A DNA stretch of 35,851 nucleotides from a virus, in the UHGV virus genome UHGV-0135983; one strand, given 5' to 3'. The notes beneath the pieces are model-generated. The model made no database searches. It was given only the letters and a program-made list of their open reading frames with translations, and had not been told where the DNA came from. The translations under genes were made by a program, and so were the position numbers. Positions 1 through 35,851 of the stretch are shown piece by piece; positions within the stretch are counted from its first letter, which is position 1, and the number at the start of each line of letters is the position of its first letter.

Positions 1-125
1 TCATTTAGCCGGCACGGCCGGTTCATCAAATCCGGGGATGGCGTTGGCCGCGTCGATTGCTCGTTGGCGCAACTGCACAGCATCACTATCAAACTTGCAC
101 ACAGTACGATTCGGGTCATTGACAT
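1..125 (-). CDS. o-spanin (Rz1-like lipoprotein), partial; 3' end runs off the window start
   Basis: ATG at 125..123 in an alternative frame inside Rz; reads MSMTRIVLCASLIVMLCSCANEQSTRPTPSPDLMNRPCRLN with signal peptide, Cys lipobox-like LCSC and Pro-rich segment; no stop before position 1. Confidence 0.5.
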   Translation of the reverse strand, partial: MSMTRIVLCASLIVMLCSCANEQSTRPTPSPDLMNRPCRLN

Positions 126-378
126 ATTTCACCACATCACGATAAACAGTACGGTAAATCACTTTGGCTTCAGCATTCGCCGTCGCCGCCTTCTGCTCGC
201 CTTCTGCTACCGCTTTTTCCTGTTTTGGCAGTCTGGCTTTAGCCTGGCTGTTCACTTGCTCAGAATGCGCGTACCAGCCTTTCAGATACCCCGCCCAGAA
301 AATACCAGCGGCCACCGCCAGCACTCCCCCAACGATCATCATTTTGGTTTTGCCGTTCACTCGTACAGCCCCCAGCAC
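1..378 (-). CDS. i-spanin (Rz-like)
   Basis: 125 aa, N-terminal TM segment (MMIVGGVLAVAAGIFWAGYL) then charged helical region; last gene of lysis cassette; GTG start with AGGAAAG upstream, ATG alternatives at 342/339. Confidence 0.7.
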   Translation of the reverse strand: MLGAVRVNGKTKMMIVGGVLAVAAGIFWAGYLKGWYAHSEQVNSQAKARLPKQEKAVAEGEQKAATANAEAKVIYRTVYRDVVKYVNDPNRTVCKFDSDAVQLRQRAIDAANAIPGFDEPAVPAK

Positions 379-893
379 GTTAGCGCACTTTCCTGCTCCC
401 GGCGGTCAACCTGCCCGTAACAGCCGTTTTTCTGTCCTTTGGTCAGTCGGCAATCCCGTCCACCATCGAAAACCCAGCGCCGGATCTCCGCGCACGCCCC
501 TTTGCGGTCGCCGGCATTGAGTTTGCGGTAGAACGTCGAGGGGAAGCATTTACCCGGACCGATGTTGTAGGGGCAGAAGCTGGCGATCCCGACCTTCTGC
601 GGCGGCGTCAGCGGAACGTGCACATTCTTTTCAACCCATGCCAGCGCCTTATCGCGCTCGATGGCGTTAACTTTCTTGCACTGAGCCTCGGTTGCTCTTT
701 GACCCTTAATGACACGCTTGCCATCTATAACGGTTACTCCGTGGCACAACGACCACACACCGCCGGGGTCAACAACGGCCACCAGCGCGTTACCTTCTTT
801 TTCGCTGATAAACTGATCGAACAGCACCGGCGCAGATGCACCGGCGGCCAGAAGCGCCAACATTGCGGCGCTGAACTTAGCTTTGTTGCTCAT
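357..893 (-). CDS. SAR endolysin, T4-lysozyme-like (phage 21 R type)
   Basis: Start taken at internal Met ([23 protein letters not shown], signal-anchor-release-like); E-x8-D-x5-T catalytic spacing ([22 protein letters not shown]); GACAEIRRW motif resembles P21 R. Confidence 0.85.
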
Positions 894-1107
894 AGTCCTG
901 TGCCTTCCGCCGGTCGTCTTTAATTTTGAAATACAGATTAGTGAGGTAGGTAAGCAACCCGAAAACAATACTTGCCAGAACGCCTATAGCCGCCCACTGG
1001 CTGGGGCTTACCTTGTCGAGAAGTTGCAGCAGCCAGAAGCTGCCGCTTACTGTGGATGTGATGTACGACGTTCCCGCCGCCACATCCGGTAGATTCTTCA
1101 TTCGCAT
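877..1107 (-). CDS. pinholin (phage 21 S-like class II holin), dual-start MRM
   Basis: 76 aa; [40 protein letters not shown] closely resembles S21; two TM segments; Met1-Arg-Met3 suggests antiholin/holin pair. Confidence 0.85.
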
Positions 1108-1161
1108 GCCTTACCCCTCGGGGGTTCACTGTGTAGTGAAGCGAGGGTAAGGCGTTAACCA

Positions 1162-1178
1162 GGTCGGAATCCTGACTA
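1162..1178 (-). promoter_or_regulatory. conserved late-junction element copy 1 (GGTCGGAATCCTGACTA on + strand), upstream of holin
   Basis: Invariant 11-mer GGATTCCGACC on the coding (-) strand shared with three other sites; 55 nt upstream of holin ATG. Confidence 0.5.
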
Positions 1179-1183
1179 AATAT

Positions 1184-3304
1184 TTAAGCGTTGAAACCAC
1201 CGACTCGAACTTTTAGCGTAGAGAGGTCAACATTAGCAGTTATGTTTAATACACCACTCCCCGCTGAAATAGAGAATAAGCGCCGTCCGCCTGACGTTCC
1301 GCCCCCCGCCGGTGGAGTGGTATCGAGTTCACCTGTGATCGATATTGAAATGGTACCCTCACGGTTAGCAACGAGTAGCTCTAAACATTCAGCCCAGGTG
1401 AATTGTGCTGACGACCATGCGTCAATAAAAATACGCTGAGTAGTTCGGTTTGGAATTGTGATGGATTTCACTTCCCCTGTATTTACCAGCCCCTGAAAAC
1501 GGGTTCCGTAATCTATCCAGCTGATACTGTACCCTGGCGACCCCGTTGTGGGATTTTGAGATGTATACCAGGTCTGAGTCCGCACTCCTGTATGACTGAT
1601 TGACTGGAGAGGTCGAGCAAACTGATCGCGGTGGATGTATGCATTCGCCCGTATACCATTACTTTGCAGATCTATATCTGCTGTTCGGGGGTTAGGATAT
1701 AAACCAGATCCCCCCACATCAAACATCGCATAATGATTTGCTACGGCGGGTATCCAGCCATTTCTGTCGAGGTTCCTGAAAAAATCTTCAAAGGCAAGCC
1801 AGTACGATTGCTGATGCCCAAACAAATTGGGGTGAACAGTCTGTATTTCCGGCGTCCGATTGAATAATGCCGTTTCGCCATATTTAGCTACAGCATCAAA
1901 CCAGTATTTTTCAACATCAATCAGCACACAGCCCATTTCTACCGCGATTTGCCTGATGGCATCGTTTCCACGCAGGAAGCGAACACCTGCCTGTATGTTT
2001 ACACCATTCCATTCAAACGTGACGTTTGACTCTGCCGCTGAAGGGATAATGTCCTCATCGGAAACAGGAAGTGGAGAAAATGATGGCCACACCTGATTAA
2101 CAGACGGCGGCATGCTCCAGCTGTACTCAGCTATATTTGGATGCGGTGTGGTTGTCAAAACAACATCACCGCCAGCCTCCCTGACTAAATTAATCGCGGC
2201 TCTAAGACGCTGCTTAAATCCATTTTCATTGAACGTTTGCCCGGCATTATAGTTTGCCGTTGGGAAATCATTCATACCATAGACAAAGAGCGCGATATCA
2301 GGATATACACCTTCTGCGACGACGCCAGACCACTGATTTACAATGAAGTTATTTATCGACGAACCATTAGCCCCCCTGTTTTCGAAAGTAAGAGGATAAA
2401 TTCCTTGTTTGTTAAGAGTTTTATTTAAGTATTCGAAAAACTTAGCGATAGGGGCTTGCGTTGCAGGATCTGGAAGTGTTGCACCCACTTGCACTGAACT
2501 ACCGAAACCGTAAGCTCTGAACAAATCCTGATAGCCGGTAACGCCATGCCGATAAGCTGTTAATTTATTAATAAACTTTGGAAACAGAGCCTGTGATGAG
2601 CCAGACGCAGCACGAATAGATGCCTCTACCGTTCTTCCTGTTTCAGTAGCAACTAAGCCAGCACCGTCCTTCGAAGCCAGCTTAATAGCCAGATCTGCAG
2701 TTTGAGTCTGTCCGGCGATCGGTACCGGGTTTCCCTGGTCATTAAATCCCAGAAGCATATTTGAACGCGGAGCCACCGGATAAAGCATGCCTACCTGATT
2801 TTCAGGAACGCGTAACGTACGGGAAAAGTTTACCTGTTCAGTTTGGATAACGTATTTTTTTGTAGCGGCGTCCTGATTATCAACAGGGTCCAGTAAATTG
2901 CTAATTCTGTATCCCTGAGCATTAAACGGCCCACCGGACAGCGGGCGAGTTATTGCCAGTCCGAGTTCGAGGAATGCCCGTTGGATAGCCATCCAGATAC
3001 GGTCAAAGTCCTTATTAATAGTATCCGCCAGTAAGTCCCCGTTATCCTGATAATCCGTTAACCGGAACGTCGGAACAACACGCTGTAACATAACGACAGC
3101 GCCATTCGCCGGCGGCGTCAGAAAGGAGATATCACCACCATCTTTATTTCCAACCCCCGCGACGGAATACCCACTGGTAACAATATTTCCGTTTATGCTT
3201 ACCTGCAGATCGCTGGCACTAATGATATAGAACTGGTACGTAAAAACGGTTGTCAGGCCGTTAGCCGTATAGATGTTATAGGGTATCTGGTTCGGTACCG
3301 ACAT
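1184..3304 (-). CDS. tail fiber / tailspike with T7 gp17-like N-terminal domain and possible SGNH-hydrolase-like central domain
   Basis: Start chosen at MSVPNQIPYNIYTANGLTTVFTYQFYI (GGAG RBS; longer ORF to 3367 would overlap the upstream gene); N-terminus has the T7 fiber-type pattern; central GFGSS / YGMND / VHPN motifs resemble SGNH esterase blocks. Confidence 0.7.
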   Translation of the reverse strand: MSVPNQIPYNIYTANGLTTVFTYQFYIISASDLQVSINGNIVTSGYSVAGVGNKDGGDISFLTPPANGAVVMLQRVVPTFRLTDYQDNGDLLADTINKDFDRIWMAIQRAFLELGLAITRPLSGGPFNAQGYRISNLLDPVDNQDAATKKYVIQTEQVNFSRTLRVPENQVGMLYPVAPRSNMLLGFNDQGNPVPIAGQTQTADLAIKLASKDGAGLVATETGRTVEASIRAASGSSQALFPKFINKLTAYRHGVTGYQDLFRAYGFGSSVQVGATLPDPATQAPIAKFFEYLNKTLNKQGIYPLTFENRGANGSSINNFIVNQWSGVVAEGVYPDIALFVYGMNDFPTANYNAGQTFNENGFKQRLRAAINLVREAGGDVVLTTTPHPNIAEYSWSMPPSVNQVWPSFSPLPVSDEDIIPSAAESNVTFEWNGVNIQAGVRFLRGNDAIRQIAVEMGCVLIDVEKYWFDAVAKYGETALFNRTPEIQTVHPNLFGHQQSYWLAFEDFFRNLDRNGWIPAVANHYAMFDVGGSGLYPNPRTADIDLQSNGIRANAYIHRDQFARPLQSISHTGVRTQTWYTSQNPTTGSPGYSISWIDYGTRFQGLVNTGEVKSITIPNRTTQRIFIDAWSSAQFTWAECLELLVANREGTISISITGELDTTPPAGGGTSGGRRLFSISAGSGVLNITANVDLSTLKVRVGGFNA

Positions 3305-3321
3305 ATGGGGAACTCCGGCGG

Positions 3322-4932
3322 CTAATAATCTACGGCGACCATGTGATCGCCATCGTTTGGTTGCCAATGTTCCCGCGCCTGTGCGGTCGGAATCCCGACC
3401 AATTTACCTATACGTACCGGAGTTGAGCTGATAGCACCGGAGCCGGAGTCGATAAAGTCATCGGGCTGATTAGTCAGCGCCGGGTTAAAGTCTCGCATCT
3501 GGTCGTACATTGGGCCGTCGAGCACGTCGGTGTGCGCCCAAAGGAACCGCGACGACAGCGGCGCTTCGAAGGCATCGAGGATGCGTTTCTGTTTATTGGT
3601 CACGCTGAATTCTTCCCGGACGCCGCAACCTGTACCCTTCAACGCCTGAATCAGCAATTTGCCGGCGAAGCTGCCCGGGCCGTTCACCTCGACGCAAATC
3701 AGGGGGATCTGATACTTCAACACCAGCTCTTTAATCTGCATCACCTGACCGCCGGTGATTTTGTCGTTGTCGTCAAATTCTGCCAGTTCGCCCGTAAGCC
3801 CCTGGCAAACATGCCAGTACAGATGCCCGCGCGCGTCGGTGAAAATCAGAGAGAACGCCGAGGCGTCGGCCTTAACTTTGCCGGTGGCCACATCCCACCA
3901 GGCGACAGCACCAACAATTTGCGTCTGGCCAAGCCACATCGAACAGGAGCGGTTCGCGTATCGGATTTCAGGCTGAACGTTGTATTCTCGGATACGGTCA
4001 GGATCAAGACGAACCTCGCCAACCGGTTTACTGTGCAGCTGGTACTGACTGTCCCATTCGTTAATTGTGCGAGTCTCGCGGCGGCGCTTTGTCATTTCCT
4101 CCGGAGTGAATCTTTCCGGCCATTCACAATCGGCGTAACAGTCAACCGTGGTACCGGGAGCCTCGGCAAACTCGATACCATCATCGTTAAGACGATAATC
4201 AACACCTTCAACGAGCAGTCGCGCGCCAATGTGAATACCGACGAAAACATATTCAGGCCGGAACGGTAACGAGTAACGGCTAGCGGTAGCCTGTTTTTCC
4301 TCGATGCGAAATTCTTTGCCGAATAGTTTGATGGTCAGACAGTCGGCGCCCATAGATTCAACCTCATCGTAAAGGCTATCGTGGGTATGCGGCGTGCCGA
4401 TAAACAGCTTTCGCCCGCCGGGGACAAGAATGTGTGTCTGTTCACCCAGACGATAACGCAGCTTTTCCCGCGCCTCCGGCGTCTGGATATTCCGGGGCAC
4501 TTCTACGTCATCGTTCTGACATTCATCGGCACGGGCCGAGGTGACGTTAGAGAGGATCCCCTTTGCGTACATGCTGCCGTTACGCATATCCAGCGAGCCG
4601 TTAACCCACCATTGCTCAACGGTTCCCTGTCCGTCGGGTAGCATACCTTTGGTCAGCGGATGATTGCGTAAAACGTTCTGCGTATCGCGGCTGGTTTTGT
4701 ACGCGGTGCCGTCAGCTTCAGACTGGTGAAGAATGCGGTACTGGCGGTTCTGGTAATATCGCCATGCGTTATACACCGCCAGAATGGTGGATTTTCCGAA
4801 GCCACGGAAACAGCGAAGCACCGCGAGATCCCCGCGGTGTTCCAGCCAGTGGCAGGCTCGATAATGGCAGTCGGGAACCTCCCACCCCATCCGCTCCGCC
4901 CATATGATGAAAAAGGCGACGAATGAAATCAT
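3322..4932 (-). CDS. terminase large subunit (putative)
   Basis: 536 aa; Walker A-like RGFGKSTILA near N-terminus, acidic Walker B-like ADECQNDD; sits between a small putative TerS and the tail fiber. Confidence 0.6.
   Translation of the reverse strand: MISFVAFFIIWAERMGWEVPDCHYRACHWLEHRGDLAVLRCFRGFGKSTILAVYNAWRYYQNRQYRILHQSEADGTAYKTSRDTQNVLRNHPLTKGMLPDGQGTVEQWWVNGSLDMRNGSMYAKGILSNVTSARADECQNDDVEVPRNIQTPEAREKLRYRLGEQTHILVPGGRKLFIGTPHTHDSLYDEVESMGADCLTIKLFGKEFRIEEKQATASRYSLPFRPEYVFVGIHIGARLLVEGVDYRLNDDGIEFAEAPGTTVDCYADCEWPERFTPEEMTKRRRETRTINEWDSQYQLHSKPVGEVRLDPDRIREYNVQPEIRYANRSCSMWLGQTQIVGAVAWWDVATGKVKADASAFSLIFTDARGHLYWHVCQGLTGELAEFDDNDKITGGQVMQIKELVLKYQIPLICVEVNGPGSFAGKLLIQALKGTGCGVREEFSVTNKQKRILDAFEAPLSSRFLWAHTDVLDGPMYDQMRDFNPALTNQPDDFIDSGSGAISSTPVRIGKLVGIPTAQAREHWQPNDGDHMVAVDY
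3385..3402 (-). promoter_or_regulatory. conserved late-junction element copy 2 (GGTCGGAATCCCGACCAA), inside terminase 3' end, upstream of tail fiber
   Basis: Same invariant 11-mer; lies within the last ~27 codons of the upstream CDS, 84 nt before the fiber ATG at 3304. Confidence 0.5.
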
Positions 4933-5270
4933 TTTTTCCGCTGTTGTATGCGTTCGATAACTTCCTGTGCTGCACGTTCAGCGGCAGATACCTGTTGGCC
5001 CAGGCGGAATGCTTCATCGTCCGGATCCTCGCCGGGTTTAGGCGTTCCCCCGCGCGTATGCATGCCAATCAGCGAATGGACTTTTACCAGCAGGGTTAGC
5101 GATGCGGCCGCATTCTTCTTATGCCAGTACCGATCGCCGCGTTCCTGTTTGGTGTGCTTTGTGACTTCCTTCCCTGCCCCCGGCCAGTTATCCGGATCGG
5201 CTTCTTCAAGAACTACATCGGTGAGCTTATCGCTAAGAGCGGTCAGGCGGGTTTTGTAATCTGAATGCAT
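4929..5270 (-). CDS. terminase small subunit (putative, by position)
   Basis: 113 aa, immediately upstream of and overlapping the putative TerL start; no recognisable motif. Confidence 0.35.
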   Translation of the reverse strand: MHSDYKTRLTALSDKLTDVVLEEADPDNWPGAGKEVTKHTKQERGDRYWHKKNAAASLTLLVKVHSLIGMHTRGGTPKPGEDPDDEAFRLGQQVSAAERAAQEVIERIQQRKK

Positions 5271-5317
5271 AAAAAAGCCCCGTGGTTATCCATAGGGCTA
5301 TAATGTGCCGGGCTAGA

Positions 5318-5333
5318 GGTCGGAATCCTGACT
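5318..5333 (-). promoter_or_regulatory. conserved late-junction element copy 3 (GGTCGGAATCCTGACT), upstream of putative TerS
   Basis: Same invariant 11-mer, 45 nt upstream of the ATG at 5270. Confidence 0.5.
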
Positions 5334-5404
5334 ATTGCATATGCAGCGATGTACGTATAAAACTAGCCGACATTAATATAATCATTTTCATTCAGAGGCT
5401 CCCT

Positions 5405-5842
5405 GTGAAAACTTTATTCCCCTTAATACTGTTTATCGTAACTTCTACCGTTTGCGCCAAAGAAGTTAAATATGACTTTCCTCCAGATGGGGAAATGGCA
5501 AAATCACTCAAACCAGAAATTGTTGGCGTGGCTAATTATGAAATGGTCAATAGAAGCGTGCGCTTAAAAGCTTTAGATGTTGGTGAAAAAAATGTTTCTC
5601 TCCTGGTAGTCATAGGTGCTACCGACACCAGAAAACCCGTTACTCAAGCTAACATCCCTGACAAACAATCAATCTCATTAACTAAACAGCAAATTGTGAA
5701 CAAATATTGTGCACCATTCGGGTATGGCAATTGGTACTTTGATGCCTTCAAACAGCGGGGTGTAAAACTGCACTATTACTTTTACTCGGCAGTAGACACC
5801 CCGTTATTTACATTCACGGTAAATAAATCTGATTGCGATTAA
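5405..5842 (+). CDS. secreted hypothetical protein (moron, opposite strand to virion genes)
   Basis: GTG start with AGAGG RBS 7 nt upstream; N-terminal signal peptide VKTLFPLILFIVTSTVCA; AT-rich relative to flanks; TATAAT-like boxes at 5299..5304 and 5377..5382; stop overlaps the convergent internal virion gene stop. Confidence 0.5.
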   Translation: MKTLFPLILFIVTSTVCAKEVKYDFPPDGEMAKSLKPEIVGVANYEMVNRSVRLKALDVGEKNVSLLVVIGATDTRKPVTQANIPDKQSISLTKQQIVNKYCAPFGYGNWYFDAFKQRGVKLHYYFYSAVDTPLFTFTVNKSDCD

Positions 5843-8733
5843 CGCATACCGGGATCGACCTGGTTAATCAGCGGCGCAATCCAGAACAGATTATTACCGG
5901 GTAACAGCGTACGCACGTTATGCAGCACACGGTCGCCGGCGTCGCCATTCAGCACGCCGGCGGTTACATCTGTAACGGTATCCAGCAGGCCAAAGGTTGG
6001 CCCCAGAGCAGAACCGATAAAGCCGCGGCTGGCGTAACGGGACTGCGTACCGGTGCCGAGCAATGGCCCTAGCCCTACCATCCCGCCGGATGCCTTTTCA
6101 GCCATGTTGTTATATTCCATCAGTGGACCGAGGATACCAGAACGGTCGATGCCCTCGAGAACCATCTTCTGCGGGGTCAAATCAACTTCCCGGCCATTAG
6201 CCGCCTGCTTAAGCGCATAGGTCAAAGAGCCCAGGCCAATCTGGAAGGCGGTGCCGTAATAGAACTGCGCGGTACCTTCCTGCAGGCCGCCGAGCGTTGC
6301 GCGATTATAGGATGCCGTAGCAAAAGACTTAAACTGGAATACGGTTTTCCCCAGCGGGGTACTAGCCCACAGCGGCGTATCACCGATCCCCGGCGTGATA
6401 ACTGTATTGTTTACGTCTTTCAGTACCGCGGATTGCAGCAAACCGGCGGCGTACTGGTCATCCCATTTTTCGAAATTGCCGATATGCCAACCCTGAATAA
6501 CTTCGCCGTGCTTCTGAAATTCTCGCTGGATGCGTTCGGCCATCTTCTCATTGATGCCGAGTTTTGCCAGGCGCTTCGCAGGGAACGCGCCGGACAGAAT
6601 ACCGTCGGACGTGATCATGCCATTCACCGATTTGTTCATATCGTCAAAGTGGCCCATCATGGTCAACTTGCCGAACACATCGGTAATACGTTCCATGCCA
6701 GCTTCTGCAGCTGTCGTACGTGAAGAGCTATCGACCAGATCCCCCATCGTACGCGCGCGGGTATGCAGTATGGTTTCAAGTCCAACGGCCATTTTCTTCT
6801 GATCCGCCCGGCTGGCGAGGTAAGCCGGCGAGCGGGTAATCAGTGCGCCATATCCACGCATGGTATTGCTGAAGCCGTTAACCATCATGCCGCGCGCCAG
6901 ATCCGGGATAGCGGATACCGTCATGCCACCGAGTTTTGTTACAAAGTTGGCGCTACGCAGGAAAGCACCGGCGCGGACGAAAAATGATGATGGGTCATCC
7001 GGCATACCGTAGGTACCAACGAGGCGATCGCGGAGCGCCAGAATATCGCGCAGGTCGGCTTCGCGCGCCTTCGCCAGCTTTTCCTGTTCTGCCGGGCGTA
7101 AACGCATCAGCGCGTCGTATTCGTCCTGGATGGCGGCGAGCTGCGAATCCAGCGACTTATTGCCAAAGGTGCGGGTTAATTCGATTTCTGCTGAGGCTTC
7201 ACGAATATGACGCTGCAGGACGTAGTTAGCATCGCTCTCCAGATAATCTTTCATCAGGCGATCGGGAACGCTCAACGTACGCGATTTTGTGCTACCCGGC
7301 GCTTTCACCATAAAGACGTTGGCGAACTCCTGCGGAATTTTGGCCCCGACAATACGGTTGATAGTGGTATCTGCGGCAATTTCGGCATCTTCGCGGGACA
7401 TGGTTTTTTCACCGCGTGACCACCAGTCAACCAGCATGTTGCGGAATTTATCGCGCTCGCTAACGATTTTCCCTACCTTGTACACGCGTGGGAAATAGCT
7501 GGTCTGTCCCATCGCTTTCAGTTCGGCATCCGGCGGAAGTAAACCCAGTTCCTGCTGTGCCGTCTTCACACGATTGATGACCGTACGCATTGCCTGTGCC
7601 GCTTCCTGCACTTTCGCATTAACGTGCACGTCACCGTTGCGCAGCGCCTCGCCAACCTGTTCACGGAAGGCCGTATAACCCAGATCGCCGCCTTCGGCTT
7701 TGTACTGGGTGTATGCCTGCTTATTCGCAGTAACGACGGCCGCCTCTTCACGGCGCCAGCCACGTACGCGCGTCTCAGCTGCAACCGGCGTTTCAATACC
7801 GCGCAGGTTGCCTTCCAGCGTGAAGTTATTCTCTGCAAGTTCCAGCGCTGTCCGGCGCGCTTCTTTTGATGGGGATTCCATCAGGCGGGTGATCGGCGTC
7901 AGATAGCTACCGGCTTTTTTAGCCAGCTTGCCTAGTGGGCCGCCAGACACCGGTGTGAGATCATCCAGCGTAGCTTCGCGGATACGCATGGCGCCGACGC
8001 TGCCACCATTCGGTAAAGTATCCGCCAGGGCATCAGCTGCGTTGTTAATCGTTGGCGAGGCGTTCATATTATCGAGCGCCTCCGCCACTTCACGGGTGGC
8101 CGCATTTCTTACCGACGGGGTGATCATCGCGCCAGCAGTGGCAAATACACCGCTGAGAAGTGCGCCGGCAGTAATGTGTGCGGCGCTCTCCCTGGCTGTT
8201 CTGGTGTACTGCTCGTTATTGAGCGCAACCTCGCTAAGTGCGGTACCGGCAGCGCCAATAGCAACCTGAGAACCAATACGCGCAGCCAAGCTTCCCTGCG
8301 CACCAGGAATAAACATCGATGCGACCGTGACAGGGTCGATAATTCCGGCGGCGATACTAGCCAAAGTTCCTTCAGCGCCTGTTTCAGACAGCACCCGGCG
8401 GTCTTCGTTTTCATCGTCTATCTGGTTTTTAATCCAGGCGGTTTCCTCTGGGGATTTTGAATCCGCAAAGGCGGATCCCCATTGTTCGTACCCCTTTAGT
8501 TCGTTTTTATCAGAATAAGGGTTATAACCGTCCGCCGGTTCGAATTGTTTAGCCGGGCGGAACATTCCGGCCAGCAGGTTATTCTGACGAAAAGCGGCAT
8601 CCCATACAGACGGTTGCTGTTGCAGCGGTTCCGGGTTAGTTCCTTTAGGCAGAGATACATCAAAACCAGTTGGCTCCTGAAGAGCATTATCCATTACGCT
8701 TAGCGGTTCGTCAGATTGTGGGTAGAAAGGCAT
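5839..8733 (-). CDS. internal virion / ejection protein (T7 gp15/gp16-like, large)
   Basis: 964 aa, directly follows the SLT-domain protein with overlapping stop/start; position and size as in T7-type core proteins. Confidence 0.55.
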   Translation of the reverse strand: MPFYPQSDEPLSVMDNALQEPTGFDVSLPKGTNPEPLQQQPSVWDAAFRQNNLLAGMFRPAKQFEPADGYNPYSDKNELKGYEQWGSAFADSKSPEETAWIKNQIDDENEDRRVLSETGAEGTLASIAAGIIDPVTVASMFIPGAQGSLAARIGSQVAIGAAGTALSEVALNNEQYTRTARESAAHITAGALLSGVFATAGAMITPSVRNAATREVAEALDNMNASPTINNAADALADTLPNGGSVGAMRIREATLDDLTPVSGGPLGKLAKKAGSYLTPITRLMESPSKEARRTALELAENNFTLEGNLRGIETPVAAETRVRGWRREEAAVVTANKQAYTQYKAEGGDLGYTAFREQVGEALRNGDVHVNAKVQEAAQAMRTVINRVKTAQQELGLLPPDAELKAMGQTSYFPRVYKVGKIVSERDKFRNMLVDWWSRGEKTMSREDAEIAADTTINRIVGAKIPQEFANVFMVKAPGSTKSRTLSVPDRLMKDYLESDANYVLQRHIREASAEIELTRTFGNKSLDSQLAAIQDEYDALMRLRPAEQEKLAKAREADLRDILALRDRLVGTYGMPDDPSSFFVRAGAFLRSANFVTKLGGMTVSAIPDLARGMMVNGFSNTMRGYGALITRSPAYLASRADQKKMAVGLETILHTRARTMGDLVDSSSRTTAAEAGMERITDVFGKLTMMGHFDDMNKSVNGMITSDGILSGAFPAKRLAKLGINEKMAERIQREFQKHGEVIQGWHIGNFEKWDDQYAAGLLQSAVLKDVNNTVITPGIGDTPLWASTPLGKTVFQFKSFATASYNRATLGGLQEGTAQFYYGTAFQIGLGSLTYALKQAANGREVDLTPQKMVLEGIDRSGILGPLMEYNNMAEKASGGMVGLGPLLGTGTQSRYASRGFIGSALGPTFGLLDTVTDVTAGVLNGDAGDRVLHNVRTLLPGNNLFWIAPLINQVDPGMR

Positions 8734-11447
8734 TATTCATTACTCCATGAAAAGTAGTTTTTGACCCTGTTCATACGCTCATCATGTAAGCGCTGATACT
8801 GTTCATCGAGAGCACGATGTTTTTCCTTAAAGCCCCGAATATCTTTACCACGTAATATTTCCTCTTCGCCTTGTTTCTCCCTCTCCTGCTGCATTTTTTG
8901 ATATGGCCCCCATTTTTCAATGTCAGGTTTCCAGCGCATGGGACGACCAAATTTATCGTAATAAGGCTGTACGCTCTCGATTCCATCTTTATCTTTCATG
9001 CGAACAACAACTGAATATTTGCGGTCGCGAGGGGTATCCAAATCAGGCGTAATCTCTAACTCTCCACCAATACGAGATTCAGGTGTATTGGTGGTTATTA
9101 CGGGCGCAGCCCCGGAAGTTATTCCAAGCTCTGTTGGGCTCGTTAATATTTCTTTACTGCGTTCCCCATACATTAGTTCTTCTTTTTCTTCTTTCCACTG
9201 TGCAGCCTGCCACCCTGCCGGGCCATAATTATAAAGTGCTTCAGGTGCATATTTCATAAACTGGGCGCTGCCATTTACATCGCTAATACTCCATGTTCGG
9301 GATATCTGTACGTTGGTCATTTTTTTAGCTAATTCGGCGTTACCACCCGAATTGCGATAATTGATGTCATACAATGACTGGTAGTCATTACGGAATTTTA
9401 CAGCATTAGGATTCTGGTCATCCGCAGCGGGACCGCCAAAGCTGTACCATGGTTTCATGCTGCTGACTGCAGAATCCATCGCGCTGGCACGCTCTTTTTT
9501 GTACTCCTTCGTGCTCTGTGTAGAAGACAATTGAGATTTCAGTGCGTCGGTCTGGTTGTAGGTCACGTTCTGTGCTTGTTTTACAGCCGCATCGGGTGCC
9601 ATTCCAGCATCGGATAACTGTTTAACTGTCAGGTAAAAACTTTGCATATCCTTTGGCATGTCGCTAATAGATGCAGGATCCGCCCTGTACAGGGAATCGA
9701 ACAAATTAGCCCCCTGCTTCACCACGTCTGGGCTATCAGAGCGAGAAATAGCATTCAGCTGCGATGTAACTTGTGATGGGATAATGCCCGTCTGGTTAAC
9801 CTGCTGCACGATGGCGTCGTGAGTGGTGGCGTCGTTAATGCGGAAGTTAAGCGCCGATGGCGTATTGTCCGCCGCCTTCTGCATGGATTTGTTGCTCGGG
9901 TCGAGTTTCTCGCCGGAGATCAGCGCGTCGTTAAAGCGGGTAGCATCACGCTGCGCCTGAATATTGGCGTTGCTCTTCTGAACCAGCGCACTAAGTTTGC
10001 CGTACGCATCGAGTTTCAATGCGTAATCCGGGTCGTTTGCCTGCGGCTTCACTTTCGCCAGTTCGGCCTGCTGCTCTGCCGGGGTGACGTACTGGATAGC
10101 CTGGAAGGTTCTGGCGGTATCGATCGCGATATCCAGTTGCTTTACTACCTGCTGCCCTTTCTCGCCGTACATGAACATGATGGTTTCGGCATTAGGCATC
10201 GCTTCGGGAACATCACCATTGTACAGCTGAGAAAATGTATTATTAACGATGGGCTCCATCTGCTGGCGCAGCGCCGCTCGCTGTTCTCGGATCTGCGATT
10301 CGGCGATATTGTCGATTTTGTTTACCGCTACCGGGTCGAGGCCAGTTTTATTTTTGTTGTAACGGGAAAGCCAACCACGCGTTTCGGCTGGCAGCTGCTT
10401 AACGAAATCCGCCATTGAGATTTCGCCTTTGCGCGGATCGCCAACTTTAGCGATCAGCTTATCGACGTTACCCATACCCCAGTTATATGCAGCACCGGCC
10501 AGCGTTTCAGACTGATATTTTTTACTGAGCTGCCCGGCATAATCGCGCGCCAGCTGCGCATGCTGCACAGAGTCGTCCGGGTTGTACTCTACTCCACGTT
10601 TAGCCGCCAGTTCTTTCCCGGTGTCCGGCATCAACTGAAATTCACCCTGCGCGCCCGCGGGGGATGTAACAAGGCTACCATCTGCATTGCGGTGCTTGCC
10701 GCCAGATTCCACCAGGCCAACGGCGCGCATATCAAGTTCGCCGGTGCTGCTGTTGACCAGCGTAAAATCGCCATTAAGCCAGCCGGTGGGATTGGTTACT
10801 GCGTAGTTCTGCGCGCGCTGCTCCAGCGCTTTTTGATTCGCTTCGGAGACCGCACCGTCGATGCGTTCCTGCGACCAGCCGCGAGCCTGGCCATACATCT
10901 CGATCGAGTGTTTACGGGCGCTGCGTATCAGCCCCGCCTGCATCGGGTTATCGTAGGCGCTGGCCTCCTGTTCAACTGAAGAGGTCACCGTCGCGTTAAG
11001 CTGCTGGCGCTGGGCTTCCTCAGTCTGCGCCCGTTCGAAACCGCTATAGGTGCTTGTCCGGCGTACCTGCCCCGCTTTCCACTGCGCATCAAAATAGTTT
11101 AACTGGCTGGGCGGCACGCGCTTGCGCGCTTCCTCGTAATCGCCAGCGTCGGCCTTATCCATATCGATGACCACACCTGACGATTTAAAGCCCTGACGCG
11201 TAACCGTGGCGCCCGTCTCCGGGTTTTCCCAGCGGTCATTAGATTTAGCTTCCAGATCGGTCAGAATAGCCTGCGTGGCCGCGACGTCGGCTTTATCCTG
11301 ATCACGCTGCACCTGCTCTGCTACCTGCCCAGCAGCAGCGCCAAAACCAGATACTGCGTTACCCACAGCGCCCACATTGCTGACTGCGACGCGCGTAGGT
11401 TGTACCTGCGGCGTTACATTGCCAAAATTACCCGTTGGAATTCTCAC
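8733..11447 (-). CDS. internal virion protein with soluble lytic transglycosylase (SLT) domain
   Basis: 904 aa; SLT signature GLVESGG...GAQGEFQLMPDTG...AYNWGMGNV (catalytic E-S, Q-L-M-P, AYN-G blocks). Confidence 0.75.
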   Translation of the reverse strand: MRIPTGNFGNVTPQVQPTRVAVSNVGAVGNAVSGFGAAAGQVAEQVQRDQDKADVAATQAILTDLEAKSNDRWENPETGATVTRQGFKSSGVVIDMDKADAGDYEEARKRVPPSQLNYFDAQWKAGQVRRTSTYSGFERAQTEEAQRQQLNATVTSSVEQEASAYDNPMQAGLIRSARKHSIEMYGQARGWSQERIDGAVSEANQKALEQRAQNYAVTNPTGWLNGDFTLVNSSTGELDMRAVGLVESGGKHRNADGSLVTSPAGAQGEFQLMPDTGKELAAKRGVEYNPDDSVQHAQLARDYAGQLSKKYQSETLAGAAYNWGMGNVDKLIAKVGDPRKGEISMADFVKQLPAETRGWLSRYNKNKTGLDPVAVNKIDNIAESQIREQRAALRQQMEPIVNNTFSQLYNGDVPEAMPNAETIMFMYGEKGQQVVKQLDIAIDTARTFQAIQYVTPAEQQAELAKVKPQANDPDYALKLDAYGKLSALVQKSNANIQAQRDATRFNDALISGEKLDPSNKSMQKAADNTPSALNFRINDATTHDAIVQQVNQTGIIPSQVTSQLNAISRSDSPDVVKQGANLFDSLYRADPASISDMPKDMQSFYLTVKQLSDAGMAPDAAVKQAQNVTYNQTDALKSQLSSTQSTKEYKKERASAMDSAVSSMKPWYSFGGPAADDQNPNAVKFRNDYQSLYDINYRNSGGNAELAKKMTNVQISRTWSISDVNGSAQFMKYAPEALYNYGPAGWQAAQWKEEKEELMYGERSKEILTSPTELGITSGAAPVITTNTPESRIGGELEITPDLDTPRDRKYSVVVRMKDKDGIESVQPYYDKFGRPMRWKPDIEKWGPYQKMQQEREKQGEEEILRGKDIRGFKEKHRALDEQYQRLHDERMNRVKNYFSWSNE

Positions 11448-11452
11448 GTTTA

Positions 11453-11941
11453 TTACTCCGCATATAATCCGTATTTGCCAGTTTTAGCCTTTTGCCAGCC
11501 GCTGTACGCCGTCCCGCCGGCGCTTAATAGCGAACTGCCGGCGCTGATATTTCCAGCCGTCGCCGCATTCCTGCCACTGATACGATCGGCCTGTGCCTGC
11601 GCCTGCAGACGGTTAGACGAATTCACGCCATTAAGGATCGTCTGGTAAGCGTCCTGCTCTGCGTCTTCGGTAATGCCAGAAGTAATGCGCAGTGCAGTGC
11701 CTTCGCCGGTTTCCACACCTGACGCCGCCAGCGAAGCGTTAGCCGCTGCAGCCTGTTTACGCCCTGCTTTACGGATGCGGTCGGCTTCCACCCGTGCGGC
11801 TTTCTGACTCGCCTCGGCGTCAGCTTCCGCCTGTGCAGCCTGATAGTTCGCCATTTTTTTCTGCTGCTGCCCGCTATACGCTGCGCCGCCAGCGGCCAGC
11901 ACTGAGGACGCTATTACAGCGATTTCTACGCCAGTGCACAT
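11453..11941 (-). CDS. internal virion protein A (T7 gp14-like)
   Basis: 162 aa, starts MC, Ala/Gln-rich, immediately upstream of the large internal virion proteins. Confidence 0.5.
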   Translation of the reverse strand: MCTGVEIAVIASSVLAAGGAAYSGQQQKKMANYQAAQAEADAEASQKAARVEADRIRKAGRKQAAAANASLAASGVETGEGTALRITSGITEDAEQDAYQTILNGVNSSNRLQAQAQADRISGRNAATAGNISAGSSLLSAGGTAYSGWQKAKTGKYGLYAE

Positions 11942-11943
11942 CG

Positions 11944-12396
11944 TTAAACCTCCATCGAATAAAGCAGGCCTGTTTGCTGCAGGCCGAGACGCGAATACAA
12001 CTGGCCGGTGCGTTCTGCGTGCACCCCAGTGGTGATCCCCATGTTGATAACGGCGGCGCCGTGCTCTTTTGACCAGTCGATAAAGGCGCGTGCCAGTCGC
12101 GGCCCGGCGCTGCCGCCTCGATGTTCTGGCGCGACAAATAAGCCGTATTCAAAAGCCATCAACTGGCGGGAGAAAAATTGCTCTGCGATACCGCCGCCAA
12201 GCCAGCCGATCACATGCCCGTCTTTTTCAGCGACCAGCACACAACCAGACGGCGAATAAATCAGGCTCTGCGCCAGTTCTGCACATTTATCCGCGTCAAA
12301 CGGCGAATTTAGCGAGTAACGGGACTCGAGATACATCCGGGTCCCCAACTCGATAAGCGCCGGGATATCCCCGGCTGTGGCGTTACGAATCATCAT
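11944..12396 (-). CDS. GNAT-family N-acetyltransferase
   Basis: Start taken at MMIRNATAGDIPALIELG, overlapping the tail tubular B stop as TAATG; acetyl-CoA motif A-like VAPEHRGGSAGPRLARAF; longer 216-aa ORF would overlap the upstream gene by ~200 nt. Confidence 0.7.
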   Translation of the reverse strand: MMIRNATAGDIPALIELGTRMYLESRYSLNSPFDADKCAELAQSLIYSPSGCVLVAEKDGHVIGWLGGGIAEQFFSRQLMAFEYGLFVAPEHRGGSAGPRLARAFIDWSKEHGAAVINMGITTGVHAERTGQLYSRLGLQQTGLLYSMEV

Positions 12397-14384
12397 TAGC
12401 CCCCGTTGCTGGTAAATACGATGACAATGGCGAGAAGATGAAATGGCAGCGGCTGGCGCTGCTGAATAGTCAGCGTGTCTTCTCCGCGCTCCCAGCCAAG
12501 TTTTCCCCAGTAGTGATCGCCGGTGAACAACGGCGCCGGCTGGTTGAGGATTTTTGGCCCGAACGTGCGGAACGGGATCACCTGGCCGTTGCACTCTGCG
12601 CCAGTGGTTTCGAGGAAACGCATAGTGACTTCACTTGTGCGCTTACGGGTGTTCTGCGTGGTGCCTTCAGACGTGGCGACTTCAGGTGTCAGCGTGGTAA
12701 TGGTTGTTTCAAAGTGCAGGCCGATTTCGACTTTGTAGGCTTTGCGCGATAGCGTGATTTGGCCGGATGAAACGACCGCCTGCGGCATCACTGAGCCATC
12801 AGCGACAATATCGACGGTCTCGCCTTCGAGGTGCGACAGTCCGCCCCATGTCGTTGCGCCAGTATCACTGGAGCCCGTCACGGCTGCATCGGTGTACAGG
12901 GCGTTACTGAACATTTCGACATAGCGAACGGTCTGGCCGTTGACCGTACGGCGCACAATGGCGTACACCACATCGTCAGTCGCTGAGGGAATAGTCGCTA
13001 CGGACTCAAACGCACCACTGGTGATCTGTCGTGACCACGCGACAACGTTCTGCACCCGGTCGATAGCCATTGTCACCATTACGCCATCATTGCGAACCAG
13101 CCAGGTAAACGCATCAGGTTGCTGCTGATACGCCATATCGATCACACCGCCTTCTGTGATGTGTTCCGCCAGTACAGTCATATCGTTGGCCGAGTAAGCT
13201 ACATAGCTGTCGGGGTCATAGGCGACAGCGTAGAGCTTACGGCCAGAACGCTGGACGAACATAATTTCGGTACCGACGCGCACCGGCCGGATCCCGTTGC
13301 ATCCGTACGGGCTGGGATTTTTTACCGAAATATTGGTAGGCGTAATCGCCGCATCATTGCCGGCGGTGATGGTGAACTCGCCGCCGTACGTCAGCGCAAT
13401 TAGCGTATTCATCTGCGCGAGGTGAACAATCGGGTTAAGCTGGTCAGAAGAGAGCGTAAAGCTGATCGCGTCGTCGTCATCGGTTCCCAGCTCGAAAGAG
13501 AGGTATACGCCCGATTCGCTCCACCAGATAGTTTGCGGATACTGCGGCGAACCAGCCAGAACCAACCGCTGCTGGTAAAGCGTTACCGCACCCGGGTATC
13601 CAAATTCATCCGTCCAGACAGAATCCTCGCGAGTCCAGGCGCCCGGCGATGCTGCCTGCGTTGCGCTTAAATCGGTGCGAATGGTACCGACAGCAACCTG
13701 TGCACTGGTTACGCTCTTGATCAGCACCAGACCGCTGTTAATCCTTACGTACGAGCCCACATCTTCAGGCACCCAGCCATCACCGGTGAGCGTTCCGTCT
13801 CCGCTTTCTGGCGGTTCATCATCGCTCAGTGTCAGCGTGATTTCCGAGCCGACGAATTCTTTCACTGATGGCTTGCACCACTTTTGCGGTGTGTCGCGTA
13901 CTTCGTCGAAGGGTTCAACGATAAACGGCGCCGGTTCCAGAACCCAATCGGTTTGCCCGCGTCGCTGCAGGCGATACGGTTTAACGGCCTGATGCACCAG
14001 AAACATGGTATCGGCGCCCTGAACGTAATTTACCGATGGCAGCATGTCAGAGGTGTACGGGCTGGCGATTTCATACGGCGTGTTATCGTCGTTCACCAGC
14101 TGCTTACCGTCCTGGTAAATTCGCAGATAGCCGTCGCCAAATTCCAGAATGTACGCCTGCGTGCGGTTAAAAACGTACGGAATGAGGCGGGATTTTTTAT
14201 CACCGTACTTTGTGGCCGCTACATACTGCGAACCGGGACGACGCATTACCCCGCCCTGTACCACGACCACGCTATTTTCCAGCGTCTTCGCGCCGTTCGC
14301 ATAGCGATCGATATCCACGCGCCCCATAAGACGTGGGGAAATTTCGCCGGCGGTGAAGTTGGTTTTAATCAGACTGGCGCGCAT
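12396..14384 (-). CDS. tail tubular protein B (T7 gp12-like)
   Basis: Start at MRASLIKTNFTAGEISPRL (GAGG RBS), similar in pattern to the gp12 N-terminus; follows tail tubular A. Confidence 0.7.
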   Translation of the reverse strand: MRASLIKTNFTAGEISPRLMGRVDIDRYANGAKTLENSVVVVQGGVMRRPGSQYVAATKYGDKKSRLIPYVFNRTQAYILEFGDGYLRIYQDGKQLVNDDNTPYEIASPYTSDMLPSVNYVQGADTMFLVHQAVKPYRLQRRGQTDWVLEPAPFIVEPFDEVRDTPQKWCKPSVKEFVGSEITLTLSDDEPPESGDGTLTGDGWVPEDVGSYVRINSGLVLIKSVTSAQVAVGTIRTDLSATQAASPGAWTREDSVWTDEFGYPGAVTLYQQRLVLAGSPQYPQTIWWSESGVYLSFELGTDDDDAISFTLSSDQLNPIVHLAQMNTLIALTYGGEFTITAGNDAAITPTNISVKNPSPYGCNGIRPVRVGTEIMFVQRSGRKLYAVAYDPDSYVAYSANDMTVLAEHITEGGVIDMAYQQQPDAFTWLVRNDGVMVTMAIDRVQNVVAWSRQITSGAFESVATIPSATDDVVYAIVRRTVNGQTVRYVEMFSNALYTDAAVTGSSDTGATTWGGLSHLEGETVDIVADGSVMPQAVVSSGQITLSRKAYKVEIGLHFETTITTLTPEVATSEGTTQNTRKRTSEVTMRFLETTGAECNGQVIPFRTFGPKILNQPAPLFTGDHYWGKLGWERGEDTLTIQQRQPLPFHLLAIVIVFTSNGG

Positions 14385-14385
14385 G

Positions 14386-14949
14386 TCAGAACCTCGATTC
14401 GTACGTTGGATAGCCGCCAAGCTCTTCCGGCGGGTCTTCCTGACCATCTACCGCTTTCGCCTGCTTCAGCAGTACCAGCGATTCCTGGGCGATACTGTCG
14501 CGCAGACTGGTAGAGCCGGTGACGGCATAGGCCAGCTTTGCCTGCATCATCATTTCTGCCACATCAACGAGCGCGGCATCCCAGGTGGATTCGTCTTCGT
14601 TGCGGAACACATAACGCAGCTTCAGTACCTGCACGTTCGCCAGCAGCCGGTTTCCTTCGACGCGGTACGGGATATCGTCGTAAGGTTCCCCAACGGACAG
14701 AACGCGAAGAAGATCACCGGGTAGTGCGAACTGAAAGCGGAAACCGAATACCGGTGCCGTACTGACAGGAGAGAGAACCACACGTTTTACAACGCAGTTC
14801 CACGGATGCACGCGCAGTAGCTTATTGCGTACGGTGGGATAAAGGTTTGAGCACAGGCGGGCGTGATCGGTGTTTTCGTCGAAACTGTTAATCGGGTGAG
14901 CACCGAGCGCCAGCAGTGCGTTAGAGCAGATAGAAATACTGTCAGCCAT
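14386..14949 (-). CDS. tail tubular protein A (T7 gp11-like)
   Basis: 187 aa, directly downstream of capsid gene and terminator. Confidence 0.6.
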   Translation of the reverse strand: MADSISICSNALLALGAHPINSFDENTDHARLCSNLYPTVRNKLLRVHPWNCVVKRVVLSPVSTAPVFGFRFQFALPGDLLRVLSVGEPYDDIPYRVEGNRLLANVQVLKLRYVFRNEDESTWDAALVDVAEMMMQAKLAYAVTGSTSLRDSIAQESLVLLKQAKAVDGQEDPPEELGGYPTYESRF

Positions 14950-14963
14950 AGCCTTACCTCAGA

Positions 14964-14992
14964 TGAAAAAAGGCCGGGAGATATCCCCCGGC
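14964..14992 (-). terminator. intrinsic terminator after the capsid gene (T-phi-like position)
   Basis: On - strand: GCCGGGGGATATCTCCCGGC hairpin followed by CTTTTTTC. Confidence 0.7.
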
Positions 14993-15008
14993 AAAGGCAC
15001 CAGCGGCT

Positions 15009-15920
15009 TTATGCTACGAAATCGATGGCGACTACTTTGTTTTCCGCTGCGCGGCCTGCACCATAGGACGCATCGACGGAAATCTGAATGGTGTTGTTTT
15101 TATCGCGGCGCGGGCCGATATCGACGTTGTACTCTTCGCCGGTACCAAAATGCACAGCAGATTTACACCAGGCTGCGGCGGTTTTGGTGGTTACAGCGGG
15201 ATCACCTGCTGAAGCAGAATCCAGTTTTTCATACGCCAGCCACTTAAAGCCCAGCCAGTTACCAGACACTGCGCCTTCCTGCAGCATTTTCACTGCCATA
15301 AAGTCGGCGCTGGTCAGCGTGGTATCGCTGAGGATTTGGGTCAGCATGTCGGCGTTGTAGGTGATATACAGCTCTTCACCGTTCTGCTCGTCACACTCGT
15401 TACGGCGGAACATGGCTTTCGCGGCGATCAGCTTCGCTTTGGTCATCCCTGTACCGCCAGCAACGATTTTCTGCGATGCAGGCAAGGCAACTGGAGCGTA
15501 CGCGCCAGTATTGGAGGTTTTACGCAGAACGGTATCGAGCAGCGCGCGATAAATAACATCGTCTTTTTTGCGGTTGGATGCGGCCAGCGTCAGCTGCAAA
15601 TATGGCCCCTGCGGGTCAGCCAGCAGTTTGCGCAGGTCGCGCTTTTCCACTGGCACGAATACGCCATAGTCAGCCATCAGCGCATTACGGGTGCCGGCAT
15701 CAGGCAGATCCCAGACGGTATCACCGAAACGCTCGGTGATCTGGGTCATTTCGATGGTACCCATATCGTTGATGGTGAACGACGCACCGGTAATATTGCC
15801 ACGGTCGTAAACAGCAGCTTGCAGGCGGGAATCCTTCTGCTGTGCGGCAATTTCGAAAGAATCATGGAACTGCTGAACAAACGCAGCGGTGATCATGTTC
15901 TTAGCGGTATCAAATGACAT
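15009..15920 (-). CDS. major capsid protein (T7 gp10-like)
   Basis: Start at MSFDTAKNMITAAF with GGAGTGA RBS; 303 aa; pattern ELYITYNADMLTQIL resembles gp10 VFYCDPDSYSAIL. Confidence 0.8.
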   Translation of the reverse strand: MSFDTAKNMITAAFVQQFHDSFEIAAQQKDSRLQAAVYDRGNITGASFTINDMGTIEMTQITERFGDTVWDLPDAGTRNALMADYGVFVPVEKRDLRKLLADPQGPYLQLTLAASNRKKDDVIYRALLDTVLRKTSNTGAYAPVALPASQKIVAGGTGMTKAKLIAAKAMFRRNECDEQNGEELYITYNADMLTQILSDTTLTSADFMAVKMLQEGAVSGNWLGFKWLAYEKLDSASAGDPAVTTKTAAAWCKSAVHFGTGEEYNVDIGPRRDKNNTIQISVDASYGAGRAAENKVVAIDFVA

Positions 15921-16068
15921 AACAATCACTCCAGAAAGTATCGCCTGCGGGGTATCGGTTTCCCGGCCCAAATCAGCACAATGCGGTTGGCGCTGGCGCA
16001 TTGCGGGAAAATCAGGTATCCGGCGTCCCCGCCGGGCTGGTTGTGGAGTGATTGTTAGCGAGGAGAGC

Positions 16069-16084
16069 GGTCGGAATCCCGACC
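16069..16084 (-). promoter_or_regulatory. conserved late-junction element copy 4 (GGTCGGAATCCCGACC), in capsid leader
   Basis: Same invariant 11-mer, ~150 nt upstream of the capsid ATG; leader also has a 12-bp inverted repeat pair at 15921..15932 and 16047..16058. Confidence 0.5.
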
Positions 16085-16109
16085 AAATGAGCGAAAGTAA
16101 GCCGTGCTG

Positions 16110-16994
16110 TTACCCTCTGGGTTCTTTTATCCTATAACCTGTGCCAGGCATGAATTCATCAATAACTCTTGCCGCGTGACCTATAACTCGAAACGCTGAG
16201 CGTGCTTCTTCATCGGTAATTTTAGTCGCTTTAGTCGGGTCATAATCAGGAGTTTGGTCATCGTCAAAATGTACTCGATAGCCAAATTTTGATATTTCTC
16301 TGAAAATGGAACTAACTGACCTATCAATAGTTGCCATAGTGTCCATTAATCTATTTTTATCCTCCTCAATTTTATTTTTTATTTTCTCATAAGGGCCTAG
16401 CTCATCTACTAAATCTTTAAGAGCATCCGACTTAGAATTTATTTCACCTTCAATTTCATTAAGTTTCCCTTCCGCCAACTCAAGCTTCGAACTTAAAATA
16501 TTAAATTGTTCTTCAGCTTCTTCATATGACTTCTTAATGCTCTCGATATCATGTGTAACTTTAGTAACCTTGAGTTCTTCTTCTGCATTCCTTTTTGCAA
16601 ACAGAGATGTTTGATAAGCTAGTGCGCTATCTGCTTTAGCTGTGTATTCAGCAATGATTTCACGAGCCTCACTCTCAGATTTTGCCCTTTTGATATCGTT
16701 ACCATCAGCGATTTTTTGCGCGCATCTTTGAAAAAAACTCACAGCATGACTAGCATAAGGAAAAAGAACGGCAATAATAAAACCCAAAAGGATAGGAGCA
16801 ACTACAGAATACCAAAAAATACATGGTTCACTTTTCACTTTAATGATTCTATCTTGTAGTTCTCCACTACCCATTAAAACTATCAATAAACTATCCCAGT
16901 TAAACCCCAGCCATGAGAGGACTATGAACCCGAAAAGAGGAGTGTTTATTCTTTGAATTAAAGTTTTCTTTACCGCATCAGCTAATTCGTCCAT
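16110..16994 (-). CDS. membrane-anchored coiled-coil protein (AT-rich moron between scaffold and capsid)
   Basis: 294 aa; two predicted TM helices then a long Glu/Lys-rich coiled-coil region; visibly AT-rich; AAGGG RBS; candidate promoter and an upstream terminator. Confidence 0.6.
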   Translation of the reverse strand: MDELADAVKKTLIQRINTPLFGFIVLSWLGFNWDSLLIVLMGSGELQDRIIKVKSEPCIFWYSVVAPILLGFIIAVLFPYASHAVSFFQRCAQKIADGNDIKRAKSESEAREIIAEYTAKADSALAYQTSLFAKRNAEEELKVTKVTHDIESIKKSYEEAEEQFNILSSKLELAEGKLNEIEGEINSKSDALKDLVDELGPYEKIKNKIEEDKNRLMDTMATIDRSVSSIFREISKFGYRVHFDDDQTPDYDPTKATKITDEEARSAFRVIGHAARVIDEFMPGTGYRIKEPRG

Positions 16995-17063
16995 ACGCTT
17001 ACCCTTATGAAGAAACTATCGAAGGATATTTAAGAGTAAAAGGCAAGAAAAGTCATTAACTTT

Positions 17064-17095
17064 AAATAGAAAAAGCCAGCGAAGTTATACTGGCC
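17064..17095 (-). terminator. putative intrinsic terminator after scaffold gene
   Basis: On - strand: GCCAG...CTGGC hairpin followed by TTTTTCTATTT. Confidence 0.45.
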
Positions 17096-17115
17096 TTTGA
17101 TATTACCGTGGCGTG

Positions 17116-17964
17116 TCACACTACGGTTTGCTCGCCGTAACGCTTCTGGTAGTACGCTTTAACCTGTGCAGATACGCGTTCATGGTCGGTATGCTTCGGA
17201 TTCATGTACGCTTCGGACTTCATCAGGTCGCGGATTGATTGCTGCTCTGCCGGGTTGCTGTCTGCGCCCGCTGGCGCGTCTTCCTGCATTTCCGCACCGA
17301 TTTTCGCCAGCATGCGGATCACCATCGGGTTATTGCCGATTTCATCAATGCGGCCGCGATCACCTTCATCGGTCAGGGAATTGAACGCGCGGAAAGCCAG
17401 ACCGATATTCTTGTTAAATTCCGCGTCAGTCTTCCAGACTTCGCGCAGCTGCGTGGTGGCCGCCTCCGAATCCAGCGCCGCGGCGCCGTTGACCAGTTCA
17501 GGCGCAATCTGCGCGTATTCGCTGATAATAAATCCCATCTGATCGTTAGTGATGCCCTTGGCGTGCGCCGACTTCATGAATGATTGCATGCGGGGATCGG
17601 CCTTGAACTCGTCCCAGTTGAAGCCCTCGGCCTTCACCTCAGGTGCATAATCATCTGCCGTTTTCGGCGGCGCGTCGCCGCTGCCCATGCGCTTTTCAAG
17701 GTGCGAGTAAGCATGCGCCAGTTTGCGGGCAGAGCCTTCAATGTCGAGTTTTCCACCTTCGCCCATAACGCGGTATTTTTCAGGTATCCAGTCATTCGCG
17801 CCCGGTTCGCCCGCTCCGGTGCTGAGAAGTGTATTGCCAGCAGAATTATCAGCGCCCTGATTTTCAGTACCACCGCCATTGCCACCATCATTACCCCCTG
17901 TGCTGCCTGCTGGCGCTTCGGCGCCCTGCTCGGCGTTCATGAATAAGTGTTTAATCTTCCACAT
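17116..17964 (-). CDS. scaffolding protein (T7 gp9-like)
   Basis: 282 aa, acidic, Gly/Ala-rich N-terminus, between portal and capsid. Confidence 0.6.
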   Translation of the reverse strand: MWKIKHLFMNAEQGAEAPAGSTGGNDGGNGGGTENQGADNSAGNTLLSTGAGEPGANDWIPEKYRVMGEGGKLDIEGSARKLAHAYSHLEKRMGSGDAPPKTADDYAPEVKAEGFNWDEFKADPRMQSFMKSAHAKGITNDQMGFIISEYAQIAPELVNGAAALDSEAATTQLREVWKTDAEFNKNIGLAFRAFNSLTDEGDRGRIDEIGNNPMVIRMLAKIGAEMQEDAPAGADSNPAEQQSIRDLMKSEAYMNPKHTDHERVSAQVKAYYQKRYGEQTVV

Positions 17965-18184
17965 CGTCGTTTACTCCATCTACACGGTTGATTTGCATCA
18001 GAATGAAATCGAGCACGGCACGTTGTCCGGCCCGGTAACAGGTTTCGCGGTCGCCCTCGGCGCCGCCGGGAACGTATGCCGCACGCCCGAATCGGCGCGT
18101 TAAATCATCCAGTACCTGCGTGCCGCCCGGCATTTCCTCGAAAATGCGTTTGTAGTCCGCCGGTGATACTTGTTTAGTAGCCAT
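17951..18184 (-). CDS. hypothetical small protein between portal and scaffold
   Basis: 77 aa ORF, start overlaps portal stop. Confidence 0.4.
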   Translation of the reverse strand: MATKQVSPADYKRIFEEMPGGTQVLDDLTRRFGRAAYVPGGAEGDRETCYRAGQRAVLDFILMQINRVDGVNDDVED

Positions 18185-19806
18185 TAACCCCCCGCTACTC
18201 GTTGGCCCAGTGCTGCGCCTGCCTGCTGCCCTGCGGCGGTTGCCGCTTCGCTACCTGCCTGCATCATTAGCGCTTGCCCTGCCTGTTGCTGCTGCGCCTG
18301 CTGGCGCTGCTGGCGAAGTTGCTCGACGGCATCAGACGAGCGAATGACTTTCGCCGGTACGCCCAGCGCATCCGCTATCACGCGGGTCGCTTCGTCGGTG
18401 TCGATTAGGTCGGTGACTTCTGGTGATACCTGCGCCAGATTGGCCACGTTCGCGCCAAGGCGTTCAATAGCGGTGACGTTTTCCAGCTGCTGCGCGCGGG
18501 CAAGCGGCGAGATATAGCGCACGTTGAAATTGGCGTTTTGCAGGCTATCCGGCGCTGGCGGGAATACACCGGCGCGGAATGCCAGACCGAAACAGCGTTC
18601 TACCAGTGGTTGCAGGTATTCAGCCTGGAATCGGCCATAGACCGGGCCGAGCAGCTGGCGGATCAGCGCGACACGCACATGCACTTCGGTAGCGGTCATT
18701 GCCGGGCCGTCCTGCGGTTGCAGCTGGTCGGCCATCATGATTTTGCGGATCGACGCCTGCAGGCGTTCTTCTGCAGTAAACGCCACGTTGAAATCGGCGC
18801 CGGTGAGCAACGGTTTCATGCTGTCTACGCTGTTCGCCACGATGATGCGGCGCGGGCCGACCTTGACCGTGCGCGGATTGAGTACGCCGTCATCTTCGGC
18901 AATCCACATCCCGGCGATAGCCAGATCCTGCGCGGCTTTCTCCATGCGCTTCGTTTCGTTCAGCTCTTTGCAGTCCGGCAGCGCGTCGTATACCGGGCCG
19001 ATACCGTACGGCGTGCCGGGGATTTTCATCCAGCGCGGTACGCAGCAGGGGAATTCGTGATAGCCGGATTCGCGCACGATGAGCTTGCCGCTCACCTCCA
19101 CGTTGTACGATGCAAAGCGCAGGTTTTTAGCCAGGCGCGCATTCACCACGTAGTTTTCACGCGGGAAAATGCAGTGCAGGAAGTCGAATTTGTCATCCGG
19201 CTTTTTGGCGGCTGCGTCGCGAATCTTCTTGCTGACCTTATCCGCGCCGAATTCTTTAATCGCCTGCTCTGCGGTGAGCTGGTAGCGGCGATAAATCGTG
19301 TCCACGATGCCGTCGCGACGGGTGGAAGTGACAAAGCACTGCGCCAGCGGCCACTGCTGGAACGAGAATCCGCCCTCTTCGCGGTCTTCGTCGATGTACA
19401 GCGCAAACCAGCCAGCACACACCACATCGAGATTCACCTCGTAGCCTTCGGCGTCGAAATTGGCGGCGTGGATGTTTTCCCATACCAGCGTTGCGCAGGT
19501 GGACAACCACGCGGCGGCATCATCCGGCAGCGATTCGCTGTCGAGGTTCAGCCACTGCGCGTTTGCCGGGGTCATGCCGGACATGAGAGCAGACGCCAGC
19601 ATGCGGGCGCTGTCGGTGGCCGTGCCGTCAAGCAGCCGTGCCACCTTCGATTTCGCGCTCTGTGCGTCCAGCACCTCATCGGATAGCCCCGCGCCGCGCA
19701 GCGGATAGGTGTAGTCGTAGCATTCCCGCCAGACACTTTCGTGCACCTGTCGGTTGGCTTTCAGCGTATCGGCACGCTTAACCAGCTTTACGGCGAGTTC
19801 ATCCAT
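18184..19806 (-). CDS. portal / head-to-tail connector (T7 gp8-like)
   Basis: 540 aa (T7 gp8 is 536 aa); position upstream of scaffold and capsid. Confidence 0.75.
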   Translation of the reverse strand: MDELAVKLVKRADTLKANRQVHESVWRECYDYTYPLRGAGLSDEVLDAQSAKSKVARLLDGTATDSARMLASALMSGMTPANAQWLNLDSESLPDDAAAWLSTCATLVWENIHAANFDAEGYEVNLDVVCAGWFALYIDEDREEGGFSFQQWPLAQCFVTSTRRDGIVDTIYRRYQLTAEQAIKEFGADKVSKKIRDAAAKKPDDKFDFLHCIFPRENYVVNARLAKNLRFASYNVEVSGKLIVRESGYHEFPCCVPRWMKIPGTPYGIGPVYDALPDCKELNETKRMEKAAQDLAIAGMWIAEDDGVLNPRTVKVGPRRIIVANSVDSMKPLLTGADFNVAFTAEERLQASIRKIMMADQLQPQDGPAMTATEVHVRVALIRQLLGPVYGRFQAEYLQPLVERCFGLAFRAGVFPPAPDSLQNANFNVRYISPLARAQQLENVTAIERLGANVANLAQVSPEVTDLIDTDEATRVIADALGVPAKVIRSSDAVEQLRQQRQQAQQQQAGQALMMQAGSEAATAAGQQAGAALGQRVAGG

Positions 19807-19809
19807 CGA

Positions 19810-20031
19810 TTATGCCCCTAAGGTGTTTTTTGCTGCCTGGGCGCCAGAGGAAAGCAGGGATGAACCTGTATCCGTCGCGCCTTCTGCGCCGCTGGCCAGC
19901 AGGGATGATCCCTGTTTGCGCTTTTTGCGCGCTGCGGCGTCGGCGTTCGCTGCCTTTGCTGCGGCGTCGGCTGCTGCATCTGCCTCAGCCTGCGGATCCT
20001 GCTGTACAACTTTGGGTGCGCTACCACACAT
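19810..20031 (-). CDS. small virion protein (T7 gp6.7-like)
   Basis: 73 aa beginning MCGSAPK, Ala/Lys-rich, immediately upstream of portal. Confidence 0.45.
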   Translation of the reverse strand: MCGSAPKVVQQDPQAEADAAADAAAKAANADAAARKKRKQGSSLLASGAEGATDTGSSLLSSGAQAAKNTLGA

Positions 20032-20041
20032 AAAATTCTCC

Positions 20042-20491
20042 TTAGCCCGGAACGTGCCAGCCGTGTTCGGTTAATACGGGTGCGCCGCGTACCGGCTGCG
20101 GCTTGCCCTCTTCGTTCGTCACCATTGCGCCCGTACCGCCGGTGGTAGCCTCAGTGGCTTTACGTACGAGGGTGAGGAATTCGAGATTGTCGGTAAGACT
20201 CTGGTCGTTCAGATCGGTAAAGCCCAGCTCTTCGAAGCGGGCAACGATGGTGGCGCCCTGCGCATTGAGTGTGCCAAGAATGGCGTTGCGCTCGGCCAGT
20301 GCGGTCGCGCCCAGCAACGTCGCAACGTTCTGCTGCACGGTCTGTTCGTCGCTACCGTTACCCTGCTGCTGCGCGCCGTTCTGTTCAGCAGTAATTAATT
20401 GCCCCTCTGTAACGAGCGTTTTTTCTTCCGGCGCCGTTTTTTCCTGCCCCGGCGTCTCAACGATTTTTTTCGGTCGAGCCATTTTTTTCAC
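20042..20491 (-). CDS. hypothetical protein at head of structural module
   Basis: 149 aa, Lys-rich N-terminus, Gln/Thr-rich; no motif recognised. Confidence 0.4.
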   Translation of the reverse strand: MKKMARPKKIVETPGQEKTAPEEKTLVTEGQLITAEQNGAQQQGNGSDEQTVQQNVATLLGATALAERNAILGTLNAQGATIVARFEELGFTDLNDQSLTDNLEFLTLVRKATEATTGGTGAMVTNEEGKPQPVRGAPVLTEHGWHVPG

Positions 20492-20509
20492 TCCTGAATT
20501 AGTGAGTCG

Positions 20510-20806
20510 TCATTGTGTGTTGCCCTTCTGGTCAGTTTCCCGACCAAAAACAGGGCGGCGGAACGTCCACCACTGCCGATAAAGCACTGTGGGGAGTTTT
20601 TTACGGTCTGAGCTGGTAGCCAGACACCAGAGAGCGATAAGTGCCTCACCGTGACCGTGGCGAGGTTCTGATCCGGATTTCCAACCGAGAACGGCAGATT
20701 TCGAAACGCCAAGTTCATCGGCGATTTGCTGAGTGGTGAGGTTTTTTCGTGTCAGGTCAGTAATGACTCTGAACCAGTCTGTACGGAAGGTGGCGACCAG
20801 CGGCAT
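20510..20806 (-). CDS. HTH DNA-binding protein (possible late regulator)
   Basis: 98 aa; helix-turn-helix-like LTTQQIADELGVSKSAVLGW; AGGGGG RBS. Confidence 0.5.
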   Translation of the reverse strand: MPLVATFRTDWFRVITDLTRKNLTTQQIADELGVSKSAVLGWKSGSEPRHGHGEALIALWCLATSSDRKKLPTVLYRQWWTFRRPVFGRETDQKGNTQ

Positions 20807-20961
20807 AAATCAGCCCCCTAAACGCGCGCGTGCGCGAGCATAGAGAAGGGCAAAATCGCCGCCCGCCAGAATGAAAAAGGAGCCTGAACAGAATTTCATG
20901 CTTTCCGGACGCGCTGGCCAACCGCATTTTTTAGCGTTATCTGCTGCTCCTAGAGACGGAA

Positions 20962-21264
20962 TTAAATTCTGCATAAGCGTAATTCCTTTACCTCGCTAGT
21001 GACCTGTTCGAGCAATTCAGTCTCCGTTCCGTAGTTTTCTTCCCATGTTTTTTGCCCTGCGTGGATAGCTACGCCGTGTCCGCCGGTTCTGTGGTGTGGA
21101 GGGCAAAGCGGGAGAGTTTCTTTGTGGTCGGCGCGCTGGGCTATGCCCTGCCCTTTGCGGATATGGTGAACCTCTGCAGGTGTAGCGCCGTAGCCAAGAT
21201 TTCTGCATACGACGCAACCCAGTGATGCAACGTCTTCCAGCCAGCGTTTATCGTCTTTGGTCAT
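20962..21264 (-). CDS. HNH/zinc-binding nuclease-like protein (Ref/DUF968-like)
   Basis: 100 aa with CVVC...HHIR...CPPHH Cys/His motifs. Confidence 0.5.
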   Translation of the reverse strand: MTKDDKRWLEDVASLGCVVCRNLGYGATPAEVHHIRKGQGIAQRADHKETLPLCPPHHRTGGHGVAIHAGQKTWEENYGTETELLEQVTSEVKELRLCRI

Positions 21265-21275
21265 GGCGATATTTC

Positions 21276-21872
21276 TCAGGCGGCATAGCTGAATAATTGC
21301 GAGGCTGCGTTTTCTGCTGCCTGCTGATTGGGGAATGTGCGGAATAAAATAAAATTCCAGAGGACGTCTAATACGGATTTATACAGCTGAGAAAATTCTA
21401 CATCGTCCATTTTTGCGAACGATATGGATTTGGGTTCCTTGCGGGTAGTGCCATCAGGCATCTGGTATTCGGTATAAAAACCGGCTTCGATAGTTACCCA
21501 GGAACGGAACGCTTCAAACGATTTAACCGCACTAATATTTCCGGCGCGTTTTTCTGCTTCATCGCGGAGATACTGATCAGCCAGTTCCTGCAATGTGTCG
21601 GCATGCCCGGCATAGTGGGCCACCAGCTGCACGTAACCACGAACCAGTTTTTTATCGGCTGGCGATATTGCACCGCCGGAAGGTTGCCAGTAATCAAATC
21701 CCAGATTCAGGAGGGCAAAAAATTTGCGGTGGAACGCCGGGTTTCTTGCCTGCTTAAAATCCGCATACAGAATACCGCCCATGCGAACTTTTTTTTCTAA
21801 GAATTCGCGGGCGTCAGGCGTTGCTGGAATTAATACACCGCCAGGTGCTTTTACAAAAGAATACTGCGCCAT
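21276..21872 (-). CDS. hypothetical phage protein (nin-region-like)
   Basis: 198 aa ORF, no motif recognised. Confidence 0.4.
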   Translation of the reverse strand: MAQYSFVKAPGGVLIPATPDAREFLEKKVRMGGILYADFKQARNPAFHRKFFALLNLGFDYWQPSGGAISPADKKLVRGYVQLVAHYAGHADTLQELADQYLRDEAEKRAGNISAVKSFEAFRSWVTIEAGFYTEYQMPDGTTRKEPKSISFAKMDDVEFSQLYKSVLDVLWNFILFRTFPNQQAAENAASQLFSYAA

Positions 21873-21940
21873 TGGGTTCCCCTTTAGCGCAGCAATTGTT
21901 CAGAATTACATGGTGTTGGGTGTTCAGGCCAACGGGGTAA

Positions 21941-22201
21941 TTATAGCATATTGCCGTCTGGTTTGATAATGGTATAACCAGTCAATTTAGCTAATTCAAA
22001 CAACGCGTTAAGTGTCGCTACGTGCTCATCGGAATGGACGATTCTCGTCTTCTTAATTTTGCCCTTTTTACATGTTATCAGCACATCACCATCATCGGGG
22101 AGAAGGTCTCCTGCATCTTTCTTATCAATCACTACCTCTCCCTCGCTGATAATACTGTATAAATTCACAGTATATATACTACCAACTGACAGTGAGCGCA
22201 A
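21941..22201 (-). CDS. hypothetical small protein (AT-rich)
   Basis: 86 aa ORF in lower-GC segment. Confidence 0.35.
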   Translation of the reverse strand: MRSLSVGSIYTVNLYSIISEGEVVIDKKDAGDLLPDDGDVLITCKKGKIKKTRIVHSDEHVATLNALFELAKLTGYTIIKPDGNML

Positions 22202-22261
22202 ACTTTTAAGAGCACGAATCGTTAAAAATCAACAATAAAACTGAAAATATCCGTTTGAATT

Positions 22262-22295
22262 CAAAAGAAAACCGCCATTTCTGGCGGTTCTGTTT
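22262..22295 (-). terminator. intrinsic terminator (hairpin with T-runs on both strands)
   Basis: ACCGCCATTTCTGGCGGT hairpin; - strand followed by TTTTCTTTTG, + strand by TTCTGTTTTAT. Confidence 0.5.
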
Positions 22296-22314
22296 TATCT
22301 GGTATGGTTGTTCG

Positions 22315-22653
22315 CTATGCTGACAATTTAGTTTCGTGCCACCCTCGCGTTACCCAGCATTTCGAATCACCAGCGCACGGGCAGGAGGTGATCGGCAGCG
22401 ACTCACCGCATTTTCTACACAGACGTTTGCTGATCGATTTGATATGGCCACTAAGCCGCGCATCATCCTGACGGATCAGCATAGATATATACTCGGCCAG
22501 TTCGTACGGTTCACGGCCCGGGCGCCGGGCGGCGCAGTTACGCGCCAGCATGTCCATTTCCTGCGCATCGAGAACCAGCTCAATTTTCCGGTTGCCGGCG
22601 GCAGATTGCCGCGCCCTCTGCGCGGCTTTACGTTCTGCGGATGATTTAGCCAT
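22315..22653 (-). CDS. hypothetical protein, RHH-like N-terminus and Cys-rich C-terminus
   Basis: 112 aa; KIELVLDAQEMDMLARN strand-helix pattern; C-terminal CRKCG...CPCAGDSKC. Confidence 0.45.
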   Translation of the reverse strand: MAKSSAERKAAQRARQSAAGNRKIELVLDAQEMDMLARNCAARRPGREPYELAEYISMLIRQDDARLSGHIKSISKRLCRKCGESLPITSCPCAGDSKCWVTRGWHETKLSA

Positions 22654-22686
22654 AAATCACCTTCTCGCAGCACTTACAGCATTTTG

Positions 22687-23520
22687 TCATGCTGCACGCT
22701 CCTGTTTCTGTTGTGCTGCAGGGTTAAGCCAGAGGCATTCAGTACGGACTTTCGTACCGCGCCCGGCACTGATGCGCGATGCTTTCTCGGTCTTCGCCCA
22801 GCCGGATAGCATGTCGTTGTAGACATCAGTGTCGTAACCGCTAATCATCACCATGCCTTTCATCGTTCTGGACACAGCGAGCAATTGCTCATGCCCTTCA
22901 ACGGTCATTTCATGGTTGTAATAACGATTTTTCTGCACTCGTGTTTCCGGCATATATGGCGGATCGATGTAATGCAGCGTCGTTTCTGCGTCGTGGGCGC
23001 GCATTACCGCCAGAGCGTCTTTGTTCTCGATGATGACTCCTTGAAGGCGCTGACAGACAACAGCGAGATTAGCCGGGTAACGCTCCCATAGATGCGCCGC
23101 CGTAGCGTATTTGCGTTTGCTGTCGCTGCGGAAGCCGGATTGACCGCCGATACCTGCGGCAGAGCCGAACCCCATACAGGCACGAACCACCATGCGGCGG
23201 GCGCGTTCGATAGGGTCAGTGGCTGGTTGCTGAGCGTGACAGAACTCATCGCGTGAATACGGGGTCAGGCAACAGGCATCCTGCAGGCGCTGGTTTAATT
23301 CAGGGTCGCGCAATACACGAAACAGGTTCACCACCTCGCCGTCGAGATCGTTGTACACCTCTGAATAGCTACGCGCTTTTTGTAGCAATACGCCAGCAGC
23401 CCCGCCGAACGGTTCGACATAGCAGACGTGTTCCGGCATCTGCTCGATAATCCAGTGTGCCAGTCGGAATTTCCCGCCGTGATATCTGATTACAGGATGC
23501 CTGATTTTTTTTTCAATCAT
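22687..23520 (-). CDS. Dam-type DNA N6-adenine methyltransferase
   Basis: 277 aa; YHGGK, FGGAAGV (AdoMet motif I) and DPPY (motif IV); A9 homopolymer in codons 3-6. Confidence 0.85.
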   Translation of the reverse strand: MIEKKIRHPVIRYHGGKFRLAHWIIEQMPEHVCYVEPFGGAAGVLLQKARSYSEVYNDLDGEVVNLFRVLRDPELNQRLQDACCLTPYSRDEFCHAQQPATDPIERARRMVVRACMGFGSAAGIGGQSGFRSDSKRKYATAAHLWERYPANLAVVCQRLQGVIIENKDALAVMRAHDAETTLHYIDPPYMPETRVQKNRYYNHEMTVEGHEQLLAVSRTMKGMVMISGYDTDVYNDMLSGWAKTEKASRISAGRGTKVRTECLWLNPAAQQKQERAA

Positions 23521-23699
23521 TGATCATCACCCCATTCGTCATAAAAAAAATCATCAACTCGCTTATATGCCTCGTAAGCGGCTTCAATCTCCATTTCTGT
23601 GATATCGAATGATTTACCATTTAATTCGACGATTAATTCCAGCGCGTCGCCCCAATCTTCGAGCGACGCGGTTCTTTTGGTTGCGCTAAAATCTGCCAT
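23517..23699 (-). CDS. hypothetical small acidic protein
   Basis: 60 aa, coupled between the two methyltransferase genes. Confidence 0.4.
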   Translation of the reverse strand: MADFSATKRTASLEDWGDALELIVELNGKSFDITEMEIEAAYEAYKRVDDFFYDEWGDDQ

Positions 23700-24290
23700 C
23701 TATGCTACCTCCCCGATATATTCTGCAATGCCCGGCAGCAGCGCCACCGCTGGCGATTCACACTGGTTGCCCCACACGTCGAAACCATGCGACGACTGGC
23801 GGGCGAATAACTCAATACGCGGTACATCGCCCAGCAGCTGCACCAGCTTTTCGCGCACGATATCCGGTTTGCGCGAATGCTCCAGACGCGGGGCCGTGAA
23901 TGACTGAACGATCCCGGCATCCAGCCGGGCGGGTAATTTCCCCTGCACAGCGAAAAGGCAATCTTCACTGTTCGCCCTGGTCATATGGCCCATTCCTATG
24001 GCCAGTTTGTCGGTCTGCCGGCTGTAGCATTTGTTCCACGTAAAGCCTTTCATGGTCATCAGGCGGAAGCCCCACGCCTCGACTACTCGCAACGCCTCCA
24101 GCGGCTGAGTCGGTACCCACCACATAGCCAGCAGGCAGTTTTCAGCGGCCAGTTCCCAGACCGGAAGACGGCAGATATCGAGCACAGTCATGGTCTGGTA
24201 TTTATGCCCGACGCCACGCTCGCCATCTTTGGCTTTATCGCGGTACGTCCAGGGCGGATCGCAATAAATTAAAGTGTATTTTTCATTCAT
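23700..24290 (-). CDS. MT-A70-family DNA N6-adenine methyltransferase
   Basis: 196 aa; IYCDPPW catalytic motif; start overlaps upstream stop as TAATG. Confidence 0.8.
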   Translation of the reverse strand: MNEKYTLIYCDPPWTYRDKAKDGERGVGHKYQTMTVLDICRLPVWELAAENCLLAMWWVPTQPLEALRVVEAWGFRLMTMKGFTWNKCYSRQTDKLAIGMGHMTRANSEDCLFAVQGKLPARLDAGIVQSFTAPRLEHSRKPDIVREKLVQLLGDVPRIELFARQSSHGFDVWGNQCESPAVALLPGIAEYIGEVA

Positions 24291-24817
24291 TATTTCGAAT
24301 CCTTAATAATATTGGCAACACGATTAAATGATTCATACGTTTCAATGTTTCTTGAGAAATTAAGGAGCCTTGTCTTACCAGATGGATAAACCCGACCTGA
24401 ATAAGTCTTGTTCTGCGTTCTAAATTCAATTGTTTGTTTTATAGAACCAATATTTTTATCACTAACAATCTCACTAGCAGCCATAAAACCCACTTTTTCC
24501 TCTTCAATTACAACGAACGCGTAAAAGTCACAGGAACCATAATTAGTTGCTCTGCAAGTTCCTTTCCCTGTTCTGGTGCTGAACCGAAAAACATTCTTCG
24601 ACTTTCCATAGTCGCGCATACACAAGGTTGTTCTGACTTGCCCTCTTAATAAATACTCGCCAGATTGAACAACTATATCGTATGGCAATCCTTGGTCTGA
24701 GGGGAAACATATAAAACCCTGCTTACTGAGTTTAAATATGGCGTAATACTCACCACATTTGCCAAGTTCTAACTCGCTCGAAAAATCGCTTATGTTTATA
24801 TCAATAGTCCCATTCAC
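24290..24817 (-). CDS. AT-rich hypothetical protein with Hjc/PD-(D/E)xK-like N-terminal pattern
   Basis: 175 aa; G-x-x-GE...LxxxGF...YDIVV...QVR spacing resembles archaeal-type Holliday-junction-resolvase fold with ExK replaced by QVR; GC well below flanks. Confidence 0.5.
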   Translation of the reverse strand: MNGTIDINISDFSSELELGKCGEYYAIFKLSKQGFICFPSDQGLPYDIVVQSGEYLLRGQVRTTLCMRDYGKSKNVFRFSTRTGKGTCRATNYGSCDFYAFVVIEEEKVGFMAASEIVSDKNIGSIKQTIEFRTQNKTYSGRVYPSGKTRLLNFSRNIETYESFNRVANIIKDSK

Positions 24818-24984
24818 GCCAGCACCCCGCTACTGCGGAGATATTCCAGCGCCCACTGCGCAACCTCACATCCAGCCCATATCAGAGCGATAATGACTAT
24901 CCAGCCAACCACGTTTGCACTGAGTACAAACAGCATCAGCGTCCTGCGGCTGCAATGCATAAAATCAGGTGTTGAAAATTTCAT
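24814..24984 (-). CDS. small membrane protein
   Basis: Start at MKFSTPDF overlapping upstream stop as ATGA; one hydrophobic helix LMLFVLSANVVGWIVIIALIWA. Confidence 0.4.
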   Translation of the reverse strand: MKFSTPDFMHCSRRTLMLFVLSANVVGWIVIIALIWAGCEVAQWALEYLRSSGVLA

Positions 24985-25214
24985 GTCCGCTTCTCCCGCC
25001 AAAAATTTAATCGTTCTTTGAAAAACTCTCGGTAGCTTTCCGGCGTCGCTGCAATCTGCTCAACGATGGCCTGTCGAGTAACTTTCTTCTCGAACAGCTG
25101 GCGTATGAGTGCCGAGGCGCGCATGTCGTAGTGCTCTTTGATCTGGCACTCCTGCGGCCATTTGGCGCGATTGAGCGGTAAGCCGGGCGGCAAGTAATCT
25201 GATTGCCCGGCCAT
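24981..25214 (-). CDS. hypothetical small protein
   Basis: 77 aa ORF with AGAGGG RBS. Confidence 0.4.
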   Translation of the reverse strand: MAGQSDYLPPGLPLNRAKWPQECQIKEHYDMRASALIRQLFEKKVTRQAIVEQIAATPESYREFFKERLNFWREKRT

Positions 25215-25217
25215 GCC

Positions 25218-25886
25218 TTATGCCCTCTTGTTCTTCGCTGACTCGATGTAATAACGGGGATCAACGCTGTTAAGCGTGAAGTGAACCACCGGCATATCGT
25301 CGTGACGGGTGATACCCACGTAATTCGACATGAACATGCCGAACACGCGATCGTGAAGTTCTTTAATCGTCACCTGACAATCTGGATAGTGCTTCTGGAT
25401 TAATGCCAGGATGCCCTGGTAAGAAAGCGTTTTGCCTTTCATCACGGCTACCAGCTGCTGCGCGGTGACGCTCCCGGCGTCCTGCTGTTCGTCGCTGGCC
25501 TGCAATGGGCGGATACTCTCCAGCACCAGACGGTGACGGCCAATACTGCCGACGCGCTGGCCCGTTTTTTTATCGAAATGCTCATTGGAGCCAGCAGACC
25601 AGACGGTCGCACCTTCGCTAAGGCGAACGCTTTTTTCACCTCTGGAATAAATCACGGTGCCGATGTGGGTTTTACGCCTGCGGCCGGAAACCGTAGGGGC
25701 GATAATTTCACGCTTAATCGGTTTTTGCGGGGTGATGCCGGGTACAGGGGCCGGACGTGGCGCCGCTACGAACACGGAACGGCTACGGGCGCGCGCGCCG
25801 GCGTTCATGCGCCAGAGAATAACGGGGAGCCAGTTGCAGCCATCATCCGGTTTTACTGGTTTTGGGTAATTTAAATTCGTGGTCAT
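25218..25886 (-). CDS. hypothetical protein (early region)
   Basis: 222 aa; start codon directly preceded by CCGAGGAAAGACCA. Confidence 0.5.
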   Translation of the reverse strand: MTTNLNYPKPVKPDDGCNWLPVILWRMNAGARARSRSVFVAAPRPAPVPGITPQKPIKREIIAPTVSGRRRKTHIGTVIYSRGEKSVRLSEGATVWSAGSNEHFDKKTGQRVGSIGRHRLVLESIRPLQASDEQQDAGSVTAQQLVAVMKGKTLSYQGILALIQKHYPDCQVTIKELHDRVFGMFMSNYVGITRHDDMPVVHFTLNSVDPRYYIESAKNKRA

Positions 25887-25924
25887 TGGTCTTTCCTCGG
25901 TTAAATCGCGCTGGTCAGGCGCGG

Positions 25925-27331
25925 TTAAAATGCATCGGTATTGAATTTCTCAGAGTATTTACGGGGTTGTTTCCGGGGTTTCGCGGCCTCCAGTTGGATA
26001 CGTGTTTTCTCTTTGCCAACATGCTGATCCATTGACAGAAAGTGTCCGTTTTTAAATTCCTGATAAATAATTGCTCCTGCGGCGCTGAAGCGGCTTTTAC
26101 CCAGGATAATTTCAGCGACGCCAGCCGCCGGGCTTTCCGGGTTGTAAACCTCATCGCGGTACAGAAACATGATGCTGTCGGCGTCCTGCTCAATGGATCC
26201 GGAATCACGCAGGTCTGACATGACCGGGCGACGCTGAGCCGCAGGGCGGGAATCGACGGCGCGGGAAAGCTGGCTAAGCGCGAACGTCGGCGTATGCAGG
26301 CGCATAGCCATAGTTTTTAGGTTTCGGGATATGTGGGCGATCGCAAGGTCGTTACGCTCTGCCTTCGGTTTTTTAATCAGGCCAACGTAATCGACAACGA
26401 TCATCGCCAGATGCGGATACCGGCGCTTATGCGTTTCGGCAACGGCGCGGATTTGCTCAATCGTCAGATCGGTAGCATCAACGATCCAGATATCGCGCCC
26501 GTTCATGGTCTCCATGGCCGCTGTAAAGCGCGCCCAGTCCTCGTCCTGCATATCGAGGGGATTACGCAGGCGTGACACTGACATGTTTCCAGAACCCGCC
26601 AGAGAGCGTTCTACGATTTGCGCAGCGGCCATTTCCATGCTGAATATCAACGCGCCACCGCCGGCAGCGGTAACACCATCGACAATCTTCAGCGCAAATT
26701 CTGTTTTACCCATACCCGGACGCCCAGCGACGACAATCAAATCCTGCAGGTTAATTCCGCCGGTCGCATCGTCCAGTTCCTCGATCCCGGTTTTCAGGTT
26801 TCGGGTGCCCTCTTCGCCGTCCATGCGCTTCTGCATGGTTTCCATGTACACCGGCAATAATTCGCTCATGTGTACCGGCTGCACGTCGCCAGTGTCGCCG
26901 GTCATGTCCAGCAGCTGCGCAACGGCAGTTTCGACAACCTGATCGCGCTGTTCCTGGTTTATCGCATCACGAATACCATCCGCACCATCCTGCAGTAATT
27001 GCGCGATGGTTCTGCTTCGCCAGGCCTTAACCATTTTTTTGGCGTAGCCTTTGAGATTGACAATCGATGTCGGGAATTTGCAAATATCGGCGAGATTGGC
27101 CAGCGTCCCCTGTCCGCCAATGGCTTCGCTAATGTACATCATGTCAATTAAGCCGCCGCTCAAGGCCTGCGCTTTGATCACACCGTAAATCTGCCTGTAG
27201 TATGCGACGCTGAAAGCTTCGCTCGGAGTGCTGGCAATCACATCAAAGGCGTCTGGCGTGGCGCCACCGTTCATCAGGCAGCCAAGAACCAGACATTCCA
27301 GCTCCTGAGTGGAATACATCATCTGCATCAT
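25925..27331 (-). CDS. replicative DNA helicase (DnaB family)
   Basis: 468 aa; Walker A GRPGMGKTEFALK; DnaB-like C-terminal blocks; overlaps initiator stop. Confidence 0.85.
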   Translation of the reverse strand: MMQMMYSTQELECLVLGCLMNGGATPDAFDVIASTPSEAFSVAYYRQIYGVIKAQALSGGLIDMMYISEAIGGQGTLANLADICKFPTSIVNLKGYAKKMVKAWRSRTIAQLLQDGADGIRDAINQEQRDQVVETAVAQLLDMTGDTGDVQPVHMSELLPVYMETMQKRMDGEEGTRNLKTGIEELDDATGGINLQDLIVVAGRPGMGKTEFALKIVDGVTAAGGGALIFSMEMAAAQIVERSLAGSGNMSVSRLRNPLDMQDEDWARFTAAMETMNGRDIWIVDATDLTIEQIRAVAETHKRRYPHLAMIVVDYVGLIKKPKAERNDLAIAHISRNLKTMAMRLHTPTFALSQLSRAVDSRPAAQRRPVMSDLRDSGSIEQDADSIMFLYRDEVYNPESPAAGVAEIILGKSRFSAAGAIIYQEFKNGHFLSMDQHVGKEKTRIQLEAAKPRKQPRKYSEKFNTDAF

Positions 27332-28317
27332 AAAGCGCCCTCCCTGGTCTTACGCAATGTCTCTGGTTTCATCAGATAGTCAAAGCTGGCGCGCCATCCG
27401 CCATTTTCACCAAAGTAAAAATCGGAGGCGTCAGCGCGGAATTTTTCGAAATAGCCCAGAAATGCGCCCGTGGTTTTGTTTTTCATATGGGCGGCCAGAC
27501 GGGTGATCATCCGGCGGCGGTCTGTGTCCAGTTCAGCAGCAGGCAGAACGTCAGCAAAAATTTCGTTGTAGCCGTTCATAACGGCTTCCGGATCAATATC
27601 GGTTTCGGTCACCGCCCATGCTTCAGCGTCAGCGAGATAACCATCAAAGCGGTTTACCCGGCAGATGTTCGCTGGCTTCGGCAGGCTATCGCCACGGCGG
27701 CGCCATGTGGCCAGCACCCAGCGGATAACTAACTGCAATTCGTCCAGGGTGTACCCTTCCCGGGTGGTGGTCGGCGTCAGCATCATCACAAACGGTTTCA
27801 GGTCACGGCAGCGGGTACCGGTTTGCTCGTTGTAAAATTCCAGCGCTTTTTTAGCATCAGAATTAATTTTTTCATCGCCTTCCCCCGTCTGGGGGTTAGG
27901 GGGATCTTTAGGTTCTATGACTGGTTCAAAAGAGTGACTGGTTCTGGTGCCGCCACACGGCATAGGGGCTATGCTTTTTGGCGGCATACCTGTGCTTTCT
28001 GACGGCATAGGGGCTATGCTTTTTGGCGGCATAGGGTTATCAAGTTTCATACAGTACAAATTCGACGCGTTACCCTTCCCGTTTTTTACGCCCGGGCGAT
28101 TTTCTTTCACCAGCAGGCCCATGGAAATTAACGCATCGATATGGTCACGCACCGCGCTTTTGCTGCACTCGCAGTGATCCGCAATATGTTTGTAAGACGG
28201 CCAGCATTCGCCGTAATCATTGGCGTTATCAGCCAGTTTGATCAGCACCAGTTTTCGAATCGGGTTTCCGGTCTTGATTGCCATTGCTTTGGCCATAAGC
28301 GTCATACTCATAGTCAA
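27328..28317 (-). CDS. replication initiation protein (HTH N-terminus, lambda O-like role)
   Basis: 329 aa; N-terminal HTH-like region; internal peptide repeat PMPPKSIAPMP x2 coinciding with DNA iterons; conserved phage replication C-terminal region. Confidence 0.7.
   Translation of the reverse strand: MTMSMTLMAKAMAIKTGNPIRKLVLIKLADNANDYGECWPSYKHIADHCECSKSAVRDHIDALISMGLLVKENRPGVKNGKGNASNLYCMKLDNPMPPKSIAPMPSESTGMPPKSIAPMPCGGTRTSHSFEPVIEPKDPPNPQTGEGDEKINSDAKKALEFYNEQTGTRCRDLKPFVMMLTPTTTREGYTLDELQLVIRWVLATWRRRGDSLPKPANICRVNRFDGYLADAEAWAVTETDIDPEAVMNGYNEIFADVLPAAELDTDRRRMITRLAAHMKNKTTGAFLGYFEKFRADASDFYFGENGGWRASFDYLMKPETLRKTREGAL
27958..28037. repeat. iteron-like direct repeats inside the initiator gene (candidate ori)
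   Basis: CGGCATA core at 27958, 27982, 28003, 28027 (21-24 bp spacing); two ~31-bp units CGGCATAGGGGCTATGCTTTTTGGCGGCATA. Confidence 0.6.
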
Positions 28318-28535
28318 ATCCCCAGCGAGTCAGCCAACTGACGGCAGGCGATTTCGTATTCTTTCTGGGTGAGTCCCGCTTCCTGCAGGTCTGCCTTGCG
28401 CAGTTCATAGCGTTCCCAGATTGTCAGCGCAGTAGCGCGACGCTCTTCGAAAATCGATTCGATATCTTCCATCGGGACTTGTACCCCGTTCCGGCGAAAC
28501 CCATTCCGCCAGGTGATGCGGTCTTGTGTTCTCAT
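28314..28535 (-). CDS. hypothetical small protein
   Basis: 73 aa from MRTQDRITWRNGF; ATG directly preceded by CCGAGGAAAGACCA; the longer 162-aa ORF to 28802 would overlap the YdaT-like gene. Confidence 0.5.
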   Translation of the reverse strand: MRTQDRITWRNGFRRNGVQVPMEDIESIFEERRATALTIWERYELRKADLQEAGLTQKEYEIACRQLADSLGI

Positions 28536-28555
28536 TGGTCTTTCCTCGGTACAGG

Positions 28556-29002
28556 TTAAACGCTGGTCAGGCGCTGTGTTTCTCGCATAGCTTGCAATGC
28601 TCTGGCGACTTGCTGCGGCCCGTCTCTGGCGTCGAGTAACAACGCGATAATCGCCGCTGCAAACTCGCGAATGGCCACACAAATTAAATACTGGGTGGAC
28701 ATACCCAAGCGCGCGTAACGTTCTGCCGGCAGCGCCGCTTCCATCGCTTTGACCAGCGCCAGAGTTTTGGCTCTCGCGGCTTTGGTCTCGCCTCGCAACC
28801 AACGAAAAATTTGTTGGCGGTTATTGTTGATTGCCCGCCAGTCGGCGTTTCCATCTGCATCTTCGATCTGGTGCAGCTTCAGCGAACCGGTATTACCACC
28901 AAGACGAAACCACATGCGGCTTATCTCGATAGCAACCAGCTCCTGCCCGCTTTCCGCTGCCCAGTTAAAGATCTCTCGTTTAAGTTCTTCGAGGTATTCC
29001 AC
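28556..29002 (-). CDS. YdaT-like protein (CII-position regulator of Rac-type switch)
   Basis: 148 aa; QQIFRWLRGETKAARAK and overall pattern resemble Rac YdaT as recalled; follows the Cro-like gene. Confidence 0.6.
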   Translation of the reverse strand: MEYLEELKREIFNWAAESGQELVAIEISRMWFRLGGNTGSLKLHQIEDADGNADWRAINNNRQQIFRWLRGETKAARAKTLALVKAMEAALPAERYARLGMSTQYLICVAIREFAAAIIALLLDARDGPQQVARALQAMRETQRLTSV

Positions 29003-29064
29003 TTCGAGCGTCTCCTGTCGCTGAAAATTGATTAAGCGTAATCAGATTTCGATAACGCCTGTAG

Positions 29065-29262
29065 TTATGCTTTAGACGTGTTTTGCTCTTCGTAAAAAGT
29101 AGGGTCGTATTTCAAGGCGCCTGCAGTTACATGCTCAAGTCGCGCAGCTCGCTTTTCAGGAACAACAGCACCCCAGCGGGTTACAGCGACTTGAGAGATA
29201 CCTAATGCACGCGCAACAGCGGTTTTAGTTCCAAAAAATCTGATAACAGTTTCGGTCTTCAT
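29065..29262 (-). CDS. Cro/YdaS-like HTH regulator
   Basis: 65 aa; HTH AVARALGISQVAVTRW; AGGAG RBS; divergent from repressor gene. Confidence 0.7.
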   Translation of the reverse strand: MKTETVIRFFGTKTAVARALGISQVAVTRWGAVVPEKRAARLEHVTAGALKYDPTFYEEQNTSKA

Positions 29263-29330
29263 AGTTTCCTCTCCTAACGTCAGTTAGGAACATAAATACT
29301 AACGAAAGTTATGTCAAGTTAACTTATATT
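29263..29330. promoter_or_regulatory. immunity switch region: operator palindromes and divergent promoters
   Basis: Palindromes TAACGTCAGTTA (29276..29287), TAACGAAAGTTA (29300..29311), AAGTTAACTT (29316..29325); - strand TTGACA (29312..29317) 17 nt from TATGTT (29289..29294); + strand TATATT (29325..29330) just before the repressor start. Confidence 0.6.
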
Positions 29331-29744
29331 ATGGACATGAAAAAATTGACCTTTAACGATCGCATTACATCGAGACGGAAAGAGCTTGGCTTAACCCAAC
29401 AGCAGCTCGCCGATGCCGTTGGCATATCTGGCGTAAGCGTCTACAAGTGGGAAGCAGGTATTAACACCCCAAAAGGGCAAAATCTGTTTTCTCTCGCTGA
29501 GGCTCTTCGTTGCTCTCCGACATGGTTACTTAACGGAACCGATAGCGATGAACCGTTGAAGGCGGAAGACCTTTTACCTCGGTTAGATGATCGCCAAAAG
29601 CTATTGCTTGATCTTTTTGACTCCCTACCTGAATCAGAAAAAGATAGACACATCAATGAGTTGAAAGATAAAGTTGACGGATTCCAGCGATTGTTTGATG
29701 AGTTACTTTTGGTAAAAAAGAAAAAAAACACTCCAAAAAAATAA
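29331..29744 (+). CDS. CI/RacR-like repressor (HTH_XRE, no S24 peptidase domain)
   Basis: 137 aa; HTH LGLTQQQLADAVGISGVSVYKWEAG; possibly leaderless from the ATG at 29337. Confidence 0.75.
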   Translation: MDMKKLTFNDRITSRRKELGLTQQQLADAVGISGVSVYKWEAGINTPKGQNLFSLAEALRCSPTWLLNGTDSDEPLKAEDLLPRLDDRQKLLLDLFDSLPESEKDRHINELKDKVDGFQRLFDELLLVKKKKNTPKK

Positions 29745-29750
29745 ATTAAA

Positions 29751-29780
29751 GGCAATGTTTTCAATGCATTGCCTTTTTTT
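29751..29780 (+). terminator. intrinsic terminator after repressor gene
   Basis: GGCAATG...CATTGCC hairpin followed by TTTTTTT. Confidence 0.6.
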
Positions 29781-29793
29781 ACACCTCAAATAT

Positions 29794-29844
29794 TAACTTT
29801 TGTTAGTAAAAAATATTGCCAATAAAAATACCTTTGGTTATGCT
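29794..29844 (+). promoter_or_regulatory. operator-like palindrome plus sigma70-like promoter
   Basis: TAACTTTTGTTA (29794..29805) matches the TAAC-N4-GTTA pattern; TTGCCA (29816..29821), 17-nt spacer, TATGCT (29839..29844). Confidence 0.45.
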
Positions 29845-29926
29845 TCATCACATCAACGACGCACTAACCACGCGGCAGTTGTTCAGAAACGTTCCGCCGA
29901 CCCGGCGTTAAGGGGGAGGAGAAGTG

Positions 29927-30145
29927 ATGGAAAACGCTGTATTAGGTGCCGTCGGACCAACGCTGAATGTGTTGCTGGATGCACTGAAAGAAGAGAAAGG
30001 AGCCGCCAACGTCGAGGACGTCAAAGCGGTCATCCAGGTTATCAGTGAAGTTGTAGGCAAGTGCGATGGTGATCTGGCTACTGGTTACGCGGTTTGGGAT
30101 GAACTGCTGAATGCGGTGTTACGACATATTTCGACAAAGGGTTAA
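29927..30145 (+). CDS. hypothetical small acidic protein
   Basis: 72 aa; GGGGGAGGA RBS 6 nt upstream of ATG. Confidence 0.5.
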   Translation: MENAVLGAVGPTLNVLLDALKEEKGAANVEDVKAVIQVISEVVGKCDGDLATGYAVWDELLNAVLRHISTKG

Positions 30146-30320
30146 GGCTAATACCCTCTGGTGGGTATAACTCTCGATTGATTCTCACGACTGCTGACAT
30201 GAAATCTACACGGTTATCAATCGGCATCGTAGACAAAATTACTGTCAATAATACCTGGTGTGCTTTCAGCTCTTCTCTGACTGCAGCTAGCTCAGATTTA
30301 AGTTGTTCAAGTTCCGACAT
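30078..30320 (-). CDS. hypothetical small protein (antisense/convergent to 29927..30145)
   Basis: 81 aa from MSELEQLKSELAAVREEL, AAGGGA RBS; 3' end overlaps the + strand gene by 68 nt; uncertain which is expressed. Confidence 0.35.
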   Translation of the reverse strand: MSELEQLKSELAAVREELKAHQVLLTVILSTMPIDNRVDFMSAVVRINRELYPPEGISLNPLSKYVVTPHSAVHPKPRNQ

Positions 30321-30426
30321 TTGTAATCCCTTTTGCTGTTGTTGGAATGGCAAAGGTAGCACGACCGGGCGTGTTGAAAAATCCCGGAACTGAATTCTTC
30401 GGGTCGCCGACAGTACGATGACATGC

Positions 30427-30769
30427 GGGAAAGACCGCAACGAACATCCATTGCTGTGTGTAGTCTTGGCCGGGCGCCCCGGGCATTTTTTTAACACAGT
30501 AACGATTTATGCGACCCTTCAGTGAAAACTGAAGCCCTCGAAAAGAGGGACCCCGTGAGGAAAGACCAGTGAGCCTGACCAGCTCTGGCGCCGGGAAAGA
30601 CCGGGAGGAAAGACCAATGACCTACGGGCATGACCAGCCCTGACAGCCGGGAAAGACCGGCAACCTTTAGATGGCAAAAGGCCCGCACAAGGCGGGCCAG
30701 TTACCCCGAACGGTGACCAAACCATTCGGACTTATCACAAGCGACCAAGCTTGTGATGAGGAAAGACCA
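30427..30769 (+). repeat. cluster of six GGAAAGACC motifs in apparently non-coding DNA
   Basis: GAGGAAAGACCA at 30557, 30605, 30758 (each followed by GTG/ATG and a short in-frame ORF); GGGAAAGACC at 30427, 30593, 30649; 22-bp inverted repeat TCACAAGC-N6-GCTTGTGA at 30735..30756. Confidence 0.6.
30463..30490 (+). terminator. putative intrinsic terminator
   Basis: GC-rich hairpin CCGGGCGCCCCGGG followed by T7 run. Confidence 0.5.
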
Positions 30770-30824
30770 ATGCCGACAGAGTCAACACTGATCGGCTCTG
30801 AGTATACATCAACAAGGAGTCGCT

Positions 30825-31148
30825 ATGGAAGCGCTTACCATCCCCGTGAAGCTGTACATTCACTACATCACCAACACTTTCTCATCCGATAAATATCACG
30901 TTTCAATCTGTGACATGTCACGGAACCACCCGGACATTTATGTGCTGCTGGAAACGCGTGATATCACCATCGATATAAACCAGCCGGAACCCTTCGACCT
31001 TATAGCCTTGCAGGTTGACCAGCTGCGCAGCCAGAAAGAAAACCTTGCTGCCGACGCTCAACGCCAGATCGCCGCGGTCGATGACAAAATTCAGCAGCTG
31101 CTTTGCATCGATCATTCTCAGATTGAAGAAAGTGATATTCCCTTCTGA
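30825..31148 (+). CDS. hypothetical protein (first gene of recombination operon)
   Basis: 107 aa; AAGGAG RBS 6 nt upstream. Confidence 0.5.
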   Translation: MEALTIPVKLYIHYITNTFSSDKYHVSICDMSRNHPDIYVLLETRDITIDINQPEPFDLIALQVDQLRSQKENLAADAQRQIAAVDDKIQQLLCIDHSQIEESDIPF

Positions 31149-31155
31149 GGCGCTT

Positions 31156-31401
31156 ATGAAGAAAAATCCAGTTATCGAAAAAGTTATGGCTTCCGGCCTG
31201 TCTGTATTCGAGCATGAAAATAATAGCGACTTTGGTTCAGGAACTATGCATATCACTATTATCGGTGGTGTCCGACGCGTCGAATTCTATCCAACGACAG
31301 GCACAGTCTATGCCAATGCCGAGAAGGGAAAGTTTCCTGCATTCCGACAGAAAAAAGCCGGTATCGAAGTTGCAATCCGTCTCGCTAAATCCGGCGCCTG
31401 A
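31156..31401 (+). CDS. hypothetical small protein
   Basis: 81 aa from MKKNPVIEKV; GAGG RBS; longer ORF from 31015 overlaps upstream gene. Confidence 0.45.
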   Translation: MKKNPVIEKVMASGLSVFEHENNSDFGSGTMHITIIGGVRRVEFYPTTGTVYANAEKGKFPAFRQKKAGIEVAIRLAKSGA

Positions 31402-31430
31402 CCTGCGCCAGTAACTAAGAGGAAAGACCA

Positions 31431-33650
31431 ATGACCATCTACAACGGCTTATTTGAGCCAAAGAAATCGGCGATTAAAGACTGCGGCGCCGTGCAGCTGG
31501 CGATCGCCATCGATGCGCCAAACAAAAAAGTGGCCGAAAGCATTATGACCGGCAAACTCTGGGAATCATACCCGGCCAATGGTGACAACTATTTCAAACC
31601 GAAACTGTGGGAACACGTTGAAGGCCAGCCGCTGCCGACCGTTGGCCAGTTCGATGAGTCATTCGCCCAGCAGCATACTTTTGACGGTGAAAAATGGGTT
31701 TCTACTGCGCAGGATAGCGCTTCCGGAAGCAGTGCAGGTTTACCTGCCGACGATGAAGTGATCGACCTGATGACCGTTTCCGCAGAGGAACGCTTTGCTG
31801 CCGTCCTGCTTTTTAGCACCGCTGCGATTGATGGCCATCTTTATTCTCAGGTTGTGGATTATCTGGATAACCTGAAAAACCACGATGGCGAATTTGAAGA
31901 GGAAGATCGCTTTAACTTTAATGTGCTGTGCGCCCTACAAAATAACTTCCCGGTTCAAAGCATGCATGTGGAAGGTCTGAATAACCTTGTTCAGGGGATT
32001 TTCTCCCACTTTGAAAACCAGACGCCAGGCAAAGCGGCTATCTCTCAGTTCGTTAAACGCTGGCTTGAGAATCCGGGCAAGCGCGACGAACTGGCCCCCG
32101 GCGTATATAAAAATACCGCTCTCAGCACCAGCACCAGCACCAGCACCGATGATAAAACACCCGTGGTAATTTCTAAGCGGGGTTATAAACACACATATGC
32201 AACGCTGGATCAGGAGATCGCTACCGCCCTTCTCCCGCTGGCGCCTGATGCGCCGGTACTATCCGGAAACCTTCTGGACGCTAAGAAGATGATTGCCGAT
32301 GACCGGGAAGATTTTAAACGCTGGTCTGCATCGCTGCACACCACTCCGCAGATACTCAAATATGACCGCGCCAGCATCTTCGGTGTAGTGCAGAACGTAC
32401 CGGCGAAAGATACCTACCATTTCCCTGACAGCCTGCGCCGCCATATCGATTCATGGCTGGAGGCCAACGGCCGCTTTGAAGAAACCGATACAGGATCCGT
32501 TAAACAGACAGAGGCAACGCAAAATATCGCCTCAAACGTGGGCGAAAAAGCGGAAGTGCCGCAGACGGTTGTAACCGATAACCAAGCGAAACAGGCGCGT
32601 GAGGCGCTCAACGATATGGGCTATGGCGTATATGCATCTGGTGAAGGTGCGGAACCGGAAGATAAGTTAAGCGTTAAGGCTGAGAAAATAGCAGATGAAG
32701 CTGCTCGTTTGTCTCGTGATATTAACCTCAAAGATCGCATGCCAGATGCCGGAGATTTGATTCCAGCAATTCAACCAAATGAAAATATAGCCTCAAAAAA
32801 AATTGAATCATATCTATCTGAATTGAATGACGACCAGGCCAAAGCAAACCTTAGCGTCTGGAATCGCGTCCAGCGCACAGATCCGGCCTTCGTCGAAAAG
32901 AACAGTTTCGGCGCAGGGCTTCACTCAATCCGGGCGCAGTACATGCTGATGCGCGCAACGGAAGTTCTCGGAATGGAAGGAACCGGTTGGGGCGTTGATA
33001 TCAAAGAAGAGCGCATAGATCGAGGTGTGCCGCTTATGGAGCCAATACAGGACCAATCAGGAAAAATAATTGGCCAGAAACCGGTAAGGGACGGGGATGG
33101 CTCATTATTCTGTTTATCCGTACATACAATTCGGATTGAACTCTGGTACCTGCGAGACGGAAAGAAGGGGCGCATTCCGGCCTATGGACATACGGATTAC
33201 ATCACCAAGGGTGGTGATGGTGCATTAAAAATGGAGAAAGAAGCCGCCAAAAAATCACTGACTGACGCTACAACCAAAGCACTATCCCATCTCGGATTTG
33301 GTGCAGACGTGTACATGAACATGCATAACGACAACGAATACACTTCAAAATTGAATGAGATATTCGAAATCAAAAAAGCCAGCGAAAGCATAGAAGATAT
33401 AGTGCGACTTCGTCAGGAATTAGACGACGATCTTACCTCCGTTGCTGAAACCCTATCTACTGGCGTGACTGTTAACGAAGTTGAAAAGGTTTTTGGCACG
33501 ATAGCCCGAAAACTCGAAGTTCACCGCAAGGATGCAGAATCAAAAGGCGATACACAGCGCTCTCGGTACCTCAGTGGCCGGTTGCGCCGCCTGACTGAAA
33601 TCAAAAATGGACGTCTCGCCGAACTAAATAAATCCGAGGAGAAAGCATAA
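31431..33650 (+). CDS. Erf-family single-strand annealing protein with ~480-aa N-terminal extension
   Basis: 739 aa; C-terminal region has Erf-like blocks NSFGAGLHSIRAQYM and KALSHLGFGADVY (cf. P22 Erf NSFGKYKYR / LNGLFGIDD); start preceded by GAGGAAAGACCA; (AGCACC)x4 encodes an STSTSTST linker. Confidence 0.6.
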   Translation: MTIYNGLFEPKKSAIKDCGAVQLAIAIDAPNKKVAESIMTGKLWESYPANGDNYFKPKLWEHVEGQPLPTVGQFDESFAQQHTFDGEKWVSTAQDSASGSSAGLPADDEVIDLMTVSAEERFAAVLLFSTAAIDGHLYSQVVDYLDNLKNHDGEFEEEDRFNFNVLCALQNNFPVQSMHVEGLNNLVQGIFSHFENQTPGKAAISQFVKRWLENPGKRDELAPGVYKNTALSTSTSTSTDDKTPVVISKRGYKHTYATLDQEIATALLPLAPDAPVLSGNLLDAKKMIADDREDFKRWSASLHTTPQILKYDRASIFGVVQNVPAKDTYHFPDSLRRHIDSWLEANGRFEETDTGSVKQTEATQNIASNVGEKAEVPQTVVTDNQAKQAREALNDMGYGVYASGEGAEPEDKLSVKAEKIADEAARLSRDINLKDRMPDAGDLIPAIQPNENIASKKIESYLSELNDDQAKANLSVWNRVQRTDPAFVEKNSFGAGLHSIRAQYMLMRATEVLGMEGTGWGVDIKEERIDRGVPLMEPIQDQSGKIIGQKPVRDGDGSLFCLSVHTIRIELWYLRDGKKGRIPAYGHTDYITKGGDGALKMEKEAAKKSLTDATTKALSHLGFGADVYMNMHNDNEYTSKLNEIFEIKKASESIEDIVRLRQELDDDLTSVAETLSTGVTVNEVEKVFGTIARKLEVHRKDAESKGDTQRSRYLSGRLRRLTEIKNGRLAELNKSEEKA

Positions 33651-34210
33651 TGACTTCCACTACTGCTATTGCCATCGCCGCGGACTATCAGAACCTGCTG
33701 CAACTGCTGGAAAGCTCTGATGACCTGACTCCGGAAATGATCGCCGATACCCTCGAAGGCATGGAAGGAGAGCTAGCCGATAAACTGGATTCCATCATGG
33801 TTATCGCACGTAATAACCTCGGCAATGCCAGCACCTGCGATGATGAAATAAAACGCTTGGCCGAACGTAAGAAGTTCTTTGAGAATAAGGATAAGGCTCT
33901 GCGTAAGTATATTCTCTCCTGCCTGATGGCGGCCGGGCTGGATAAGCTGAAAACGGCAAAAAACACTTTCACTGCTCGCAAAGGTAGCGTAAGCGTTGTG
34001 ATTGATAATACCGATCTTCTTCCCGATGAACTGGTGACTACCCAGGTTGTTATCGCGCCCGATAAAAAGGCCATCAAGGAAGCGATTGAATCAGCACAGG
34101 CAGCAGCGGCCCAGATTACCGCTGACGGCGGAGAGATACCGGAAGAACTGTTAAACCCAGTGCCGGGCGCTCACCTTGAGATTGGCGAACGTTCATTACA
34201 GGTGCGCTGA
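33650..34210 (+). CDS. Gam-like / Sipho_Gp157-like protein (putative host-nuclease inhibitor)
   Basis: 186 aa; helical N-terminus, central LKTAKNTFTARKGSVSVVID resembles Mu Gam-type pattern; start overlaps Erf-like stop. Confidence 0.45.
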   Translation: MTSTTAIAIAADYQNLLQLLESSDDLTPEMIADTLEGMEGELADKLDSIMVIARNNLGNASTCDDEIKRLAERKKFFENKDKALRKYILSCLMAAGLDKLKTAKNTFTARKGSVSVVIDNTDLLPDELVTTQVVIAPDKKAIKEAIESAQAAAAQITADGGEIPEELLNPVPGAHLEIGERSLQVR

Positions 34211-34211
34211 T

Positions 34212-34397
34212 ATGCTCAAAATCACCCTGAAGCGAGGGGATGCCATTCACGTTATTTTTCCTGATGGCACCAAAGGTAAGATCGAAGCCTGCGCACGTTG
34301 CGAGTTTGACTTTAATTTTCCCTATAGCGTGAAAATCACCAGAGAAAATGGCGCGCTACGGAATAAACCAAACCTGATTAAGCCTAATCAGAAATAA
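34212..34397 (+). CDS. hypothetical small protein
   Basis: 61 aa from MLKITLKRGD. Confidence 0.4.
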   Translation: MLKITLKRGDAIHVIFPDGTKGKIEACARCEFDFNFPYSVKITRENGALRNKPNLIKPNQK

Positions 34398-34446
34398 AAA
34401 CCAACCATCGCTAGCATAGCTGCCCCTTTTGAAAACGGAGAACGCT

Positions 34447-34641
34447 ATGCTGCGATGGCAACCGGGAGCTGTATTGCTCTCAGATTTCGATATCAAGATT
34501 GGCCGGTTATCCGCCAGCGTACGAAAGAAGACCCTGACCAGGACTGAAATCGAACGCGCATGCGAAGAAGCTGATAACGCGATCGCCGGCATGATGAGGA
34601 AAGACCATGGTCAGAAAAAACGACCTTCTCACCGACGCTGA
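34447..34641 (+). CDS. hypothetical small basic protein
   Basis: 64 aa from MLRWQPGAV; ACGGAG RBS; overlaps next gene start. Confidence 0.3.
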   Translation: MLRWQPGAVLLSDFDIKIGRLSASVRKKTLTRTEIERACEEADNAIAGMMRKDHGQKKRPSHRR

Positions 34642-34831
34642 GATGATTGAATTTACAGGTTGTAAACAACCAATCAAACAAAAAGAGGTTCTAGATCGTG
34701 GAGGTGTCTCATACATACAGGATAGAGAGGGGCGCCCTATGGTTACCTGGACGCATATTAATGCAGTTCTGAATGGACAAATAACCATCCAATTAGGCAG
34801 CGAAGAAAAACCAAATTTTGAGGCGATATAG
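34607..34831 (+). CDS. DUF4224-like small protein immediately upstream of integrase (putative excisionase)
   Basis: 74 aa; LLTDAEMIEFTGCKQPIKQKEVLDRGG pattern; start preceded by GAGGAAAGACC. Confidence 0.5.
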   Translation: MVRKNDLLTDAEMIEFTGCKQPIKQKEVLDRGGVSYIQDREGRPMVTWTHINAVLNGQITIQLGSEEKPNFEAI

Positions 34832-35851
34832 ATGGGAAGGAGAAGAAAAGATCCAACAGATAATAAATTGCCACCTCGTGTTTCAAAAACCAAAACTCGG
34901 TATTACTACAAACCCACAGCACGAGAAACTATAACGCTAGGGCCAATAACTCTTTCAATGTCTGCATTGTGGAAACGTTATGAGGAAGAAAGACGAAATC
35001 ACTCAGGAGTAATGACGTTTGAAAAGCTCTGGGGAATGTTTTTAAAGAGCGCCTATTACACCGAACTCGCAATTCGTACCCAAAAAGATTATTTGCAACA
35101 TCAAAAAAAATTATTAGTCGTTTTTGGAAAAATGAAAGCTGATCTTATCAAGCCCGAAGAAGTTCGCCAGTTTATGGATCGACGTGGCCTAAAAAGCAAA
35201 AATCAGGCTAATCAGGAAATGAGTAGTATGTCGAGGGTGTTTCGATGGGGTTTTGAACGTGGTTATGTAAAAGGCAACCCATGTGCCGGGGTTAGTAAGT
35301 TTTCGTTAAAGGCACGTGAACAATATATTACCGATGAAGATTATCTGGTTATCTATAAAAATGCTGATTCAGTTGTGCGGGCTGCAATGGAAATATCATA
35401 CCTGTGTGCTGCCCGCCAGGCTGACGTGTTGGGATTGTGCTGGATGCAGATAACAGACAAAGGGATATTCATTCAACAGGGTAAGACGGGGAAAAAGCAG
35501 ATCAAGGTCTGGACCCCTCGCCTTCATCAAGCCTTCGTTACGGCACAAATAGATTGCCCCAAACTGTCTGCTAACGGACTAGTGATCTACAACAACGATA
35601 AAGGCCAGTTTATCCGTAAGACGTTCAATAATCGCTGGCTTAAAGCCGTACGCGCAGCACAAAACGAATTGGGGCGACAACTGGACTATACATTTCACGA
35701 TATCAAAGCGAAGGGGATTTCAGATTTCGAGGGTAGCAGTAAGGACAAGCAGATGTTCAGTGGCCACAAGACGGAAAGTCAGGTTCTGGTGTATGACAGA
35801 AAGGTACAAATAAGCCCTACTTTGAATCTACCCGTAATTGGCGGTGATTGA
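34832..35851 (+). CDS. int: tyrosine integrase (lambda Int family)
   Basis: 339 aa; N-terminal arm-binding-like region, C-terminal catalytic region with conserved R...H-x-x-R...Y arrangement; stop is the final codon of the window. Confidence 0.9.
   Translation: MGRRRKDPTDNKLPPRVSKTKTRYYYKPTARETITLGPITLSMSALWKRYEEERRNHSGVMTFEKLWGMFLKSAYYTELAIRTQKDYLQHQKKLLVVFGKMKADLIKPEEVRQFMDRRGLKSKNQANQEMSSMSRVFRWGFERGYVKGNPCAGVSKFSLKAREQYITDEDYLVIYKNADSVVRAAMEISYLCAARQADVLGLCWMQITDKGIFIQQGKTGKKQIKVWTPRLHQAFVTAQIDCPKLSANGLVIYNNDKGQFIRKTFNNRWLKAVRAAQNELGRQLDYTFHDIKAKGISDFEGSSKDKQMFSGHKTESQVLVYDRKVQISPTLNLPVIGGD

Follow-up and report, generated by a model that had tools for sequence, protein, structure and literature searches.

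The 35,851-nt stretch of viral DNA analyzed here (the window) appears to be one complete, intact temperate podophage prophage of a known kind, in which control and replication genes of the lambda/Rac style are joined to a short-tailed virion module of the T7/epsilon15 style. It is probably inducible, with a Klebsiella/Raoultella-like host and integration at tRNA-Ser. We favor, with moderate confidence, an account in which a LexA-triggered antirepressor would start induction of this complete podophage and the late genes would be read by host RNA polymerase from six promoters activated by a 98-aa helix-turn-helix (HTH) protein.

Early and virion modules of known kinds are joined in one prophage

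Every member of the early set listed in the initial annotation (integrase, CI/Cro/YdaT switch, O-like initiator, and DnaB helicase) was found with Pfam and PHROGs, and its virion set of portal, scaffold, capsid, tail tubular, internal virion, and T7-type fiber genes is likewise present (Table 1). The virion module is colinear, running from portal, scaffold, capsid, adaptor, and nozzle through the internal proteins to terminase, fiber, and lysis. The lack of a phage polymerase is borne out as well: searches of Pfam and PHROGs gave no RNA or DNA polymerase match for any ORF in the window, and all five ORFs of at least 600 aa have other assignments. On the native contig, host genes flank the element on both sides, with a ~100-bp att repeat at tRNA-Ser, so that no polymerase lies outside the window, including the T7-like RNA polymerase considered earlier as a possible neighbor.

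Table 1 Positions of genes, sites, and terminators in the window
Feature	Position	Strand	Basis or comment
Lysis cassette: class II holin, lysozyme, Rz-like spanin	1..1107	-	PF04971, PF00959
Rz-like spanin	1-378	-	
Class II holin	877-1107	-	
P5 (lysis cassette), putative promoter	1145..1177	-	AGTCAGGATTCCGACC, N12, TACCCT
Tail fiber/spike	1184..3304	-	T7 N-terminal adaptor PF03906, 43 bits; SGNH/GDSL esterase PF13472
T7-type large terminase (terL)	3322-4932	-	PF22530 Terminase-T7_RNaseH-like, weak
P4 (fiber), putative promoter	3368..3400	-	GGTCGGGATTCCGACC, N12, GAACAT; within 3' end of terL
TerS-like protein, 113 aa	4929-5270	-	phrog_38
P3 (terS-terL), putative promoter	5301..5333	-	AGTCAGGATTCCGACC, N12, CATTAT
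Moron, secreted 145-aa protein	5405..5842	+	Opposite strand
Internal protein, 964 aa	5839-8733	-	
SLT-bearing internal protein, 904 aa	8733-11447	-	
gp14-like protein	11453-11941	-	Weak match
GNAT	11944-12393	-	
Nozzle	12396-14384	-	PDB 8ck1
Adaptor	14386-14949	-	PDB 8ck1
Intrinsic terminator directly 3' of capsid gene	14973..14992	-	8-bp stem, 7 GC pairs, T run
Major capsid protein, 303 aa	15009..15920	-	PF19821, E 3e-68; YeP4-6 84% aa identity
P2b (capsid), putative weaker second copy	15936..15968	-	GGCCGGGAAACCGATA, N12, TACTTT
P2a (capsid), putative promoter	16052..16084	-	GGTCGGGATTCCGACC, N12, AACAAT
Moron, 294-aa membrane/coiled-coil protein	16110..16994	-	Low GC (39%)
Intrinsic terminator 3' of scaffold gene	17071..17098	-	
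First late unit, including 146-aa and 73-aa proteins	17116..20482	-	
Scaffold	17116-17964	-	
Bbp19-like protein	17951-18184	-	
Portal	18184-19806	-	PF12236, E 3e-120; T7 portal 6r21, E 1e-8
XRE/Cro-CI-type HTH protein, 98 aa	20510..20806	-	phrog_16553
P1 (first late unit), putative promoter	20513..20545	-	GGTCGGGAAACTGACC (20530-20545), N12, CACAAT (20513-20518)
Ultra-conserved 19-mer	20820..20838	-	CTCGCGCACGCGCGCGTTT, just 5' of HTH gene
Ref-type RecA-dependent nuclease	20962-21264	-	PF16786
DUF1367 protein	21276-21872	-	PF07105
63-aa ORF behind LexA box	21941..22132	-	phrog_340, family without assigned function
LexA box	22153..22172	-	TACTGTGAATTTATACAGTA; from sequence
Strong bidirectional intrinsic terminator, end of rightward early operon	22268..22291		10-bp stem, T run
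DnaB-type helicase	25925-27331	-	PF03796, PF00772
O-like initiator	27328-28317	-	PF13730, phrog_428
YdaT, CII-equivalent	28556-29002	-	PF06254, 76 bits
Cro	29065-29262	-	PF14549 P22_Cro, 76 bits
Two operators, 25 bp apart, cI-cro gap	29274..29312		CTAACnnnnGTTAG
CI-like repressor, 137 aa	29331-29744	+	HTH_3 (Pfam)
Exonuclease-family protein, 739 aa, leftward early	31431-33650	+	phrog_2489, full length, E 4e-284
Gp157-family protein, leftward early	33650-34210	+	PF05565
DUF4224 protein directly 5' of int	34607..34831	+	PF13986
Tyrosine integrase	34832..35851	+	PF00589; tRNA-Ser(tga) and att repeat follow on native contig

HTH_3 is the only Pfam domain of the CI-like repressor, from which the S24 self-cleavage domain is absent. 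The operator pair in the cI-cro gap overlaps a sigma-70-like PR (TTGACA-17-TATGTT, 29289-29317, minus strand), and a third CI-type operator (29793-29806) adjoins a PL-like promoter; the operators have the form CTAAC-N4-GTTAG, with three matches where 0.5 were expected. A box search identified a YdaT-box-like repeat between cro and ydaT (29028-29045), and the function of YdaT as a CII-equivalent is taken from PMC9986795. As in the immunity modules of Rac and CP-933P, the short HTH repressor gene diverges from a Cro/YdaS-like gene, behind which comes ydaT (PMC9986795), and YdaT-box-like inverted repeats occur at the cro-ydaT junction and 5' of int; here, however, the module belongs to an apparently complete phage rather than a cryptic remnant. 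The match of Cro to the YdaS family fell short of threshold (28 bits, with a threshold of 30), P22_Cro being the better fit. Methylases are also encoded in the early region, and the DUF4224 protein may be Xis, judging solely by its excisionase-like position.

The chimera proposed initially is real as a combination of modules but ordinary, being already known from Yersinia phage YeP4, Alcaligenes phage Piluca, and E. coli prophages, and the suggested comparison with known temperate relatives finds module and layout shared with YeP4-6 and Piluca. The temperate Yersinia prophages YeP4, YeP5, and YeP6 (MK733262-4) were induced experimentally and are podoviruses by electron microscopy (PMC6548840). 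Their virion module is colinear with that of the window (capsid 84%, nozzle 76%, and portal 80% amino acid identity), whereas their early module resembles those of BPP-1, BcepC6B, and Xfas53 and encodes a DNA polymerase, primase, and helicase of its own in place of CI/Cro/YdaT and O/DnaB. Piluca (MZ326864) and related Acinetobacter prophages resemble the window in size (~35 kb), CI/Cro, tyrosine integrase, DnaA/DnaB-like replication, and epsilon15/T7-like tail and internal proteins, and differ in a capsid that is only 47% identical, an S24-type repressor, and the lack of YdaT. In E. coli, a colinear prophage lies between yecA and tRNA-Leu. Because an E. coli prophage pairs the same virion module with a BPP-1-type early region and its own DNA polymerase, the comparison indicates that early region and virion module combine by module exchange and that the architecture is not new.

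The description of the virion module as T7-like stands in the broad sense. Shared with T7 and the Autographiviridae are the order portal, scaffold, capsid, gp11, gp12, gp13-16, then fiber/terminase, the T7-type portal, the fiber N-terminal domain, the terminase nuclease domain, a terminator right 3' of the capsid gene, and several phage-specific promoters, which are putative in the window. In contrast to those phages, the element is temperate and lacks a single-subunit RNA polymerase, a T7-type DNA polymerase, and 23-bp class II/III promoters, and its capsid has no gp10 likeness detectable by sequence. Its sequence places the module in the epsilon15/BPP-1 tail-structure group, which is temperate and without an RNA polymerase, use of the host enzyme being the rule (Hardies et al. 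2016, PMC4819975). The nozzle shares 38% identity with its phiV10 and TL-2011b counterparts, and a Bbp19-family protein, GNAT, and gp14/15/16-type internal proteins are common to the group, from which the capsid family PF19821 sets the window apart. In BcepC6B the terminase genes front the late region, whereas in the window they hold a T7-like distal position. The fiber homolog of L001, a related E. coli copy, is named "sialate O-acetylesterase" by PGAP.

A defective or cryptic element that no longer forms particles, a case raised in the initial annotation that would make any regulatory reading moot, is improbable. Such decay could be read from the two morons inserted in the late region, one of them in a slot whose genes differ in L035, L036, and L037, and from an IS110-family insertion in the middle region of L001; however, the expected genes are all full-length without frameshifts, att repeats stand on both sides, the regulatory sites are intact, many contigs encode near-identical proteins, and Yersinia phages with homologous virion modules can be induced.

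Six promoter-like sites precede the late units

An 11-mer, GGATTCCGACC, which the initial annotation had singled out, has four exact copies on the minus strand (1162, 3385, 5318, and 16069). The repeat is real, with three distinct 11-mers reaching at least four copies on one strand where 200 Markov simulations averaged 0.01, but it is merely the core of a larger promoter-like unit that is present in six copies in the window rather than four. In each unit a 16-bp dyad (consensus RGTCRGGAWWCCGAMC) is separated by 12 nt of variable sequence from an nAnnnT hexamer resembling a -10 element, and there is no -35 element. All six are on the late strand, before the first late gene, the capsid gene (two copies), terS, the fiber gene, and the holin gene. 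No promoter 5' of a late gene emerged from a sigma-70 consensus scan, and promoter-like sites did not exceed the shuffled expectation. P1 lies within the 3' end of the HTH ORF, 30 nt 5' of the ATG at 20482, whereas its counterpart in YeP4-6 is intergenic. P2b is merely 15 nt from the ATG and is kept in L001, L002, L005-L009, and L022. The left half-site is degenerate (AGTCAG) at P3 and P5, and the -10 region of P3 adjoins a hairpin and U6 (about 5273-5300) that end just 5' of the terS ATG.

Matching sites at matching positions are found in L001, YeP4, and B379, including P4 in the latter two, and YeP4-6 have five dyad-N12-hexamer copies placed as in the window. Dyad sites are also placed alike in Raoultella, Serratia, Pluralibacter, Symbiopectobacterium, Pseudomonas, Burkholderia, Accumulibacter, and Methyloversatilis prophages. 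Among loose dyad matches, A2/T6 at the fixed offset accompanies 61 of the 148 on the late strand and 3 of the 124 on the other, and the same strand and spacing test on IMG/VR contigs gave 66 versus 6.

It is unlikely that the late genes depend mainly on one long antiterminated PR transcript in the manner of lambda N/Q, with the dyads as delaying or damping operators, RNA hairpins, or processing sites. The ~29 kb of genes from cro to Rz are all on one strand, a 112-aa "transcriptional regulator" (phrog_536) is encoded immediately ahead of the bidirectional terminator, and PHROGs labels the HTH family "transcriptional repressor," all of which would suit that arrangement; the dyad could also form a 6-bp stem with a GAAA or GAUU loop, which symmetric changes would keep. 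No Q or N family match was found in Pfam, however, the three strong terminators in Table 1 break the strand, and the gene for the 112-aa protein is absent from most relatives that retain the dyads. The stem is broken at P3, P5, and in YeP4 (AGTCAGGAAACCGAAC), sites that are nonetheless conserved, and neither operators nor hairpins need a strand-specific hexamer at a fixed 12-nt offset. In relatives the post-scaffold terminator abuts the capsid promoter, a terminator-then-promoter order that argues against antitermination; in the window the 294-aa moron, absent from L001 and YeP4, is inserted between the two.

A multicopy, strand-specific motif of this kind resembles the promoter set of a phage RNA polymerase, and the N4 virion enzyme, embedded in an IVP-D homolog (Hardies et al., PMC4819975), is a precedent for a non-canonical polymerase hidden in a large unassigned protein and reading the motif as its own promoter. 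This is extremely improbable here, as matches to internal-virion families span the whole of the 964-aa and 904-aa proteins, leaving no extra polymerase-sized domain, the invariant A2/T6 hexamer at the host -10 spacing points to sigma-70, and the symmetry of the dyad and its variants fits a small dimer.

The HTH gene is linked to the late sites and to a conserved 19-mer

Comparative data point to the 98-aa HTH protein and the 11-mer, named together as candidates in the initial annotation, as a late-transcription pair, and the late promoters are most likely switched on by this protein. Its gene lies 0.7-3 kb 5' of the portal gene in ~22 of 29 loci, among which it is the sole early or middle gene common to all, and in YeP4-6 the homolog (51%) is just 5' of the virion module; ~7 of the 29 loci had no HTH match by tblastn. 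Variants of the dyad appear to covary with those of the recognition helix, in a few lineages only. In L027 the dyad is changed symmetrically in both halves (AGGCGAGA|TTTCGCC) and the recognition helix differs, and in L013, which has ATCGG half-sites, helix 3 starts with Gln instead of Lys/Arg. In the Piluca/Acinetobacter lineage the HTH homolog has a divergent helix and an N-terminal extension, and the repeated motif before the late units is ACACCCAACAAA in place of the dyad. The predicted fold (pLDDT 75.6) is of the XRE type, the nearest folds being CapH-N, P22 c2, and R-M controller C proteins, with weak Foldseek E-values of 0.03 or worse.

The 19-mer is found at the matching place in nearly all related loci, the Piluca lineage included, and at least 120 IMG/VR contigs contain it exactly; an HTH-family gene either overlaps the copy or begins no more than 32 nt away in 115 of these 120. 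Sites for pac are often in or near terS genes, and this tight linkage could mean that the 19-mer is pac and the HTH protein a TerS-like packaging or DNA-recognition accessory, the late promoters being served by a host factor or another phage protein. A match below threshold (17.7 bits, cut-off 22) to the small-terminase family PF10668 would agree, as would the BcepC6B homolog gp01, immediately 5' of terS-terL where the deposited linear record begins. We regard this as quite unlikely: the 19-mer is identical despite strongly different recognition helices (KSAVLGW versus GGSTVSSW), whereas the motif at the late promoters varies with the helix, a separate terS-like gene adjoins terL, and the predicted fold is that of a Cro/CI-type regulator.

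Proposed induction and late expression

In the activator reading that we favor, DNA damage would cause LexA to leave its box, so that the 63-aa antirepressor is made and inactivates the CI-like repressor, which has no S24 domain and cannot cleave itself. The 63-aa ORF is a probable SOS-controlled antirepressor from its position and the conserved LexA box, as CTGT-N8-ACAG is kept at the matching place in four other prophages, and thus in five in all. The HTH protein would eventually be expressed through PR transcription and/or the LexA-controlled unit; no terminator was found between the LexA-controlled ORF and the HTH gene, and therefore the order of events is uncertain. Its dimer would bind the dyad at about -40 to -25 relative to putative start sites and recruit host sigma-70 RNA polymerase to six promoters that have a weak -10 (nAnnAT) and no -35. 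These would serve five units, namely the small proteins, portal, and scaffold; the capsid with tail and internal proteins; terS-terL; the fiber; and lysis. Promoters before five units and terminators after scaffold and capsid would give a layout mimicking T7 class III promoters and T-phi, with activator and host polymerase replacing the phage polymerase.

An activator site replaces the -35 element at the T4 MotA box, the PhoB pho box, and Mu C/Mor promoters, and with R-M controller C proteins. By analogy, the window sites would share with these a weak -10, no -35, and an element ending 10-12 bp 5' of the -10, and their partner is likely a small phage-encoded DNA-binding protein with a predicted fold resembling C proteins. 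They differ from MotA, Mor/C, and PhoB in having no sequence relation to them and in a single 16-bp dyad centered near -32.5. P22 c2 and R-M controller proteins act at or beside -35 regions, and in R-M C-protein switches a -35-overlapping site represses. A dimer centered near -32.5 is an unusual activator position.

Gene content and prophage boundaries

Genes fill the window from end to end. The minus strand encodes everything from cro to the Rz spanin, and the plus strand the CI-like repressor and the leftward early set as far as the integrase. The initial annotation described lambdoid and Rac-like early control genes joined to a T7-like virion set, and Pfam and PHROG scans found each of the named parts, which confirms that observation. 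Replication is represented by an O-type initiator with a DnaB-type partner (phrog_428, 'O-like' PHROGs, DnaB_C and DnaB domains). The match of the Cro/YdaS-like gene to the YdaS family was 28 bits, below the cut-off of 30, and PF24072 was a weak match among the T7-type virion families. In PDB sequence searches the portal resembled that of T7 (6r21, E 1e-8), but portal, adaptor and nozzle were all closer to 8ck0/8ck1, the best matches for portal and nozzle, than to T7; the capsid had no match in the same kind of search.

No ORF matched an RNA or DNA polymerase in the Pfam and PHROG scans, as had been claimed for the T7-type enzymes, and the five ORFs of at least 600 aa all have other assignments. 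No antiterminator (Q-type) family was matched in the stretch from the replication to the virion genes, an Rfam scan of the window had no hits, and the window has no tRNAs. A T7-like RNA polymerase could instead have been encoded just outside the window. One native scaffold carries two window proteins traced to it; there, host aldolase and PTS genes lie past Rz, tRNA-Ser(tga) and host genes lie past the integrase, and the element is flanked by a direct repeat (~100 bp) containing the 3′ portion of this tRNA. The flanks are therefore host sequence, with no polymerase gene next to the element. In E. coli, a colinear prophage with 89.5% identity lies between yecA and tRNA-Leu. Since the genes are all full-length and the regulatory sites intact, there is also no indication of a defective element.

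Table. Features of the window, with positions and family matches
Feature	Position	Strand	Match or content
Early/control set			Integrase, CI-like HTH_3 repressor, Cro, YdaT, O-like initiator, DnaB helicase (Pfam and PHROG scans)
YdaT			PF06254, 76 bits vs cut-off 21
Portal			PF12236, E 3e-120
Other head genes			Bbp19-like protein (PF25181), scaffold, capsid (PF19821)
Tail/internal genes			Adaptor, nozzle, GNAT, weak T7-gp14-like protein, 904-aa SLT internal protein, 964-aa internal protein
Packaging			terS-like, large terminase
Fibre			N-terminal T7 tail-fibre domain (PF03906, 43 bits) fused to SGNH esterase
Lysis			Holin, lysozyme, spanin
Rz spanin	1-378	minus	
Hairpin and U6 at terS	5273-5306	minus	
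terS-side moron	~5405-5842	plus	Secreted 145-aa protein; between last internal-protein gene and terS
Capsid-side moron	16110-16994	minus	39% GC; 294-aa membrane/coiled-coil product; between post-scaffold terminator and capsid promoter
Post-scaffold terminator	17071-17098		
P1 overlap with HTH ORF	20513-20560	minus	
19-mer	20820-20838	minus	CTCGCGCACGCGCGCGTTT
63-aa ORF	21941-22132		phrog_340
LexA box	22153-22172	minus	TACTGT-N8-ACAGTA
Early-operon stretches	22687-24290, 24981-25214	minus	Two DNA adenine methyltransferases (D12 class, MT-A70); PD-(D/E)XK nuclease-like and DNA polymerase III theta/HOT-like proteins
Initiation string GAGGAAAGACCAATG	25872-25886, 28521-28535	minus	
Initiation string GAGGAAAGACCAATG	30605-30619, 30758-30772, 31419-31433	plus	
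12-nt shorter version of the string	30557, 34596		34596 copy precedes DUF4224 ATG
73-aa gene	28314-28535		
YdaT-box-like repeat TGATTAAGCnTAATCAG	29028-29045		At cro-ydaT junction
YdaT-box-like repeat TGATTAAGCnTAATCAG	34374-34391		Upstream of xis/int genes
cro	29262 (start)	minus	P22_Cro, 76 bits

A repeated dyad marks six candidate late promoters

An 11-mer flagged in the initial annotation, GGATTCCGACC, has four minus-strand copies, which precede the genes for capsid, terS, fibre and holin. Recurrence at this level was absent from simulated sequence. When up to two mismatches were allowed there was no enrichment (16 matches vs 9 expected), so only the exact or the extended motif is informative. 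Alignment of the sites produced a 16-bp near-palindrome, GGTCGGGA followed by TTCCGACC, with a fifth copy, GGTCGGGAAACTGACC, within the 3′ end of the ORF for the 98-aa helix-turn-helix (HTH) protein, 63 nt before the next gene, and a weaker sixth copy near the capsid start. Each copy is followed by 12 unconserved nt and then by a hexamer with A at its second and T at its sixth position (CACAAT at 20513-20518, AACAAT at 16052-16057, TACTTT, CATTAT at 5301-5306, GAACAT at 3368-3373, TACCCT at 1145-1150). At none of the six sites could a -35 hexamer or a TGn extended -10 be placed, and a sigma-70 scan misses them. This arrangement would place the dyad between about -40 and -25 in a promoter whose -10 is weak. 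The sites have the makeup of an activator-dependent late-promoter regulon, namely a repeated element at a fixed distance from the -10, no -35, strand specificity and placement before late operons.

Related genomes carry the same arrangement. Across all loci, 61 of 148 loose dyad matches on the late strand had an A2/T6 hexamer, vs 3 of 124 on the other strand, and in IMG/VR contigs 66 such combinations fell on the late strand vs 6 on the other. The promoter architecture recurs at the same positions in the prophage of E. coli 23GD11002, in Yersinia phage YeP4 and the E. coli B379 prophage (five copies in each of these two), and in prophages of Raoultella, Pluralibacter, Serratia and Symbiopectobacterium. 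A AGTCGGGAAACCGACA-N12-GATnCT version is found in prophages of Pseudomonas, Burkholderia, Accumulibacter, Methyloversatilis and Pseudoduganella. Inspection by eye led to the rejection of the motif as a sigma-54, sigma-28 or ECF-type site, as the spacing is wrong, the centre varies between AA and TT, and the symmetric variants of the half-sites suit a dimer. Reading the dyad as an RNA hairpin was likewise rejected, the stem being broken at the conserved sites P3 and P5, ahead of terS-terL and the lysis cassette.

Terminators are placed close to several of these sites. An intrinsic terminator stands immediately before the capsid site in relatives, whereas in the window the 39%-GC moron parts the post-scaffold terminator from the capsid promoter; a second terminator directly follows the capsid gene. 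At P3 the -10/+1 region overlaps or abuts a hairpin with a U6 run that ends right at the terS start codon, and the 3′ arm of the hairpin holds the sole Shine-Dalgarno-like bases there. A homologous hairpin is present in Alcaligenes phage Piluca. Such a hairpin may terminate transcripts arriving from upstream, while those from P3, which would start inside it, escape.

A small HTH protein is the candidate activator

YeP4-6, Piluca, Acinetobacter phages and BcepC6B (gp01), together with about 22 of 29 genomic loci, carry a homologue of the HTH gene immediately ahead of the virion module. No other early or middle gene of the window is common to all of them. The protein was modelled with a Cro/CI-type HTH (pLDDT 75.6), its nearest solved folds being CapH-N, P22 c2 and restriction-modification controller C proteins, with weak Foldseek E-values. 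Its profile had no significant PDB sequence match, and for a 112-aa regulator of the window the same kind of search gave no match at all.

Changes in the protein accompany changes in the dyad. In one related prophage locus (L027) the two halves of the dyad carry symmetric changes, N12 and CACAAT or GACCAT again come after it, and the recognition helix reads RSTLKSW vs KSAVLGW. In another (L013), the half-sites are ATCGG and helix 3 begins with Gln instead of Lys/Arg, and the Piluca/Acinetobacter lineage pairs a divergent helix with another repeated motif, ACACCCAACAAA, at equivalent positions. From these pairs, that is from linkage and limited covariation, we infer that the HTH protein is tied to the dyad. 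A C-terminal FGRETD tail, encoded by the dyad of P1 (the promoter of the first late unit), is present only where P1 overlaps the ORF and is missing from homologues with an intergenic promoter, which indicates that the tail is promoter sequence read as protein.

Most likely, the HTH protein activates the late promoters together with host sigma-70 polymerase. There is genuine doubt here: the PHROG family of the protein is named 'repressor', and a dyad centre near -32.5 is unusual for an activator. Activation, which is predicted from the linkage and covariation, nevertheless remains the preferred reading. The earlier proposal that late expression depends on host RNA polymerase, with the HTH protein and the 11-mer as candidate factors, is supported.

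A 19-mer, an alternating pyrimidine-purine tract followed by TTT, lies directly upstream of the HTH start or within the 5′ part of the longer Acinetobacter/Piluca-type ORF. It is present in nearly all related loci, at the same place in L001-L031 and L158, and exact copies occur in at least 120 IMG/VR contigs, with an HTH-family gene overlapping it or starting within 32 nt in 115 of 120. Variants retain the alternating pattern, and the element is kept though the phages' proteins are only 35-50% identical, being conserved far beyond the surrounding coding sequence. Its reading frame differs by lineage, so a coding constraint was rejected and a constraint on DNA or RNA is indicated. Nor does it vary with the HTH recognition helix, which speaks against a role as the binding site of the HTH protein itself; it may be a pac site or an element controlling expression of the activator.

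The virion module moves between early regions

At the DNA level, phages of the GenBank collection each match at most about 5% of the window's first 25 kb. Yersinia phages YeP4-6 have capsid and nozzle proteins 84% and 76% identical to those of the window; they are lysogen-induced and, by EM, which is known for these relatives only, podoviruses (PMC6548840), a short, non-contractile-tailed morphology that the window phage would share. Farther relatives at the protein level are Acinetobacter phages, Piluca, HTVC010P-type pelagiphages, Liberibacter and Ralstonia phages, and phiV10/TL-2011b. By tblastn the nozzle is 38% identical in phiV10 and TL-2011b and 39% in an HTVC010P-type pelagiphage, with Liberibacter phages also matched, and for the 964-aa internal protein there is a DNA-level match in TL-2011b. 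Epsilon15, BPP-1, BcepC6B, VP5 and SC1 form one 'epsilon15 tail-structure homology group', and a T7-like internal-protein ejection apparatus has been argued to be ancestral to most podoviruses (Hardies et al., PMC4819975). By its nozzle, 964-aa protein and Bbp19 (PF25181), the window falls within this group. Its virion module is T7-like in order and in several families, yet of a temperate lineage without RNA polymerase.

Like Autographiviridae, the window has T7-type genes for portal, tail tube, internal core and fibre, arranged as in T7, but it lacks their phage single-subunit RNA polymerase. With lambdoid phages it shares a divergent CI/Cro switch with repeated operators (three CTAAC-N4-GTTAG) and a PR-like promoter, as well as the O-type initiator and its DnaB-type partner, whereas six dispersed promoter-like sites are found in place of a Q-type antiterminator acting on a single late promoter. 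As in Rac-type (RacR/YdaS/YdaT) immunity, a short HTH repressor gene is divergent from a Cro/YdaS-like gene, which is followed downstream by a YdaT-family gene. Piluca joins CI/Cro, integrase and DnaA/DnaB-like genes to a like virion module.

YdaT, an O-like initiator or DnaB is common to the window and to prophages of E. coli, Raoultella, Serratia and Symbiopectobacterium, and E. coli B379 has the same virion module (80% nucleotide identity) with a BPP-1/YeP4-type early region encoding DNA polymerase, VapE primase and a LexA-family repressor. The combination of a lambdoid early region with this virion module is thus not unique and reflects module exchange, with the junction just upstream of the HTH gene. 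The architecture is ordinary: in enterobacteria, the epsilon15/BPP-1-type virion module travels as one block among two or more kinds of early region. In the closest E. coli relative, 23GD11002, an IS110-family ISEc20 and a DUF2971 gene stand in place of the methylase/regulator region (35685-36881 of that locus) and the LexA box is lost, so that copy may be impaired.

With about even confidence, we propose that a late-transcription cassette, so far undescribed, moves with the virion module and is common to a large podophage family, temperate and of epsilon15/BPP-1 type, that extends from Enterobacterales to Pseudomonas, Burkholderiales and Acinetobacter. It would consist of a small XRE-type activator gene marked by the ultra-conserved (CG)-rich 19-mer, itself a second and separate cis element, five to six promoters with a lineage-specific activator site instead of a -35, and terminators placed as in T7, and would stand in for T7 RNA polymerase and class III promoters by way of host polymerase. 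In the searched literature nothing relevant was found on the motif sequences and no description of the late promoters of Xfas53, BcepC6B or BPP-1, and both the cassette and the 19-mer appear undescribed there. The proposal offers a testable model of late timing in 'T7-like' temperate phages without RNA polymerase, with a single small regulator and six mapped candidate promoters whose conservation spans many genera. Its confirmation would allow late-operon boundaries to be annotated in hundreds of prophages now labelled hypothetical, and would provide a compact, orthogonal pair of activator and promoter for which natural specificity variants exist.

Repressor control and induction

The CI-like repressor has no S24 domain in Pfam. 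Immediately beyond the strong terminator closing the rightward early operon there is a near-consensus LexA box, which precedes a 63-aa ORF, and a CTGT-N8-ACAG box is kept there in five prophages of different genera. A LexA box at a small-gene promoter with a repressor that has no self-cleavage domain is the arrangement of the 186 Tum/Gifsy type, and the conserved box and missing S24 domain suggest SOS induction through an antirepressor, as in phage 186 and the Gifsy phages. DNA damage would lift control at the LexA box, and the 63-aa product, as antirepressor, would inactivate the CI-like repressor. No strong terminator separates the 63-aa ORF from the DUF1367, Ref and HTH genes. This model, if confirmed, would explain SOS inducibility in prophages whose repressors cannot self-cleave.

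Two near-identical inverted repeats in the window resemble the published YdaT box, TTGATT-N6-AATCAA (PMC9986795), a count that is not significant by itself. Their positions are those expected of PRE- and PI-like targets, such as a CII equivalent would need.

Translation-initiation string and morons

The string GAGGAAAGACCAATG, made up of a Shine-Dalgarno sequence, a spacer and ATG, is identical at five early genes on both strands and absent from the late genes. It moves several gene starts, for example that of the 73-aa gene.

The capsid-side moron is absent from E. coli 23GD11002 and YeP4, and its product may serve in lysogenic conversion or exclusion. The terS-side moron lies on the opposite strand, in a slot that carries other genes in related prophages (L035-L037). 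Together with the esterase tail fibre, the two morons are candidates for host-range and lysogenic-conversion roles in Klebsiella/Raoultella-like hosts.

Follow-up and report, generated by a model that had tools for sequence, protein, structure and literature searches.

A 16-bp inverted repeat as the likely activator site of five predicted late promoters in a prophage with a T7-like virion module

The viral genome UHGV-0135983, a stretch of 35,851 nucleotides that was analysed at its full length and is referred to here as the window, probably represents a temperate podophage carried as a prophage by Klebsiella or Raoultella. Its immunity region contains separate CI and Cro-like genes (29065-29744). 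The T7-like character of the structural module, proposed in the initial annotation, was borne out by Pfam matches to the T7 tail-fibre N-terminal domain, the T7 terminase RNaseH-like domain, and Head-tail_con. The same annotation had stated that no phage RNA polymerase is encoded, and searches with Pfam, NCBIfam, and PHROGs agreed, since no such domain was found in any large open reading frame (ORF) of the window. Likewise, no RNA polymerase or sigma domain was detected in any window ORF tested, no RNA polymerase is annotated in the complete genome of Yersinia phage YeP4, and Rfam and tRNA scans of the window returned nothing. Several conserved late proteins have no assigned function. The features relevant to late transcription are given below, with predicted start sites placed about 7 nt 3' of the hexamers.

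20510..20806, minus strand: gene of a 98-aa XRE/Cro-type helix-turn-helix (HTH) protein, the last gene of the early-right operon and the predicted late activator
20512..20545, minus strand: predicted late promoter 1, with a degenerate box, GGTCGGGAAACTGACC (20545-20530), and a hexamer, CACAAT (20517-20512), that overlaps the stop codon of the HTH gene, the two being separated by 12 nt; transcription predicted to start near 20505, ATG of the first late gene at 20482
17071..17098, minus strand: intrinsic terminator 3' of the scaffold gene, ending the first late transcription unit
16051..16084, minus strand: predicted late promoter 2, for the capsid gene; box GGTCGGGATTCCGACC (16084-16069) and hexamer AACAAT (16056-16051), with transcription predicted to start near 16044
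15921..16044, minus strand: structured leader of the capsid mRNA, approximately 124 nt
14973..14992, minus strand: intrinsic terminator 3' of the capsid gene; 8-bp stem with 7 G-C pairs followed by a T-run
5300..5333, minus strand: predicted late promoter 3, for the two terminase subunits (small and large); box AGTCAGGATTCCGACC (5333-5318) and hexamer CATTAT (5305-5300), predicted start near 5293, a hairpin and T6 directly ahead of the ATG at 5270
3367..3400, minus strand: predicted late promoter 4, for the tail fibre gene, located within the last part of the gene for the terminase large subunit; box (3400-3385), hexamer GAACAT at 3372-3367, predicted start near 3360, fibre ATG at 3304
1144..1177, minus strand: predicted late promoter 5, for the holin, endolysin, and spanin genes; box AGTCAGGATTCCGACC (1177-1162) and hexamer TACCCT (1149-1144), predicted start near 1137, holin ATG at 1107
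1108..1154, minus strand: holin hairpin; the 5' arm CCTTACCCTCG includes the -10 hexamer and the 3' arm CGAGGGGTAAGG is the holin ribosome-binding site

The element that links these sites had been described as an 11-mer, GGATTCCGACC, occurring four times. A scan of the window found four exact copies, all on the minus strand (1162-1172, 3385-3395, 5318-5328, and 16069-16079), and no further copies with up to one mismatch; shuffled windows contained 0.49 matches on average, and four matches were reached in 0 of 100 shuffles. The extended form (T/A)(A/G)GTC(A/G)GGATTCCGACC was also present as described. The 11-mer is the core of a larger unit, a 16-bp imperfect inverted repeat, RGTCRGGAWWCCGACC, which occurs in the window as two variants, GGTCGGGATTCCGACC or AGTCAGGATTCCGACC, with A/T-rich sequence on its 5' side. 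The initial annotation missed a fifth, degenerate copy with three mismatches, located in the 3' end of the HTH gene ahead of the first late gene, and a box is present at the homologous position in the relatives L002, YeP4, and L125-L130. Every copy is oriented toward the downstream gene, at 54-155 nt from its start codon or 29-130 nt when counted from the hexamer. The proposed placement at late-gene junctions holds as a promoter-like position, but not as a strictly intergenic one, given that the copy at 3385-3400 lies within the terminase large-subunit gene and codes for V-G-I-P-T. A boxA-like (rrn/lambda) reading of CGCTAACAAT, 3' of the capsid box, was also considered and rejected, this sequence not being shared with the other sites.

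Prophages of E. coli, phage YeP4, and more distant phages of Bordetella, Massilia, and Pseudomonas carry the box at the corresponding junctions, and it is strongly conserved across hosts that differ widely in G+C content. The box of late promoter 2 is conserved 5' of the capsid gene in all relatives. The scaffold terminator directly adjoins this box in relatives. The 11-mer called invariant in the initial annotation is so within the window, but relatives carry variants. In YeP4, for example, four of the five boxes are of a GAAA/GAAC variant while the holin box is of a 'foreign' GATT/GACC type, and the C-terminus of the terminase large subunit reads VGKPN instead of VGIPT, a change that matches the box variant. 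A host protein as the binder of the box was rejected because boxes vary in concert within single phage genomes. The boxes also border cassettes that can be exchanged: L002 has another fibre than the window and carries an acyltransferase insertion 5' of its holin box, and the window has a 294-aa ORF inserted 5' of the capsid box. These cassettes, together with the foreign holin box of YeP4, are what could be expected of a recombination linker that mainly promotes exchange at module boundaries and has no regulatory function. We consider this extremely unlikely, as it leaves the strand specificity, the fixed-distance hexamer, and the linkage to the HTH gene unexplained; if the boxes do promote exchange, this would more probably be a side effect of promoters being shared.

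Downstream of the box, a -10-like hexamer (nAnnAT) is found exactly 12 bp 3' of each copy in the window. When loci chosen by protein homology were rescanned, 45 of 48 unique boxes had A at +14 and T at +18, any other offset reaching at most 9 of 48, and the signature was seen in 2 of 20 chance matches of a related pattern used as a control. Sites selected by motif (n = 123) had A at +14 in 111 cases and T at +18 in 106, with a spacer of variable sequence. A sigma-70 -35 hexamer inside the box was considered, but none is present, the -35 position reading GGATTC, and a sigma-70 consensus scan called no promoter at the box sites. The assignment of the hexamer as a -10 element is weaker than in textbook promoters because position -12 is not the usual T; still, the two-block layout with A at -11 and T at -7 fits sigma-70. 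Both the absent or poor -35 and the A and T at a fixed distance from a candidate activator site are characteristic of activator-dependent sigma-70 late promoters. At three sites the hexamer also lies within conserved RNA pairing, which could contribute to its conservation there.

Regarding the nature of the box, uncompensated G/A changes between the two variants had been taken as evidence for a DNA or protein recognition site over an RNA hairpin. This argument is weak on the window alone because the opposite strand reads those changes as G-U wobbles, but the conclusion itself was confirmed by stem-breaking variants in relatives: the 'stem' shows no compensatory change, its pairs being either invariant or broken, and it is broken in L129 and YeP4. 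Together with the altered terminase C-terminus of YeP4, this places the constraint on the DNA and not on protein or RNA. The analogy to RNase III sites is unsupported for the box itself, given that an extended stem with compensatory changes would be expected and the box offers 6 bp without covariation. More generally, a role of the box in RNA, as a protein-bound hairpin for processing or stabilising late mRNA (RNase III/E) or for opening a fold-back for translation in the manner of Mu Com, seems very improbable. The 16-mer is able to form a 6-bp stem with a 4-nt loop, opposite-strand G-U pairs would preserve it in the two window variants, and sequences able to pair with ribosome-binding sites follow the box closely. 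However, in addition to the broken stems, RNase III needs more than 6 bp, and a function in RNA would not account for the constant A (+14) and T (+18) in five contexts that are unrelated. Moreover, the first late site has no fold-back partner, and the candidate protein has a DNA-binding fold.

That candidate, the 98-aa HTH protein, had been proposed for testing in the initial annotation and is the best one for the recognition factor: of 24 loci selected solely through homology of the protein, 22 have the box as well, with the HTH gene directly upstream of the first copy. Six of these are genomic contigs (Bordetella, Massilia, Pseudomonas, Castellaniella, Sodalis, and a metagenome; 25-48% identity), all with a box just 3' of the HTH gene and five with a second box ahead of the capsid gene; among the viral contigs with an HTH homolog, located with a profile built from a 10-sequence sub-alignment, the box was present in 16 of 18 and lacking in 2. 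Conversely, 15 of the motif-selected loci encode the HTH protein, upstream of the boxes every time. The early modules are unrelated, with a lambda-like O/DnaB module in the window and a DNA polymerase/primase in L002 and YeP4, and the HTH gene is kept in all of them. A linked phage DNA-binding protein of this kind is another mark of activator-dependent sigma-70 late promoters. The fold is XRE-type and DNA-binding. A sequence search of solved structures gave generic HTH matches only (E > 0.2). Acinetobacter phage TPWB-05 encodes a divergent homolog that is not adjacent to the late genes, and the junctions of this phage carry another motif, CACCCAACAAAC. Its relative Piluca shares the CACCCAACAAAC motif but has no HTH homolog. 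The linkage between protein and motif is therefore not universal across the wider group. Among other small proteins considered, the 112-aa Cys-rich 'regulator' (22315-22653) was rejected as the reader of the box because it is not conserved with the late module, and the conserved 149-aa and 73-aa first late proteins were ruled out as specificity factors because phages whose junction motif differs encode homologs of them too.

The gene position of the HTH protein bears on what it does at the box. It is the last early gene, the position held by Q in lambda, and an alternative is that the box serves as a loading site for a Q-like antiterminator, with the HTH protein joining polymerase started upstream at a sigma-dependent pause element (nAnnAT) and making it terminator-resistant. 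In lambda and phage 21, the spacing between the Q-binding element and the pause element is similar to that between box and hexamer, a terminator-like hairpin with T6 follows the terminase box, and intrinsic terminators lie within the late region. We nevertheless regard this alternative as unlikely. No conserved promoter is present upstream of the boxes, and the box begins 6-35 nt past the HTH stop codon in most relatives and only 6-12 nt past it in many. The sites are five in number, as opposed to the single loading site of lambda-type Q at a constitutive promoter, and the XRE-type protein has no similarity to Q families, none of the Q families of Pfam matching it. Finally, the terminator-like hairpin occurs at one of five sites, with its 5' arm upstream of the predicted start.

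Alternatively, the box could be an operator at which the HTH protein or the prophage repressor system holds the late promoters off. The family carries the PHROGs label 'transcriptional repressor', XRE-type proteins are mostly repressors, and the box overlaps the -35 region, where operators are typically located. However, the promoters have no -35 and a weak -10 and should therefore be inactive unaided; moreover, the HTH gene immediately precedes the late genes as part of the early operon of the lytic programme, outside the immunity region. These features make repression quite unlikely. It is hardly probable that the box is the promoter of an enzyme distinct from the HTH protein, such as a dedicated polymerase or a sigma-like factor of phage or host origin that has escaped recognition. 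Conservation across very different G+C contents is reminiscent of phage-polymerase promoters, and the late proteins without assigned function would leave room for such an enzyme; against it stand the domain searches of the window and the annotation of YeP4, the sigma-70-like two-block layout, and the distribution of the conserved first late proteins.

The five boxes are most likely activator-dependent late promoters of a temperate prophage with a T7-like body. Specifically, we propose, with a probability of roughly two-thirds and on the basis of sequence comparison, that the 16-bp box is the activator-binding element of these promoters, which would be served by the host sigma-70 polymerase and the phage HTH activator. 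The HTH protein would be made last from the early-right operon and would bind the box, probably as a dimer, through half-sites GTCGG and CCGAC spaced 10 bp centre to centre. The box would cover approximately -40 to -25, the place of a normal -35 hexamer, and the bound protein would recruit the host polymerase to the weak -10 hexamer 12 bp downstream. Five units are predicted: (1) the first late genes, portal, and scaffold; (2) the capsid, with read-through to the tail and internal-virion genes; (3) the small and large terminase; (4) the tail fibre; and (5) holin, endolysin, and spanin. The scaffold terminator and the capsid terminator, the latter in agreement with the initial annotation, would part these units and probably fix their stoichiometry.

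This arrangement was compared with known systems. T7 class III promoters and T-phi, to which the initial annotation likened the sites, are similar in that phage-specific elements are repeated at the late junctions of a T7-like virion module, with one element directly 5' of the capsid gene and a terminator after it. The analogy holds for position, but not for architecture: T7 promoters are contiguous over about 23 bp and read by a single-subunit polymerase, whereas no such polymerase is encoded here and the box and its sigma-70-type -10 are separated by a 12-bp spacer of free sequence. As described in one published account, the late promoters of Mu have a recognisable -10 and no -35, and are used by the host polymerase with a small phage HTH activator bound to an imperfect dyad reaching into the -35 region (PMC2582627). 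Our system resembles Mu C/Mor in having several late promoters of this type and a small phage HTH activator candidate. In contrast, the fold is XRE-type here, the box sequence is unrelated, and Pfam Mor matched none of 43 HTH family members at E ≤ 0.1. The C site of Mu is centred near -43.5, whereas the box would be centred near -32.5.

Controller (C) proteins of restriction-modification systems, small HTH proteins of the XRE type, act as dimers on a palindrome that overlaps the -35 and activate via sigma-70. The 98-aa protein has the XRE-type HTH fold too, but resembles them in fold only (14-19% identity, Foldseek E of about 0.03-0.2), and it has additional N- and C-terminal beta strands. The C-box, GACT-N3-AGTC, differs from AGTC-N8-GAC(C/T) here, and the HTH gene is linked to phage late genes, not to a restriction-modification system. 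Lambda CII is a phage HTH activator of similar size (~97 aa) whose site straddles the -35, at about -40 to -25, in promoters lacking a good -35 (PRE, PI, PaQ). However, CII binds direct repeats (TTGC-N6-TTGC) and drives lysogeny, as opposed to the inverted repeat and late genes here, and the 98-aa protein did not match Pfam Phage_CII.

Literature searches with the box sequence on both strands returned unrelated primers only, and the literature found on YeP4, BPP-1, and T7-like temperate phages did not describe the element. The box and its protein family thus appear undescribed, though the regulatory logic is familiar. Our analysis provides a late-transcription map, with five predicted promoters, two terminators, and one candidate activator, for widespread, unstudied temperate podophages that span Klebsiella, Raoultella, Citrobacter, Salmonella, Serratia, Yersinia, Bordetella, Achromobacter, Massilia, and Pseudomonas prophages. 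It also gives a predicted function to a family of about 240 protein clusters annotated only as 'hypothetical' and indicates a route by which a T7-type virion module could be expressed without a phage RNA polymerase. Box and activator would form a compact, apparently host-independent switch, potentially usable as an orthogonal expression part.

A separate observation concerns the region from -18 to +3 of the capsid, holin, and fibre promoters, which is complementary to the ribosome-binding site of the downstream gene. The fold-back duplexes have energies of -21.5 kcal/mol (capsid) and -24.6 kcal/mol (holin), each matched by 0 of 2000 control 21-mers, and -18.6 kcal/mol for the fibre (p = 0.023), and the capsid pairing covaries among enteric subgroups. 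Read-through transcripts from upstream could fold back and mask the ribosome-binding site, while transcripts begun at the box-dependent promoter would lack the inhibitory arm. A tentative extension, which we consider possible but doubtful, is that these late promoters act as a translational safety lock. The -10-to-start sequence would double as an anti-ribosome-binding-site arm at the capsid, holin, and fibre genes, with the hairpin-T6 taking this role at the terminase, so that transcripts entering from morons expressed in the lysogen or from early genes would be untranslatable or terminated and only activator-started ones translated; box, activator, and arm would then be a portable cassette replacing the T7 polymerase and class III promoters. 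In IS10 and IS50 (Tn10/Tn5), read-through transcripts likewise carry a segment complementary to the ribosome-binding site, and transcripts from the element's own promoter start past it. The likeness lies in a fold-back arm present in read-through transcripts and predicted to be absent from box-promoter transcripts; the difference is that the predicted arms belong to three or four promoters in the late region of a phage and overlap the -10 hexamer. If real, a promoter-embedded anti-ribosome-binding site would be a new way to tie toxic late genes, such as that for holin, to one promoter. Concerning the capsid leader, no Rfam family matched it and its folding energy as a whole was no better than that of shuffled sequences (z = 0.27); its hairpin showed compensatory changes at five pairs in an RNAalifold analysis of an alignment of nine phages.

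The window corresponded approximately to one prophage, with the entire set of late genes on the minus strand in the order two small genes, portal, Bbp19-like, scaffold, capsid, tail tubular proteins A and B, GNAT, internal virion proteins, small and large terminase, tail fiber, holin, lysozyme, and spanin. Genes of the early part resembled those of lambda (NinB, Ref, methylases, DnaB, RepO, Cro, and CI), and a RecE-like gene and an integrase were situated on the plus strand. Pfam matches to the T7 tail-fiber N-terminal domain, the T7 terminase RNaseH-like domain, and Head-tail_con bore out the T7 flavor that the initial annotation had attributed to the virion module, and its statement that no phage RNA polymerase is encoded agreed with the absence of a Pfam polymerase domain from every large ORF of the window.

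The 11-mer GGATTCCGACC occurred exactly four times in the window (1162, 3385, 5318, and 16069), always on the minus strand, which confirmed the reported set; shuffled sequences averaged 0.49 matches, 0/100 reached four, and no extra copy appeared in the window at one mismatch. The full unit, hereafter the box, was, as the flanks showed, a 16-mer in two variants, GGTCGGGATTCCGACC or AGTCAGGATTCCGACC, and formed an imperfect inverted repeat (GGTCGG/CCGACC around GATT) with A/T-rich sequence on its 5' side. A degenerate fifth box and other features of the region were as follows.

Features associated with the late region
22315-22653, minus strand: 112-aa protein, PHROG 536 "transcriptional regulator", Cys-rich C-terminus CRKCG...CPCAGDSKC
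20510-20806, minus strand: 98-aa XRE-type helix-turn-helix (HTH) protein
20545-20530: fifth box, degenerate, GGTCGGGAAACTGACC
17098-17071: intrinsic terminator after scaffold
16110-16994, minus strand: 294-aa coiled-coil ORF, an insertion flanked by the scaffold terminator and the predicted capsid promoter
14992-14973: intrinsic terminator after capsid, present as previously proposed
5282-5842, plus strand: ORF separating the 964-aa virion gene from the predicted terminase promoter

The plus-strand ORF breaks up the late region, so the terminase genes would need their own promoter. The nearest relatives were the E. coli prophages L001 (about 90% DNA identity) and L002 (about 80%), together with the Yersinia phages YeP4-6 (capsid identity 84%). 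A homolog of the plus-strand ORF was annotated in L001 and none in L002, while the 294-aa ORF, probably a moron, was missing in both, the scaffold terminator there abutting the box. L001 carried the same four box copies, and L002 had these as well as a perfect fifth ahead of the first late gene. When viral contigs were scanned, over 120 stretches contained the box; in many of them it recurred several times with the spacing of the terminase and fiber sites, and G+C-rich phages of other hosts were among them.

Regarding the sequence downstream of the box, the next 12 nt varied freely among 123 unique motif-selected sites and were followed by a hexamer with A at +14 in 111 and T at +18 in 106 of them. 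To avoid circularity, the scan was repeated on loci picked by protein homology alone, where 45 of 48 unique boxes (≤2 mismatches) had both bases; the three exceptions were opposite-strand or chance matches, other offsets reached at most 9/48, and chance matches of a related pattern gave 2/20. The hexamers (CACAAT, AACAAT, CATTAT, GAACAT, and TACCCT in the window; GATACT and AATCAT elsewhere) fit the two most important positions of the sigma-70 -10 element as judged from their sequence, while T at position -12 was not conserved. With the hexamer aligned as a -10, the box would lie between about -40 and -25, and the -35 position at the window sites reads GGATTC, bearing no resemblance to TTGACA. 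An unknown polymerase or sigma factor reading the box is disfavored, given that none was found among the window ORFs examined and that the signature resembles sigma-70.

The central tetranucleotide of the box varied (GAAT, GAAA, GAAC, or GATC), and natural variants included AGTCGGGAAACCGAAC in YeP4, AGACGGGATTCCGCTC in the distant relative L129, and ...CCGACA in L127. The proposal that the box acts as DNA rather than as an RNA hairpin was upheld, since these variants break the stem without compensation: in a nine-phage alignment its pairs were either invariant or broken, whereas the capsid-leader hairpin showed compensatory change at five pairs. The clearest evidence for a constraint on DNA came from YeP4, in which four of five boxes, including the copy inside TerL, had the GAAA/GAAC form and the TerL residues followed the variant, changing from VGIPT to VGKPN. 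An RNA element would also leave the hexamer unexplained and is, with covariation absent, not favored. The remaining YeP4 box, before the holin gene at 1915, was of the GATT/GACC type, which suggests that the lysis cassette was acquired through recombination at the box; a role as a recombination linker is likely only a by-product.

The HTH gene was closely linked to these elements: it ends within the predicted first late promoter, its stop codon overlapping the hexamer. Klebsiella and Raoultella entries matched the protein at 98-100% identity, and no Pfam or NCBIfam family reached the cutoff. A profile search returned 240 protein clusters from Enterobacterales, Burkholderiales, and Pseudomonas, every one annotated as hypothetical. 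In six contigs selected solely for a homolog of the window protein (25-48% identity), a box lay just after the HTH gene in all six and again before the capsid gene in five, and the Pseudomonas contig had a further box before the lysis cassette. Among 18 viral loci obtained with a sub-family profile, 16 contained the box, which lay 6-35 nt downstream of the HTH gene at 14 loci and about 500 nt downstream at the other 2; a second box followed 3.3-5.7 kb downstream in 11 of the 16, and opposite-strand matches numbered one at most. Homologs were likewise encoded directly before the first box in the distant phages L100 and L118, and in all motif-selected loci encoding the protein its gene was upstream of the boxes. 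The early modules of the window were unrelated to those of L002 and YeP4, and the HTH gene was nonetheless kept with the late module; the 112-aa Cys-rich protein was not conserved together with it. PHROGs labels the HTH family as repressor, but a repressor operator is a disfavored reading of the box because the promoters lack a -35.

The sequences thus show the elements with their geometry, conservation, and linkage, and from this arrangement we infer HTH binding, activation, and start sites. The HTH protein, predicted to be the last early product and encoded at the same gene position as lambda Q, would bind the box, probably as a dimer because the half-sites are 10 bp apart. Standing in for -35 recognition, it would bring sigma-70 polymerase of the host to the weak -10, and five transcription units would result, delimited by the scaffold and capsid terminators. 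A Q-like loading site is disfavored, as there is no upstream promoter, there are five sites, and the HTH protein is of the wrong class. The proposed activation follows the same well-known logic as that of Mu C, whose late promoters have a -10 and no -35 (PMC2582627). A search of the available literature found neither the box in a phage context nor this regulator, and the two appear not to have been described.

Sister phages with related virion genes carried a different motif, CACCCAACAAAC(C), at equivalent junctions, preceding the first late gene, the terminase genes, and further late genes: at 7, 19459, 22691, and 24200 in Alcaligenes phage Piluca, and at 25753, 20859, 11947, 8449, and 3474 in Acinetobacter phage TPWB-05. 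Most copies were followed by a hairpin, a T-run, and an ATG. No HTH homolog was found in Piluca, and TPWB-05 had a divergent one located elsewhere in its genome.

The capsid mRNA leader (roughly 124 nt; 15921-16044, minus strand) was conserved across phages ranging from enteric ones to those of Bordetella, Massilia, and Pseudomonas. Besides the hairpin with compensatory changes, it contained a unit of the form GCC-[hairpin]-GAYAMCC that is present twice. The leader had no match in Rfam and may represent a cis-regulatory RNA that has not yet been described. Separately, read-through RNAs were folded alongside RNAs beginning at the predicted start, and duplex energies were compared with controls. 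A consistent pattern emerged at the capsid, holin, and fiber promoters, where the stretch from approximately -18 to +3 showed complementarity to the ribosome-binding region of the gene that follows.

Fold-back pairing at the predicted late promoters
Capsid: 16043-16060 with 15916-15934, -21.5 kcal/mol, controls 0/2000
Holin: 1142-1154 with 1108-1120, -24.6 kcal/mol, controls 0/2000
Fiber: 3362-3378 with 3305-3320, -18.6 kcal/mol, p = 0.023 (2.3% of controls)
Terminase: -10.6 kcal/mol, not significant when taken alone
First late: -4.7 kcal/mol, reached by about 70% of controls, no pairing beyond chance

The capsid pairing covaried among enteric subgroups (AACAAT/ATTGTT, ATTAT/ATAA, and CTCCC/GGGAG), and the terminase site had a hairpin and T6 directly before the ATG. 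If the promoters are real, the inhibitory arm would be present in read-through transcripts only, and we hypothesize on that condition that such transcripts are inhibited by fold-back. This promoter-embedded pairing would resemble the fold-back inhibition of IS10/IS50. Finally, the 12-mer GAGGAAAGACCA occurred five times on the plus strand of the early-left region (30557, 30605, 30758, 31419, and 34596), at least one copy lying directly before a start codon (31431), and looks like a reused ribosome-binding-site context.

Follow-up and report, generated by a model that had tools for sequence, protein, structure and literature searches.

We report that the tail fibre, or receptor-binding protein, of a Klebsiella oxytoca prophage carries, with near-certainty, an SGNH/GDSL hydrolase domain, and that this fibre is probably a working polysaccharide O-acyl esterase serving adsorption. 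The fibre belongs to a published and common class, the SGNH phage receptor-binding proteins. An SGNH esterase-like domain behind a T7-type N-terminal anchor had been predicted from the sequence alone, and both parts of this original prediction were borne out: the domain by Pfam, by comparison of an alignment profile with PDB sequences, by an AlphaFold2 model, and by two fold searches, and the anchor by a Pfam match above the curated cutoff at aa 9-153. The receptor-modifying (e.g., O-antigen deacetylase) activity also proposed there is a prediction supported by the fold and by conserved catalytic residues. The gene and its features are arranged as follows in the window, i.e., the whole stretch of DNA that was analysed (35,851 nucleotides):

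1184..3304, minus strand: complete tail-fibre (receptor-binding protein) gene, 706 aa plus a TAA stop (translation)
2846..3280, minus strand: T7 gp17-type N-terminal virion anchor, aa 9-153 (Pfam PF03906)
2588..2845, minus strand: neck or linker, aa 154-239, with the module-exchange junction at ~aa 200-230 (BLASTP)
1760..2587, minus strand: SGNH/GDSL hydrolase domain, aa ~240-515 (Pfam, AlphaFold2, fold searches)
2495..2509, minus strand: block I, GFGSS, aa 266-270 (conservation, model, hhalign register)
2360..2380, minus strand: block II, N309-R-G-A-N-G314-S315, with the putative oxyanion-hole Gly (invariance, alignment with NCSVSG of gp63.1)
2267..2281, minus strand: block III, YGMND, aa 342-346, with N345 as the putative oxyanion-hole Asn (invariant in 42/42)
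1985..2149, minus strand: family-specific insertion of ~55 residues after strand beta4, aa ~386-440 (AlphaFold2, conservation)
1826..1843, minus strand: block V, Q488-T-V-H491-P-N, with the putative catalytic His (H491-P-N invariant)
1187..1639, minus strand: C-terminal all-beta domain, aa 556-706 (AlphaFold2, Foldseek)

Fold and active site of the SGNH domain

Two Pfam families exceeded their curated cutoffs in the fibre, namely PF03906 at the N-terminus (43.1 bits, cutoff 25.2, E 4.5e-11) and PF13472 (Lipase_GDSL_2) at aa 291-498 (37.9 bits, cutoff 32.9, E 3.3e-9). The latter match begins at profile position 21, and block I lies outside it. Several homologues of the fibre already carry the NCBI name "SGNH/GDSL hydrolase family protein", with PF13472 precomputed for all of them; a search of the fibre protein against NCBIfam returned no family. 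Conservation was evaluated on an alignment of 42 homologues with identities down to 40%, across which G266, G268, S269, S270, N309, G314, S315, Y342-G-M-N-D346, and H491-P-N493 were invariant. When the profile of this alignment was compared with all PDB sequences, it retrieved SGNH esterases only, i.e., LAE5 (5jd3, E 0.0017) and YxiM (2o14, E 0.017), and it aligned GMND and QTVHPNLLGHQ of the fibre with GIND and DRIHPNLAGHQ of LAE5.

An AlphaFold2 model of aa 183-706, built on the 42-homologue alignment, displayed a mean pLDDT of 80.4, with values of 80-92 across the catalytic region and three short segments dropping below 50, one in the neck (aa 197-202) and two in the linker (aa 520-532 and 544-550). 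In this model, alternating strands and helices at aa ~240-515 are followed by an ill-defined linker and an all-beta C-terminal domain at aa 556-704. The catalytic domain adopts the alpha/beta/alpha fold of the SGNH/GDSL hydrolase superfamily (ECOD 2007.5.1), its three layers being built around a parallel sheet, and the top Foldseek matches in the PDB were SGNH carbohydrate esterases, namely the two-domain acetyl-mannan esterase CEX (6hfz, E 1.6e-9), the acetylxylan esterase Axe2, LAE5, and rhamnogalacturonan acetylesterase. The model also resembles the catalytic domain of phage G7C gp63.1, the closest characterised phage structure in the fold search. Its neighbours in BFVD included a K30 homologue (E 1.8e-65), a Vibrio phage SGNH protein, and the tail spikes of the Pectobacterium phages PP99, PPWS4, and Possum. 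Instead of a beta-helix or another non-SGNH fold devoid of a catalytic triad, these analyses recovered an SGNH fold with conserved Ser, Gly, Asn, and His. The C-terminal domain consists of strands only, at a pLDDT of about 82-92, and gave a local Foldseek match (135 columns, E 1.7e-5) to the tailspike gp49 of Acinetobacter phage Fri1 (6c72); it may function in distal binding or trimerisation.

The GFGSS, YGMND, and VHPN motifs are present exactly as predicted, at aa 266-270, 342-346, and 490-493, respectively. Block I reads GSS, not GDS, and in the model it lies where the first strand (aa 262-267) ends on its C-terminal side. S270 is the probable nucleophile because G268-S269-S270-V271-Q-V-G274 follows the register of G-D-S-L-x-x-G in classical GDSL enzymes, because it is positioned after the first strand, and because hhalign places it in register with gp63.1. 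This hhalign comparison was not significant in itself (E 0.14, probability 0.4%), with GDSIT/GSSVQ, NCSVSG/NRGANG, and GWND/GMND of gp63.1 and the fibre, respectively, in register. Between GFGSS and YGMND, we also observed a block II candidate that the original prediction had not listed. Blocks III and V lie 148 residues apart. The family-specific insertion opens with an invariant P-H388-P, W406 and P407 being likewise invariant, and is modelled as a long segment, largely without regular structure, that leads into a beta-hairpin.

Block V departs from the canonical form. The triad-acid position, three residues before the His, is occupied by Gln488 in this fibre, and across 90 module-bearing homologues it is Gln in 86, Glu in four, and Asp in none. 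Judging from these sequences, Gln in place of the triad Asp is a property of the whole family. Since this position always holds a hydrogen-bonding residue, this pattern suggests that Gln or Glu still orients the His, in a predicted geometry.

Modular make-up and prophage context

In phmmer searches, the fibre anchor matched the N-termini of the solved Klebsiella and Acinetobacter tailspikes 28lx and 9m4d, and the whole fibre protein retrieved from the PDB only anchor matches and a non-significant match to LAE5. By BLASTP, alignments started at query aa 200-209 for 47 of 63 homologues sharing only the C-terminal module, and ended at aa 213-281 (median 227) for 28 homologues sharing only the anchor. 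On the strength of these alignment boundaries, the fibre is a fusion of two mobile modules joined at ~aa 200-230. Over aa 1 to ~230, the anchor shares 70-78% identity with the N-terminal parts of further Klebsiella prophage tailspikes (P0092-P0119) that differ markedly from the fibre in their distal parts, beta-helix depolymerases among them; with the N-terminal parts of the Yersinia YeP4-6, epsilon15, phiV10, and TL-2011b spikes, the identity is 32-53%. Conversely, the distal cassette (aa ~201-706) follows other N-terminal domains elsewhere: a P22 head-binding domain (E. coli prophages, 85% identity), PF12571 and PF18668, and, in Klebsiella phage KL01, a different T7 anchor. It was also found as a ~510-aa protein without any anchor, and in large phages (~145 kb) of Escherichia and Klebsiella (AV124, VLCpiM5b). 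The GC3 of the cassette (0.41, vs 0.63 for the adjacent terminase) fits with its horizontal import.

The window holds the nearly complete prophage of a temperate podovirus with a T7-like virion module in K. oxytoca, a host assigned on the basis of a K. oxytoca chromosomal protein (B7L13_08670, 706 aa) that is 100% identical to the fibre. Its gene order was read along the minus strand; the genes for the integrase and the repressor lie on the plus strand:

34832..35851, plus strand: integrase, cut by the window end
29331..29744, plus strand: CI-like repressor
27328..28317, minus strand: helix-turn-helix (HTH) replication protein
25925..27331, minus strand: DnaB helicase
minus strand: two DNA methyltransferases
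18184..19806, minus strand: T7-type portal (PF12236)
15009..16001, minus strand: capsid
14386..14949, minus strand: tail tubular protein A (PHROG 394)
12396..14447, minus strand: tail tubular protein B (PHROG 376)
11944..12594, minus strand: GNAT acetyltransferase ORF
minus strand: three internal virion proteins, including one with matches to endolysin and lytic-tail-protein PHROG families
minus strand: terminase small subunit (TerS), then large subunit (TerL) at 3322..4932, directly before the fibre
877..1107, minus strand: holin
357..968, minus strand: endolysin
minus strand: Rz-like spanin

The fibre gene is located between the TerL and holin genes, with the genes for the T7-like tail and for the internal virion proteins upstream of it, and no second fibre gene was seen in the window. 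With the portal and tail tubular proteins A and B encoded in the same window, the T7-type anchor has its expected docking partners. The mechanical list of ORFs included a longer version with a TTG start at 3367; however, we favour the ATG at 3304, based on a GGAG motif ~9 nt upstream, a position 18 nt downstream of the TerL stop, the 706-aa length of the identical K. oxytoca protein, and the length of homologues, all full-length ones being 699-721 aa long. PHROG 18703 ("tail fiber") spans aa 183-705 of the fibre with an E-value of 7e-287. A megablast of the fibre gene against 50,697 phage records yielded zero matches, its homologues being reached by tblastn, and a megablast of 19.7 kb of adjoining prophage yielded short patches only, i.e., no isolated phage close at the DNA level.

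Separately, we considered whether the GNAT acetyltransferase ORF could be tied to the fibre substrate, and rejected this possibility as nothing connects the two. GNATs are cytoplasmic N-acetyltransferases, not polysaccharide O-acetyltransferases.

Proposed activity and alternative interpretations

We propose that the gene encodes the single tail fibre of a temperate podovirus in K. oxytoca. Through its N-terminal ~155 residues, the fibre, presumably trimeric, would be attached to the T7-type tail, and aa ~240-515 would act as an SGNH-fold serine esterase with S270 as nucleophile and H491 as general base. The oxyanion hole would be formed by the main-chain NH of the Ser in block I, by G314, and by the side chain of N345, and Gln488, sitting in the place of the triad Asp, would probably orient the His through a hydrogen bond, yielding a Gln-assisted Ser-His dyad. 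The C-terminal beta-sandwich likely contributes polysaccharide binding or trimer stability. On cell contact, the fibre would strip the capsule or O-antigen of O-acetyl groups (or of similar small acyl groups) and leave the chain uncut, and this deacylation may allow the virion to bind, release, and move toward the outer membrane, as demonstrated for G7C gp63.1, Possum gp66, and PP99 gp55. In Klebsiella, the target could be the capsule as easily as the O-antigen.

The block V substitution is central to an alternative that we consider unlikely, in which the SGNH domain would be a pseudo-esterase, inactive or very slow, and would function only as a lectin-like binder of acetylated polysaccharide. 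Mutation of the triad acid lowers the activity of SGNH enzymes, a D192N variant of rhamnogalacturonan acetylesterase (RGAE) is deposited as a mutant structure (3c1u), and the triad Asp is consistently replaced across the family. However, the Ser, the His, and both oxyanion-hole residues (Gly and Asn) do not vary across homologues spanning 40-100% identity, whereas a pure binder would be expected to lose them, and the four homologues with Glu carry a competent acid at the triad-acid position. In addition, Ser-His dyads that lack the triad Asp and are nonetheless active have been documented among SGNH enzymes, including many CE2 esterases and Streptomyces SsEst (Anderson et al. 2022, PMC9487903), so that the change from Asp to Gln is no strong argument against activity.

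A working esterase or lipase could also act on other targets, such as the acyl chains of lipid A or phospholipids, or the O-acetyl groups of peptidoglycan during penetration. We consider this improbable: carbohydrate acetylesterases and gp63.1 give the best scores, the SGNH domain occupies the distal part of the fibre, far from the peptidoglycan, and the internal virion protein matching endolysin and lytic-tail-protein families is already available for the latter substrate. Moreover, all characterised phage SGNH receptor-binding proteins deacetylate surface polysaccharide (PMC9569702, PMC13123978).

Two further readings have very little in their favour. An SGNH-fold O-acyltransferase of the PatB, OatA, or AlgX type, which would add acyl groups, is highly improbable, as proteins of this type scored well below esterases and an extracellular virion protein has no obvious acyl donor; we know of no phage receptor-binding protein of this kind. 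We give practically no credence to a conventional beta-helix depolymerase tailspike with SGNH motifs arising by chance, since, although beta-helix domains are indeed found in homologues that share the N-terminal anchor (e.g., P0104, PF13229), this anchor is all that the fibre has in common with beta-helix tailspikes, no beta-helix Pfam family matched the fibre, and the profile search, the AlphaFold2 model (alpha/beta, then beta-sandwich), and both fold searches refute it.

A more tentative extension, which we regard as speculative, is that the PHROG 18703 subfamily might represent a mechanistically distinct clade of virion esterases, marked by the fixed Gln (rarely Glu) and by the conserved ~55-residue P-H-P insertion beside the active site. 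If true, the enzyme could be slow by design, in a "bind, cut, release" mode, or specific for an ester other than the O-acetyls studied to date, and this may explain why the cassette circulates, regardless of capsule type, among phages of Klebsiella, E. coli, Serratia, Brenneria, and even Vibrio. The family-wide change from Asp to Gln in any case raises a simple, testable question about SGNH catalysis.

Taken together, these observations add a K. oxytoca prophage example, of modest weight, to the pattern in which temperate Klebsiella phages often carry polysaccharide-modifying esterases, not depolymerases. This rule bears on phage host-range prediction and on capsule and O-antigen typing schemes that are blind to acetylation, and screens centred on depolymerases would miss a gene such as this one. 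The C-terminal 500 aa also constitute a portable cassette, sharply delimited by the junction at aa ~200-230 and thereby useful for the engineering of receptor-binding proteins.

Comparison with known systems

Among bacterial SGNH carbohydrate acetylesterases, RiCEX (6HFZ), Axe2 (3W7V), RGAE (1DEO), and LAE5 (5JD3) share the fold and the four catalytic blocks of the fibre, and CEX also shares its two-domain layout of SGNH domain and beta-sandwich. Unlike the fibre, however, these are soluble metabolic enzymes with a canonical block V Asp, and they have neither the anchor nor the ~55-residue insertion.

The E. coli phage G7C fibre gp63.1 (PDB 4QNL) deacetylates O-antigen, as cited in PMC13123978 and PMC9569702. 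It is 12% identical to the fibre, belongs to an N4-like phage, attaches via gp66 and not via a T7 anchor, and has a canonical block V (DTTHP), with D-T-T-H where the fibre has Q-T-V-H. The PP99 tail spike and Possum gp66 are, like the fibre, phage receptor-binding proteins with SGNH domains, and ranked 4 and 15 among the BFVD matches of the model (E 6.5e-11 and 6.5e-9, respectively). Deacetylation of O-polysaccharide was demonstrated by NMR for Possum gp66 and reported for PP99 (PMC9569702); both differ from the fibre in hosts and substrates, with about 10-11% identity, and Possum is N4-like. An SGNH-domain receptor-binding protein that deacetylates surface polysaccharide has likewise been demonstrated for Acinetobacter phage Aristophanes (PMC8471582).

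In Klebsiella, the class is well represented. Otwinowska et al. (PLoS Biol 2026, PMC13123978) analysed 8,105 Klebsiella prophages and count SGNH as one of the commonest enzymatic domains of receptor-binding proteins, with six capsule-type GWAS predictors being SGNH proteins. According to the same study, two recombinant SGNH fibres (164_08-KL2 and 174_38-KL55) hydrolyse pNP-acetate and depolymerise none of 118 capsule types. Like these two, the fibre is a Klebsiella prophage receptor-binding protein with an SGNH domain replacing the beta-helix depolymerase. They nevertheless differ from it by other N-terminal architectures and other SGNH subfamilies, 164_08 having, in the part of its sequence that is given, a block I context of DGQSLSNG where the fibre has GFGSS, and the fibre stands apart by its K. 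oxytoca host and by the Gln at the triad-acid position of its subfamily. Fibre peptides (YGFGSS, YGMNDF, and others) were sought in the supplementary tables of PMC13123978, with no match. The same class was reported by Kolupaeva et al. 2025 (PMC12115436), and SGNH tailspikes in Przondovirus are listed in a 2026 preprint (10.64898/2026.05.12.724579).

True homologues of the fibre, the second receptor-binding proteins of Przondovirus and K30-type phages, are found in KpV289 (gp46), KpV766, Escherichia phage K30 (F8R4T7), and Klebsiella phage KL01, with 49-65% identity across aa ~182-706, the same SGNH and C-terminal domains, and membership in PHROG 18703. The K30 protein is already annotated in UniProt as "SGNH hydrolase-type esterase domain-containing protein"; a literature search returned nothing on KpV289 with SGNH and nothing specific to the PHROG 18703 subfamily. 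In the Przondovirus KpV289, gp46 is a separate 511-aa protein without a T7 anchor, encoded directly after the anchored first fibre gp45, whereas in the K. oxytoca prophage the corresponding module is fused straight to the anchor.

Genome organization

The whole window (1..35851) is a near-complete temperate podovirus prophage, in which the virion module is T7-like (portal, capsid, tail tubular proteins A and B, and internal virion proteins) while the regulation and replication genes are of lambdoid style, including a CI-like repressor, DnaB, and an integrase. None of the ORFs scanned was recognized as a phage RNA polymerase. When judged by the fibre N-terminus, the nearest isolated relatives are the 35-kb Yersinia phages YeP4-6.

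Two further groups of genes were noted:

~20972..22136: DUF1367, DUF968, and HTH genes
22687..24290, minus strand: two adjoining DNA methyltransferase genes, one D12-class and Dam-like (PF02086), the other MT-A70 (PF05063)

The first of these (~1.2 kb) shares 82% DNA identity with phages BUCT708 and BUCT709, whose host, Stenotrophomonas, is unexpectedly distant. Across the rest of the 19.7 kb of adjoining prophage DNA searched, a collection of 50,697 phage records yielded almost no close nucleotide match. The methyltransferase pair is followed (24290..24817) by a weak, sub-threshold match to a PD-(D/E)XK nuclease family.

Accessory candidates in the structural region

Two further ORFs lie among the virion genes:

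5282..5842, plus strand: 186-aa ORF on the opposite strand, flanked by the small terminase gene and the gene for a 964-aa internal virion protein
11944..12594, minus strand: ORF for an acetyltransferase of the GNAT family (Pfam PF00583 at aa 107-204; PHROG 1249)

The 186-aa ORF had no match in Pfam or PHROG, carries a signal-like hydrophobic stretch (LFPLILFIVTSTVCA), and sits in DNA with a GC content of ~0.47, compared to 0.54 in the structural region. The ORF resembles a moron and may encode a secreted or periplasmic protein for lysogenic conversion or exclusion.

The GNAT ORF is located within the virion structural operon, with tail tubular protein B on one side and internal virion proteins on the other. 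Because its listed GTG start entails a ~200-nt overlap with the tubular B gene, the true start is probably internal to the listed ORF. Its product could be an enzyme delivered with the virion or one encoded by a moron, and no connection to the fibre esterase was established.

Start, composition, and architecture of the fibre gene

The mechanically called fibre ORF reaches 21 codons further upstream, to a TTG, and so overlaps the terminase gene at its end. Neither homologue lengths nor the Shine-Dalgarno position support the added stretch (3305..3367, minus strand). Third-position GC is 0.41 in the distal cassette of the fibre (1187..2689) vs 0.63 in the adjacent terminase gene (3325..4932), and the break falls at the fibre module junction (aa ~200-230).

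Klebsiella phage KpV289 (L001, 1253..5512) encodes the homologous SGNH cassette as a protein of its own, gp46 (511 aa). This second fibre has no anchor, and its gene comes directly after that of gp45, the T7-anchored first fibre. This implies that KpV289 carries two receptor-binding proteins arranged as a branched pair, whereas the window prophage has one fused fibre.

Follow-up and report, generated by a model that had tools for sequence, protein, structure and literature searches.

A signal-peptide-bearing moron in a cargo slot downstream of the last ejection gene of a Klebsiella-type podovirus prophage

What does a small gene for an exported protein, lying against the direction of the surrounding late genes, do in a temperate podovirus? 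The question is raised by a locus in the virus genome UHGV-0135983, of which the whole stretch analysed here, 35,851 nucleotides (35.9 kb) and referred to below as the window, is by its gene content nearly the whole of a temperate podovirus prophage. The phage that carries the gene is a temperate T7-like prophage related to TL-2011b and of the Klebsiella type, with an overall GC content of 0.519. Its closest isolated phages, E. coli phage TL-2011b and the Yersinia phages YeP4-6, are remote, and the 74% DNA identity to TL-2011b covers part of the ejection gene only. The genes that frame the locus are the following.

357-968, minus strand: lysozyme, among the lysis genes (gene list)
1184-3367, minus strand: SGNH tailspike with a T7 tail-fibre N-terminus
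3322-4932, minus strand: terL, with the Pfam T7 terminase RNaseH-like domain
4929-5270, minus strand: terS-position gene for a 113-aa product, immediately preceding terL (match to phrog_9277, function unknown, E 7e-41)
5839-8733, minus strand: ejection (internal virion) protein of 964 aa, with whose gene the ejectosome cluster ends (match to phrog_342 'internal virion protein', E 9e-194)
8733-11447, minus strand: 904-aa internal virion protein with an SLT (lytic transglycosylase) domain (Pfam SLT, E 5e-08)
Beyond the ejection genes: gp14-like protein, capsid, portal, DnaB helicase and others
34832 onward: integrase

The sequence-only reading of this DNA had placed a gene between an internal virion gene and the terminase genes and antisense to the late operon. 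The flanks are as described, with the qualification that the gene at 4929-5270 is a small terminase by position only (phrog_9277), and a plus-strand open reading frame (5282-5842 in the ORF list) does lie inside an unbroken minus-strand block of late genes. Of the span of 5271-5842 proposed for the gene, the stop held while the start did not, since translation begins at GTG 5405 and neither at 5271 nor at 5282. This start was assigned because the homologue L099 (81% identical) has TTG at the codon matching GTG 5405 with AGGAG before it, because the homologue L013 has a 1-nt indel within the supposed upstream extension, and because that extension overlaps sequence that is conserved beside unrelated cargo; on the same grounds, 5282-5404 was rejected as coding sequence. 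A Shine-Dalgarno sequence, AGAGG, is located at 5394-5398, ahead of the GTG. The gene, hereafter the cargo gene, and the parts of its product are laid out as follows.

5405-5842, plus strand: cargo gene, 145 codons, GTG start and TAA stop at 5840-5842 (ORF, homologue-fixed start, dN/dS)
5405-5458, plus strand: predicted Sec signal peptide of the SPase I type, 18 residues, MKTLFPLILFIVTSTVCA, without lipobox (hydropathy, homologues)
5459-5839, plus strand: mature 127-aa alpha/beta domain (predicted), with the invariant cysteines C84 and C126 (mature numbering) and an AspS/PA3611-like fold
5839-5842, both strands: TTAA junction, the overlapping convergent stops of the cargo and ejection genes, with zero intergenic space (sequence)

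The cargo gene is AT-rich, as had been noticed, with a GC content of 0.39 against 0.555 in the ejection gene and 0.519 in the window; its GC3 is 0.37, and the flanking genes have a GC of 0.54-0.56 and a GC3 of 0.59. Comparison with L099 over the whole gene gives a dS of 1.05, a dN of 0.117 and a dN/dS of 0.11, the ratio rising from 0.08 over the mature part to 0.51 over the signal peptide, a contrast that is the usual pattern of exported proteins. The cargo gene is therefore genuine and under purifying selection, and what it encodes is very probably a functional, exported moron product.

The signal peptide described by the earlier reading is borne out at the level of sequence. The product begins with MKTLFPLILFIVTSTVCA followed by KE, with K at position 2, a hydrophobic core of 15 residues (3-17) whose mean Kyte-Doolittle value is 2.16 against a maximum of 1.26 elsewhere in the protein, and a V-x-A cleavage motif (STVCA before KE). 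This cleavable segment is the sole hydrophobic segment of the protein. An equivalent N-terminus is found in every homologue, with its hydrophobic character kept and its sequence not, and the homologues have A-x-A-type sites from which a cysteine at +1 is absent. The product is thus predicted to be secreted or periplasmic, a location supported by the sequence together with the two invariant cysteines.

An exhaustive HMMER scan of 1.84 billion representatives revealed 7 relatives of the protein, and a profile search of 5.8 billion proteins delimited a family (family A) of 14 clusters, found in Enterobacterales only, all annotated as 'hypothetical' and without a Pfam domain. The homologues come from Klebsiella pneumoniae and relatives; those at 36-50% identity preserve the length, the signal peptide and 14 invariant residues, corresponding to the 14 alignment columns that are invariant in the family, two of which are the cysteines. 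The 145-aa protein has no match in Pfam up to an E value of 10 and none in NCBIfam, PHROGs or PADLOC, a tblastn search of 50,697 phage genomes with it returned no match, and against PDB sequences the single sequence had no match and the profile only a chance match to myoglobin. The protein family is new and unannotated.

AlphaFold2 run on the single sequence without an alignment reached a pLDDT of 38.6, and the model made with a 13-sequence alignment reached a pLDDT of 91.9 and a pTM of 0.84. The top Foldseek matches of this model are 3npd, EpsS (6i2v) and AspS, with a probability of 1.0 and TM scores of 0.46-0.58, and PA3611 and AspS rank top by two structure-search methods; among the viral structures of BFVD nothing convincing was found (best E 0.012, TM 0.37). 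It has been reported that AspS and PA3611 are mutual closest structural relatives that have a conserved disulfide in common, that PA3611 is exported without lipidation, and that a hydrophobic crevice of AspS is the proposed binding site for the secretin S-domain (PMC3542185). In the model and the alignment, C84 lies at the end of a long helix and C126 at the C-terminus, an order that matches the AspS C74-C111 disulfide, so that the placement of the invariant cysteines would be consistent with the AspS/PA3611 disulfide. The cargo protein is accordingly modelled with the alpha/beta fold of PA3611 and of the Vibrio-type T2SS pilotins AspS and EpsS, although its chain is about 15-20 residues longer, is phage-borne and lacks a lipobox; because of the missing lipobox it is not a pilotin. 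Identity to the pilotin structural matches is only 13-17% at a TM of about 0.5, no relationship to AspS, EpsS or PA3611 was detected at the sequence level (PDB sequence and profile search), and no secretin gene occurs in the window or in any family context read.

The genomic position of the family is constant on one side. All distinct members with a readable context (8/8) are convergent with an ejection gene of 962-964 aa, which they meet at its 3' end, this linkage holds for 8 clusters down to 37% identity, and an overlapping or abutting stop junction, such as the palindromic TTAA at 5839-5842, is also found in the distant homologues L093, L094, L100, L102 and L105. The other flank varies, being occupied by terS, by Bro-N/DUF2335/tailspike modules or by an AlpA/integrase end. 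In loci whose ejection proteins share 73-83% identity (93-97% over the last 100 residues), identity between the cargo proteins falls to 37-42%, so that the cargo is by far the faster-diverging of the two. In the E. coli locus L001, the ejection gene is 95-100% identical over most of its length and yet is followed by a different cargo family. Because near-identical ejection genes carry different cargo, the type of cargo does not co-vary tightly with the type of ejection protein, and a specific pairing of cargo and ejectosome is therefore weakened; the linkage could reflect co-transfer via recombination in the conserved 3' end of the ejection gene.

To delimit the insertion, the terS-position protein was used as an anchor, 90 related loci were collected and the ejection-gene stop was located in each. 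Among 93 related loci, the slot between this stop and a conserved backbone element stands empty in 19, where 64 nt separate the ejection gene from the terS-position gene, while 71 have it filled, with 320-1,890 nt from the ejection-gene stop to the element. The element and its parts are as follows.

5271-5334, minus strand: conserved backbone element, the right-hand boundary of the slot, outside the moron (comparison of loci)
5319-5332: hairpin 1 of the backbone element
5277-5298: hairpin 2 of the backbone element, terminator-like, with five compensatory pairs
5271-5276: U6 run after hairpin 2, directly before the ATG of the terS-position gene

All loci examined in which the terS junction is conserved have this element (90/90), those with an empty 64-nt slot (19) among them. 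Its late-strand sequence is (A/G)GTC(A/G)GGA(T/A)(T/A)CCGACC, followed by a variable stretch of about 16 nt and by CATCATAGCCC-loop-GGGGC-U6. The insert in the window is about 504 nt long (about 5335-5841) and has a foreign base composition. The view that the gene is an inserted moron is upheld by this comparison, namely by the 64-nt gap in 19 related loci, the varied cargo in 71 and the foreign composition of the insert. A transposon-like insertion was rejected, since filled and empty slots compared with each other show neither a target-site duplication nor terminal repeats. The slot is a recombinational hot spot for morons, with a precise insertion point that has been used recurrently. Classical morons are defined by a promoter and a terminator of their own. 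The cargo gene resembles them in its deviant composition and in its place between genes that are adjacent in relatives; it differs in having no terminator of its own and, in the way of a promoter, a -10-like box only.

About 23 BLAST families of cargo were found, in both orientations, and about 20 of these 23 have a signal peptide, a lipobox or a TM segment; applied to 85 control ORFs of the window, the heuristic behind this count flagged 10. Among ten cargo families tested, PADLOC gave no match and the only Pfam match was Acyl_transf_3 (L043, L054), a protein of the O-acyltransferase type, which is a classical conversion enzyme. In a prophage of E. coli 23GD11002 the flanks are 90% identical and the slot holds a different signal-peptide gene. 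The cargo of L073 joins a C-terminal membrane anchor to a duplicate of the ejection protein's residues 32-106 (47% identity, E 3e-17), and by its sequence it is a candidate ejectosome decoy.

In phage TL-2011b, a protein of a further family (family E, AEW24592.1) occupies the same convergent position. When hhalign was restricted to the mature parts, families A and E aligned over 59 C-terminal columns, in which the two cysteines coincide, with a probability of 88% and an E value of 3e-6. The same mature-only comparison gave 15% for A with family D and 0.2% for E with D, an earlier and higher score of A with D having been driven in part by the signal peptide; a single superfamily of all antisense cargos was rejected on these values. 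From such profile similarity it is plausible that A and E together represent an ancient, fast-diverging resident gene of the slot.

In the short region ahead of the gene, the following features can be recognized.

5335-5404, plus strand: insert-borne upstream region with a putative promoter (sequence)
5336-5345: palindrome TGCATATGCA, within the insert-borne upstream region
5356-5361: TATAAA, within the insert-borne upstream region
5377-5382: TATAAT, a perfect -10 at 22 nt before the start, within the insert-borne upstream region
5299-5304: TATAAT, inside the conserved backbone element and shared with empty slots

TATAAT-like boxes upstream of the gene had been pointed out, and two copies are indeed present, the first of which belongs to the phage backbone; a full sigma-70 consensus is absent upstream of the gene on the plus strand. 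TATAAT occurs 7 times in the window against 13.6 expected, and 2 of these 7 copies are those at 5299-5304 and 5377-5382. The best -35 match for the copy at 5377-5382 is 2/6, the best -35 matches upstream of the cargo gene in general are 2-3/6, a consensus scan found no sigma-70 promoter on the plus strand upstream of the gene, and a relaxed search found no promoter motif conserved across the contexts of the cargo family. The evidence for a plus-strand promoter is weak. The absence of a terminator before the convergence with the internal virion gene, also claimed previously, agrees with the overlap of the two stops in TTAA and with a scan of 4900-6300 in which no terminator-like site was found. 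Because the cargo gene is antisense to the late operon, it needs a promoter region of its own; transcription would start from its own weak AT-rich upstream region with the perfect -10 at 5377-5382, and, if so transcribed, the protein would probably be made in the lysogen. Judged from the sequence, expression from the prophage is somewhat better than an even prospect. Since no terminator intervenes, transcription would continue antisense across the ejection gene up to a point where Rho ends it, and during induction late transcription would override the cargo transcript.

Several known systems offer a frame for such a gene. In P22, sieA has been shown to occupy without exception the interval between ejection gene 16 and gene 9; the gene is active in the prophage, its product prevents the injection of DNA, and mutations escaping SieA map to the ejection proteins gp16 and gp20 (PMC10883804). 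The cargo gene is likewise an accessory gene directly downstream of the last ejection gene of a temperate podovirus, and its product is likewise envelope-located (by prediction), highly divergent and missing from many relatives; moreover, the family contexts L093 and L102 resemble the P22 immI region, with Bro-N antirepressor-type genes and a tailspike adjacent. On the other hand, SieA is a polytopic inner-membrane protein while the cargo protein is predicted to be soluble and periplasmic after cleavage of its signal peptide, the ejection proteins of P22 are P22-type while those encoded here are T7-type, and no profile search gave a match between the SieA family and the cargo protein.

A second precedent is Spackle (Sp) of phage T4, a periplasmic inhibitor of the gp5 tail lysozyme that brings about superinfection exclusion; T4 is a lytic phage, and Sp is made early in infection. 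Like the cargo protein, as predicted, Spackle is a small, soluble, signal-peptide-bearing periplasmic phage protein. Spackle counters the wall-penetrating apparatus of an incoming phage, and among the ejection proteins neighbouring the cargo the 904-aa protein carries an SLT domain, as a possible representative of a periplasmic target class. PDB searches with the cargo protein gave no sequence or structural match to Spackle. Finally, HK97 gp15, lambda bor and lom, T5 Llp and lambdoid Cor are classical morons or receptor-blocking lipoproteins encoded beside the cognate virion gene. The cargo gene similarly encodes an envelope protein beside a virion gene that it possibly counters, and it differs from the receptor-blocking lipoproteins in that its product has no lipobox and is not a lipoprotein. 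As a kind of gene it is a classical moron, and as an individual gene it is ordinary.

As a whole explanation we favour, with rather less than even confidence, an exported moron that is expressed in the lysogen and acts in superinfection exclusion at the step of DNA delivery. Exclusion is favoured because the slot is enriched for envelope proteins, because the cargo of L073 is decoy-like, because P22 sieA occupies the equivalent position and because Spackle provides a precedent; taken on its own, the component that exclusion acts on ejection, which is drawn by analogy with these systems, is possible and no better than doubtful. The periplasmic protein, with its putative disulfide, would probably work as a binding protein and not as an enzyme. 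Such a binding role fits the predicted fold because AspS, which binds a peptide segment of the secretin, and PA3611 are the top structural matches. The protein would interfere with the trans-periplasmic ejectosome, or with the peptidoglycan-cutting step, of incoming related podophages. Such an action would parallel P22 SieA in its logic and in the place of the gene, and T4 Spackle in the compartment of the cell.

A more specific and more speculative version, to which we give about one chance in four, holds that family A and probably family E (including AEW24592.1) form a fast-evolving superfamily of soluble, disulfide-bonded periplasmic anti-ejection proteins of the pilotin fold, tethered to the last ejectosome gene in temperate T7-like podophages. 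By capturing a peptide segment, either from the incoming ejection proteins themselves or from a host partner that the latter require, these proteins would abort assembly of the trans-periplasmic DNA channel. If true, this would be a class of superinfection exclusion that is new and confined to the periplasm, with the slot serving as a general arsenal against ejection, decoys included.

Several observations speak against exclusion. Neither PADLOC, PHROGs, Pfam and NCBIfam nor the viral structures yielded a convincing match of the cargo protein to a known defence protein, the evidence for a promoter is weak, different cargos lie beside near-identical ejection genes, and SieA is a polytopic membrane protein.

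The predicted fold also suggests that the protein may be a soluble, pilotin-like binder of the C-terminal S-domain of a secretin from the host or from a phage (that of a T2SS or a type IV pilus, or pIV of a filamentous phage). It would stabilise, mistarget or plug this secretin, and the result would be a change in secretion or piliation or a block to phages that depend on a secretin or a pilus. We regard this as unlikely, given the low structural and sequence similarity already described and the lack of any Pfam or PDB sequence match even with a profile; the absence of a lipobox excludes a true pilotin, there is no nearby secretin gene, and the invariable linkage to an ejection gene is left unexplained. 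The T2SS pilotin of Klebsiella is PulS, which is unrelated.

An orphan periplasmic immunity protein against a wall- or membrane-targeting toxin of a competitor (a T6SS effector or a bacteriocin), which would give the lysogen a competitive advantage, is a similarly unlikely proposition. The small size, periplasmic location, disulfide bonding (both predicted) and fast evolution of the protein would suit it, and the slot cargo of an E. coli sister prophage, a signal-peptide protein, does show a faint match to PF18602 (Rap1a T6SS immunity proteins) at an E value of 0.036. This hint concerns a different protein in the same slot, however, lies below the cut-off and has no PDB sequence match to back it; a T6SS-immunity theme for the slot as a whole was demoted to a weak rival for the same reasons. 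The cargo protein itself matches no immunity family or structure, Rap1a and Tai4 included, no effector gene is adjacent, and in the contexts examined the family is found only beside prophage ejection genes and never in T6SS or bacteriocin loci.

A lysogenic-conversion factor of another kind, acting in envelope remodelling, stress tolerance or adhesion or as a host-interaction protein released from the periplasm, has slightly less to recommend it and is improbable. It could be argued from the Acyl_transf_3 enzyme that the slot also carries and from the structural neighbour PA3611, which has been reported as a secreted protein with an effect on airway epithelial cells (PMC8860233). No motif or domain of the cargo protein points in this direction, though, and the attachment to an ejection gene and the candidate decoy in L073 fit a conflict between phages better.

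More improbable still is a function in the lytic cycle, be it the masking of receptors or debris for the progeny, as with T5 Llp, or a part in the envelope steps of lysis or ejection. The family is kept beside a structural gene across phages of differing genome order, and neither the promoter scan nor the relaxed search could demonstrate a lysogenic promoter, both of which would agree with such a role. The gene is nevertheless antisense to the late operon, where it would collide head-on with strong late transcription, and because it is absent from 19 otherwise similar phages and can be swapped for unrelated genes it is dispensable for the lytic cycle. That the frame is non-functional, a chance ORF or a decaying remnant in an AT-rich spacer, as the missing database annotation and the low single-sequence pLDDT (38.6) might suggest, is effectively refuted by the dN/dS of 0.11 at a dS of 1.05, by the conservation of length, signal peptide and 14 invariant residues in homologues at 36-50% identity and by the alignment-based pLDDT of 91.9.

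In Klebsiella and other Enterobacterales, prophage morons for envelope proteins influence resistance to phages, competition and, in some cases, virulence, and most of these morons are unannotated. In this regard, one 'hypothetical protein' is now defined by its start codon, export signal, predicted fold and family, and the cargo slot after the ejectosome genes, whose position parallels that of P22 sieA, has been mapped with about 23 families that are mostly exported or membrane proteins and mostly unannotated. Should exclusion prove false, the gene would be one more candidate for lysogenic conversion. Should the preferred reading, superinfection exclusion at the step of DNA delivery, prove true, the slot would offer, in a small space, naturally occurring inhibitors of DNA delivery by podophages, with a bearing on host-range failures of phage therapy in Klebsiella. 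Between them, a sharply bounded and much-used slot for exported proteins and a cargo that looks like a decoy argue, in a way open to test, that these prophages may harbour a reservoir of anti-ejection factors.

The slot between the stop of the 964-aa ejection gene and the terS-position gene, which in the window carries a signal-peptide moron of cargo family A, also holds classical conversion genes, because in two related loci (L043 and L054) it is occupied by a 371-aa integral-membrane acyltransferase (Acyl_transf_3, E 1e-28) that lies in sense orientation and is of the enzyme type acetylating O-antigen in lysogenic conversion. In a sister prophage whose flanks are 90% identical (L001, E. coli 23GD11002), the slot contains at 6519-6911 a different signal-peptide protein of 130 aa (WP_142890381.1), a cargo type that also occurs in L064, L052 and L061. 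This protein matches the Rap1a T6SS immunity proteins (PF18602) only faintly and below threshold (E 0.036), and a PDB sequence search with it returned no match backing that resemblance. In another related locus the occupant resembles the neighbouring ejection protein itself:

L073 (IMGVR_UViG_2684622895_000004): slot cargo flanked by the stop of the ejection gene and by the terS-position gene, ORF antisense to the late genes

The encoded protein has a length of 137-153 aa and ends C-terminally in a hydrophobic membrane anchor. In the 137-aa form, residues 31-96 are a copy of the stretch 32-106 in the 964-aa ejection protein, at 47% identity (E 3e-17). Judged by its sequence, it looks like a candidate membrane-tethered decoy of the N-terminal region of the ejection protein.

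A further cargo family of the slot, family E, comprises 29 clusters, all of them (29/29) unannotated, and is represented in an isolated, EHEC-associated temperate phage:

L108 (Escherichia phage TL-2011b), 3422-3985, convergent on the ejection gene: family-E protein AEW24592.1, annotated as hypothetical only

When family E was compared with the family A of the window, the C-terminal half aligned, both cysteines included (hhalign probability 88%).

Upstream of the cargo gene of the window, a perfect 10-nt palindrome, TGCATATGCA, is located at the edge of the insert (5336-5345), some 60 nt before the cargo start; it is retained in close family-A loci, with one change in L099, and a different 12-nt palindrome, GTGACATGTCAC, occurs at a similar position in the context of L094. 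Both palindromes may be regulator sites. Across the whole window TATAAT is rarer than expected, with 7 copies on both strands versus 13.6 +/- 3.6 in shuffles, and two of the three copies on the + strand fall within one stretch of 84 nt shortly upstream of the cargo gene.

Two other genes of the window stand out:

16110-16994, - strand: gene for a 294-aa protein, between the capsid gene and a 282-aa gene
11944-12594, - strand: GNAT acetyltransferase gene (Acetyltransf_1, E 8.5e-12)

The former has the lowest GC of the window (0.35) and encodes two hydrophobic segments at the N-terminus and a long coiled-coil, with no significant family found in a Pfam search; it may represent a second moron, inside the structural operon. 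The GNAT gene adjoins the gp14-like gene within the ejection-protein cluster, and its counterpart in the E. coli relative is likewise annotated as GNAT.

The terS side of the slot is marked by a conserved element:

5271-5334, - strand: 64-nt element, found at the equivalent place in each of the 90 related loci in which the conserved terS junction is retained

It forms two hairpins, the second directly followed by U6 and showing compensatory changes in five pairs, and this hairpin with its U6 stops 1 base short of the start codon (ATG) of the terS-position gene. With these features the element looks like a putative intrinsic terminator within the late operon, and the G-run in the stem of the second hairpin may have a second use as a ribosome-binding site. 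If the element is a terminator, the transcripts of sense-oriented cargo would be stopped too.

Follow-up and report, generated by a model that had tools for sequence, protein, structure and literature searches.

The window analyzed here is a stretch of 35,851 nt from a virus genome (UHGV-0135983), which carries on its minus strand a morphogenesis module of the T7/epsilon15 type. The module starts with a T7-type portal gene (PF12236, E=3e-120), a scaffold/protease-like gene and a low-GC insert of 294 aa; it continues with the genes for the major capsid protein (PF19821), tail tubular proteins A and B, a GNAT acetyltransferase, and gp14-like, gp15-like (with an SLT domain) and gp16-like proteins, and it ends with a 113-aa ORF (phrog_9277, no assigned function), the large terminase and a tail fibre (Table 1). 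A moron at positions 16110–16994, with a G+C content of 39%, lies in a region that is variable among relatives. Elsewhere, the predicted products are those expected of a temperate phage of the lambdoid style, with a DnaB-like helicase, an HTH replication protein, NinB, DNA methylases and a RecA-dependent nuclease; a phage RNA polymerase was not found among the ORFs annotated in the window. The closest proteins to the GNAT acetyltransferase are encoded in prophages of Klebsiella (98% identity), Citrobacter, Pluralibacter, Enterobacter, Serratia, Yersinia, Pectobacterium and others, the proteins of Klebsiella or Citrobacter strains being 87–98% identical, and a 94.7% identical locus occurs in the genome of E. 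coli 23GD11002, where the product is already labelled 'GNAT family N-acetyltransferase'. A megablast comparison of the structural module against the phage collection retrieved only a short match with 72% identity, to Escherichia phage TL-2011b, and the module has therefore no named close relative at the DNA level in that collection.

The tail and ejection-protein gene block

The gene for the GNAT protein encodes 150 aa (coding positions 12396–11947, with a TAA stop at 11946–11944). The first-pass annotation placed its start codon in a TAATG overlap with the stop codon of the tail tubular B gene, and this overlap is read directly at 12398–12394: the A of the ATG (12396–12394) is the last base of the TAA (12398–12396) that ends the preceding gene. 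From this first ATG the product starts with MMIRNATAGDIPALIELG (MMIRNATAGD), and a second ATG (12393), which follows immediately, would lead to a protein of 149 aa if used. Most homologues are 149 aa long with the N-terminus MIR, i.e., they start at the second ATG, and thus either codon could be the true start; either one leaves 0–2 nt between the GNAT gene and the tail tubular B gene. From tblastn coordinates, we infer that the start codon of the 149-aa homologues is located 1 nt past the stop of their tail tubular B gene. The tail tubular B ORF was delimited mechanically and, because its profile match begins at residue 22, its true start is likely near position 14384 (MRASLIK).

On the other side, the ATG of the gp14-like gene (11941) comes 2 nt after the stop of the GNAT gene, and a GGAGG Shine-Dalgarno sequence for it is contained within the GNAT gene 3′ end. 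The GNAT gene is thus placed, as initially noticed, directly before the gp14-like gene and in the slot of T7 gene 13, with a phrog_376 protein encoded upstream and a phrog_418 protein, with an additional weak match to PF24072, downstream. This gp14-like protein starts with Met-Cys (CTGVEIAV after the initiator Met), and a hydrophobic stretch comes next. The gp15-like and gp16-like genes likewise overlap by 1 nt at position 8733, and tight coupling is a trait of the whole block, not peculiar to the junction between the tail tubular B and GNAT genes. A sequence scan revealed no good promoter-like site and no strong terminator-like site inside the tail and internal virion protein (IVP) block, which is predicted to form a single operon; the only strong terminator-like hairpin (14992–14973) is upstream of the block, just past the capsid gene.

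Table 1. Features of the tail and ejection-protein block, with their positions in the window and the evidence for each
Feature	Coordinates	Strand	Evidence
GNAT-fold acetyltransferase gene (IVP-A/gp13-slot gene)	11944..12396	minus	ORF, PF00583, phrog_1249, AF2, Foldseek, dN/dS
Acetyl-CoA pyrophosphate-binding loop R93-G-G-S-A-G98, GNAT motif A (predicted)	12103..12120	minus	alignment to RGGGIG of PDB 4j3g
TAATG stop/start overlap, tail tubular B/GNAT	12394..12398	minus	direct sequence reading
GGAGG Shine-Dalgarno for the gp14-like gene, within the GNAT gene 3′ end	11949..11953	minus	direct sequence reading
Tail tubular protein B homologue (683-aa mechanical ORF)	12396..14447	minus	phrog_376 tail protein, E=1.3e-219, residues 22-682
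Tail tubular protein A homologue (187 aa)	14386..14949	minus	phrog_394, E=8.4e-59; phrog_9239 tail tubular protein
gp14-like internal virion (ejection) protein B (162 aa)	11453..11941	minus	phrog_418 internal virion protein, E=1.2e-40; PF24072 T7_gp14 weak, E=0.0015
gp15-like internal virion protein, lytic transglycosylase domain (904 aa)	8733..11447	minus	PF01464 SLT, E=5e-8; phrog_1044, 1056 bits
gp16-like large internal virion protein (964 aa)	5839..8733	minus	phrog_342 internal virion protein, E=9e-194
Terminator-like hairpin with T-run, between the major capsid gene and the tail/IVP operon	14973..14992	minus	8-bp stem, 7 G-C pairs, then CTTTTTT

Fold and predicted cofactor site

Profile comparisons agree with the original reading of the gene as a 150-aa GNAT with an acetyl-CoA-binding motif. 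The protein scored above the Pfam cutoffs for Acetyltransf_1 (PF00583, 46.9 bits vs. a cutoff of 20.7, E=3.8e-12) and for PF13508 (33.8 bits vs. 27), and matched over its full length (residues 1–149, E=4.3e-48) the 'acetyltransferase' family phrog_1249, which in the PHROG search also took in SP6 gp27 and the homologues from phages YeP5, Piluca, ICBM1 and TPWB-05. An AF2 model built with 27 homologues (pLDDT 95.4, pTM 0.90) has the topology beta1-alpha1-alpha2-beta2-beta3-beta4-alpha3-beta5-alpha4-beta6-beta7, which is the standard GNAT order. The top matches of this model in a Foldseek comparison against the PDB were all GNATs (TM up to 0.86, E=1.8e-10): the best by TM-score (0.83–0.86) were phosphinothricin/YncA-type N-acetyltransferases and the best by E-value were of the AAC(3)-I type, and a phmmer search against PDB sequences gave concordant GNAT matches. 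The closest solved structures are, then, small-molecule N-acetyltransferases (PAT/YncA, AAC(3)-I) and not protein acetyltransferases. Nevertheless, none of the NCBIfam equivalogs (AAC(3)-I, RimI, ArsN1, PAT) came near its curated cutoff, with AAC(3)-I as the best (19.9 bits vs. 200) and RimI at 18.7 bits vs. 86.4, so that the class of substrate is not readable from the sequence. PADLOC returned nothing for the locus.

The segment R93-G-G-S-A-G98, after beta4, conforms to the GNAT motif A signature Q/R-x-x-G-x-G/A except for a Ser, and not a Gly, in the fourth position. In the family alignments R93 is invariant and G94 nearly invariant, and most members have G or A at position 98. Likewise, beta4 begins with an acidic residue (E83, or D) in all the aligned homologues but the distant Rac protein of phage LUZ19, and Tyr134 is found in most of them, including those that are ~30% identical. 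The first-pass annotation had considered that the fold might turn out to be degenerate and inactive; both the fold and the cofactor loop are instead canonical. Together, the canonical fold, the R-G-G-x-x-G loop, the acidic residue in beta4 and the mostly conserved Tyr134 suggest that the protein is a real acyl-CoA-dependent transferase.

Conservation of the locus and distribution of the family

The order tail tubular B–GNAT–gp14-like was kept in all 162 related loci that we checked, from three deeply diverged lineages of podophages. Among IMG/VR relatives, it was found in 80/80 close relatives of the window, in the 19 of 19 loci that are cobavirus-like and in 52/52 of the Piluca/Acinetobacter-like loci, as well as in each of 11 loci from species-representative Enterobacterales genomes. 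The same order also occurs in Yersinia phage YeP5, Alcaligenes phage Piluca, Acinetobacter phage TPWB-05 and Lentibacter phage ICBM1. The GNATs encoded in this slot by these phages (including Piluca gp44 and ICBM1 gp40), and by cobaviruses (pc40), belong to phrog_1249 (E between 1e-37 and 1e-45) and are alike to the protein in the window in length, gene order and motifs, whereas their sequence identity to it is 29–34% (Piluca, TPWB-05 and ICBM1 among them), save for YeP5 with ~65%, and their hosts are spread over alpha-, beta- and gammaproteobacteria. Lifestyles also differ, because cobaviruses are virulent marine phages and the element described here is an enterobacterial prophage.

Within the window's own group, median dN/dS values were 0.063 (GNAT gene), 0.076 (tail tubular B), 0.055 (gp14-like gene) and 0.10 (capsid gene). 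The GNAT gene is, therefore, under purifying selection as strong as that acting on its structural neighbours, which indicates a core morphogenesis gene rather than a moron. These values bear on the role suggested by the nearest structures and sequence matches, of the PAT/YncA and AAC(3)-I types, namely that of an enzyme that acetylates a small molecule (an antibiotic, an amino-acid analogue or a polyamine) and is carried for lysogenic conversion. We consider such a role highly improbable: besides the NCBIfam scores, all far under the curated cutoffs (see above), the gene belongs to a late structural operon and has no separate promoter-like site, virulent phages (cobaviruses and SP6-like) also keep it, and its G+C content and level of selection match those of its neighbours, unlike the low-GC moron at 16110–16994. 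The label 'GNAT family N-acetyltransferase' in the tail and ejection operon of a podophage is better read as an IVP-A morphogenesis gene than as a moron for resistance or host takeover.

Genes for phrog_1249 GNATs were also observed two genes upstream of the portal gene, after the RNA polymerase or ligase gene, in several Autographiviridae. Examples are SP6 gp27 and the homologues from Pseudomonas phage BUCT553, Vibrio phage VEN, Stappia phage SI01 and Agrobacterium phage Atu_ph02. The layout RNA polymerase or ligase, small ORF, GNAT, small ORF and portal is shared by many Autographiviridae and corresponds to the slot of the rac gene in LUZ19; neither SP6 nor LUZ19 has a gene between tail tubular B and IVP-B. 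SP6 gp27 (phrog_1249, E=9.4e-52) is 35% identical to the protein in the window and thus as close to it as the same-slot homologues from Piluca, TPWB-05 and ICBM1, although its gene, like those from Colwellvirinae, Atuphduovirus and Stappia phage SI01, is located two genes before the portal and not after tail tubular B. The GNATs from the gp13 slot and from the pre-portal slot were not separated in a neighbour-joining tree, and this suggests, within the weak resolution of the tree at these identities, a single GNAT family that moved between slots. Since the same family sits elsewhere in SP6-like and Colwellvirinae phages, its adjacency to gp14 is not obligatory. Two other proteins were considered as candidates for pre-portal GNATs. 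T7 gp7 had no Pfam match and an E-value of 0.025 to the Rac family, and a 149-aa ORF upstream of the portal gene in the window (20042–20491) was discarded as a second GNAT, with no Pfam match and only a match to phrog_17476 (no assigned function).

Among the phage GNATs in this neighbourhood, experiments have been done only with LUZ19 Rac (gp28, phrog_3986). Like the protein in the window, Rac is a GNAT, of similar size and with its gene at the edge of a T7-like structural module, but the two are ~15% identical and occupy different slots, and the function of Rac is directed to the host: it triggers the cleavage of the alpha subunit of RNA polymerase, for which it needs the predicted acetyl-CoA-binding pocket, and this phenotype is genus-specific even within the Krylovirinae (PMC7552054). 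Rac matched its own family, phrog_3986, and then only phrog_1249, weakly (E=4.9e-4), while phrog_3986 was not matched by the GNAT protein from the window and a BLASTP comparison of this protein with Rac was not significant (E=5.2); judging from these comparisons, we take the link between both families to be real but distant. A late effector like Rac, which would acetylate host proteins and so shut down or redirect host functions or defences, would find some basis in this link, in the requirement of Rac for its predicted pocket and in the phrog_1249 members that hold the Rac slot in many Autographiviridae. We nevertheless regard it as unlikely here, given the low identity to Rac and the genus-specificity of alpha cleavage. 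Also, with no phage RNA polymerase among its annotated ORFs, the phage presumably needs that of the host, whose shut-off would be self-defeating, and the strict embedding of the gene between tail tubular B and gp14 in three lineages points to morphogenesis.

Probable kinship with T7 gp13 and a putative role in ejection-protein assembly

The position between tail tubular B and IVP-B (gp14) is that of IVP-A, which is occupied by gp13 in T7 and epsilon15 and has its counterpart in P22 gp14. These proteins are classified in separate families: T7 gp13 and epsilon15 gp13 in PF11090 (Phage_T7_Gp13) and phrog_308, P22 gp14 in PF11039 (DUF2824) and phrog_651, and the GNAT from the window in phrog_1249. 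In Pfam and PHROG searches, the latter did not match PF11090 or phrog_308, and a BLASTP comparison with T7 gp13 was not significant (E=11). Comparisons of profiles with hhalign were marginal, both with narrow profiles (Neff 2–3; a match of 13–14 columns at the N-terminus, E=0.0064) and with the broad phrog_1249 profile against that of gp13 (E=0.0014 over 97 columns, with low probability). Similarly, the GNAT protein had no Pfam or PHROG match to the P22 gp14 families, and hhalign against P22 gp14 gave E=0.13–0.16 with a probability below 1%. The proposed kinship with gp13 is hence based here on fold and synteny, and we do not claim membership at the sequence level.

An AF2 model of the T7 gp13 family (pLDDT 93.3), from a representative that is 97% identical to T7 gp13, showed the same order of secondary structures as the GNAT from the window, and its top 50 matches in the PDB were all GNATs, led by RimI, PA4794 and Ard1 (best E=1.5e-5); the model thus depicts a degenerate GNAT fold. 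Also, the GenBank record of epsilon15 itself notes an HHpred match of gp13 to a GNAT structure. The gp13 proteins from T7 and epsilon15 are therefore alike to the GNAT described here in slot, size (138–154 aa) and, in the AF2 models, GNAT topology, but they belong to other Pfam and PHROG families and lack the cofactor loop: neither T7 gp13 (…VTSDQVWRLSGKAKRKF…) nor epsilon15 gp13 contains the R-x-x-G-x-G loop, which is present in the GNAT from the window and in all its phrog_1249 relatives. P22 gp14, of 151 aa and encoded directly before the IVP-B homologue gp7, contains the intermediate-looking segment PEIRGFS, resembling PEHRGGS in the protein from the window; its likeness lies in this segment, size and position, and the hhalign comparison was not significant. 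The first-pass annotation presented the GNAT as an unusual occupant of the gp13 slot, which is valid at the level of sequence, as the families are separate, but not at the level of structure, because the model of the gp13 family is itself a GNAT fold, in agreement with Hardies et al. (2016). Independent recruitment of a GNAT into the gp13 slot is possible, since sequence homology to T7 gp13 and P22 gp14 is marginal or absent.

A gene of this kind has already been described in the literature and annotated in RefSeq, and it is not new. Hardies et al. (2016; PMC4819975) assigned the slot to an acetyltransferase family that includes T7 IVP-A, reported an acetyltransferase in most of the phiRIO-1-like phages and standard IVP-A homologues in epsilon15 and P22, and classed the acetyltransferase from this slot as non-structural. 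They considered 'internal virion protein A' a misnomer, because the T7 protein, though needed for morphogenesis, does not stay in the virion (Kemp 2005, as cited in PMC4819975). In addition, Bischoff et al. (2019; PMC6775973) equated the GNAT from cobaviruses with T7 gp13. What our analysis adds is the contrast in the cofactor site, canonical in phrog_1249 and degenerate in T7 gp13. In a search of the literature, we found nothing usable on acetylated ejection proteins of T7, on the function of P22 gene 14, or on the virion proteome for a same-slot phrog_1249 member.

The explanation that we favour, with moderate confidence, is that the gene encodes a factor for the assembly of the ejection proteins that is itself non-structural, probably transfers an acyl group and is not packaged. 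The gene would be the 'IVP-A' of a temperate podophage of the T7/epsilon15 kind and correspond to T7 gene 13, epsilon15 gene 13 and P22 gene 14, being co-transcribed and translationally coupled with the genes for the tail tube and for the three internal virion (ejection) proteins. While procapsids are assembled, its product would work in the cytoplasm of the infected cell, as a helper rendering the ejection proteins competent for the internal core, in the first place the water-insoluble gp14-like protein encoded 2 nt downstream, and would be left out of the finished virion. The role in assembly is taken from the literature on this slot. For the catalysis and its target, we propose an acyl-CoA-dependent transfer to an amino group of a phage morphogenetic protein. 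In T7, gp14 is water-insoluble by itself and is solubilised in the core by gp15, needing therefore a partner (PMC8954989). Three roles had been contemplated in the first-pass annotation, i.e., injection together with the ejection proteins, acetylation of host or phage targets, and modification of virion proteins, and the last of them appears to fit the evidence best.

Injection fared worst of the three. Packaging with the ejection proteins, followed by activity in the newly infected cell, would accord with the location of the gene within the operon for internal virion proteins and with the GenBank tag of 'internal virion protein' on T7 gp13 and epsilon15 gp13. However, in virions of phiPsa17 the gp14, gp15 and gp16 proteins were detected and the gp13 homologue was not among the detected proteins (PMC4517105), and the slot acetyltransferase was classed as non-structural by Hardies et al. 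(PMC4819975), so we deem packaging very unlikely and the label 'internal virion protein' on gp13-type genes misleading. For the protein in the window, absence from the virion is extrapolated from T7-type gp13.

A variant of the assembly-factor explanation is that of a pseudo-enzyme chaperone, whose GNAT fold would only bind, as a scaffold, another ejection protein or the hydrophobic N-terminus of the gp14-like one and transfer no acyl group, which is probably how T7 gp13 works. The function of the slot may indeed not need catalysis, because T7 gp13 and epsilon15 gp13 have the GNAT topology and lack the R-x-x-G-x-G loop, yet T7 gp13 is required for morphogenesis (PMC4819975); also, an unrelated small protein occupies the same slot in phiRIO-1, PA11 and CW02 (PMC4819975), which suggests that GNAT chemistry is dispensable for the task. 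On the other hand, the loop, the acidic residue in beta4 and Tyr134 are kept across lineages with ~30% identity, which is hard to explain without cofactor binding. We therefore give the chaperone a rather small, but appreciable, probability.

T7 gene 13 and P22 gene 14 have long been known as required for, or as helpers in, the production of infectious particles, and T7 gene 13 mutants lose core proteins. Their phrog_1249 relatives with an apparently intact acyl-CoA site, which the T7 copy has lost, offer a way to approach the mechanism through cofactor binding and the search for a modified residue in the ejection proteins.

The gp14-like proteins differ in their N-termini. They start with Met-Cys in the window, in 78 of the 79 readable loci of its group, in 34/34 readable loci of the Piluca group, and in T7 and epsilon15, and with Met-Ala or Met-Pro in cobaviruses, SP6 and LUZ19. 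According to the specificity of methionine aminopeptidase, Cys, Ala and Pro as second residues all permit the removal of the initiator Met; therefore, a small N-terminal residue would be available as an acceptor, which we take as a lead only. Together with the contrast between canonical and degenerate cofactor sites, this lead makes the gene 13-type function more directly testable. A more specific proposal, which we consider quite doubtful at present, is that the GNAT from the gp13 slot is an N-terminal acyl- or acetyl-transferase acting on the adjacent ejection protein. Once the Met is removed, N-acylation would take place on the conserved Cys thus exposed in the gp14-like protein, or on the Ala or Pro of other lineages; this modification would allow the water-insoluble protein to go into the capsid core and, afterwards, to insert in the host outer membrane. 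T7 gp13 would then be a catalytically degenerate descendant that kept the binding step alone, and the pre-portal copies from Autographiviridae would have been re-targeted to host proteins in the lineage of Rac.

A second genomic slot for the GNAT family

The phrog_1249 acetyltransferase-fold (GNAT) family, found in the window in the gp13 slot between tail tubular B and the gp14-like gene, has a second conserved slot in Autographiviridae, with the order RNAP or ligase, small ORF, GNAT, small ORF and portal; this is also the slot of Rac, the phrog_3986 GNAT of LUZ19. A neighbour-joining tree of the GNATs did not split according to slot (gp13 or pre-portal), and inspection of the interval between tail tubular B and the internal virion protein B (IVP-B) genes of SP6 and LUZ19 revealed no gene between them. 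The 'host range' protein gp7 of T7 did not produce any match in a Pfam search; its residues 48-133 match phrog_3986 weakly (E=0.025), and gp7 may be a degenerate pre-portal GNAT.

Features of the window and of loci from other phages (L-numbers, in their own coordinates)
Feature	Position	Strand	Remarks
186-aa ORF	5282-5842	+	between gp16-like gene and 113-aa ORF preceding terminase gene
gp14-like gene	start 11941	-
Tail tubular B, mechanical ORF	12396-14447	-
Tail tubular A	14386-14949	-
Strong terminator-like hairpin	14973-14992	-	8-bp stem, 7 G-C pairs, T-run
294-aa ORF	16110-16994	-	39% G+C; inserted between scaffold and capsid genes
SP6 gp27	L003:5001-5462		pre-portal GNAT
Other Autographiviridae GNATs	L087:4989-5444; L165:3498-3953; L166:3501-3941; L167:3501-3965		pre-portal
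LUZ19 Rac	L004:6535-7008
T7 gene 7	L162:631-1032		just upstream of gp7.3 and portal
Further gp14/IVP-B homologues	starts L005:3729, L090:6587, L002:7456, L086:5456

N-terminus of the gp14-like proteins

The product of the window's gp14-like gene opens with Met-Cys followed by a hydrophobic stretch, as do the IVP-B proteins from 78 of the 79 readable loci of its close IMG/VR relatives and from all 34 readable Piluca/Acinetobacter-like loci. T7 and epsilon15 share this type of start, whereas in the homologs from cobaviruses, SP6 and LUZ19 the initial Met is followed by Ala or Pro. This second position of gp14/IVP-B, where a small residue is conserved, could serve as an acceptor for the GNAT encoded upstream.

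Organization of the tail operon

The terminator-like hairpin lies directly 3' of the major capsid gene and ahead of tail tubular A, resembling both Tphi of T7 and the epsilon15 terminator located after the capsid genes of that phage; this position implies that the tail, GNAT and ejection operon would be expressed at a lower level than the capsid gene. The mechanical ORF of tail tubular B overlaps tail tubular A by around 60 nt; since its profile match begins only at residue 22 (MRASLIK), the true start is probably the ATG near 14384, just past the tail tubular A stop.

Candidate morons

The 294-aa ORF has a hydrophobic-looking N-terminal stretch followed by a coiled coil, and retrieved only weak matches of the coiled-coil type (SMC, LmuB, JetC). 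The scaffold-capsid interval containing it differs in length among relatives and, therefore, this ORF is probably a moron, possibly with a role in exclusion or defence. The 186-aa ORF, which did not match any entry in Pfam, PHROGs, NCBIfam or PADLOC, may be another moron; it is on the opposite strand to the flanking genes, in a stretch of locally lower GC (47%).

Follow-up and report, generated by a model that had tools for sequence, protein, structure and literature searches.

A conserved structured RNA in the capsid leader of a temperate podovirus and its co-variation with a scaffold-like head-assembly protein

The major capsid gene of the phage described here is preceded by a structured leader RNA that belongs to a widely conserved and hitherto undescribed family of cis-regulatory RNAs. 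This RNA co-evolves with the scaffold-like head-assembly protein encoded upstream of it and is, for this reason, probably bound by that protein. Judging from sequence, we consider it reasonably probable that an activator-dependent late promoter, the scaffold-bound leader and a fold-back of read-through RNA would together make up a capsid expression cassette. An initial annotation of this DNA had drawn attention to the same region because of an inverted repeat that covers the capsid ribosome-binding site. Its observation is partly confirmed and its interpretation partly supported: post-transcriptional control of the capsid in this leader is likely, via another and far better conserved element that the annotation had seen only as a "GC hairpin".

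The window, that is, the whole stretch of 35,851 bases that was analysed, is a temperate podovirus or prophage of the BPP-1/YeP4-like type, with its late genes on the minus strand. In transcriptional order these encode the portal, a Bbp19-like small protein, a head-assembly protein of 282 aa and the major capsid protein, followed by tail tubular proteins A and B, internal virion proteins, the large terminase and the tail fibre. The capsid N-terminus (MSFD, MPFD or MAFD) is conserved among relatives. Among deposited phages, the induced Yersinia prophages YeP4-6 come closest, at a capsid identity of 84%; these have modules in common with BPP-1, BcepC6B and Xfas53 (PMC8579659). A search for near-identical phage DNA found none, and protein homologues came mostly from Klebsiella, Raoultella and Enterobacter. 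Relatives were reached via the capsid protein, and about 180 related loci, drawn from genomes and viral contigs, were collected in this way. The genes and the terminator that frame the region are the following.

18184-19806, minus strand: portal
17116..17964, minus strand: scaffold-like head-assembly protein, 282 aa (PHROG 3742)
15009..15920, minus strand: major capsid protein gene, 303 aa (PHROG 3437, E = 2e-121)
14973..14992, minus strand: strong intrinsic terminator just past the capsid gene (8-bp stem with 7 GC pairs, T6 run)

The capsid gene appears to be served by a promoter of its own, composed of the following elements.

16070..16083, minus strand: palindrome GTCGGGATTCCGAC (late-element copy 4), the presumed activator site, centred near -32.5
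16051..16056, minus strand: -10-like hexamer AACAAT, exactly 13 nt past the palindrome
16044, minus strand: predicted transcription start A16044, 7 nt past the hexamer, as given by the promoter geometry

The pattern is a recurrent one. A 14-bp palindrome (GTCRGGAWWCYGAC), followed after 13 nt by NANNNT, occurs five times in the window, with palindromes at 1162, 3385, 5318, 16069 and 20530, all of them upstream of late-gene blocks on the minus strand; the fourth of these is the late-element copy that the initial annotation had correctly listed in the leader region (16070-16083). The distance of exactly 13 nt is kept in 5/5 window copies and in 4/4 copies of YeP5, the hexamers of which are different. 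Within the window the hexamers read TACCCT, GAACAT, CATTAT, AACAAT and CACAAT, so A2 and T6 are kept and the remaining positions vary. Orthologous palindrome copies exist in YeP5 and in betaproteobacterial prophages, and Orbaceae relatives have the same promoter layout with another palindrome. No sigma-70 -35/-10 pair was called at the capsid promoter, nor any match to a -35 element. We read the combination of palindrome, spacer and hexamer as a putative activator-dependent late promoter with its predicted start at A16044. Changes in one half-site of the palindrome are not compensated in the other (GTCAG/CCGAC), as befits a DNA site; for the same reason, its reading as a boxB-like RNA hairpin was rejected. 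In enteric, Orbaceae and betaproteobacterial relatives alike, the structured RNA starts 5-7 nt past the equivalent start point.

This promoter geometry changes the meaning of the inverted repeat, the two arms of which are placed as follows.

16044..16057, minus strand: upstream arm UAACAAUCACUCCA, running from the last spacer base through the -10 hexamer and the discriminator to +1
15920..15933, minus strand: downstream arm UGGAGUGAUUGUUA, comprising the Shine-Dalgarno sequence GGAG (15932-15929), the spacer and the A of the AUG

In the mRNA sense, GGAGTGATTGTT at 15932..15921 directly precedes the capsid ATG (15920), and its complement AACAATCACTCC occupies 16056..16045. The repeat that was originally described as 12 bp long is thus present, and it is really a perfect one of 14 bp (15920-15933 with 16044-16057; 17 nt if one mismatch is allowed) with arms 110 nt apart; its upstream 12-nt arm lies at 16045-16056, the position first given (16047..16058) being 2 nt off. 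It is the only inverted repeat of at least 12 bp with arms at most 200 nt apart in the 35,851 bases. Among 200 dinucleotide shuffles, a 12-bp pair was found in 30% and a 13-bp pair in 9.5%. The duplex has an energy of -21.3 kcal/mol (z = -6.9 against shuffled upstream arms), and RNAfold keeps the repeat stem in both the minimum free energy and the centroid structure of a 216-nt RNA. The predicted probability that the Shine-Dalgarno sequence is unpaired is 0.000 in every RNA with both arms and 0.30 in the RNA that begins at A16044.

The proposal that both arms lie in the same leader was not confirmed, as the upstream arm coincides with the -10 and discriminator region of the late promoter. Relative to the predicted transcription start, this arm would occupy promoter positions -13 to +1, so that the capsid promoter's own mRNA would lack it and sequestration of the Shine-Dalgarno sequence would be possible only in read-through RNA. 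Translational control by the repeat is supported in part: the pairing is strong and closes the Shine-Dalgarno sequence, but the main capsid mRNA should be devoid of the upstream arm, and covariation does not rise above that of controls. The lesson is a general one, since an attractive helix that sequesters a Shine-Dalgarno sequence should be taken for a riboregulator only once its arms have been compared with the positions of promoters.

Conservation of the repeat is loose. Most of the 43 arm haplotypes pair better than shuffles (about 30 of the 43 enteric haplotypes), with pairing energies that range from -21.3 kcal/mol to none at all (L014, L016); with two central mismatches, the commonest haplotype reaches -12.3 kcal/mol. 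Across 70 distinct leaders, 79% of the cells are paired, compared with 34-49% in slid controls, and the covariation score of 0.067 falls inside the slid-control range of 0.033-0.098. By eye, no equivalent closing helix was seen in the betaproteobacterial, Orbaceae and Pseudomonas members that have the same RNA. The helix is real but lineage-specific and, if it acts at all, would act on read-through RNA.

A serious rival, which we nonetheless hold to be unlikely, is that the repeat is a functionless by-product, in which an A/T-rich -10 element faces the A/U-rich spacer between Shine-Dalgarno sequence and AUG, a C-rich discriminator faces a G-rich Shine-Dalgarno sequence, and the two came into register by chance in one lineage. 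The covariation score, equal to that of slid controls, agrees with this, as do the loss of A-U pairs within the anti-Shine-Dalgarno segment in about 45% of relatives, the presence of hexamer variants alongside non-pairing spacers, and the occurrence of a 13-bp repeat somewhere in 9.5% of shuffled windows. A repeat of at least 13 bp that also lands on a ribosome-binding site is, however, far rarer than this last figure. Moreover, a second clade carries a different 12-bp version (TTATCACTCCAA/TTGGAGTGATAA), and the four G-C pairs with the Shine-Dalgarno sequence are kept in 64-68 of the 70 leaders, even though the adjacent promoter spacer bases vary.

We thus regard the inverted repeat as possibly a secondary device for the silencing of read-through RNA. 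Two further features of this window bear on the supply of such RNA.

17071..17098, minus strand: intrinsic terminator after the scaffold gene
16110-16994, minus strand: inserted AT-rich gene (moron) for a 294-aa coiled-coil protein, between the scaffold-gene terminator and the capsid promoter

In most relatives the scaffold-gene terminator sits 6 nt before the palindrome; here the insertion separates this terminator (17098-17071) from the capsid promoter. The inserted gene has a GC content of 33-40% against 52-60% in its flanks, is absent from YeP5, L003 and most other relatives, and encodes a product with only weak coiled-coil matches. Its open reading frame (16110-16994) is not a scaffold gene; it is an AT-rich insertion missing from most relatives. 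No terminator was called between the inserted gene and the capsid promoter, so transcripts of the inserted gene should enter the capsid gene carrying both arms. In such read-through RNA the 14-bp helix would lock the ribosome-binding site, and this may restrict capsid translation to the promoter-initiated mRNA; the step is putative, and the repeat is only loosely conserved. Among the relatives, no clear trend towards a stronger stem was found at loci that have no upstream terminator.

This layout, with one arm upstream of the predicted transcription start and the other over the ribosome-binding site, recalls the insertion sequence IS10. In IS10, the first arm precedes the start of the element's own transcript and the second covers the ribosome-binding site, so that only RNA that comes from outside folds and is translationally silent; fold-back inhibition of read-through transcripts was reportedly described for IS10/Tn10 by Davis, Simons and Kleckner in 1985. 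The likeness lies in the position of the arms, one before the element's own (here predicted) start and one over the ribosome-binding site. The present case differs in that it concerns a phage capsid gene, that the upstream arm is the -10 and discriminator of a promoter, and that the 110-nt loop contains a structured RNA.

It is this structured RNA, enclosed between the two arms, that shows the strongest conservation of the region. It consists of two modules, here termed M1 and M2, that flank a hairpin, H2.

15940..16040, minus strand: conserved 101-nt structured leader RNA (covariance models R1 and R2)
16013..16039, minus strand: module M1, with outer helix CAG/CUG, bulged C16036, inner helix CCGGCG/CGCCGG and GGGA loop
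15977..16005, minus strand: hairpin H2, with a variable 9-bp stem and the conserved loop CCAGCGCCAAC
15949..15969, minus strand: module M2, with outer helix GGG/CCC, bulged C15966, inner helix CGG/CCG and GAAA loop

The RNA scores 111 bits with R1 and 98 bits with R2. The first of these models was trained on enteric sequences and missed the distant loci L037 and L134, for which R2 was built; the variants L034, L158-160 and L171-174 were recognised by eye only. Covariance-model searches returned one match per phage, in every case immediately upstream of the capsid gene. The leader RNA is far more conserved than its flanks in Enterobacterales, Orbaceae, Moraxellaceae, Pseudomonas and Burkholderiales-type prophages. 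In the model-based alignment 93% of the cells are paired, compared with 23-40% in slid controls, and 23 of the 28 pairs show compensatory changes. A set of 48 mostly non-enteric sequences gave much the same picture, with 88.5% paired against 29-42% in slid controls and compensatory changes at 21 of 24 pairs. G-U pairs on the sense strand assign the structure to that strand. Rfam 15 gave no match at gathering score for the window or for 20 loci, none at E <= 1 for three divergent loci, and for the window at E <= 10 only an implausible snoRNA.

The GC hairpin of the initial annotation (16020-16035) is present and falls within M1. RNAalifold, unaided, found the outer helix of this module, with the pair types CG:22, AU:6 and GC:3, and in H2 compensatory changes occur at all 9 pairs. 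M1 and M2 are near-identical in design, each with a bulged C opposite the motif AYAM. The 3' internal loop reads AUAC in both (16019-16016 in M1, 15955-15952 in M2), and the fourth position, C16016 and C15952 respectively, is what we term the specificity nucleotide. The bulged C and positions A1 and A3 of the loop show no variation in 75 distinct sequences. M2 stops 29 nt short of the AUG and a GGCG tail lies at -22, so the Shine-Dalgarno sequence is not overlapped; a short A/U-rich linker, the Shine-Dalgarno sequence and the AUG then follow the leader RNA. We tentatively propose that GCGCC of the H2 loop pairs with GGCG at 15945-15942 as a pseudoknot. These pairs are formed in 87% of cases with little covariation, and in many betaproteobacterial members an A-G mismatch was seen in the pseudoknot by eye.

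Other readings of the leader were examined and discarded. The leader as a coding sequence (a 330-aa open reading frame from an in-frame ATG at 16001) was rejected, since this ATG lies inside H2 and is not conserved, and since the covariation is of the RNA type. CsrA sites, a K-turn and a GNRA receptor, considered as readings of the modules, likewise do not fit the invariant C and the A-Y-A-M loop.

The twin loops are coupled to one another. The fourth loop nucleotides of M1 and M2 agree (C/C or A/A) in 69 of 70 enteric leaders, with a mutual information (MI) of 0.90 bit. The covariation is one of identity and not of complementarity, which points to two copies of one ligand. About 2,000 protein positions in the six flanking genes were tested for association with the loop state, and the seven strongest all lie between scaffold residues 17 and 98, with residues 64 (MI 0.77), 85 (0.74) and 84 (0.59) at the top. 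The segment concerned is described by one further feature.

17665-17796, minus strand: inferred RNA-binding module of the scaffold-like protein, residues 57-100 (Tyr64 at 17773-17775, Ala85 at 17710-17712)

Residue 64 is Tyr with C loops and Phe or Leu with A loops; residue 85 is Ala or Gly with C loops and Ser or Asn with A loops. Among 71 distinct combinations of loop and residue, C/C loops were found with Tyr64 in 36 and with another residue in 6, and A/A loops with Tyr64 in 0 and with another residue in 24, the Fisher test on these counts being computed without correction for phylogeny. Exceptions are four enteric loci, the inducible YeP4-6 included, that have Phe/Ser alongside C/C loops; in five loci the loops are mixed (C/A). 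The switch between C and A recurs within four separate backgrounds, in each of which the sequences are otherwise at least 97% identical, as well as in distant beta- and gammaproteobacterial lineages, including PDQF/PEQY variants. Between the scaffold region and the leader lie about 550 nt with more than 200 variable sites, and there the association is at background (mean normalised MI 0.06-0.12); the first capsid codons, beside the leader on its other side, show no association with the loop state.

The RNA and the protein module also occur together. Where the capsid gene directly follows the assembly gene, as in Acinetobacter prophages, Piluca and vB_EcoM_APEC, the leader RNA is absent, and the assembly proteins of these relatives (195-229 aa) are missing exactly residues ~57-100; the C-terminal part of the protein is also found in the "capsid assembly protein" of vB_EcoM_APEC. 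Related records label the head-assembly protein either an "endoprotease" or a "capsid assembly protein"; the "protease" labels rest on weak similarity, and the protein is treated here as scaffold-like. Pfam gave no match for the window's protein, and for a homologue (L036) the T7 gp9-like family PF05396 gave 20.1 bits, below the cut-off of 27.1. Searches of PDB and Pfam with the module returned nothing, and it resembles no known RNA-binding domain. The AF2 model shows a disordered, G/N-rich N-terminus, the module as a beta-hairpin and helix, and a helical body; it is a poor model (pLDDT 41.5), too poor for a fold search.

On balance, we lean towards the view that the scaffold module of about 45 aa is a new sequence-specific RNA-binding domain, a dimer of which would read the twin loops by an evolvable code and thereby wire procapsid assembly to capsid translation. 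The scaffold-like protein would bind the leader RNA as a dimer through residues 57-100, with one subunit per module, and residues 64 and 85 would read the fourth loop nucleotide: Tyr with Ala or Gly would specify C, and Phe or Leu with Ser or Asn would specify A. Given these distances from the AUG (-29 for the end of M2, -22 for the tail), the bound protein would stand at the edge of the 30S footprint. Bound scaffold could in this way make the translation of the capsid or the stability of its mRNA depend on how much free scaffold is available. The effect may be repression, stabilisation or activation of the mRNA, or capture in cis of nascent capsid protein; an operator placed at the border of the 30S footprint would favour repression, and the need to avoid capsid made without scaffold would favour activation or cis-capture.

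We consider it quite improbable that the leader RNA works independently of a protein, either as a 5' stabiliser against RNase E or as a put-like RNA that promotes terminator read-through into 9 kb of tail genes. In favour of such a role, the RNA begins about 5 nt from the predicted 5' end, a strong terminator stands behind the capsid gene, and the tail genes have no late palindrome in front of them. The putL element of HK022 is likewise situated just downstream of its own promoter, and put RNA (about 70 nt, two stem-loops) needs no protein for its action on RNA polymerase (PMC9378689). Both are structured nascent RNAs that directly follow a phage promoter and have terminators beyond them. The leader RNA differs from put, however, in its 101 nt, three helices and twin internal loops, and in its co-variation with a phage protein. 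Neither version of a protein-independent RNA explains this co-variation of loop and residue or the joint presence and absence of RNA and protein module, and one member of the family (L040) lies between genes without a recognisable promoter.

Binding by the scaffold-like protein would also be illusory if the association were not physical, that is, if RNA and protein each adapted to some other partner (a host factor, for example) or travelled together by recombination. Phage genomes are mosaic and our statistics carry no correction for phylogeny, yet the signal falls to background in the intervening 550 nt and in the adjacent capsid codons, the switch recurs in near-identical backgrounds from the same host genera and again in Burkholderiales, and module and RNA are gained or lost together; we therefore think such an indirect link very unlikely. 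The same low standing is given to the idea that both arms of the repeat are part of the normal capsid mRNA, in which the 14-bp closing helix would sequester the Shine-Dalgarno sequence until opened by protein binding (Mu Com/mom-like) or by RNase III: in its favour, RNAs with both arms are predicted to fold chiefly through this stem, the conserved RNA is flanked exactly by the arms, which would give a four-way junction, and about 30 of 43 enteric haplotypes have a pairing potential above that of shuffles. Against it, the upstream arm forms the -10 and discriminator of a promoter whose architecture recurs five times in the window and four times in YeP5, the betaproteobacterial, Orbaceae and Pseudomonas members with the same RNA are devoid of the closing helix, and the covariation of the repeat is not above controls.

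A scaffold-bound capsid leader would have partial counterparts in other phages. To our knowledge, control of the capsid to scaffold ratio in tailed phages is known in outline only for P22, and we know of no defined RNA motif or target for the autoregulation in that phage. The N-terminus of the P22 scaffolding protein has been implicated in translational autoregulation (bioRxiv 10.1101/2022.12.13.520362). Both systems, the present one as proposed here, would employ the N-terminal part of a scaffolding protein to tie synthesis to assembly at a post-transcriptional level; in P22 the protein acts on its own mRNA, whereas the target here would be the capsid mRNA, with the RNA and the protein module both defined. 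No sequence relationship was found between the P22 scaffold system and the present one.

The reading of an RNA structure near a start codon by a phage protein is known from the hairpin operators of the MS2 and PP7 coat proteins and the operators of T4 gp32 and RegA. With these the proposed system would have in common a structural or abundant phage protein, the sequence-specific recognition of a small RNA near the start codon and a protein dimer. It differs in its two helix-internal-loop sites within a three-helix RNA of 101 nt, in the distance of 22-29 nt before the AUG, in its occurrence in a dsDNA temperate podovirus, and in a protein fold that is unrelated or of no known type.

A further parallel is the gene 10 cassette of T7, which comprises the phi10 promoter, a 5' stem-loop leader, a strong ribosome-binding site and the terminator T-phi. 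In both phages the capsid gene forms a separate high-output unit with its own promoter and a structured 5' end, and behind it a terminator curbs the tail genes. The present unit differs in that it has a promoter for host RNA polymerase with an activator site, and in that its leader has a specific, conserved and protein-linked fold.

If the scaffold-like protein does bind the leader, procapsid assembly would be wired directly to capsid translation, either via a feedback on initiation or mRNA stability or through scaffold that is tethered to the mRNA. The leader offers a defined RNA of 101 nt, a defined protein module of 45 aa and a switch of two residues and one nucleotide that has been flipped many times in evolution. 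The RNA and the scaffold module together are also a candidate orthogonal RNA-protein pair for engineering. The leader RNA family itself is common in prophages of Klebsiella, Enterobacter, Serratia and Burkholderiales.

The correspondence between the fourth loop nucleotide of M1 and M2 in the leader RNA and residues 64 and 85 of the scaffold-like protein has its exceptions. C/C loops occur together with Phe64/Ser85 in three Yersinia prophages (L001, L002 and L130, YeP4-6) and in two further enteric loci, and all mixed C/A leaders are accompanied by Phe (or Cys/Tyr). Taken together, these combinations suggest that Phe/Ser scaffold proteins would tolerate either base, and that Tyr/Ala proteins would require C.

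The leader RNA is also found in unusual settings. In L161 (1733-2000) a small inserted ORF has the leader RNA on one side and the capsid gene on the other, and the decayed prophage L047 (2064-3672) still keeps the leader RNA with truncated scaffold and capsid genes. In L040 (2855-2865) it begins 3 nt past the scaffold-gene stop codon and has no recognizable promoter.

As DNA, M2 (GCCGGGAAACCGAT, 15949-15969) resembles the late palindrome and is followed 13 nt further on by TACTTT (15934-15939), which is replaced by TAATTT in YeP5 (L130 21490-21530). This arrangement may represent a weak second activator site or weak promoter just before the Shine-Dalgarno; a palindrome-like M2 with a following hexamer was not seen among the betaproteobacterial members. 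The five late promoters themselves share one design, namely a palindrome, 13 nt and a NANNNT hexamer:

1162-1180, late promoter
3385-3403, late promoter
5318-5336, late promoter
16069-16087, late promoter (capsid)
20530-20548, late promoter

An HTH-like 98-aa ORF lies at 20510-20806.

Three further features lie on the minus strand:

5270-5317, minus strand, terminator-like hairpin and T-run (AGCCCTATGGATAACCACGGGGCTTTTTT) in the leader that belongs to the 5318-5336 late promoter
14973-14992, minus strand, strong terminator directly 3' of the capsid gene
16110-16994, minus strand, inserted 294-aa coiled-coil ORF, AT-rich at 33-40% GC (16092-17065 with flanks)

The hairpin and T-run could be an attenuator or 5' stabilizer; they run up to the start codon of a 113-aa ORF. 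The capsid terminator is strong, and the next ~9 kb has no late palindrome in front of it; the tail and internal-virion genes encoded there therefore seem to rely on read-through, in the manner of T7 genes at T-phi. At the other end of the capsid gene, the mechanical ORF list lengthens the reading frame to an in-frame ATG at 16001, giving 330 aa (extra stretch 15921-16001). Relatives lack this ATG, which falls within hairpin H2, so automated annotation could place the capsid start wrongly.

The 294-aa ORF separates the capsid late promoter from the scaffold-gene terminator, and its sole matches are weak ones to SMC-like defence proteins, within their coiled-coil stretches. About a dozen relatives carry unrelated insertions at the same point ('...TTTTTCATTTG|GTCGGG'), so that the junction looks like a moron hot spot.

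Repeats were also found elsewhere:

27957-28036, tandem direct repeats of 32 nt and 23 nt (ACGGCATAGGGGCTATGCTTTTTGGCGGCATA, two copies, 45 nt apart)
30553-30572, 30601-30620, 30754-30773 and 31415-31434, plus strand, four copies of GAGGAAAGACCAATGA

The direct repeats are iteron- or operator-like and lie within or adjoining a 329-aa ORF (27328-28317). GAGGAAAGACCAATGA is a Shine-Dalgarno-spacer-ATG block shared by plus-strand early ORFs, each copy standing in front of the ORF; one of these is the 739-aa ORF with its start at 31431.

Follow-up and report, generated by a model that had tools for sequence, protein, structure and literature searches.

An AT-rich membrane-protein gene inserted in a recurrent hotspot of a temperate podophage, a candidate for protection of the lysogen against other phages

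The insert and its neighbors

The window analyzed here, a 35,851-nt stretch of viral DNA (UHGV virus genome UHGV-0135983), carries an ORF of 294 codons between the genes for a 282-aa protein and the major capsid protein (Table 1). The carrier phage is a temperate podophage, with an integrase, an HTH repressor, a T7/BPP-1-type portal, a capsid and nozzle module, and T7-type internal/ejection proteins. A preliminary description had placed the ORF between scaffold and capsid genes. Relatives with an empty site confirm the insertion, the name 'scaffold' being one that the 282-aa protein owes to its position only. The true start of the capsid gene is the ATG at 15920, which gives 303 aa, matching relatives, rather than the 330-aa ORF.

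Table 1. Positions of the inserted gene, its candidate signals and flanking features in the window
Feature	Position	Strand	Remarks
ORF	16110..16994	-	ATG start, 294 aa
Inserted cassette, whole	about 16094..17106	-	~1.0 kb; no counterpart in close relatives
Membrane domain, codons 1–95	16710..16994	-	conserved; pLDDT 84–96; from hydropathy
Long charged helix, codons 96–235	16290..16709	-	continuous with TM2; variable across the family
Linker and small C-terminal helix (261–281), codons 236–294 plus stop	16110..16289	-	
Shine–Dalgarno-like TAAGGGT	17001..17007	-	7 nt before ATG; read from sequence
Candidate sigma-70 promoter	17028..17056	-	ATGACT-N17-TTAAAT
Promoter hexamers	-35 ATGACT 17056-17051; -10 TTAAAT 17033-17028	-	17-nt spacer
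Intrinsic-terminator-like hairpin	about 17070..17098	-	AAAGGCCAG-N10-CTGGCTTTTT; terminator scan
Conserved structured capsid leader	15921..16093	-	downstream edge of the slot, outside the insert
Major capsid protein			downstream of cassette; PF19821, 4e-68
282-aa protein, phrog_3742	17116-17964		upstream of cassette
Bbp19-like gene			upstream of cassette, with portal and 282-aa protein
Portal, T7-type	18184-19806		PF12236; upstream of cassette
Endolysin and Rz-like spanin (lysis cassette)	1-968		15 kb from the ORF

The edges of the cassette come from alignment A1, in which the window is compared with the E. coli prophages L001 and L002. Homology ends ~10 nt past the scaffold stop codon and returns with the capsid leader, which is conserved; in the cassette's place one relative has ~45 bp, and L002 is an empty site that lacks it. 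An empty site, seen as a gap of 206–221 bp, was found in 26 of 78 related IMG/VR loci, and the gene in just 3 of 78 capsid-matched IMG/VR loci. Because it is missing from most relatives, the gene is not needed by the phage. For the same reason its product is not a conserved protein of virion structure or assembly, part of what the preliminary description had said would count against its reading; the structural matches of the protein are coiled-coil noise.

The insert also stands out in composition, as had been claimed. GC content is 0.368 in the ORF versus 0.52 in the whole window, and the lowest-GC 885-nt stretch of the entire window is the ORF region (minimum at 16205, z = -3.0). Set against the flanks, the contrast is 0.37 to 0.54–0.61, and GC3 is 0.27 in the ORF versus 0.60–0.72 in the capsid, scaffold and portal genes. 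AT-richness is common to the whole protein family, as is typical of shuttled accessory genes. By the Juhala/Hendrix definition of morons, as summarized in PMC3594210, the cassette is extra DNA missing at the same position in close relatives (edges 16094 and 17106) and unlike the flanking genes in composition, with no terminator of its own 3′ of the gene in the window. It is a genuine moron, inserted in a recurrent scaffold–capsid hotspot.

On the upstream side lies the hairpin GCCAG-N10-CTGGC followed by T5 (17098..17071; ΔG -13.4 kcal/mol, z -3.6 by RNA folding), in agreement with the terminator proposed earlier. Empty sites contain an equivalent GCCAG...CTGGC–T-run hairpin too, and each family member in the scaffold–capsid slot is preceded by one. 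This terminator-like element would insulate the cassette from the upstream late genes. The hexamers of the candidate promoter previously written as ATGACT-N18-TAAATA are one base off: the conserved form is ATGACT-N17-TTAAAT. The family pattern RTGACW-N17-TTWAAT has a single match in the window (0.02 expected). The same hexamers at the exact 17-nt spacing occur in four divergent lineages (that of the window, which includes L003, and L008, L009 and L006), 61–68 nt upstream of the ATG, with differing spacers and in cassettes whose proteins are just 33–45% identical. The candidate does not pass a strict consensus scan. In the sub-branch L033/L043/L034 the leader is different, and L033 and L043 lack the promoter.

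The capsid leader starts within ~20 nt of the stop codon. Alleles L006 and L008 have a downstream terminator of their own; that the window cassette has none went unnoticed in the preliminary description. Within the scaffold–capsid slot the gene points the same way as the late operon; this orientation, with no terminator downstream in the window, makes late transcription also possible. The gene's transcript may run into the capsid leader, which is kept in all relatives, whichever cargo they carry. The leader has an RNA fold z of -2.5, and one of its hairpins shows compensatory changes at 4–5 pairs; an Rfam scan of the window gave no match. Taken together, the empty sites, the compositional island, the upstream hairpin, the conserved candidate promoter and the gene's absence from most relatives uphold the earlier proposal of an autonomous moron. 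The best explanation is that the cassette is a horizontally acquired, transcriptionally autonomous moron of a temperate podophage.

At least eight unrelated cargo families occupy the scaffold–capsid slot, most of the cargo being anti-defence sponge genes. These define a second sub-site, upstream of the terminator, which the preliminary description had overlooked. In sister prophages the same hotspot holds Acb4 (PF13876), Acb2/Tad1-hairpin (PF24729) and Tad2 (PF11195) genes, matched at 1e-16 to 1e-33, and these sponges have a counter-defence role (bioRxiv 10.1101/2024.12.30.630793, 10.1101/2025.07.12.664507). They follow a shared SD on the upstream side of the hairpin and are therefore co-transcribed with the late genes, whereas the ORF's family always lies downstream of the hairpin. 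The sponges are small soluble proteins encoded at normal GC; the ORF is an AT-rich gene for a membrane protein, with its own candidate promoter. In a Pfam scan, the ORF protein matched none of PF24729, PF11195 and PF13876, and a sponge identity was ruled out by architecture and sub-site. Since anti-defence cargo dominates the hotspot, location alone cannot tell which side the gene is on. Whatever its function, the locus is a clean natural example of a terminator splitting one phage hotspot into two units: a late-expressed counter-defence site (Acb4, Acb2/Tad1-like, Tad2-like) and a presumably autonomously expressed site. Recognizing such a split can make guilt-by-location predictions in phage genomes sharper.

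The protein and its family

The preliminary description had given the protein two N-terminal TM helices and a long charged coiled coil. Two hydrophobic segments are indeed present, of which TM2 is strong (KD19 peak 2.43) and TM1 only marginal (1.74). The coiled coil is borne out by heptad periodicity at residues 137–250 and by an AF2 model built on 78 sequences (pLDDT 84; it replaces an earlier run on 8 sequences, pLDDT 68), in which residues 59–235 form an unbroken helix of ~26 nm. Codons 1–95 comprise an N-terminal amphipathic helix, a kinked TM1 (19–41), a short loop helix and the start of TM2. Eight residues of this domain (R15, P19, G22, W28, N32, W33, P67 and P79) reach ≥90% conservation across 78 diverse members of the family, and the window protein carries them all. 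The helix at codons 96–235 is presumed to be an oligomeric coiled-coil stalk. Codons 236–294 are conserved among the closest alleles only (alignment A2), with pLDDT 39–70 and a family occupancy of 0.56.

At E ≤ 1e-10 the family comprises at least 254 representatives (50%-identity clusters), found in prophages of Klebsiella, E. coli, Serratia, Yersinia, Citrobacter and Vibrio. Nearly all are 190–380 aa long (median 295) and align from residue 1, with a tail EKRDQ fraction of 0.39. At 294 aa, and with a charged helical tail directly after its second hydrophobic helix, the window protein has the size and architecture of the family. PHROGs 4780, 13369 and 35327 match residues 1 to ~200 (E = 1e-15, 9e-11 and 1.5e-8) and are true sequence relatives, having in common the two-helix N-terminal membrane domain and helical tail; none has a functional annotation. 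The sub-family nearest to the window protein forms 8 clusters at 90% identity and is limited to one slot of one prophage lineage, where alleles range from 87% to 33% identity.

Remote-homology searches and structure prediction, which the preliminary description had suggested, gave a confident long-helix model and no characterized relative. Pfam, NCBIfam and PADLOC searches with the protein, its distant homologues and 78 family members returned coiled-coil noise alone (e.g. MG280, EzrA, SMC, LmuB, JetC, ZorA). Against PADLOC-DB v2.0, matches were weak (E ≥ 1e-4) and fell on coiled-coil parts of LmuB, JetC, PbeC, DndD and ZorA, and the same was true of the distant homologues. Nothing was found in the PDB by sequence, whether the query was the protein or an N-domain profile; the phage collection gave no megablast match to the region, and a word-indexed profile search returned mostly fragments. 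We found no published account of the protein family or of the scaffold–capsid hotspot. Judging by these searches, the family is uncatalogued, uncharacterized and widespread.

Genomic contexts and candidate function

All family members examined are accessory cargo of a phage or prophage. In a P2-like prophage one lies between gpA and gpQ, adjoining an AIPR gene; this interval is the old/tin defence hotspot of P2 (PMC9122126). In Yersinia a member lies downstream of a CI-like repressor and is co-oriented with it, and at a Klebsiella prophage end a member adjoins the integrase. Members also occur as opposite-strand inserts, in Uetakevirus-type phages between the terminase and portal genes and in the P-nin region of lambdoid phages near a Lit-like Peptidase_U49. 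Neighbors in these defence/accessory hotspots include AIPR, Lit-like and TA-like genes. Relatives in known phage-defence hotspots make the gene a good but unproven candidate for host protection against other phages. For the superinfection-exclusion or abortive-infection role proposed earlier, the support comes from association, through the defence-hotspot, repressor, integrase and opposite-strand contexts, and not from homology: no sequence or fold similarity to validated exclusion or defence proteins was found.

The ORF is very probably an accessory gene expressed in the lysogen. An anti-phage function of some kind has an even to slightly better than even chance, and the best explanation as a whole, an autonomous moron that protects the lysogen against other phages, is about evenly balanced. 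The mechanism we hold most likely is a single-protein sensor-effector acting at the membrane, which as a specific proposal is doubtful. The gene would be expressed from the repressed prophage, and its product would insert in the inner membrane with both ends cytoplasmic and oligomerize by the stalk. [quoted passage not shown] A conserved membrane domain joined to a variable tail fits such an effector-plus-specificity design. Weighing against the best explanation are the marginal hydrophobicity of TM1, the frameshifted or split state of some copies, and a 200-aa cytoplasmic stalk that is unlike the small known entry blockers.

The last point bears as well on the idea that the protein serves superinfection exclusion alone, as SieA, HK97 gp15 and T4 Imm do; from the inner membrane it would block incoming phage DNA or ejection proteins from crossing while the cell survives. 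HK97 gp15 is a precedent for an inner-membrane moron protein encoded inside a structural operon (PMC3594210), and P22 SieA for divergent inner-membrane alleles expressed from prophages (PMC10883804); a membrane protein whose stalk reaches into the cytoplasm could encounter podovirus ejection proteins at the inner face, and the lysogen-type contexts of family members also fit. We nevertheless consider it unlikely: known entry blockers are small (about 60–165 aa) and mostly membrane-embedded, whereas ~70% of the ORF protein is cytoplasmic helix and just a ~15-residue loop would face the periplasm, and the protein has neither the SieA motif nor a Pfam match to the YebO/gp15 family. Less probable again is a lysogenic-conversion gene apart from defence, acting on the host's envelope, division or stress physiology much as EzrA, PspA or prophage division modulators do. 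Morons have many functions (PMC3594210), an N-terminal membrane anchor with a long cytoplasmic coiled coil resembles EzrA-type regulators, and there are weak sub-threshold matches to EzrA, DUF948, PspA/Vipp1 and MG280. Yet these matches are far below family thresholds and confined to the low-complexity coiled-coil part, the part that the family conserves is a membrane domain matching nothing, and the repeated siting in defence/accessory hotspots speaks against it.

We regard as very unlikely a phage accessory gene for the lytic cycle itself, be it for counter-defence, for lysis timing or membrane remodeling, or for exclusion in lytic growth only. Co-orientation with the late operon, the lack of a terminator before the capsid leader and the sponges in the neighboring sub-site speak for it. 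Against this, the ORF follows the terminator and has its own conserved candidate promoter, whereas the sponges use the operon SD upstream of it; elsewhere, members lie on the opposite strand to late genes or in a repressor operon; the window has a separate endolysin/spanin cassette; and the protein shows no likeness to a known sponge or anti-defence protein. A holin or lysis protein was ruled out by the distance to the lysis cassette and the gene's absence from most relatives. That the ORF is decaying or non-functional, junk carried in a recombination hotspot, might be read from slot copy L034, which is frameshifted, and from some E. coli Uetakevirus copies, which are split (163 + 105–109 aa). 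The selection and conservation data effectively refute this and leave it a negligible probability. The protein is under purifying selection, with a dN/dS of 0.27 over 85 substitutions (capsid 0.06, portal 0.02), and the ~290-aa frame stays intact across alleles down to 33% identity; the number of representatives, the eight near-invariant residues and the confident AF2 model likewise speak for a functional protein.

Returning to protection of the lysogen, we offer tentatively that the ORF represents a new, widespread single-gene anti-phage family with a two-helix effector and a ~26-nm stalk sensor, in a hotspot where late-operon sponges and a lysogenically controlled defence gene lie a few hundred bases apart. 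If it is an exclusion or abortive-infection factor, it would add a compact, single-gene, membrane-based defence family, and the family's spread would then have a bearing on host range in phage therapy of Klebsiella and E. coli. The domain signature and the same-slot allele series are ready material for specificity-swap experiments.

Comparison with known systems

ZorA of the Zorya system pairs an N-terminal part embedded in the membrane with a very long helical tail in the cytoplasm, proposed to relay an envelope signal inward. It is a MotA/ExbB-like multi-pass protein and works with ZorB, ZorC and ZorD. The ORF protein resembles it in joining an N-terminal membrane part to a long helical tail; it differs in having two helices only and no partner genes, and the PADLOC match to ZorA is coiled-coil noise (E = 0.006). 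Similar in size is PdpSau and its lactococcal counterpart AbiP, prophage-encoded near late/lysis genes and causing abortive infection with membrane depolarization (PMC10127798). This too is a single protein (278 aa), anchored in the membrane at its N terminus and carrying a cytoplasmic domain; it comes from Gram-positive hosts, shows no sequence similarity to the ORF protein, and pairs a single TM helix with an OB-fold nucleic-acid-binding domain where the ORF protein has two helices and a coiled coil.

HK97 gp15, a moron-encoded inner-membrane superinfection exclusion protein (PMC3594210), comes likewise from an extra gene with deviant GC inside a late structural operon of a temperate phage of enterobacteria; that gene has expression signals of its own, where the ORF has a candidate promoter. 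Gp15 is a small, single-pass YebO-like protein, has no coiled-coil stalk and sits among tail genes; we found no sequence similarity to the HK97 gp15/YebO family, and the Pfam scan gave neither YebO nor any other family above threshold. P22 SieA, a prophage-expressed inner-membrane protein, blocks entry via ejection proteins; its 162–164 aa form three TM helices and include the motif FxRYPxEAxxFNK on the cytoplasmic side (PMC10883804). SieA family members have about 160–200 aa, three or four TM helices and this motif (PMC10883804), whereas the ORF protein has 294 aa and two hydrophobic segments, and FxRYPxEAxxFNK is missing from its translation. The likeness to P22 SieA is instead one of setting: a podovirus prophage, an inner-membrane protein and highly divergent alleles.

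The ORF294 insert and its expression signals

The window is essentially an entire temperate podophage. Its T7/BPP-1-type late module lies on the minus strand, and a DnaB helicase and methyltransferases are also encoded (see table). ORF294, with its two-helix membrane domain and long coiled-coil, has a GC content of 0.368 versus 0.52 for the window and forms the lowest-GC 885-nt stretch (z = -3.0); its GC3 is 0.27, and that of neighboring genes 0.60-0.72. The gene, its position and its standing as a compositional island are thus as the preliminary description had them.

Features of the ORF294 region and of the phage genome
Feature	Coordinates	Strand	Remarks
Integrase	34832-35851		
HTH repressor	29331-29744		
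MT-A70 methyltransferase gene	23700-24817	-	AT-rich; 9e-23
PD-(D/E)XK endonuclease-like gene	22687-23520		AT-rich; 1e-5, just below cutoff
Late module		-	Portal, Bbp19-like gene, 282-aa 'scaffold', major capsid, tubular tail A/B, GNAT, internal virion proteins, terminase, tail fibre, endolysin, spanin
282-aa 'scaffold' gene	stop at 17116	-	Name is a positional label
Terminator hairpin + T-run	17098-17071		5' of ORF294; dG -13.4, z -3.6
Candidate promoter	17056-17028		ATGACT-N17-TTAAAT, conserved form
Ribosome binding site	7 nt before ORF294 ATG		TAAGGGT
ORF294	16110-16994	-	294 aa; between 282-aa gene and capsid gene
Capsid leader	15921-16093	-	Conserved, structured, z -2.5
Major capsid gene	true start ATG 15920	-	303 aa, MSFDTAKN...
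Listed capsid ORF	15009-16001		330 aa, over-extended
AT-rich island with ORF	5282-5842	+	GC down to 0.38
Tail fibre gene	1184-3367	-	

The terminator proposed upstream of ORF294 is indeed present, as a significantly stable hairpin. The proposed promoter was one base off in its hexamers, yet the candidate itself is conserved: (A/G)TGAC(T/A)-N17-TT(A/T)AAT occurs 61-68 nt before the ATG in four lineages (the window together with the Klebsiella prophage L003; L008; L009; L006) whose proteins are 33-45% identical and whose spacer sequences differ. This pattern is found once in the whole window, versus 0.02 occurrences expected. The candidate is weak by consensus and did not pass a strict sigma-70 scan. 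In a second sub-branch (L033, L043, L034) the leader differs. No terminator was found 3' of the gene in the window, L003 or L009, so the cassette here is without one of its own; L006 and L008 have one.

The capsid leader contains the hairpin GGUCGGGAUUCCGACC, a second hairpin in which 4-5 pairs show compensatory changes among 31 relatives, and a long-range stem in which AACAAUCACUCCA pairs with the capsid SD region, UGGAGUGAUUGUU. It had no match in Rfam, and may serve in translational control or in processing of the RNase III type. The 27 extra codons of the listed capsid ORF fall within this leader; the internal ATG is the start used in relatives and in their annotation.

Elsewhere in the window, the tail fibre joins a T7-type N-terminal adaptor domain to a GDSL/SGNH esterase domain, a fusion that suggests a deacetylating, receptor-destroying activity. 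A second AT-rich island, at 5282-5842 within the late operon, holds an opposite-strand ORF with a signal-peptide-like stretch (LFPLILFIVTSTVCA|KE) and no match in Pfam or PHROG; this may be another moron, whose product would be secreted. The MT-A70 gene is immediately followed by the PD-(D/E)XK-like one, and this AT-rich pair may constitute a phage-borne restriction-modification-like module; a separate D12/Dam methylase is encoded nearby.

The scaffold-capsid hotspot

Two E. coli prophages with flanks 86-93% identical lack the ORF294 gene, one having ~45 bp at this position and the other ~300 bp of different filler. Alignment with them sets the insert limits at ~16094-17106, between the scaffold gene end upstream and the conserved ~170-nt capsid leader downstream. 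We retrieved 80 IMG/VR loci by capsid protein, of which 78 were usable. The slot was empty (a 206-221-bp gap) in 26 of the 78; in the remainder, cargo lies on either strand and represents at least eight unrelated families. The slot is a recurrent insertion hotspot.

Empty sites read scaffold stop, ~23 nt, hairpin GCCAGC-N7-GCTGGC-T6, capsid leader, and the hairpin divides the slot into two sub-sites. At sub-site A, 5' of the hairpin, the commonest cargo has a normal GC content and is co-oriented; with its start 16-34 nt past the scaffold stop and a shared SD (GAGGAAAGACCA-ATG) in front, it belongs to the late operon. Its proteins match PF13876 (23 loci), PF24729, the Acb2/Tad1 hairpin (8 loci), and PF11195, Tad2-like (3 loci). 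Of these, PF13876 corresponds to the anti-CBASS sponges of the Acb4 family and PF11195 to Tad2 (bioRxiv 10.1101/2024.12.30.630793, 10.1101/2025.07.12.664507). These nucleotide-sponge anti-defence genes adjoin the capsid gene in sister prophages (L010-L089, e.g. L019:~3520-3790, L053, L061), where insertion 5' of the native terminator with the shared SD embeds them in the late structural operon; the equivalent position in the window is 17099-17115.

Within this slot the ORF294 family occupies sub-site B, 3' of the hairpin, without exception. Several AT-rich opposite-strand ORFs share the sub-site (L012, L015, L016, L020, L021, L029, L031, L037, L069, L085), among them a family of 124 aa, a protein of 221 aa (phrog_23516), others of 118 and 150 aa, and one of 180 aa that combines an N-terminal TM helix with a charged helix. 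This cargo had no Pfam or PADLOC match.

The ORF294 protein and its family

Close relatives are few, with 8 clusters (90% identity) among 5.8 billion proteins, and come from Klebsiella, Serratia and metagenomes. Every one with known context occupies the same slot, even at 33% protein identity, with a capsid 92% identical. An exhaustive profile search, at E<=1e-10, widened the family to 254 representatives; almost all of them are 190-380 aa long and align from residue 1. Among 78 diverse members, R15, P19, G22, W28, N32, W33, P67 and P79 are at least 90% conserved, and there is little conservation in the tail. GC is uniformly low across the family (0.33-0.39), whatever that of the host phage (0.40 to 0.57). 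No member has a Pfam match, no relative was found in NCBIfam, PADLOC or PDB, and fold searches gave nothing specific. Source annotations read 'hypothetical' or 'coiled-coil domain-containing', and the sole catalogued relatives are PHROGs 4780, 13369 and 35327, of unknown function. Decayed copies also occur: in L034 (~2885-3930) the slot copy is frameshifted, running 133 aa and then on in another frame, and in several E. coli Uetakevirus-type prophages (L094-L096:6001-6818) the gene is split into 163 + 105-109 aa.

Wherever members were examined, they proved to be accessory cargo, either of phages or of prophages. They lie on the opposite strand in the terminase-portal interval of Uetakevirus-type phages and prophages and in lambdoid P-nin regions (one near Lit-like Peptidase_U49, NADAR and Panacea genes), in the accessory region of a Vibrio inovirus, and, at one end of a Klebsiella prophage, beside the integrase. 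One more is on a phage-like contig of 72 kb from Nissabacter, in an uninformative context. In Yersinia, a member follows a CI-like repressor, co-oriented, as rexAB does in lambda. Another lies beside an AIPR gene in the gpA-gpQ interval of a P2-like prophage, the P2 old/tin defence hotspot defined by Rousset et al. (PMC9122126). The family of ORF294 is thus large and uncatalogued, and it is tied to accessory and defence hotspots of prophages. Known or suspected defence or counter-defence genes elsewhere in related prophages (L008:654-2292; L105:11443-12258; L097:4659-8282; L103:5295-6983) include a Beta_protein + P4 cII pair (Gop-beta-cII-like) and TIR_2, Lit-like Peptidase_U49, NADAR, PRTase-CE and SocA/Panacea genes, besides the AIPR gene of the P2 hotspot.

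Hydropathy marks residues 58-85 of ORF294 as strongly hydrophobic and 19-42 as marginal, so TM1 is marginal as a membrane segment; heptad periodicity spans 137-250. AF2, run on the 78-sequence alignment, gave pLDDT 84 overall and 84-96 for residues 1-100. The model has an N-terminal amphipathic helix, a kinked TM1 and a short loop helix, after which TM2 continues as a single helix from residue 59 to 235 (about 26 nm); then come a linker, poorly predicted, and the final helix, 261-281. A single 177-residue helix implies an oligomeric coiled coil, and ORF294 would accordingly be predicted to oligomerise. Most simply, both ends would be cytoplasmic and the stalk would face the cytoplasm.

Compared with an 87%-identical Klebsiella allele, ORF294 has a dN/dS of 0.27 (N-domain 0.25, stalk 0.31, C-terminus 0.19), versus 0.06 for capsid and 0.02 for portal. 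It is therefore a functional gene evolving several-fold faster than virion genes, and a real, selected membrane/coiled-coil protein. Comparison with L003 places a recombination breakpoint within the gene, at ~16550: identity is 100% in the scaffold gene and 94-100% up to about codon 150, and falls to ~78-90% from there into the capsid gene.

Likely role of ORF294

The unit is an autonomous-looking, horizontally shuttled accessory cassette, and the preliminary observation holds; its interpretation as exclusion or abortive infection is supported in part. ORF294 would be expressed in the lysogen and would have an anti-phage function, and it is a prophage moron's membrane protein that probably mediates phage exclusion. 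The hotspot is also home to counter-defence genes, a caveat on reading function from location. The selection and conservation data exclude a junk ORF. The absence of the gene from most relatives excludes a conserved structural or assembly protein, the alternative raised earlier, and a lysis role is disfavored because the lysis cassette is separate.

The main rival is a pure entry block, for which SieA (PMC10883804) and like small entry blockers are the models; ORF294 does not resemble them. A non-phage role in lysogenic conversion and a role in the lytic cycle rank after it. The family is unstudied. The conserved membrane module with a variable tail recalls single-protein sensor-effector defences, the placement is similar to that of the HK97 gp15 moron (PMC3594210), and size and layout are similar to those of PdpSau/AbiP (PMC10127798). 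Together, these likenesses favor a membrane-acting exclusion or abortive-infection role.
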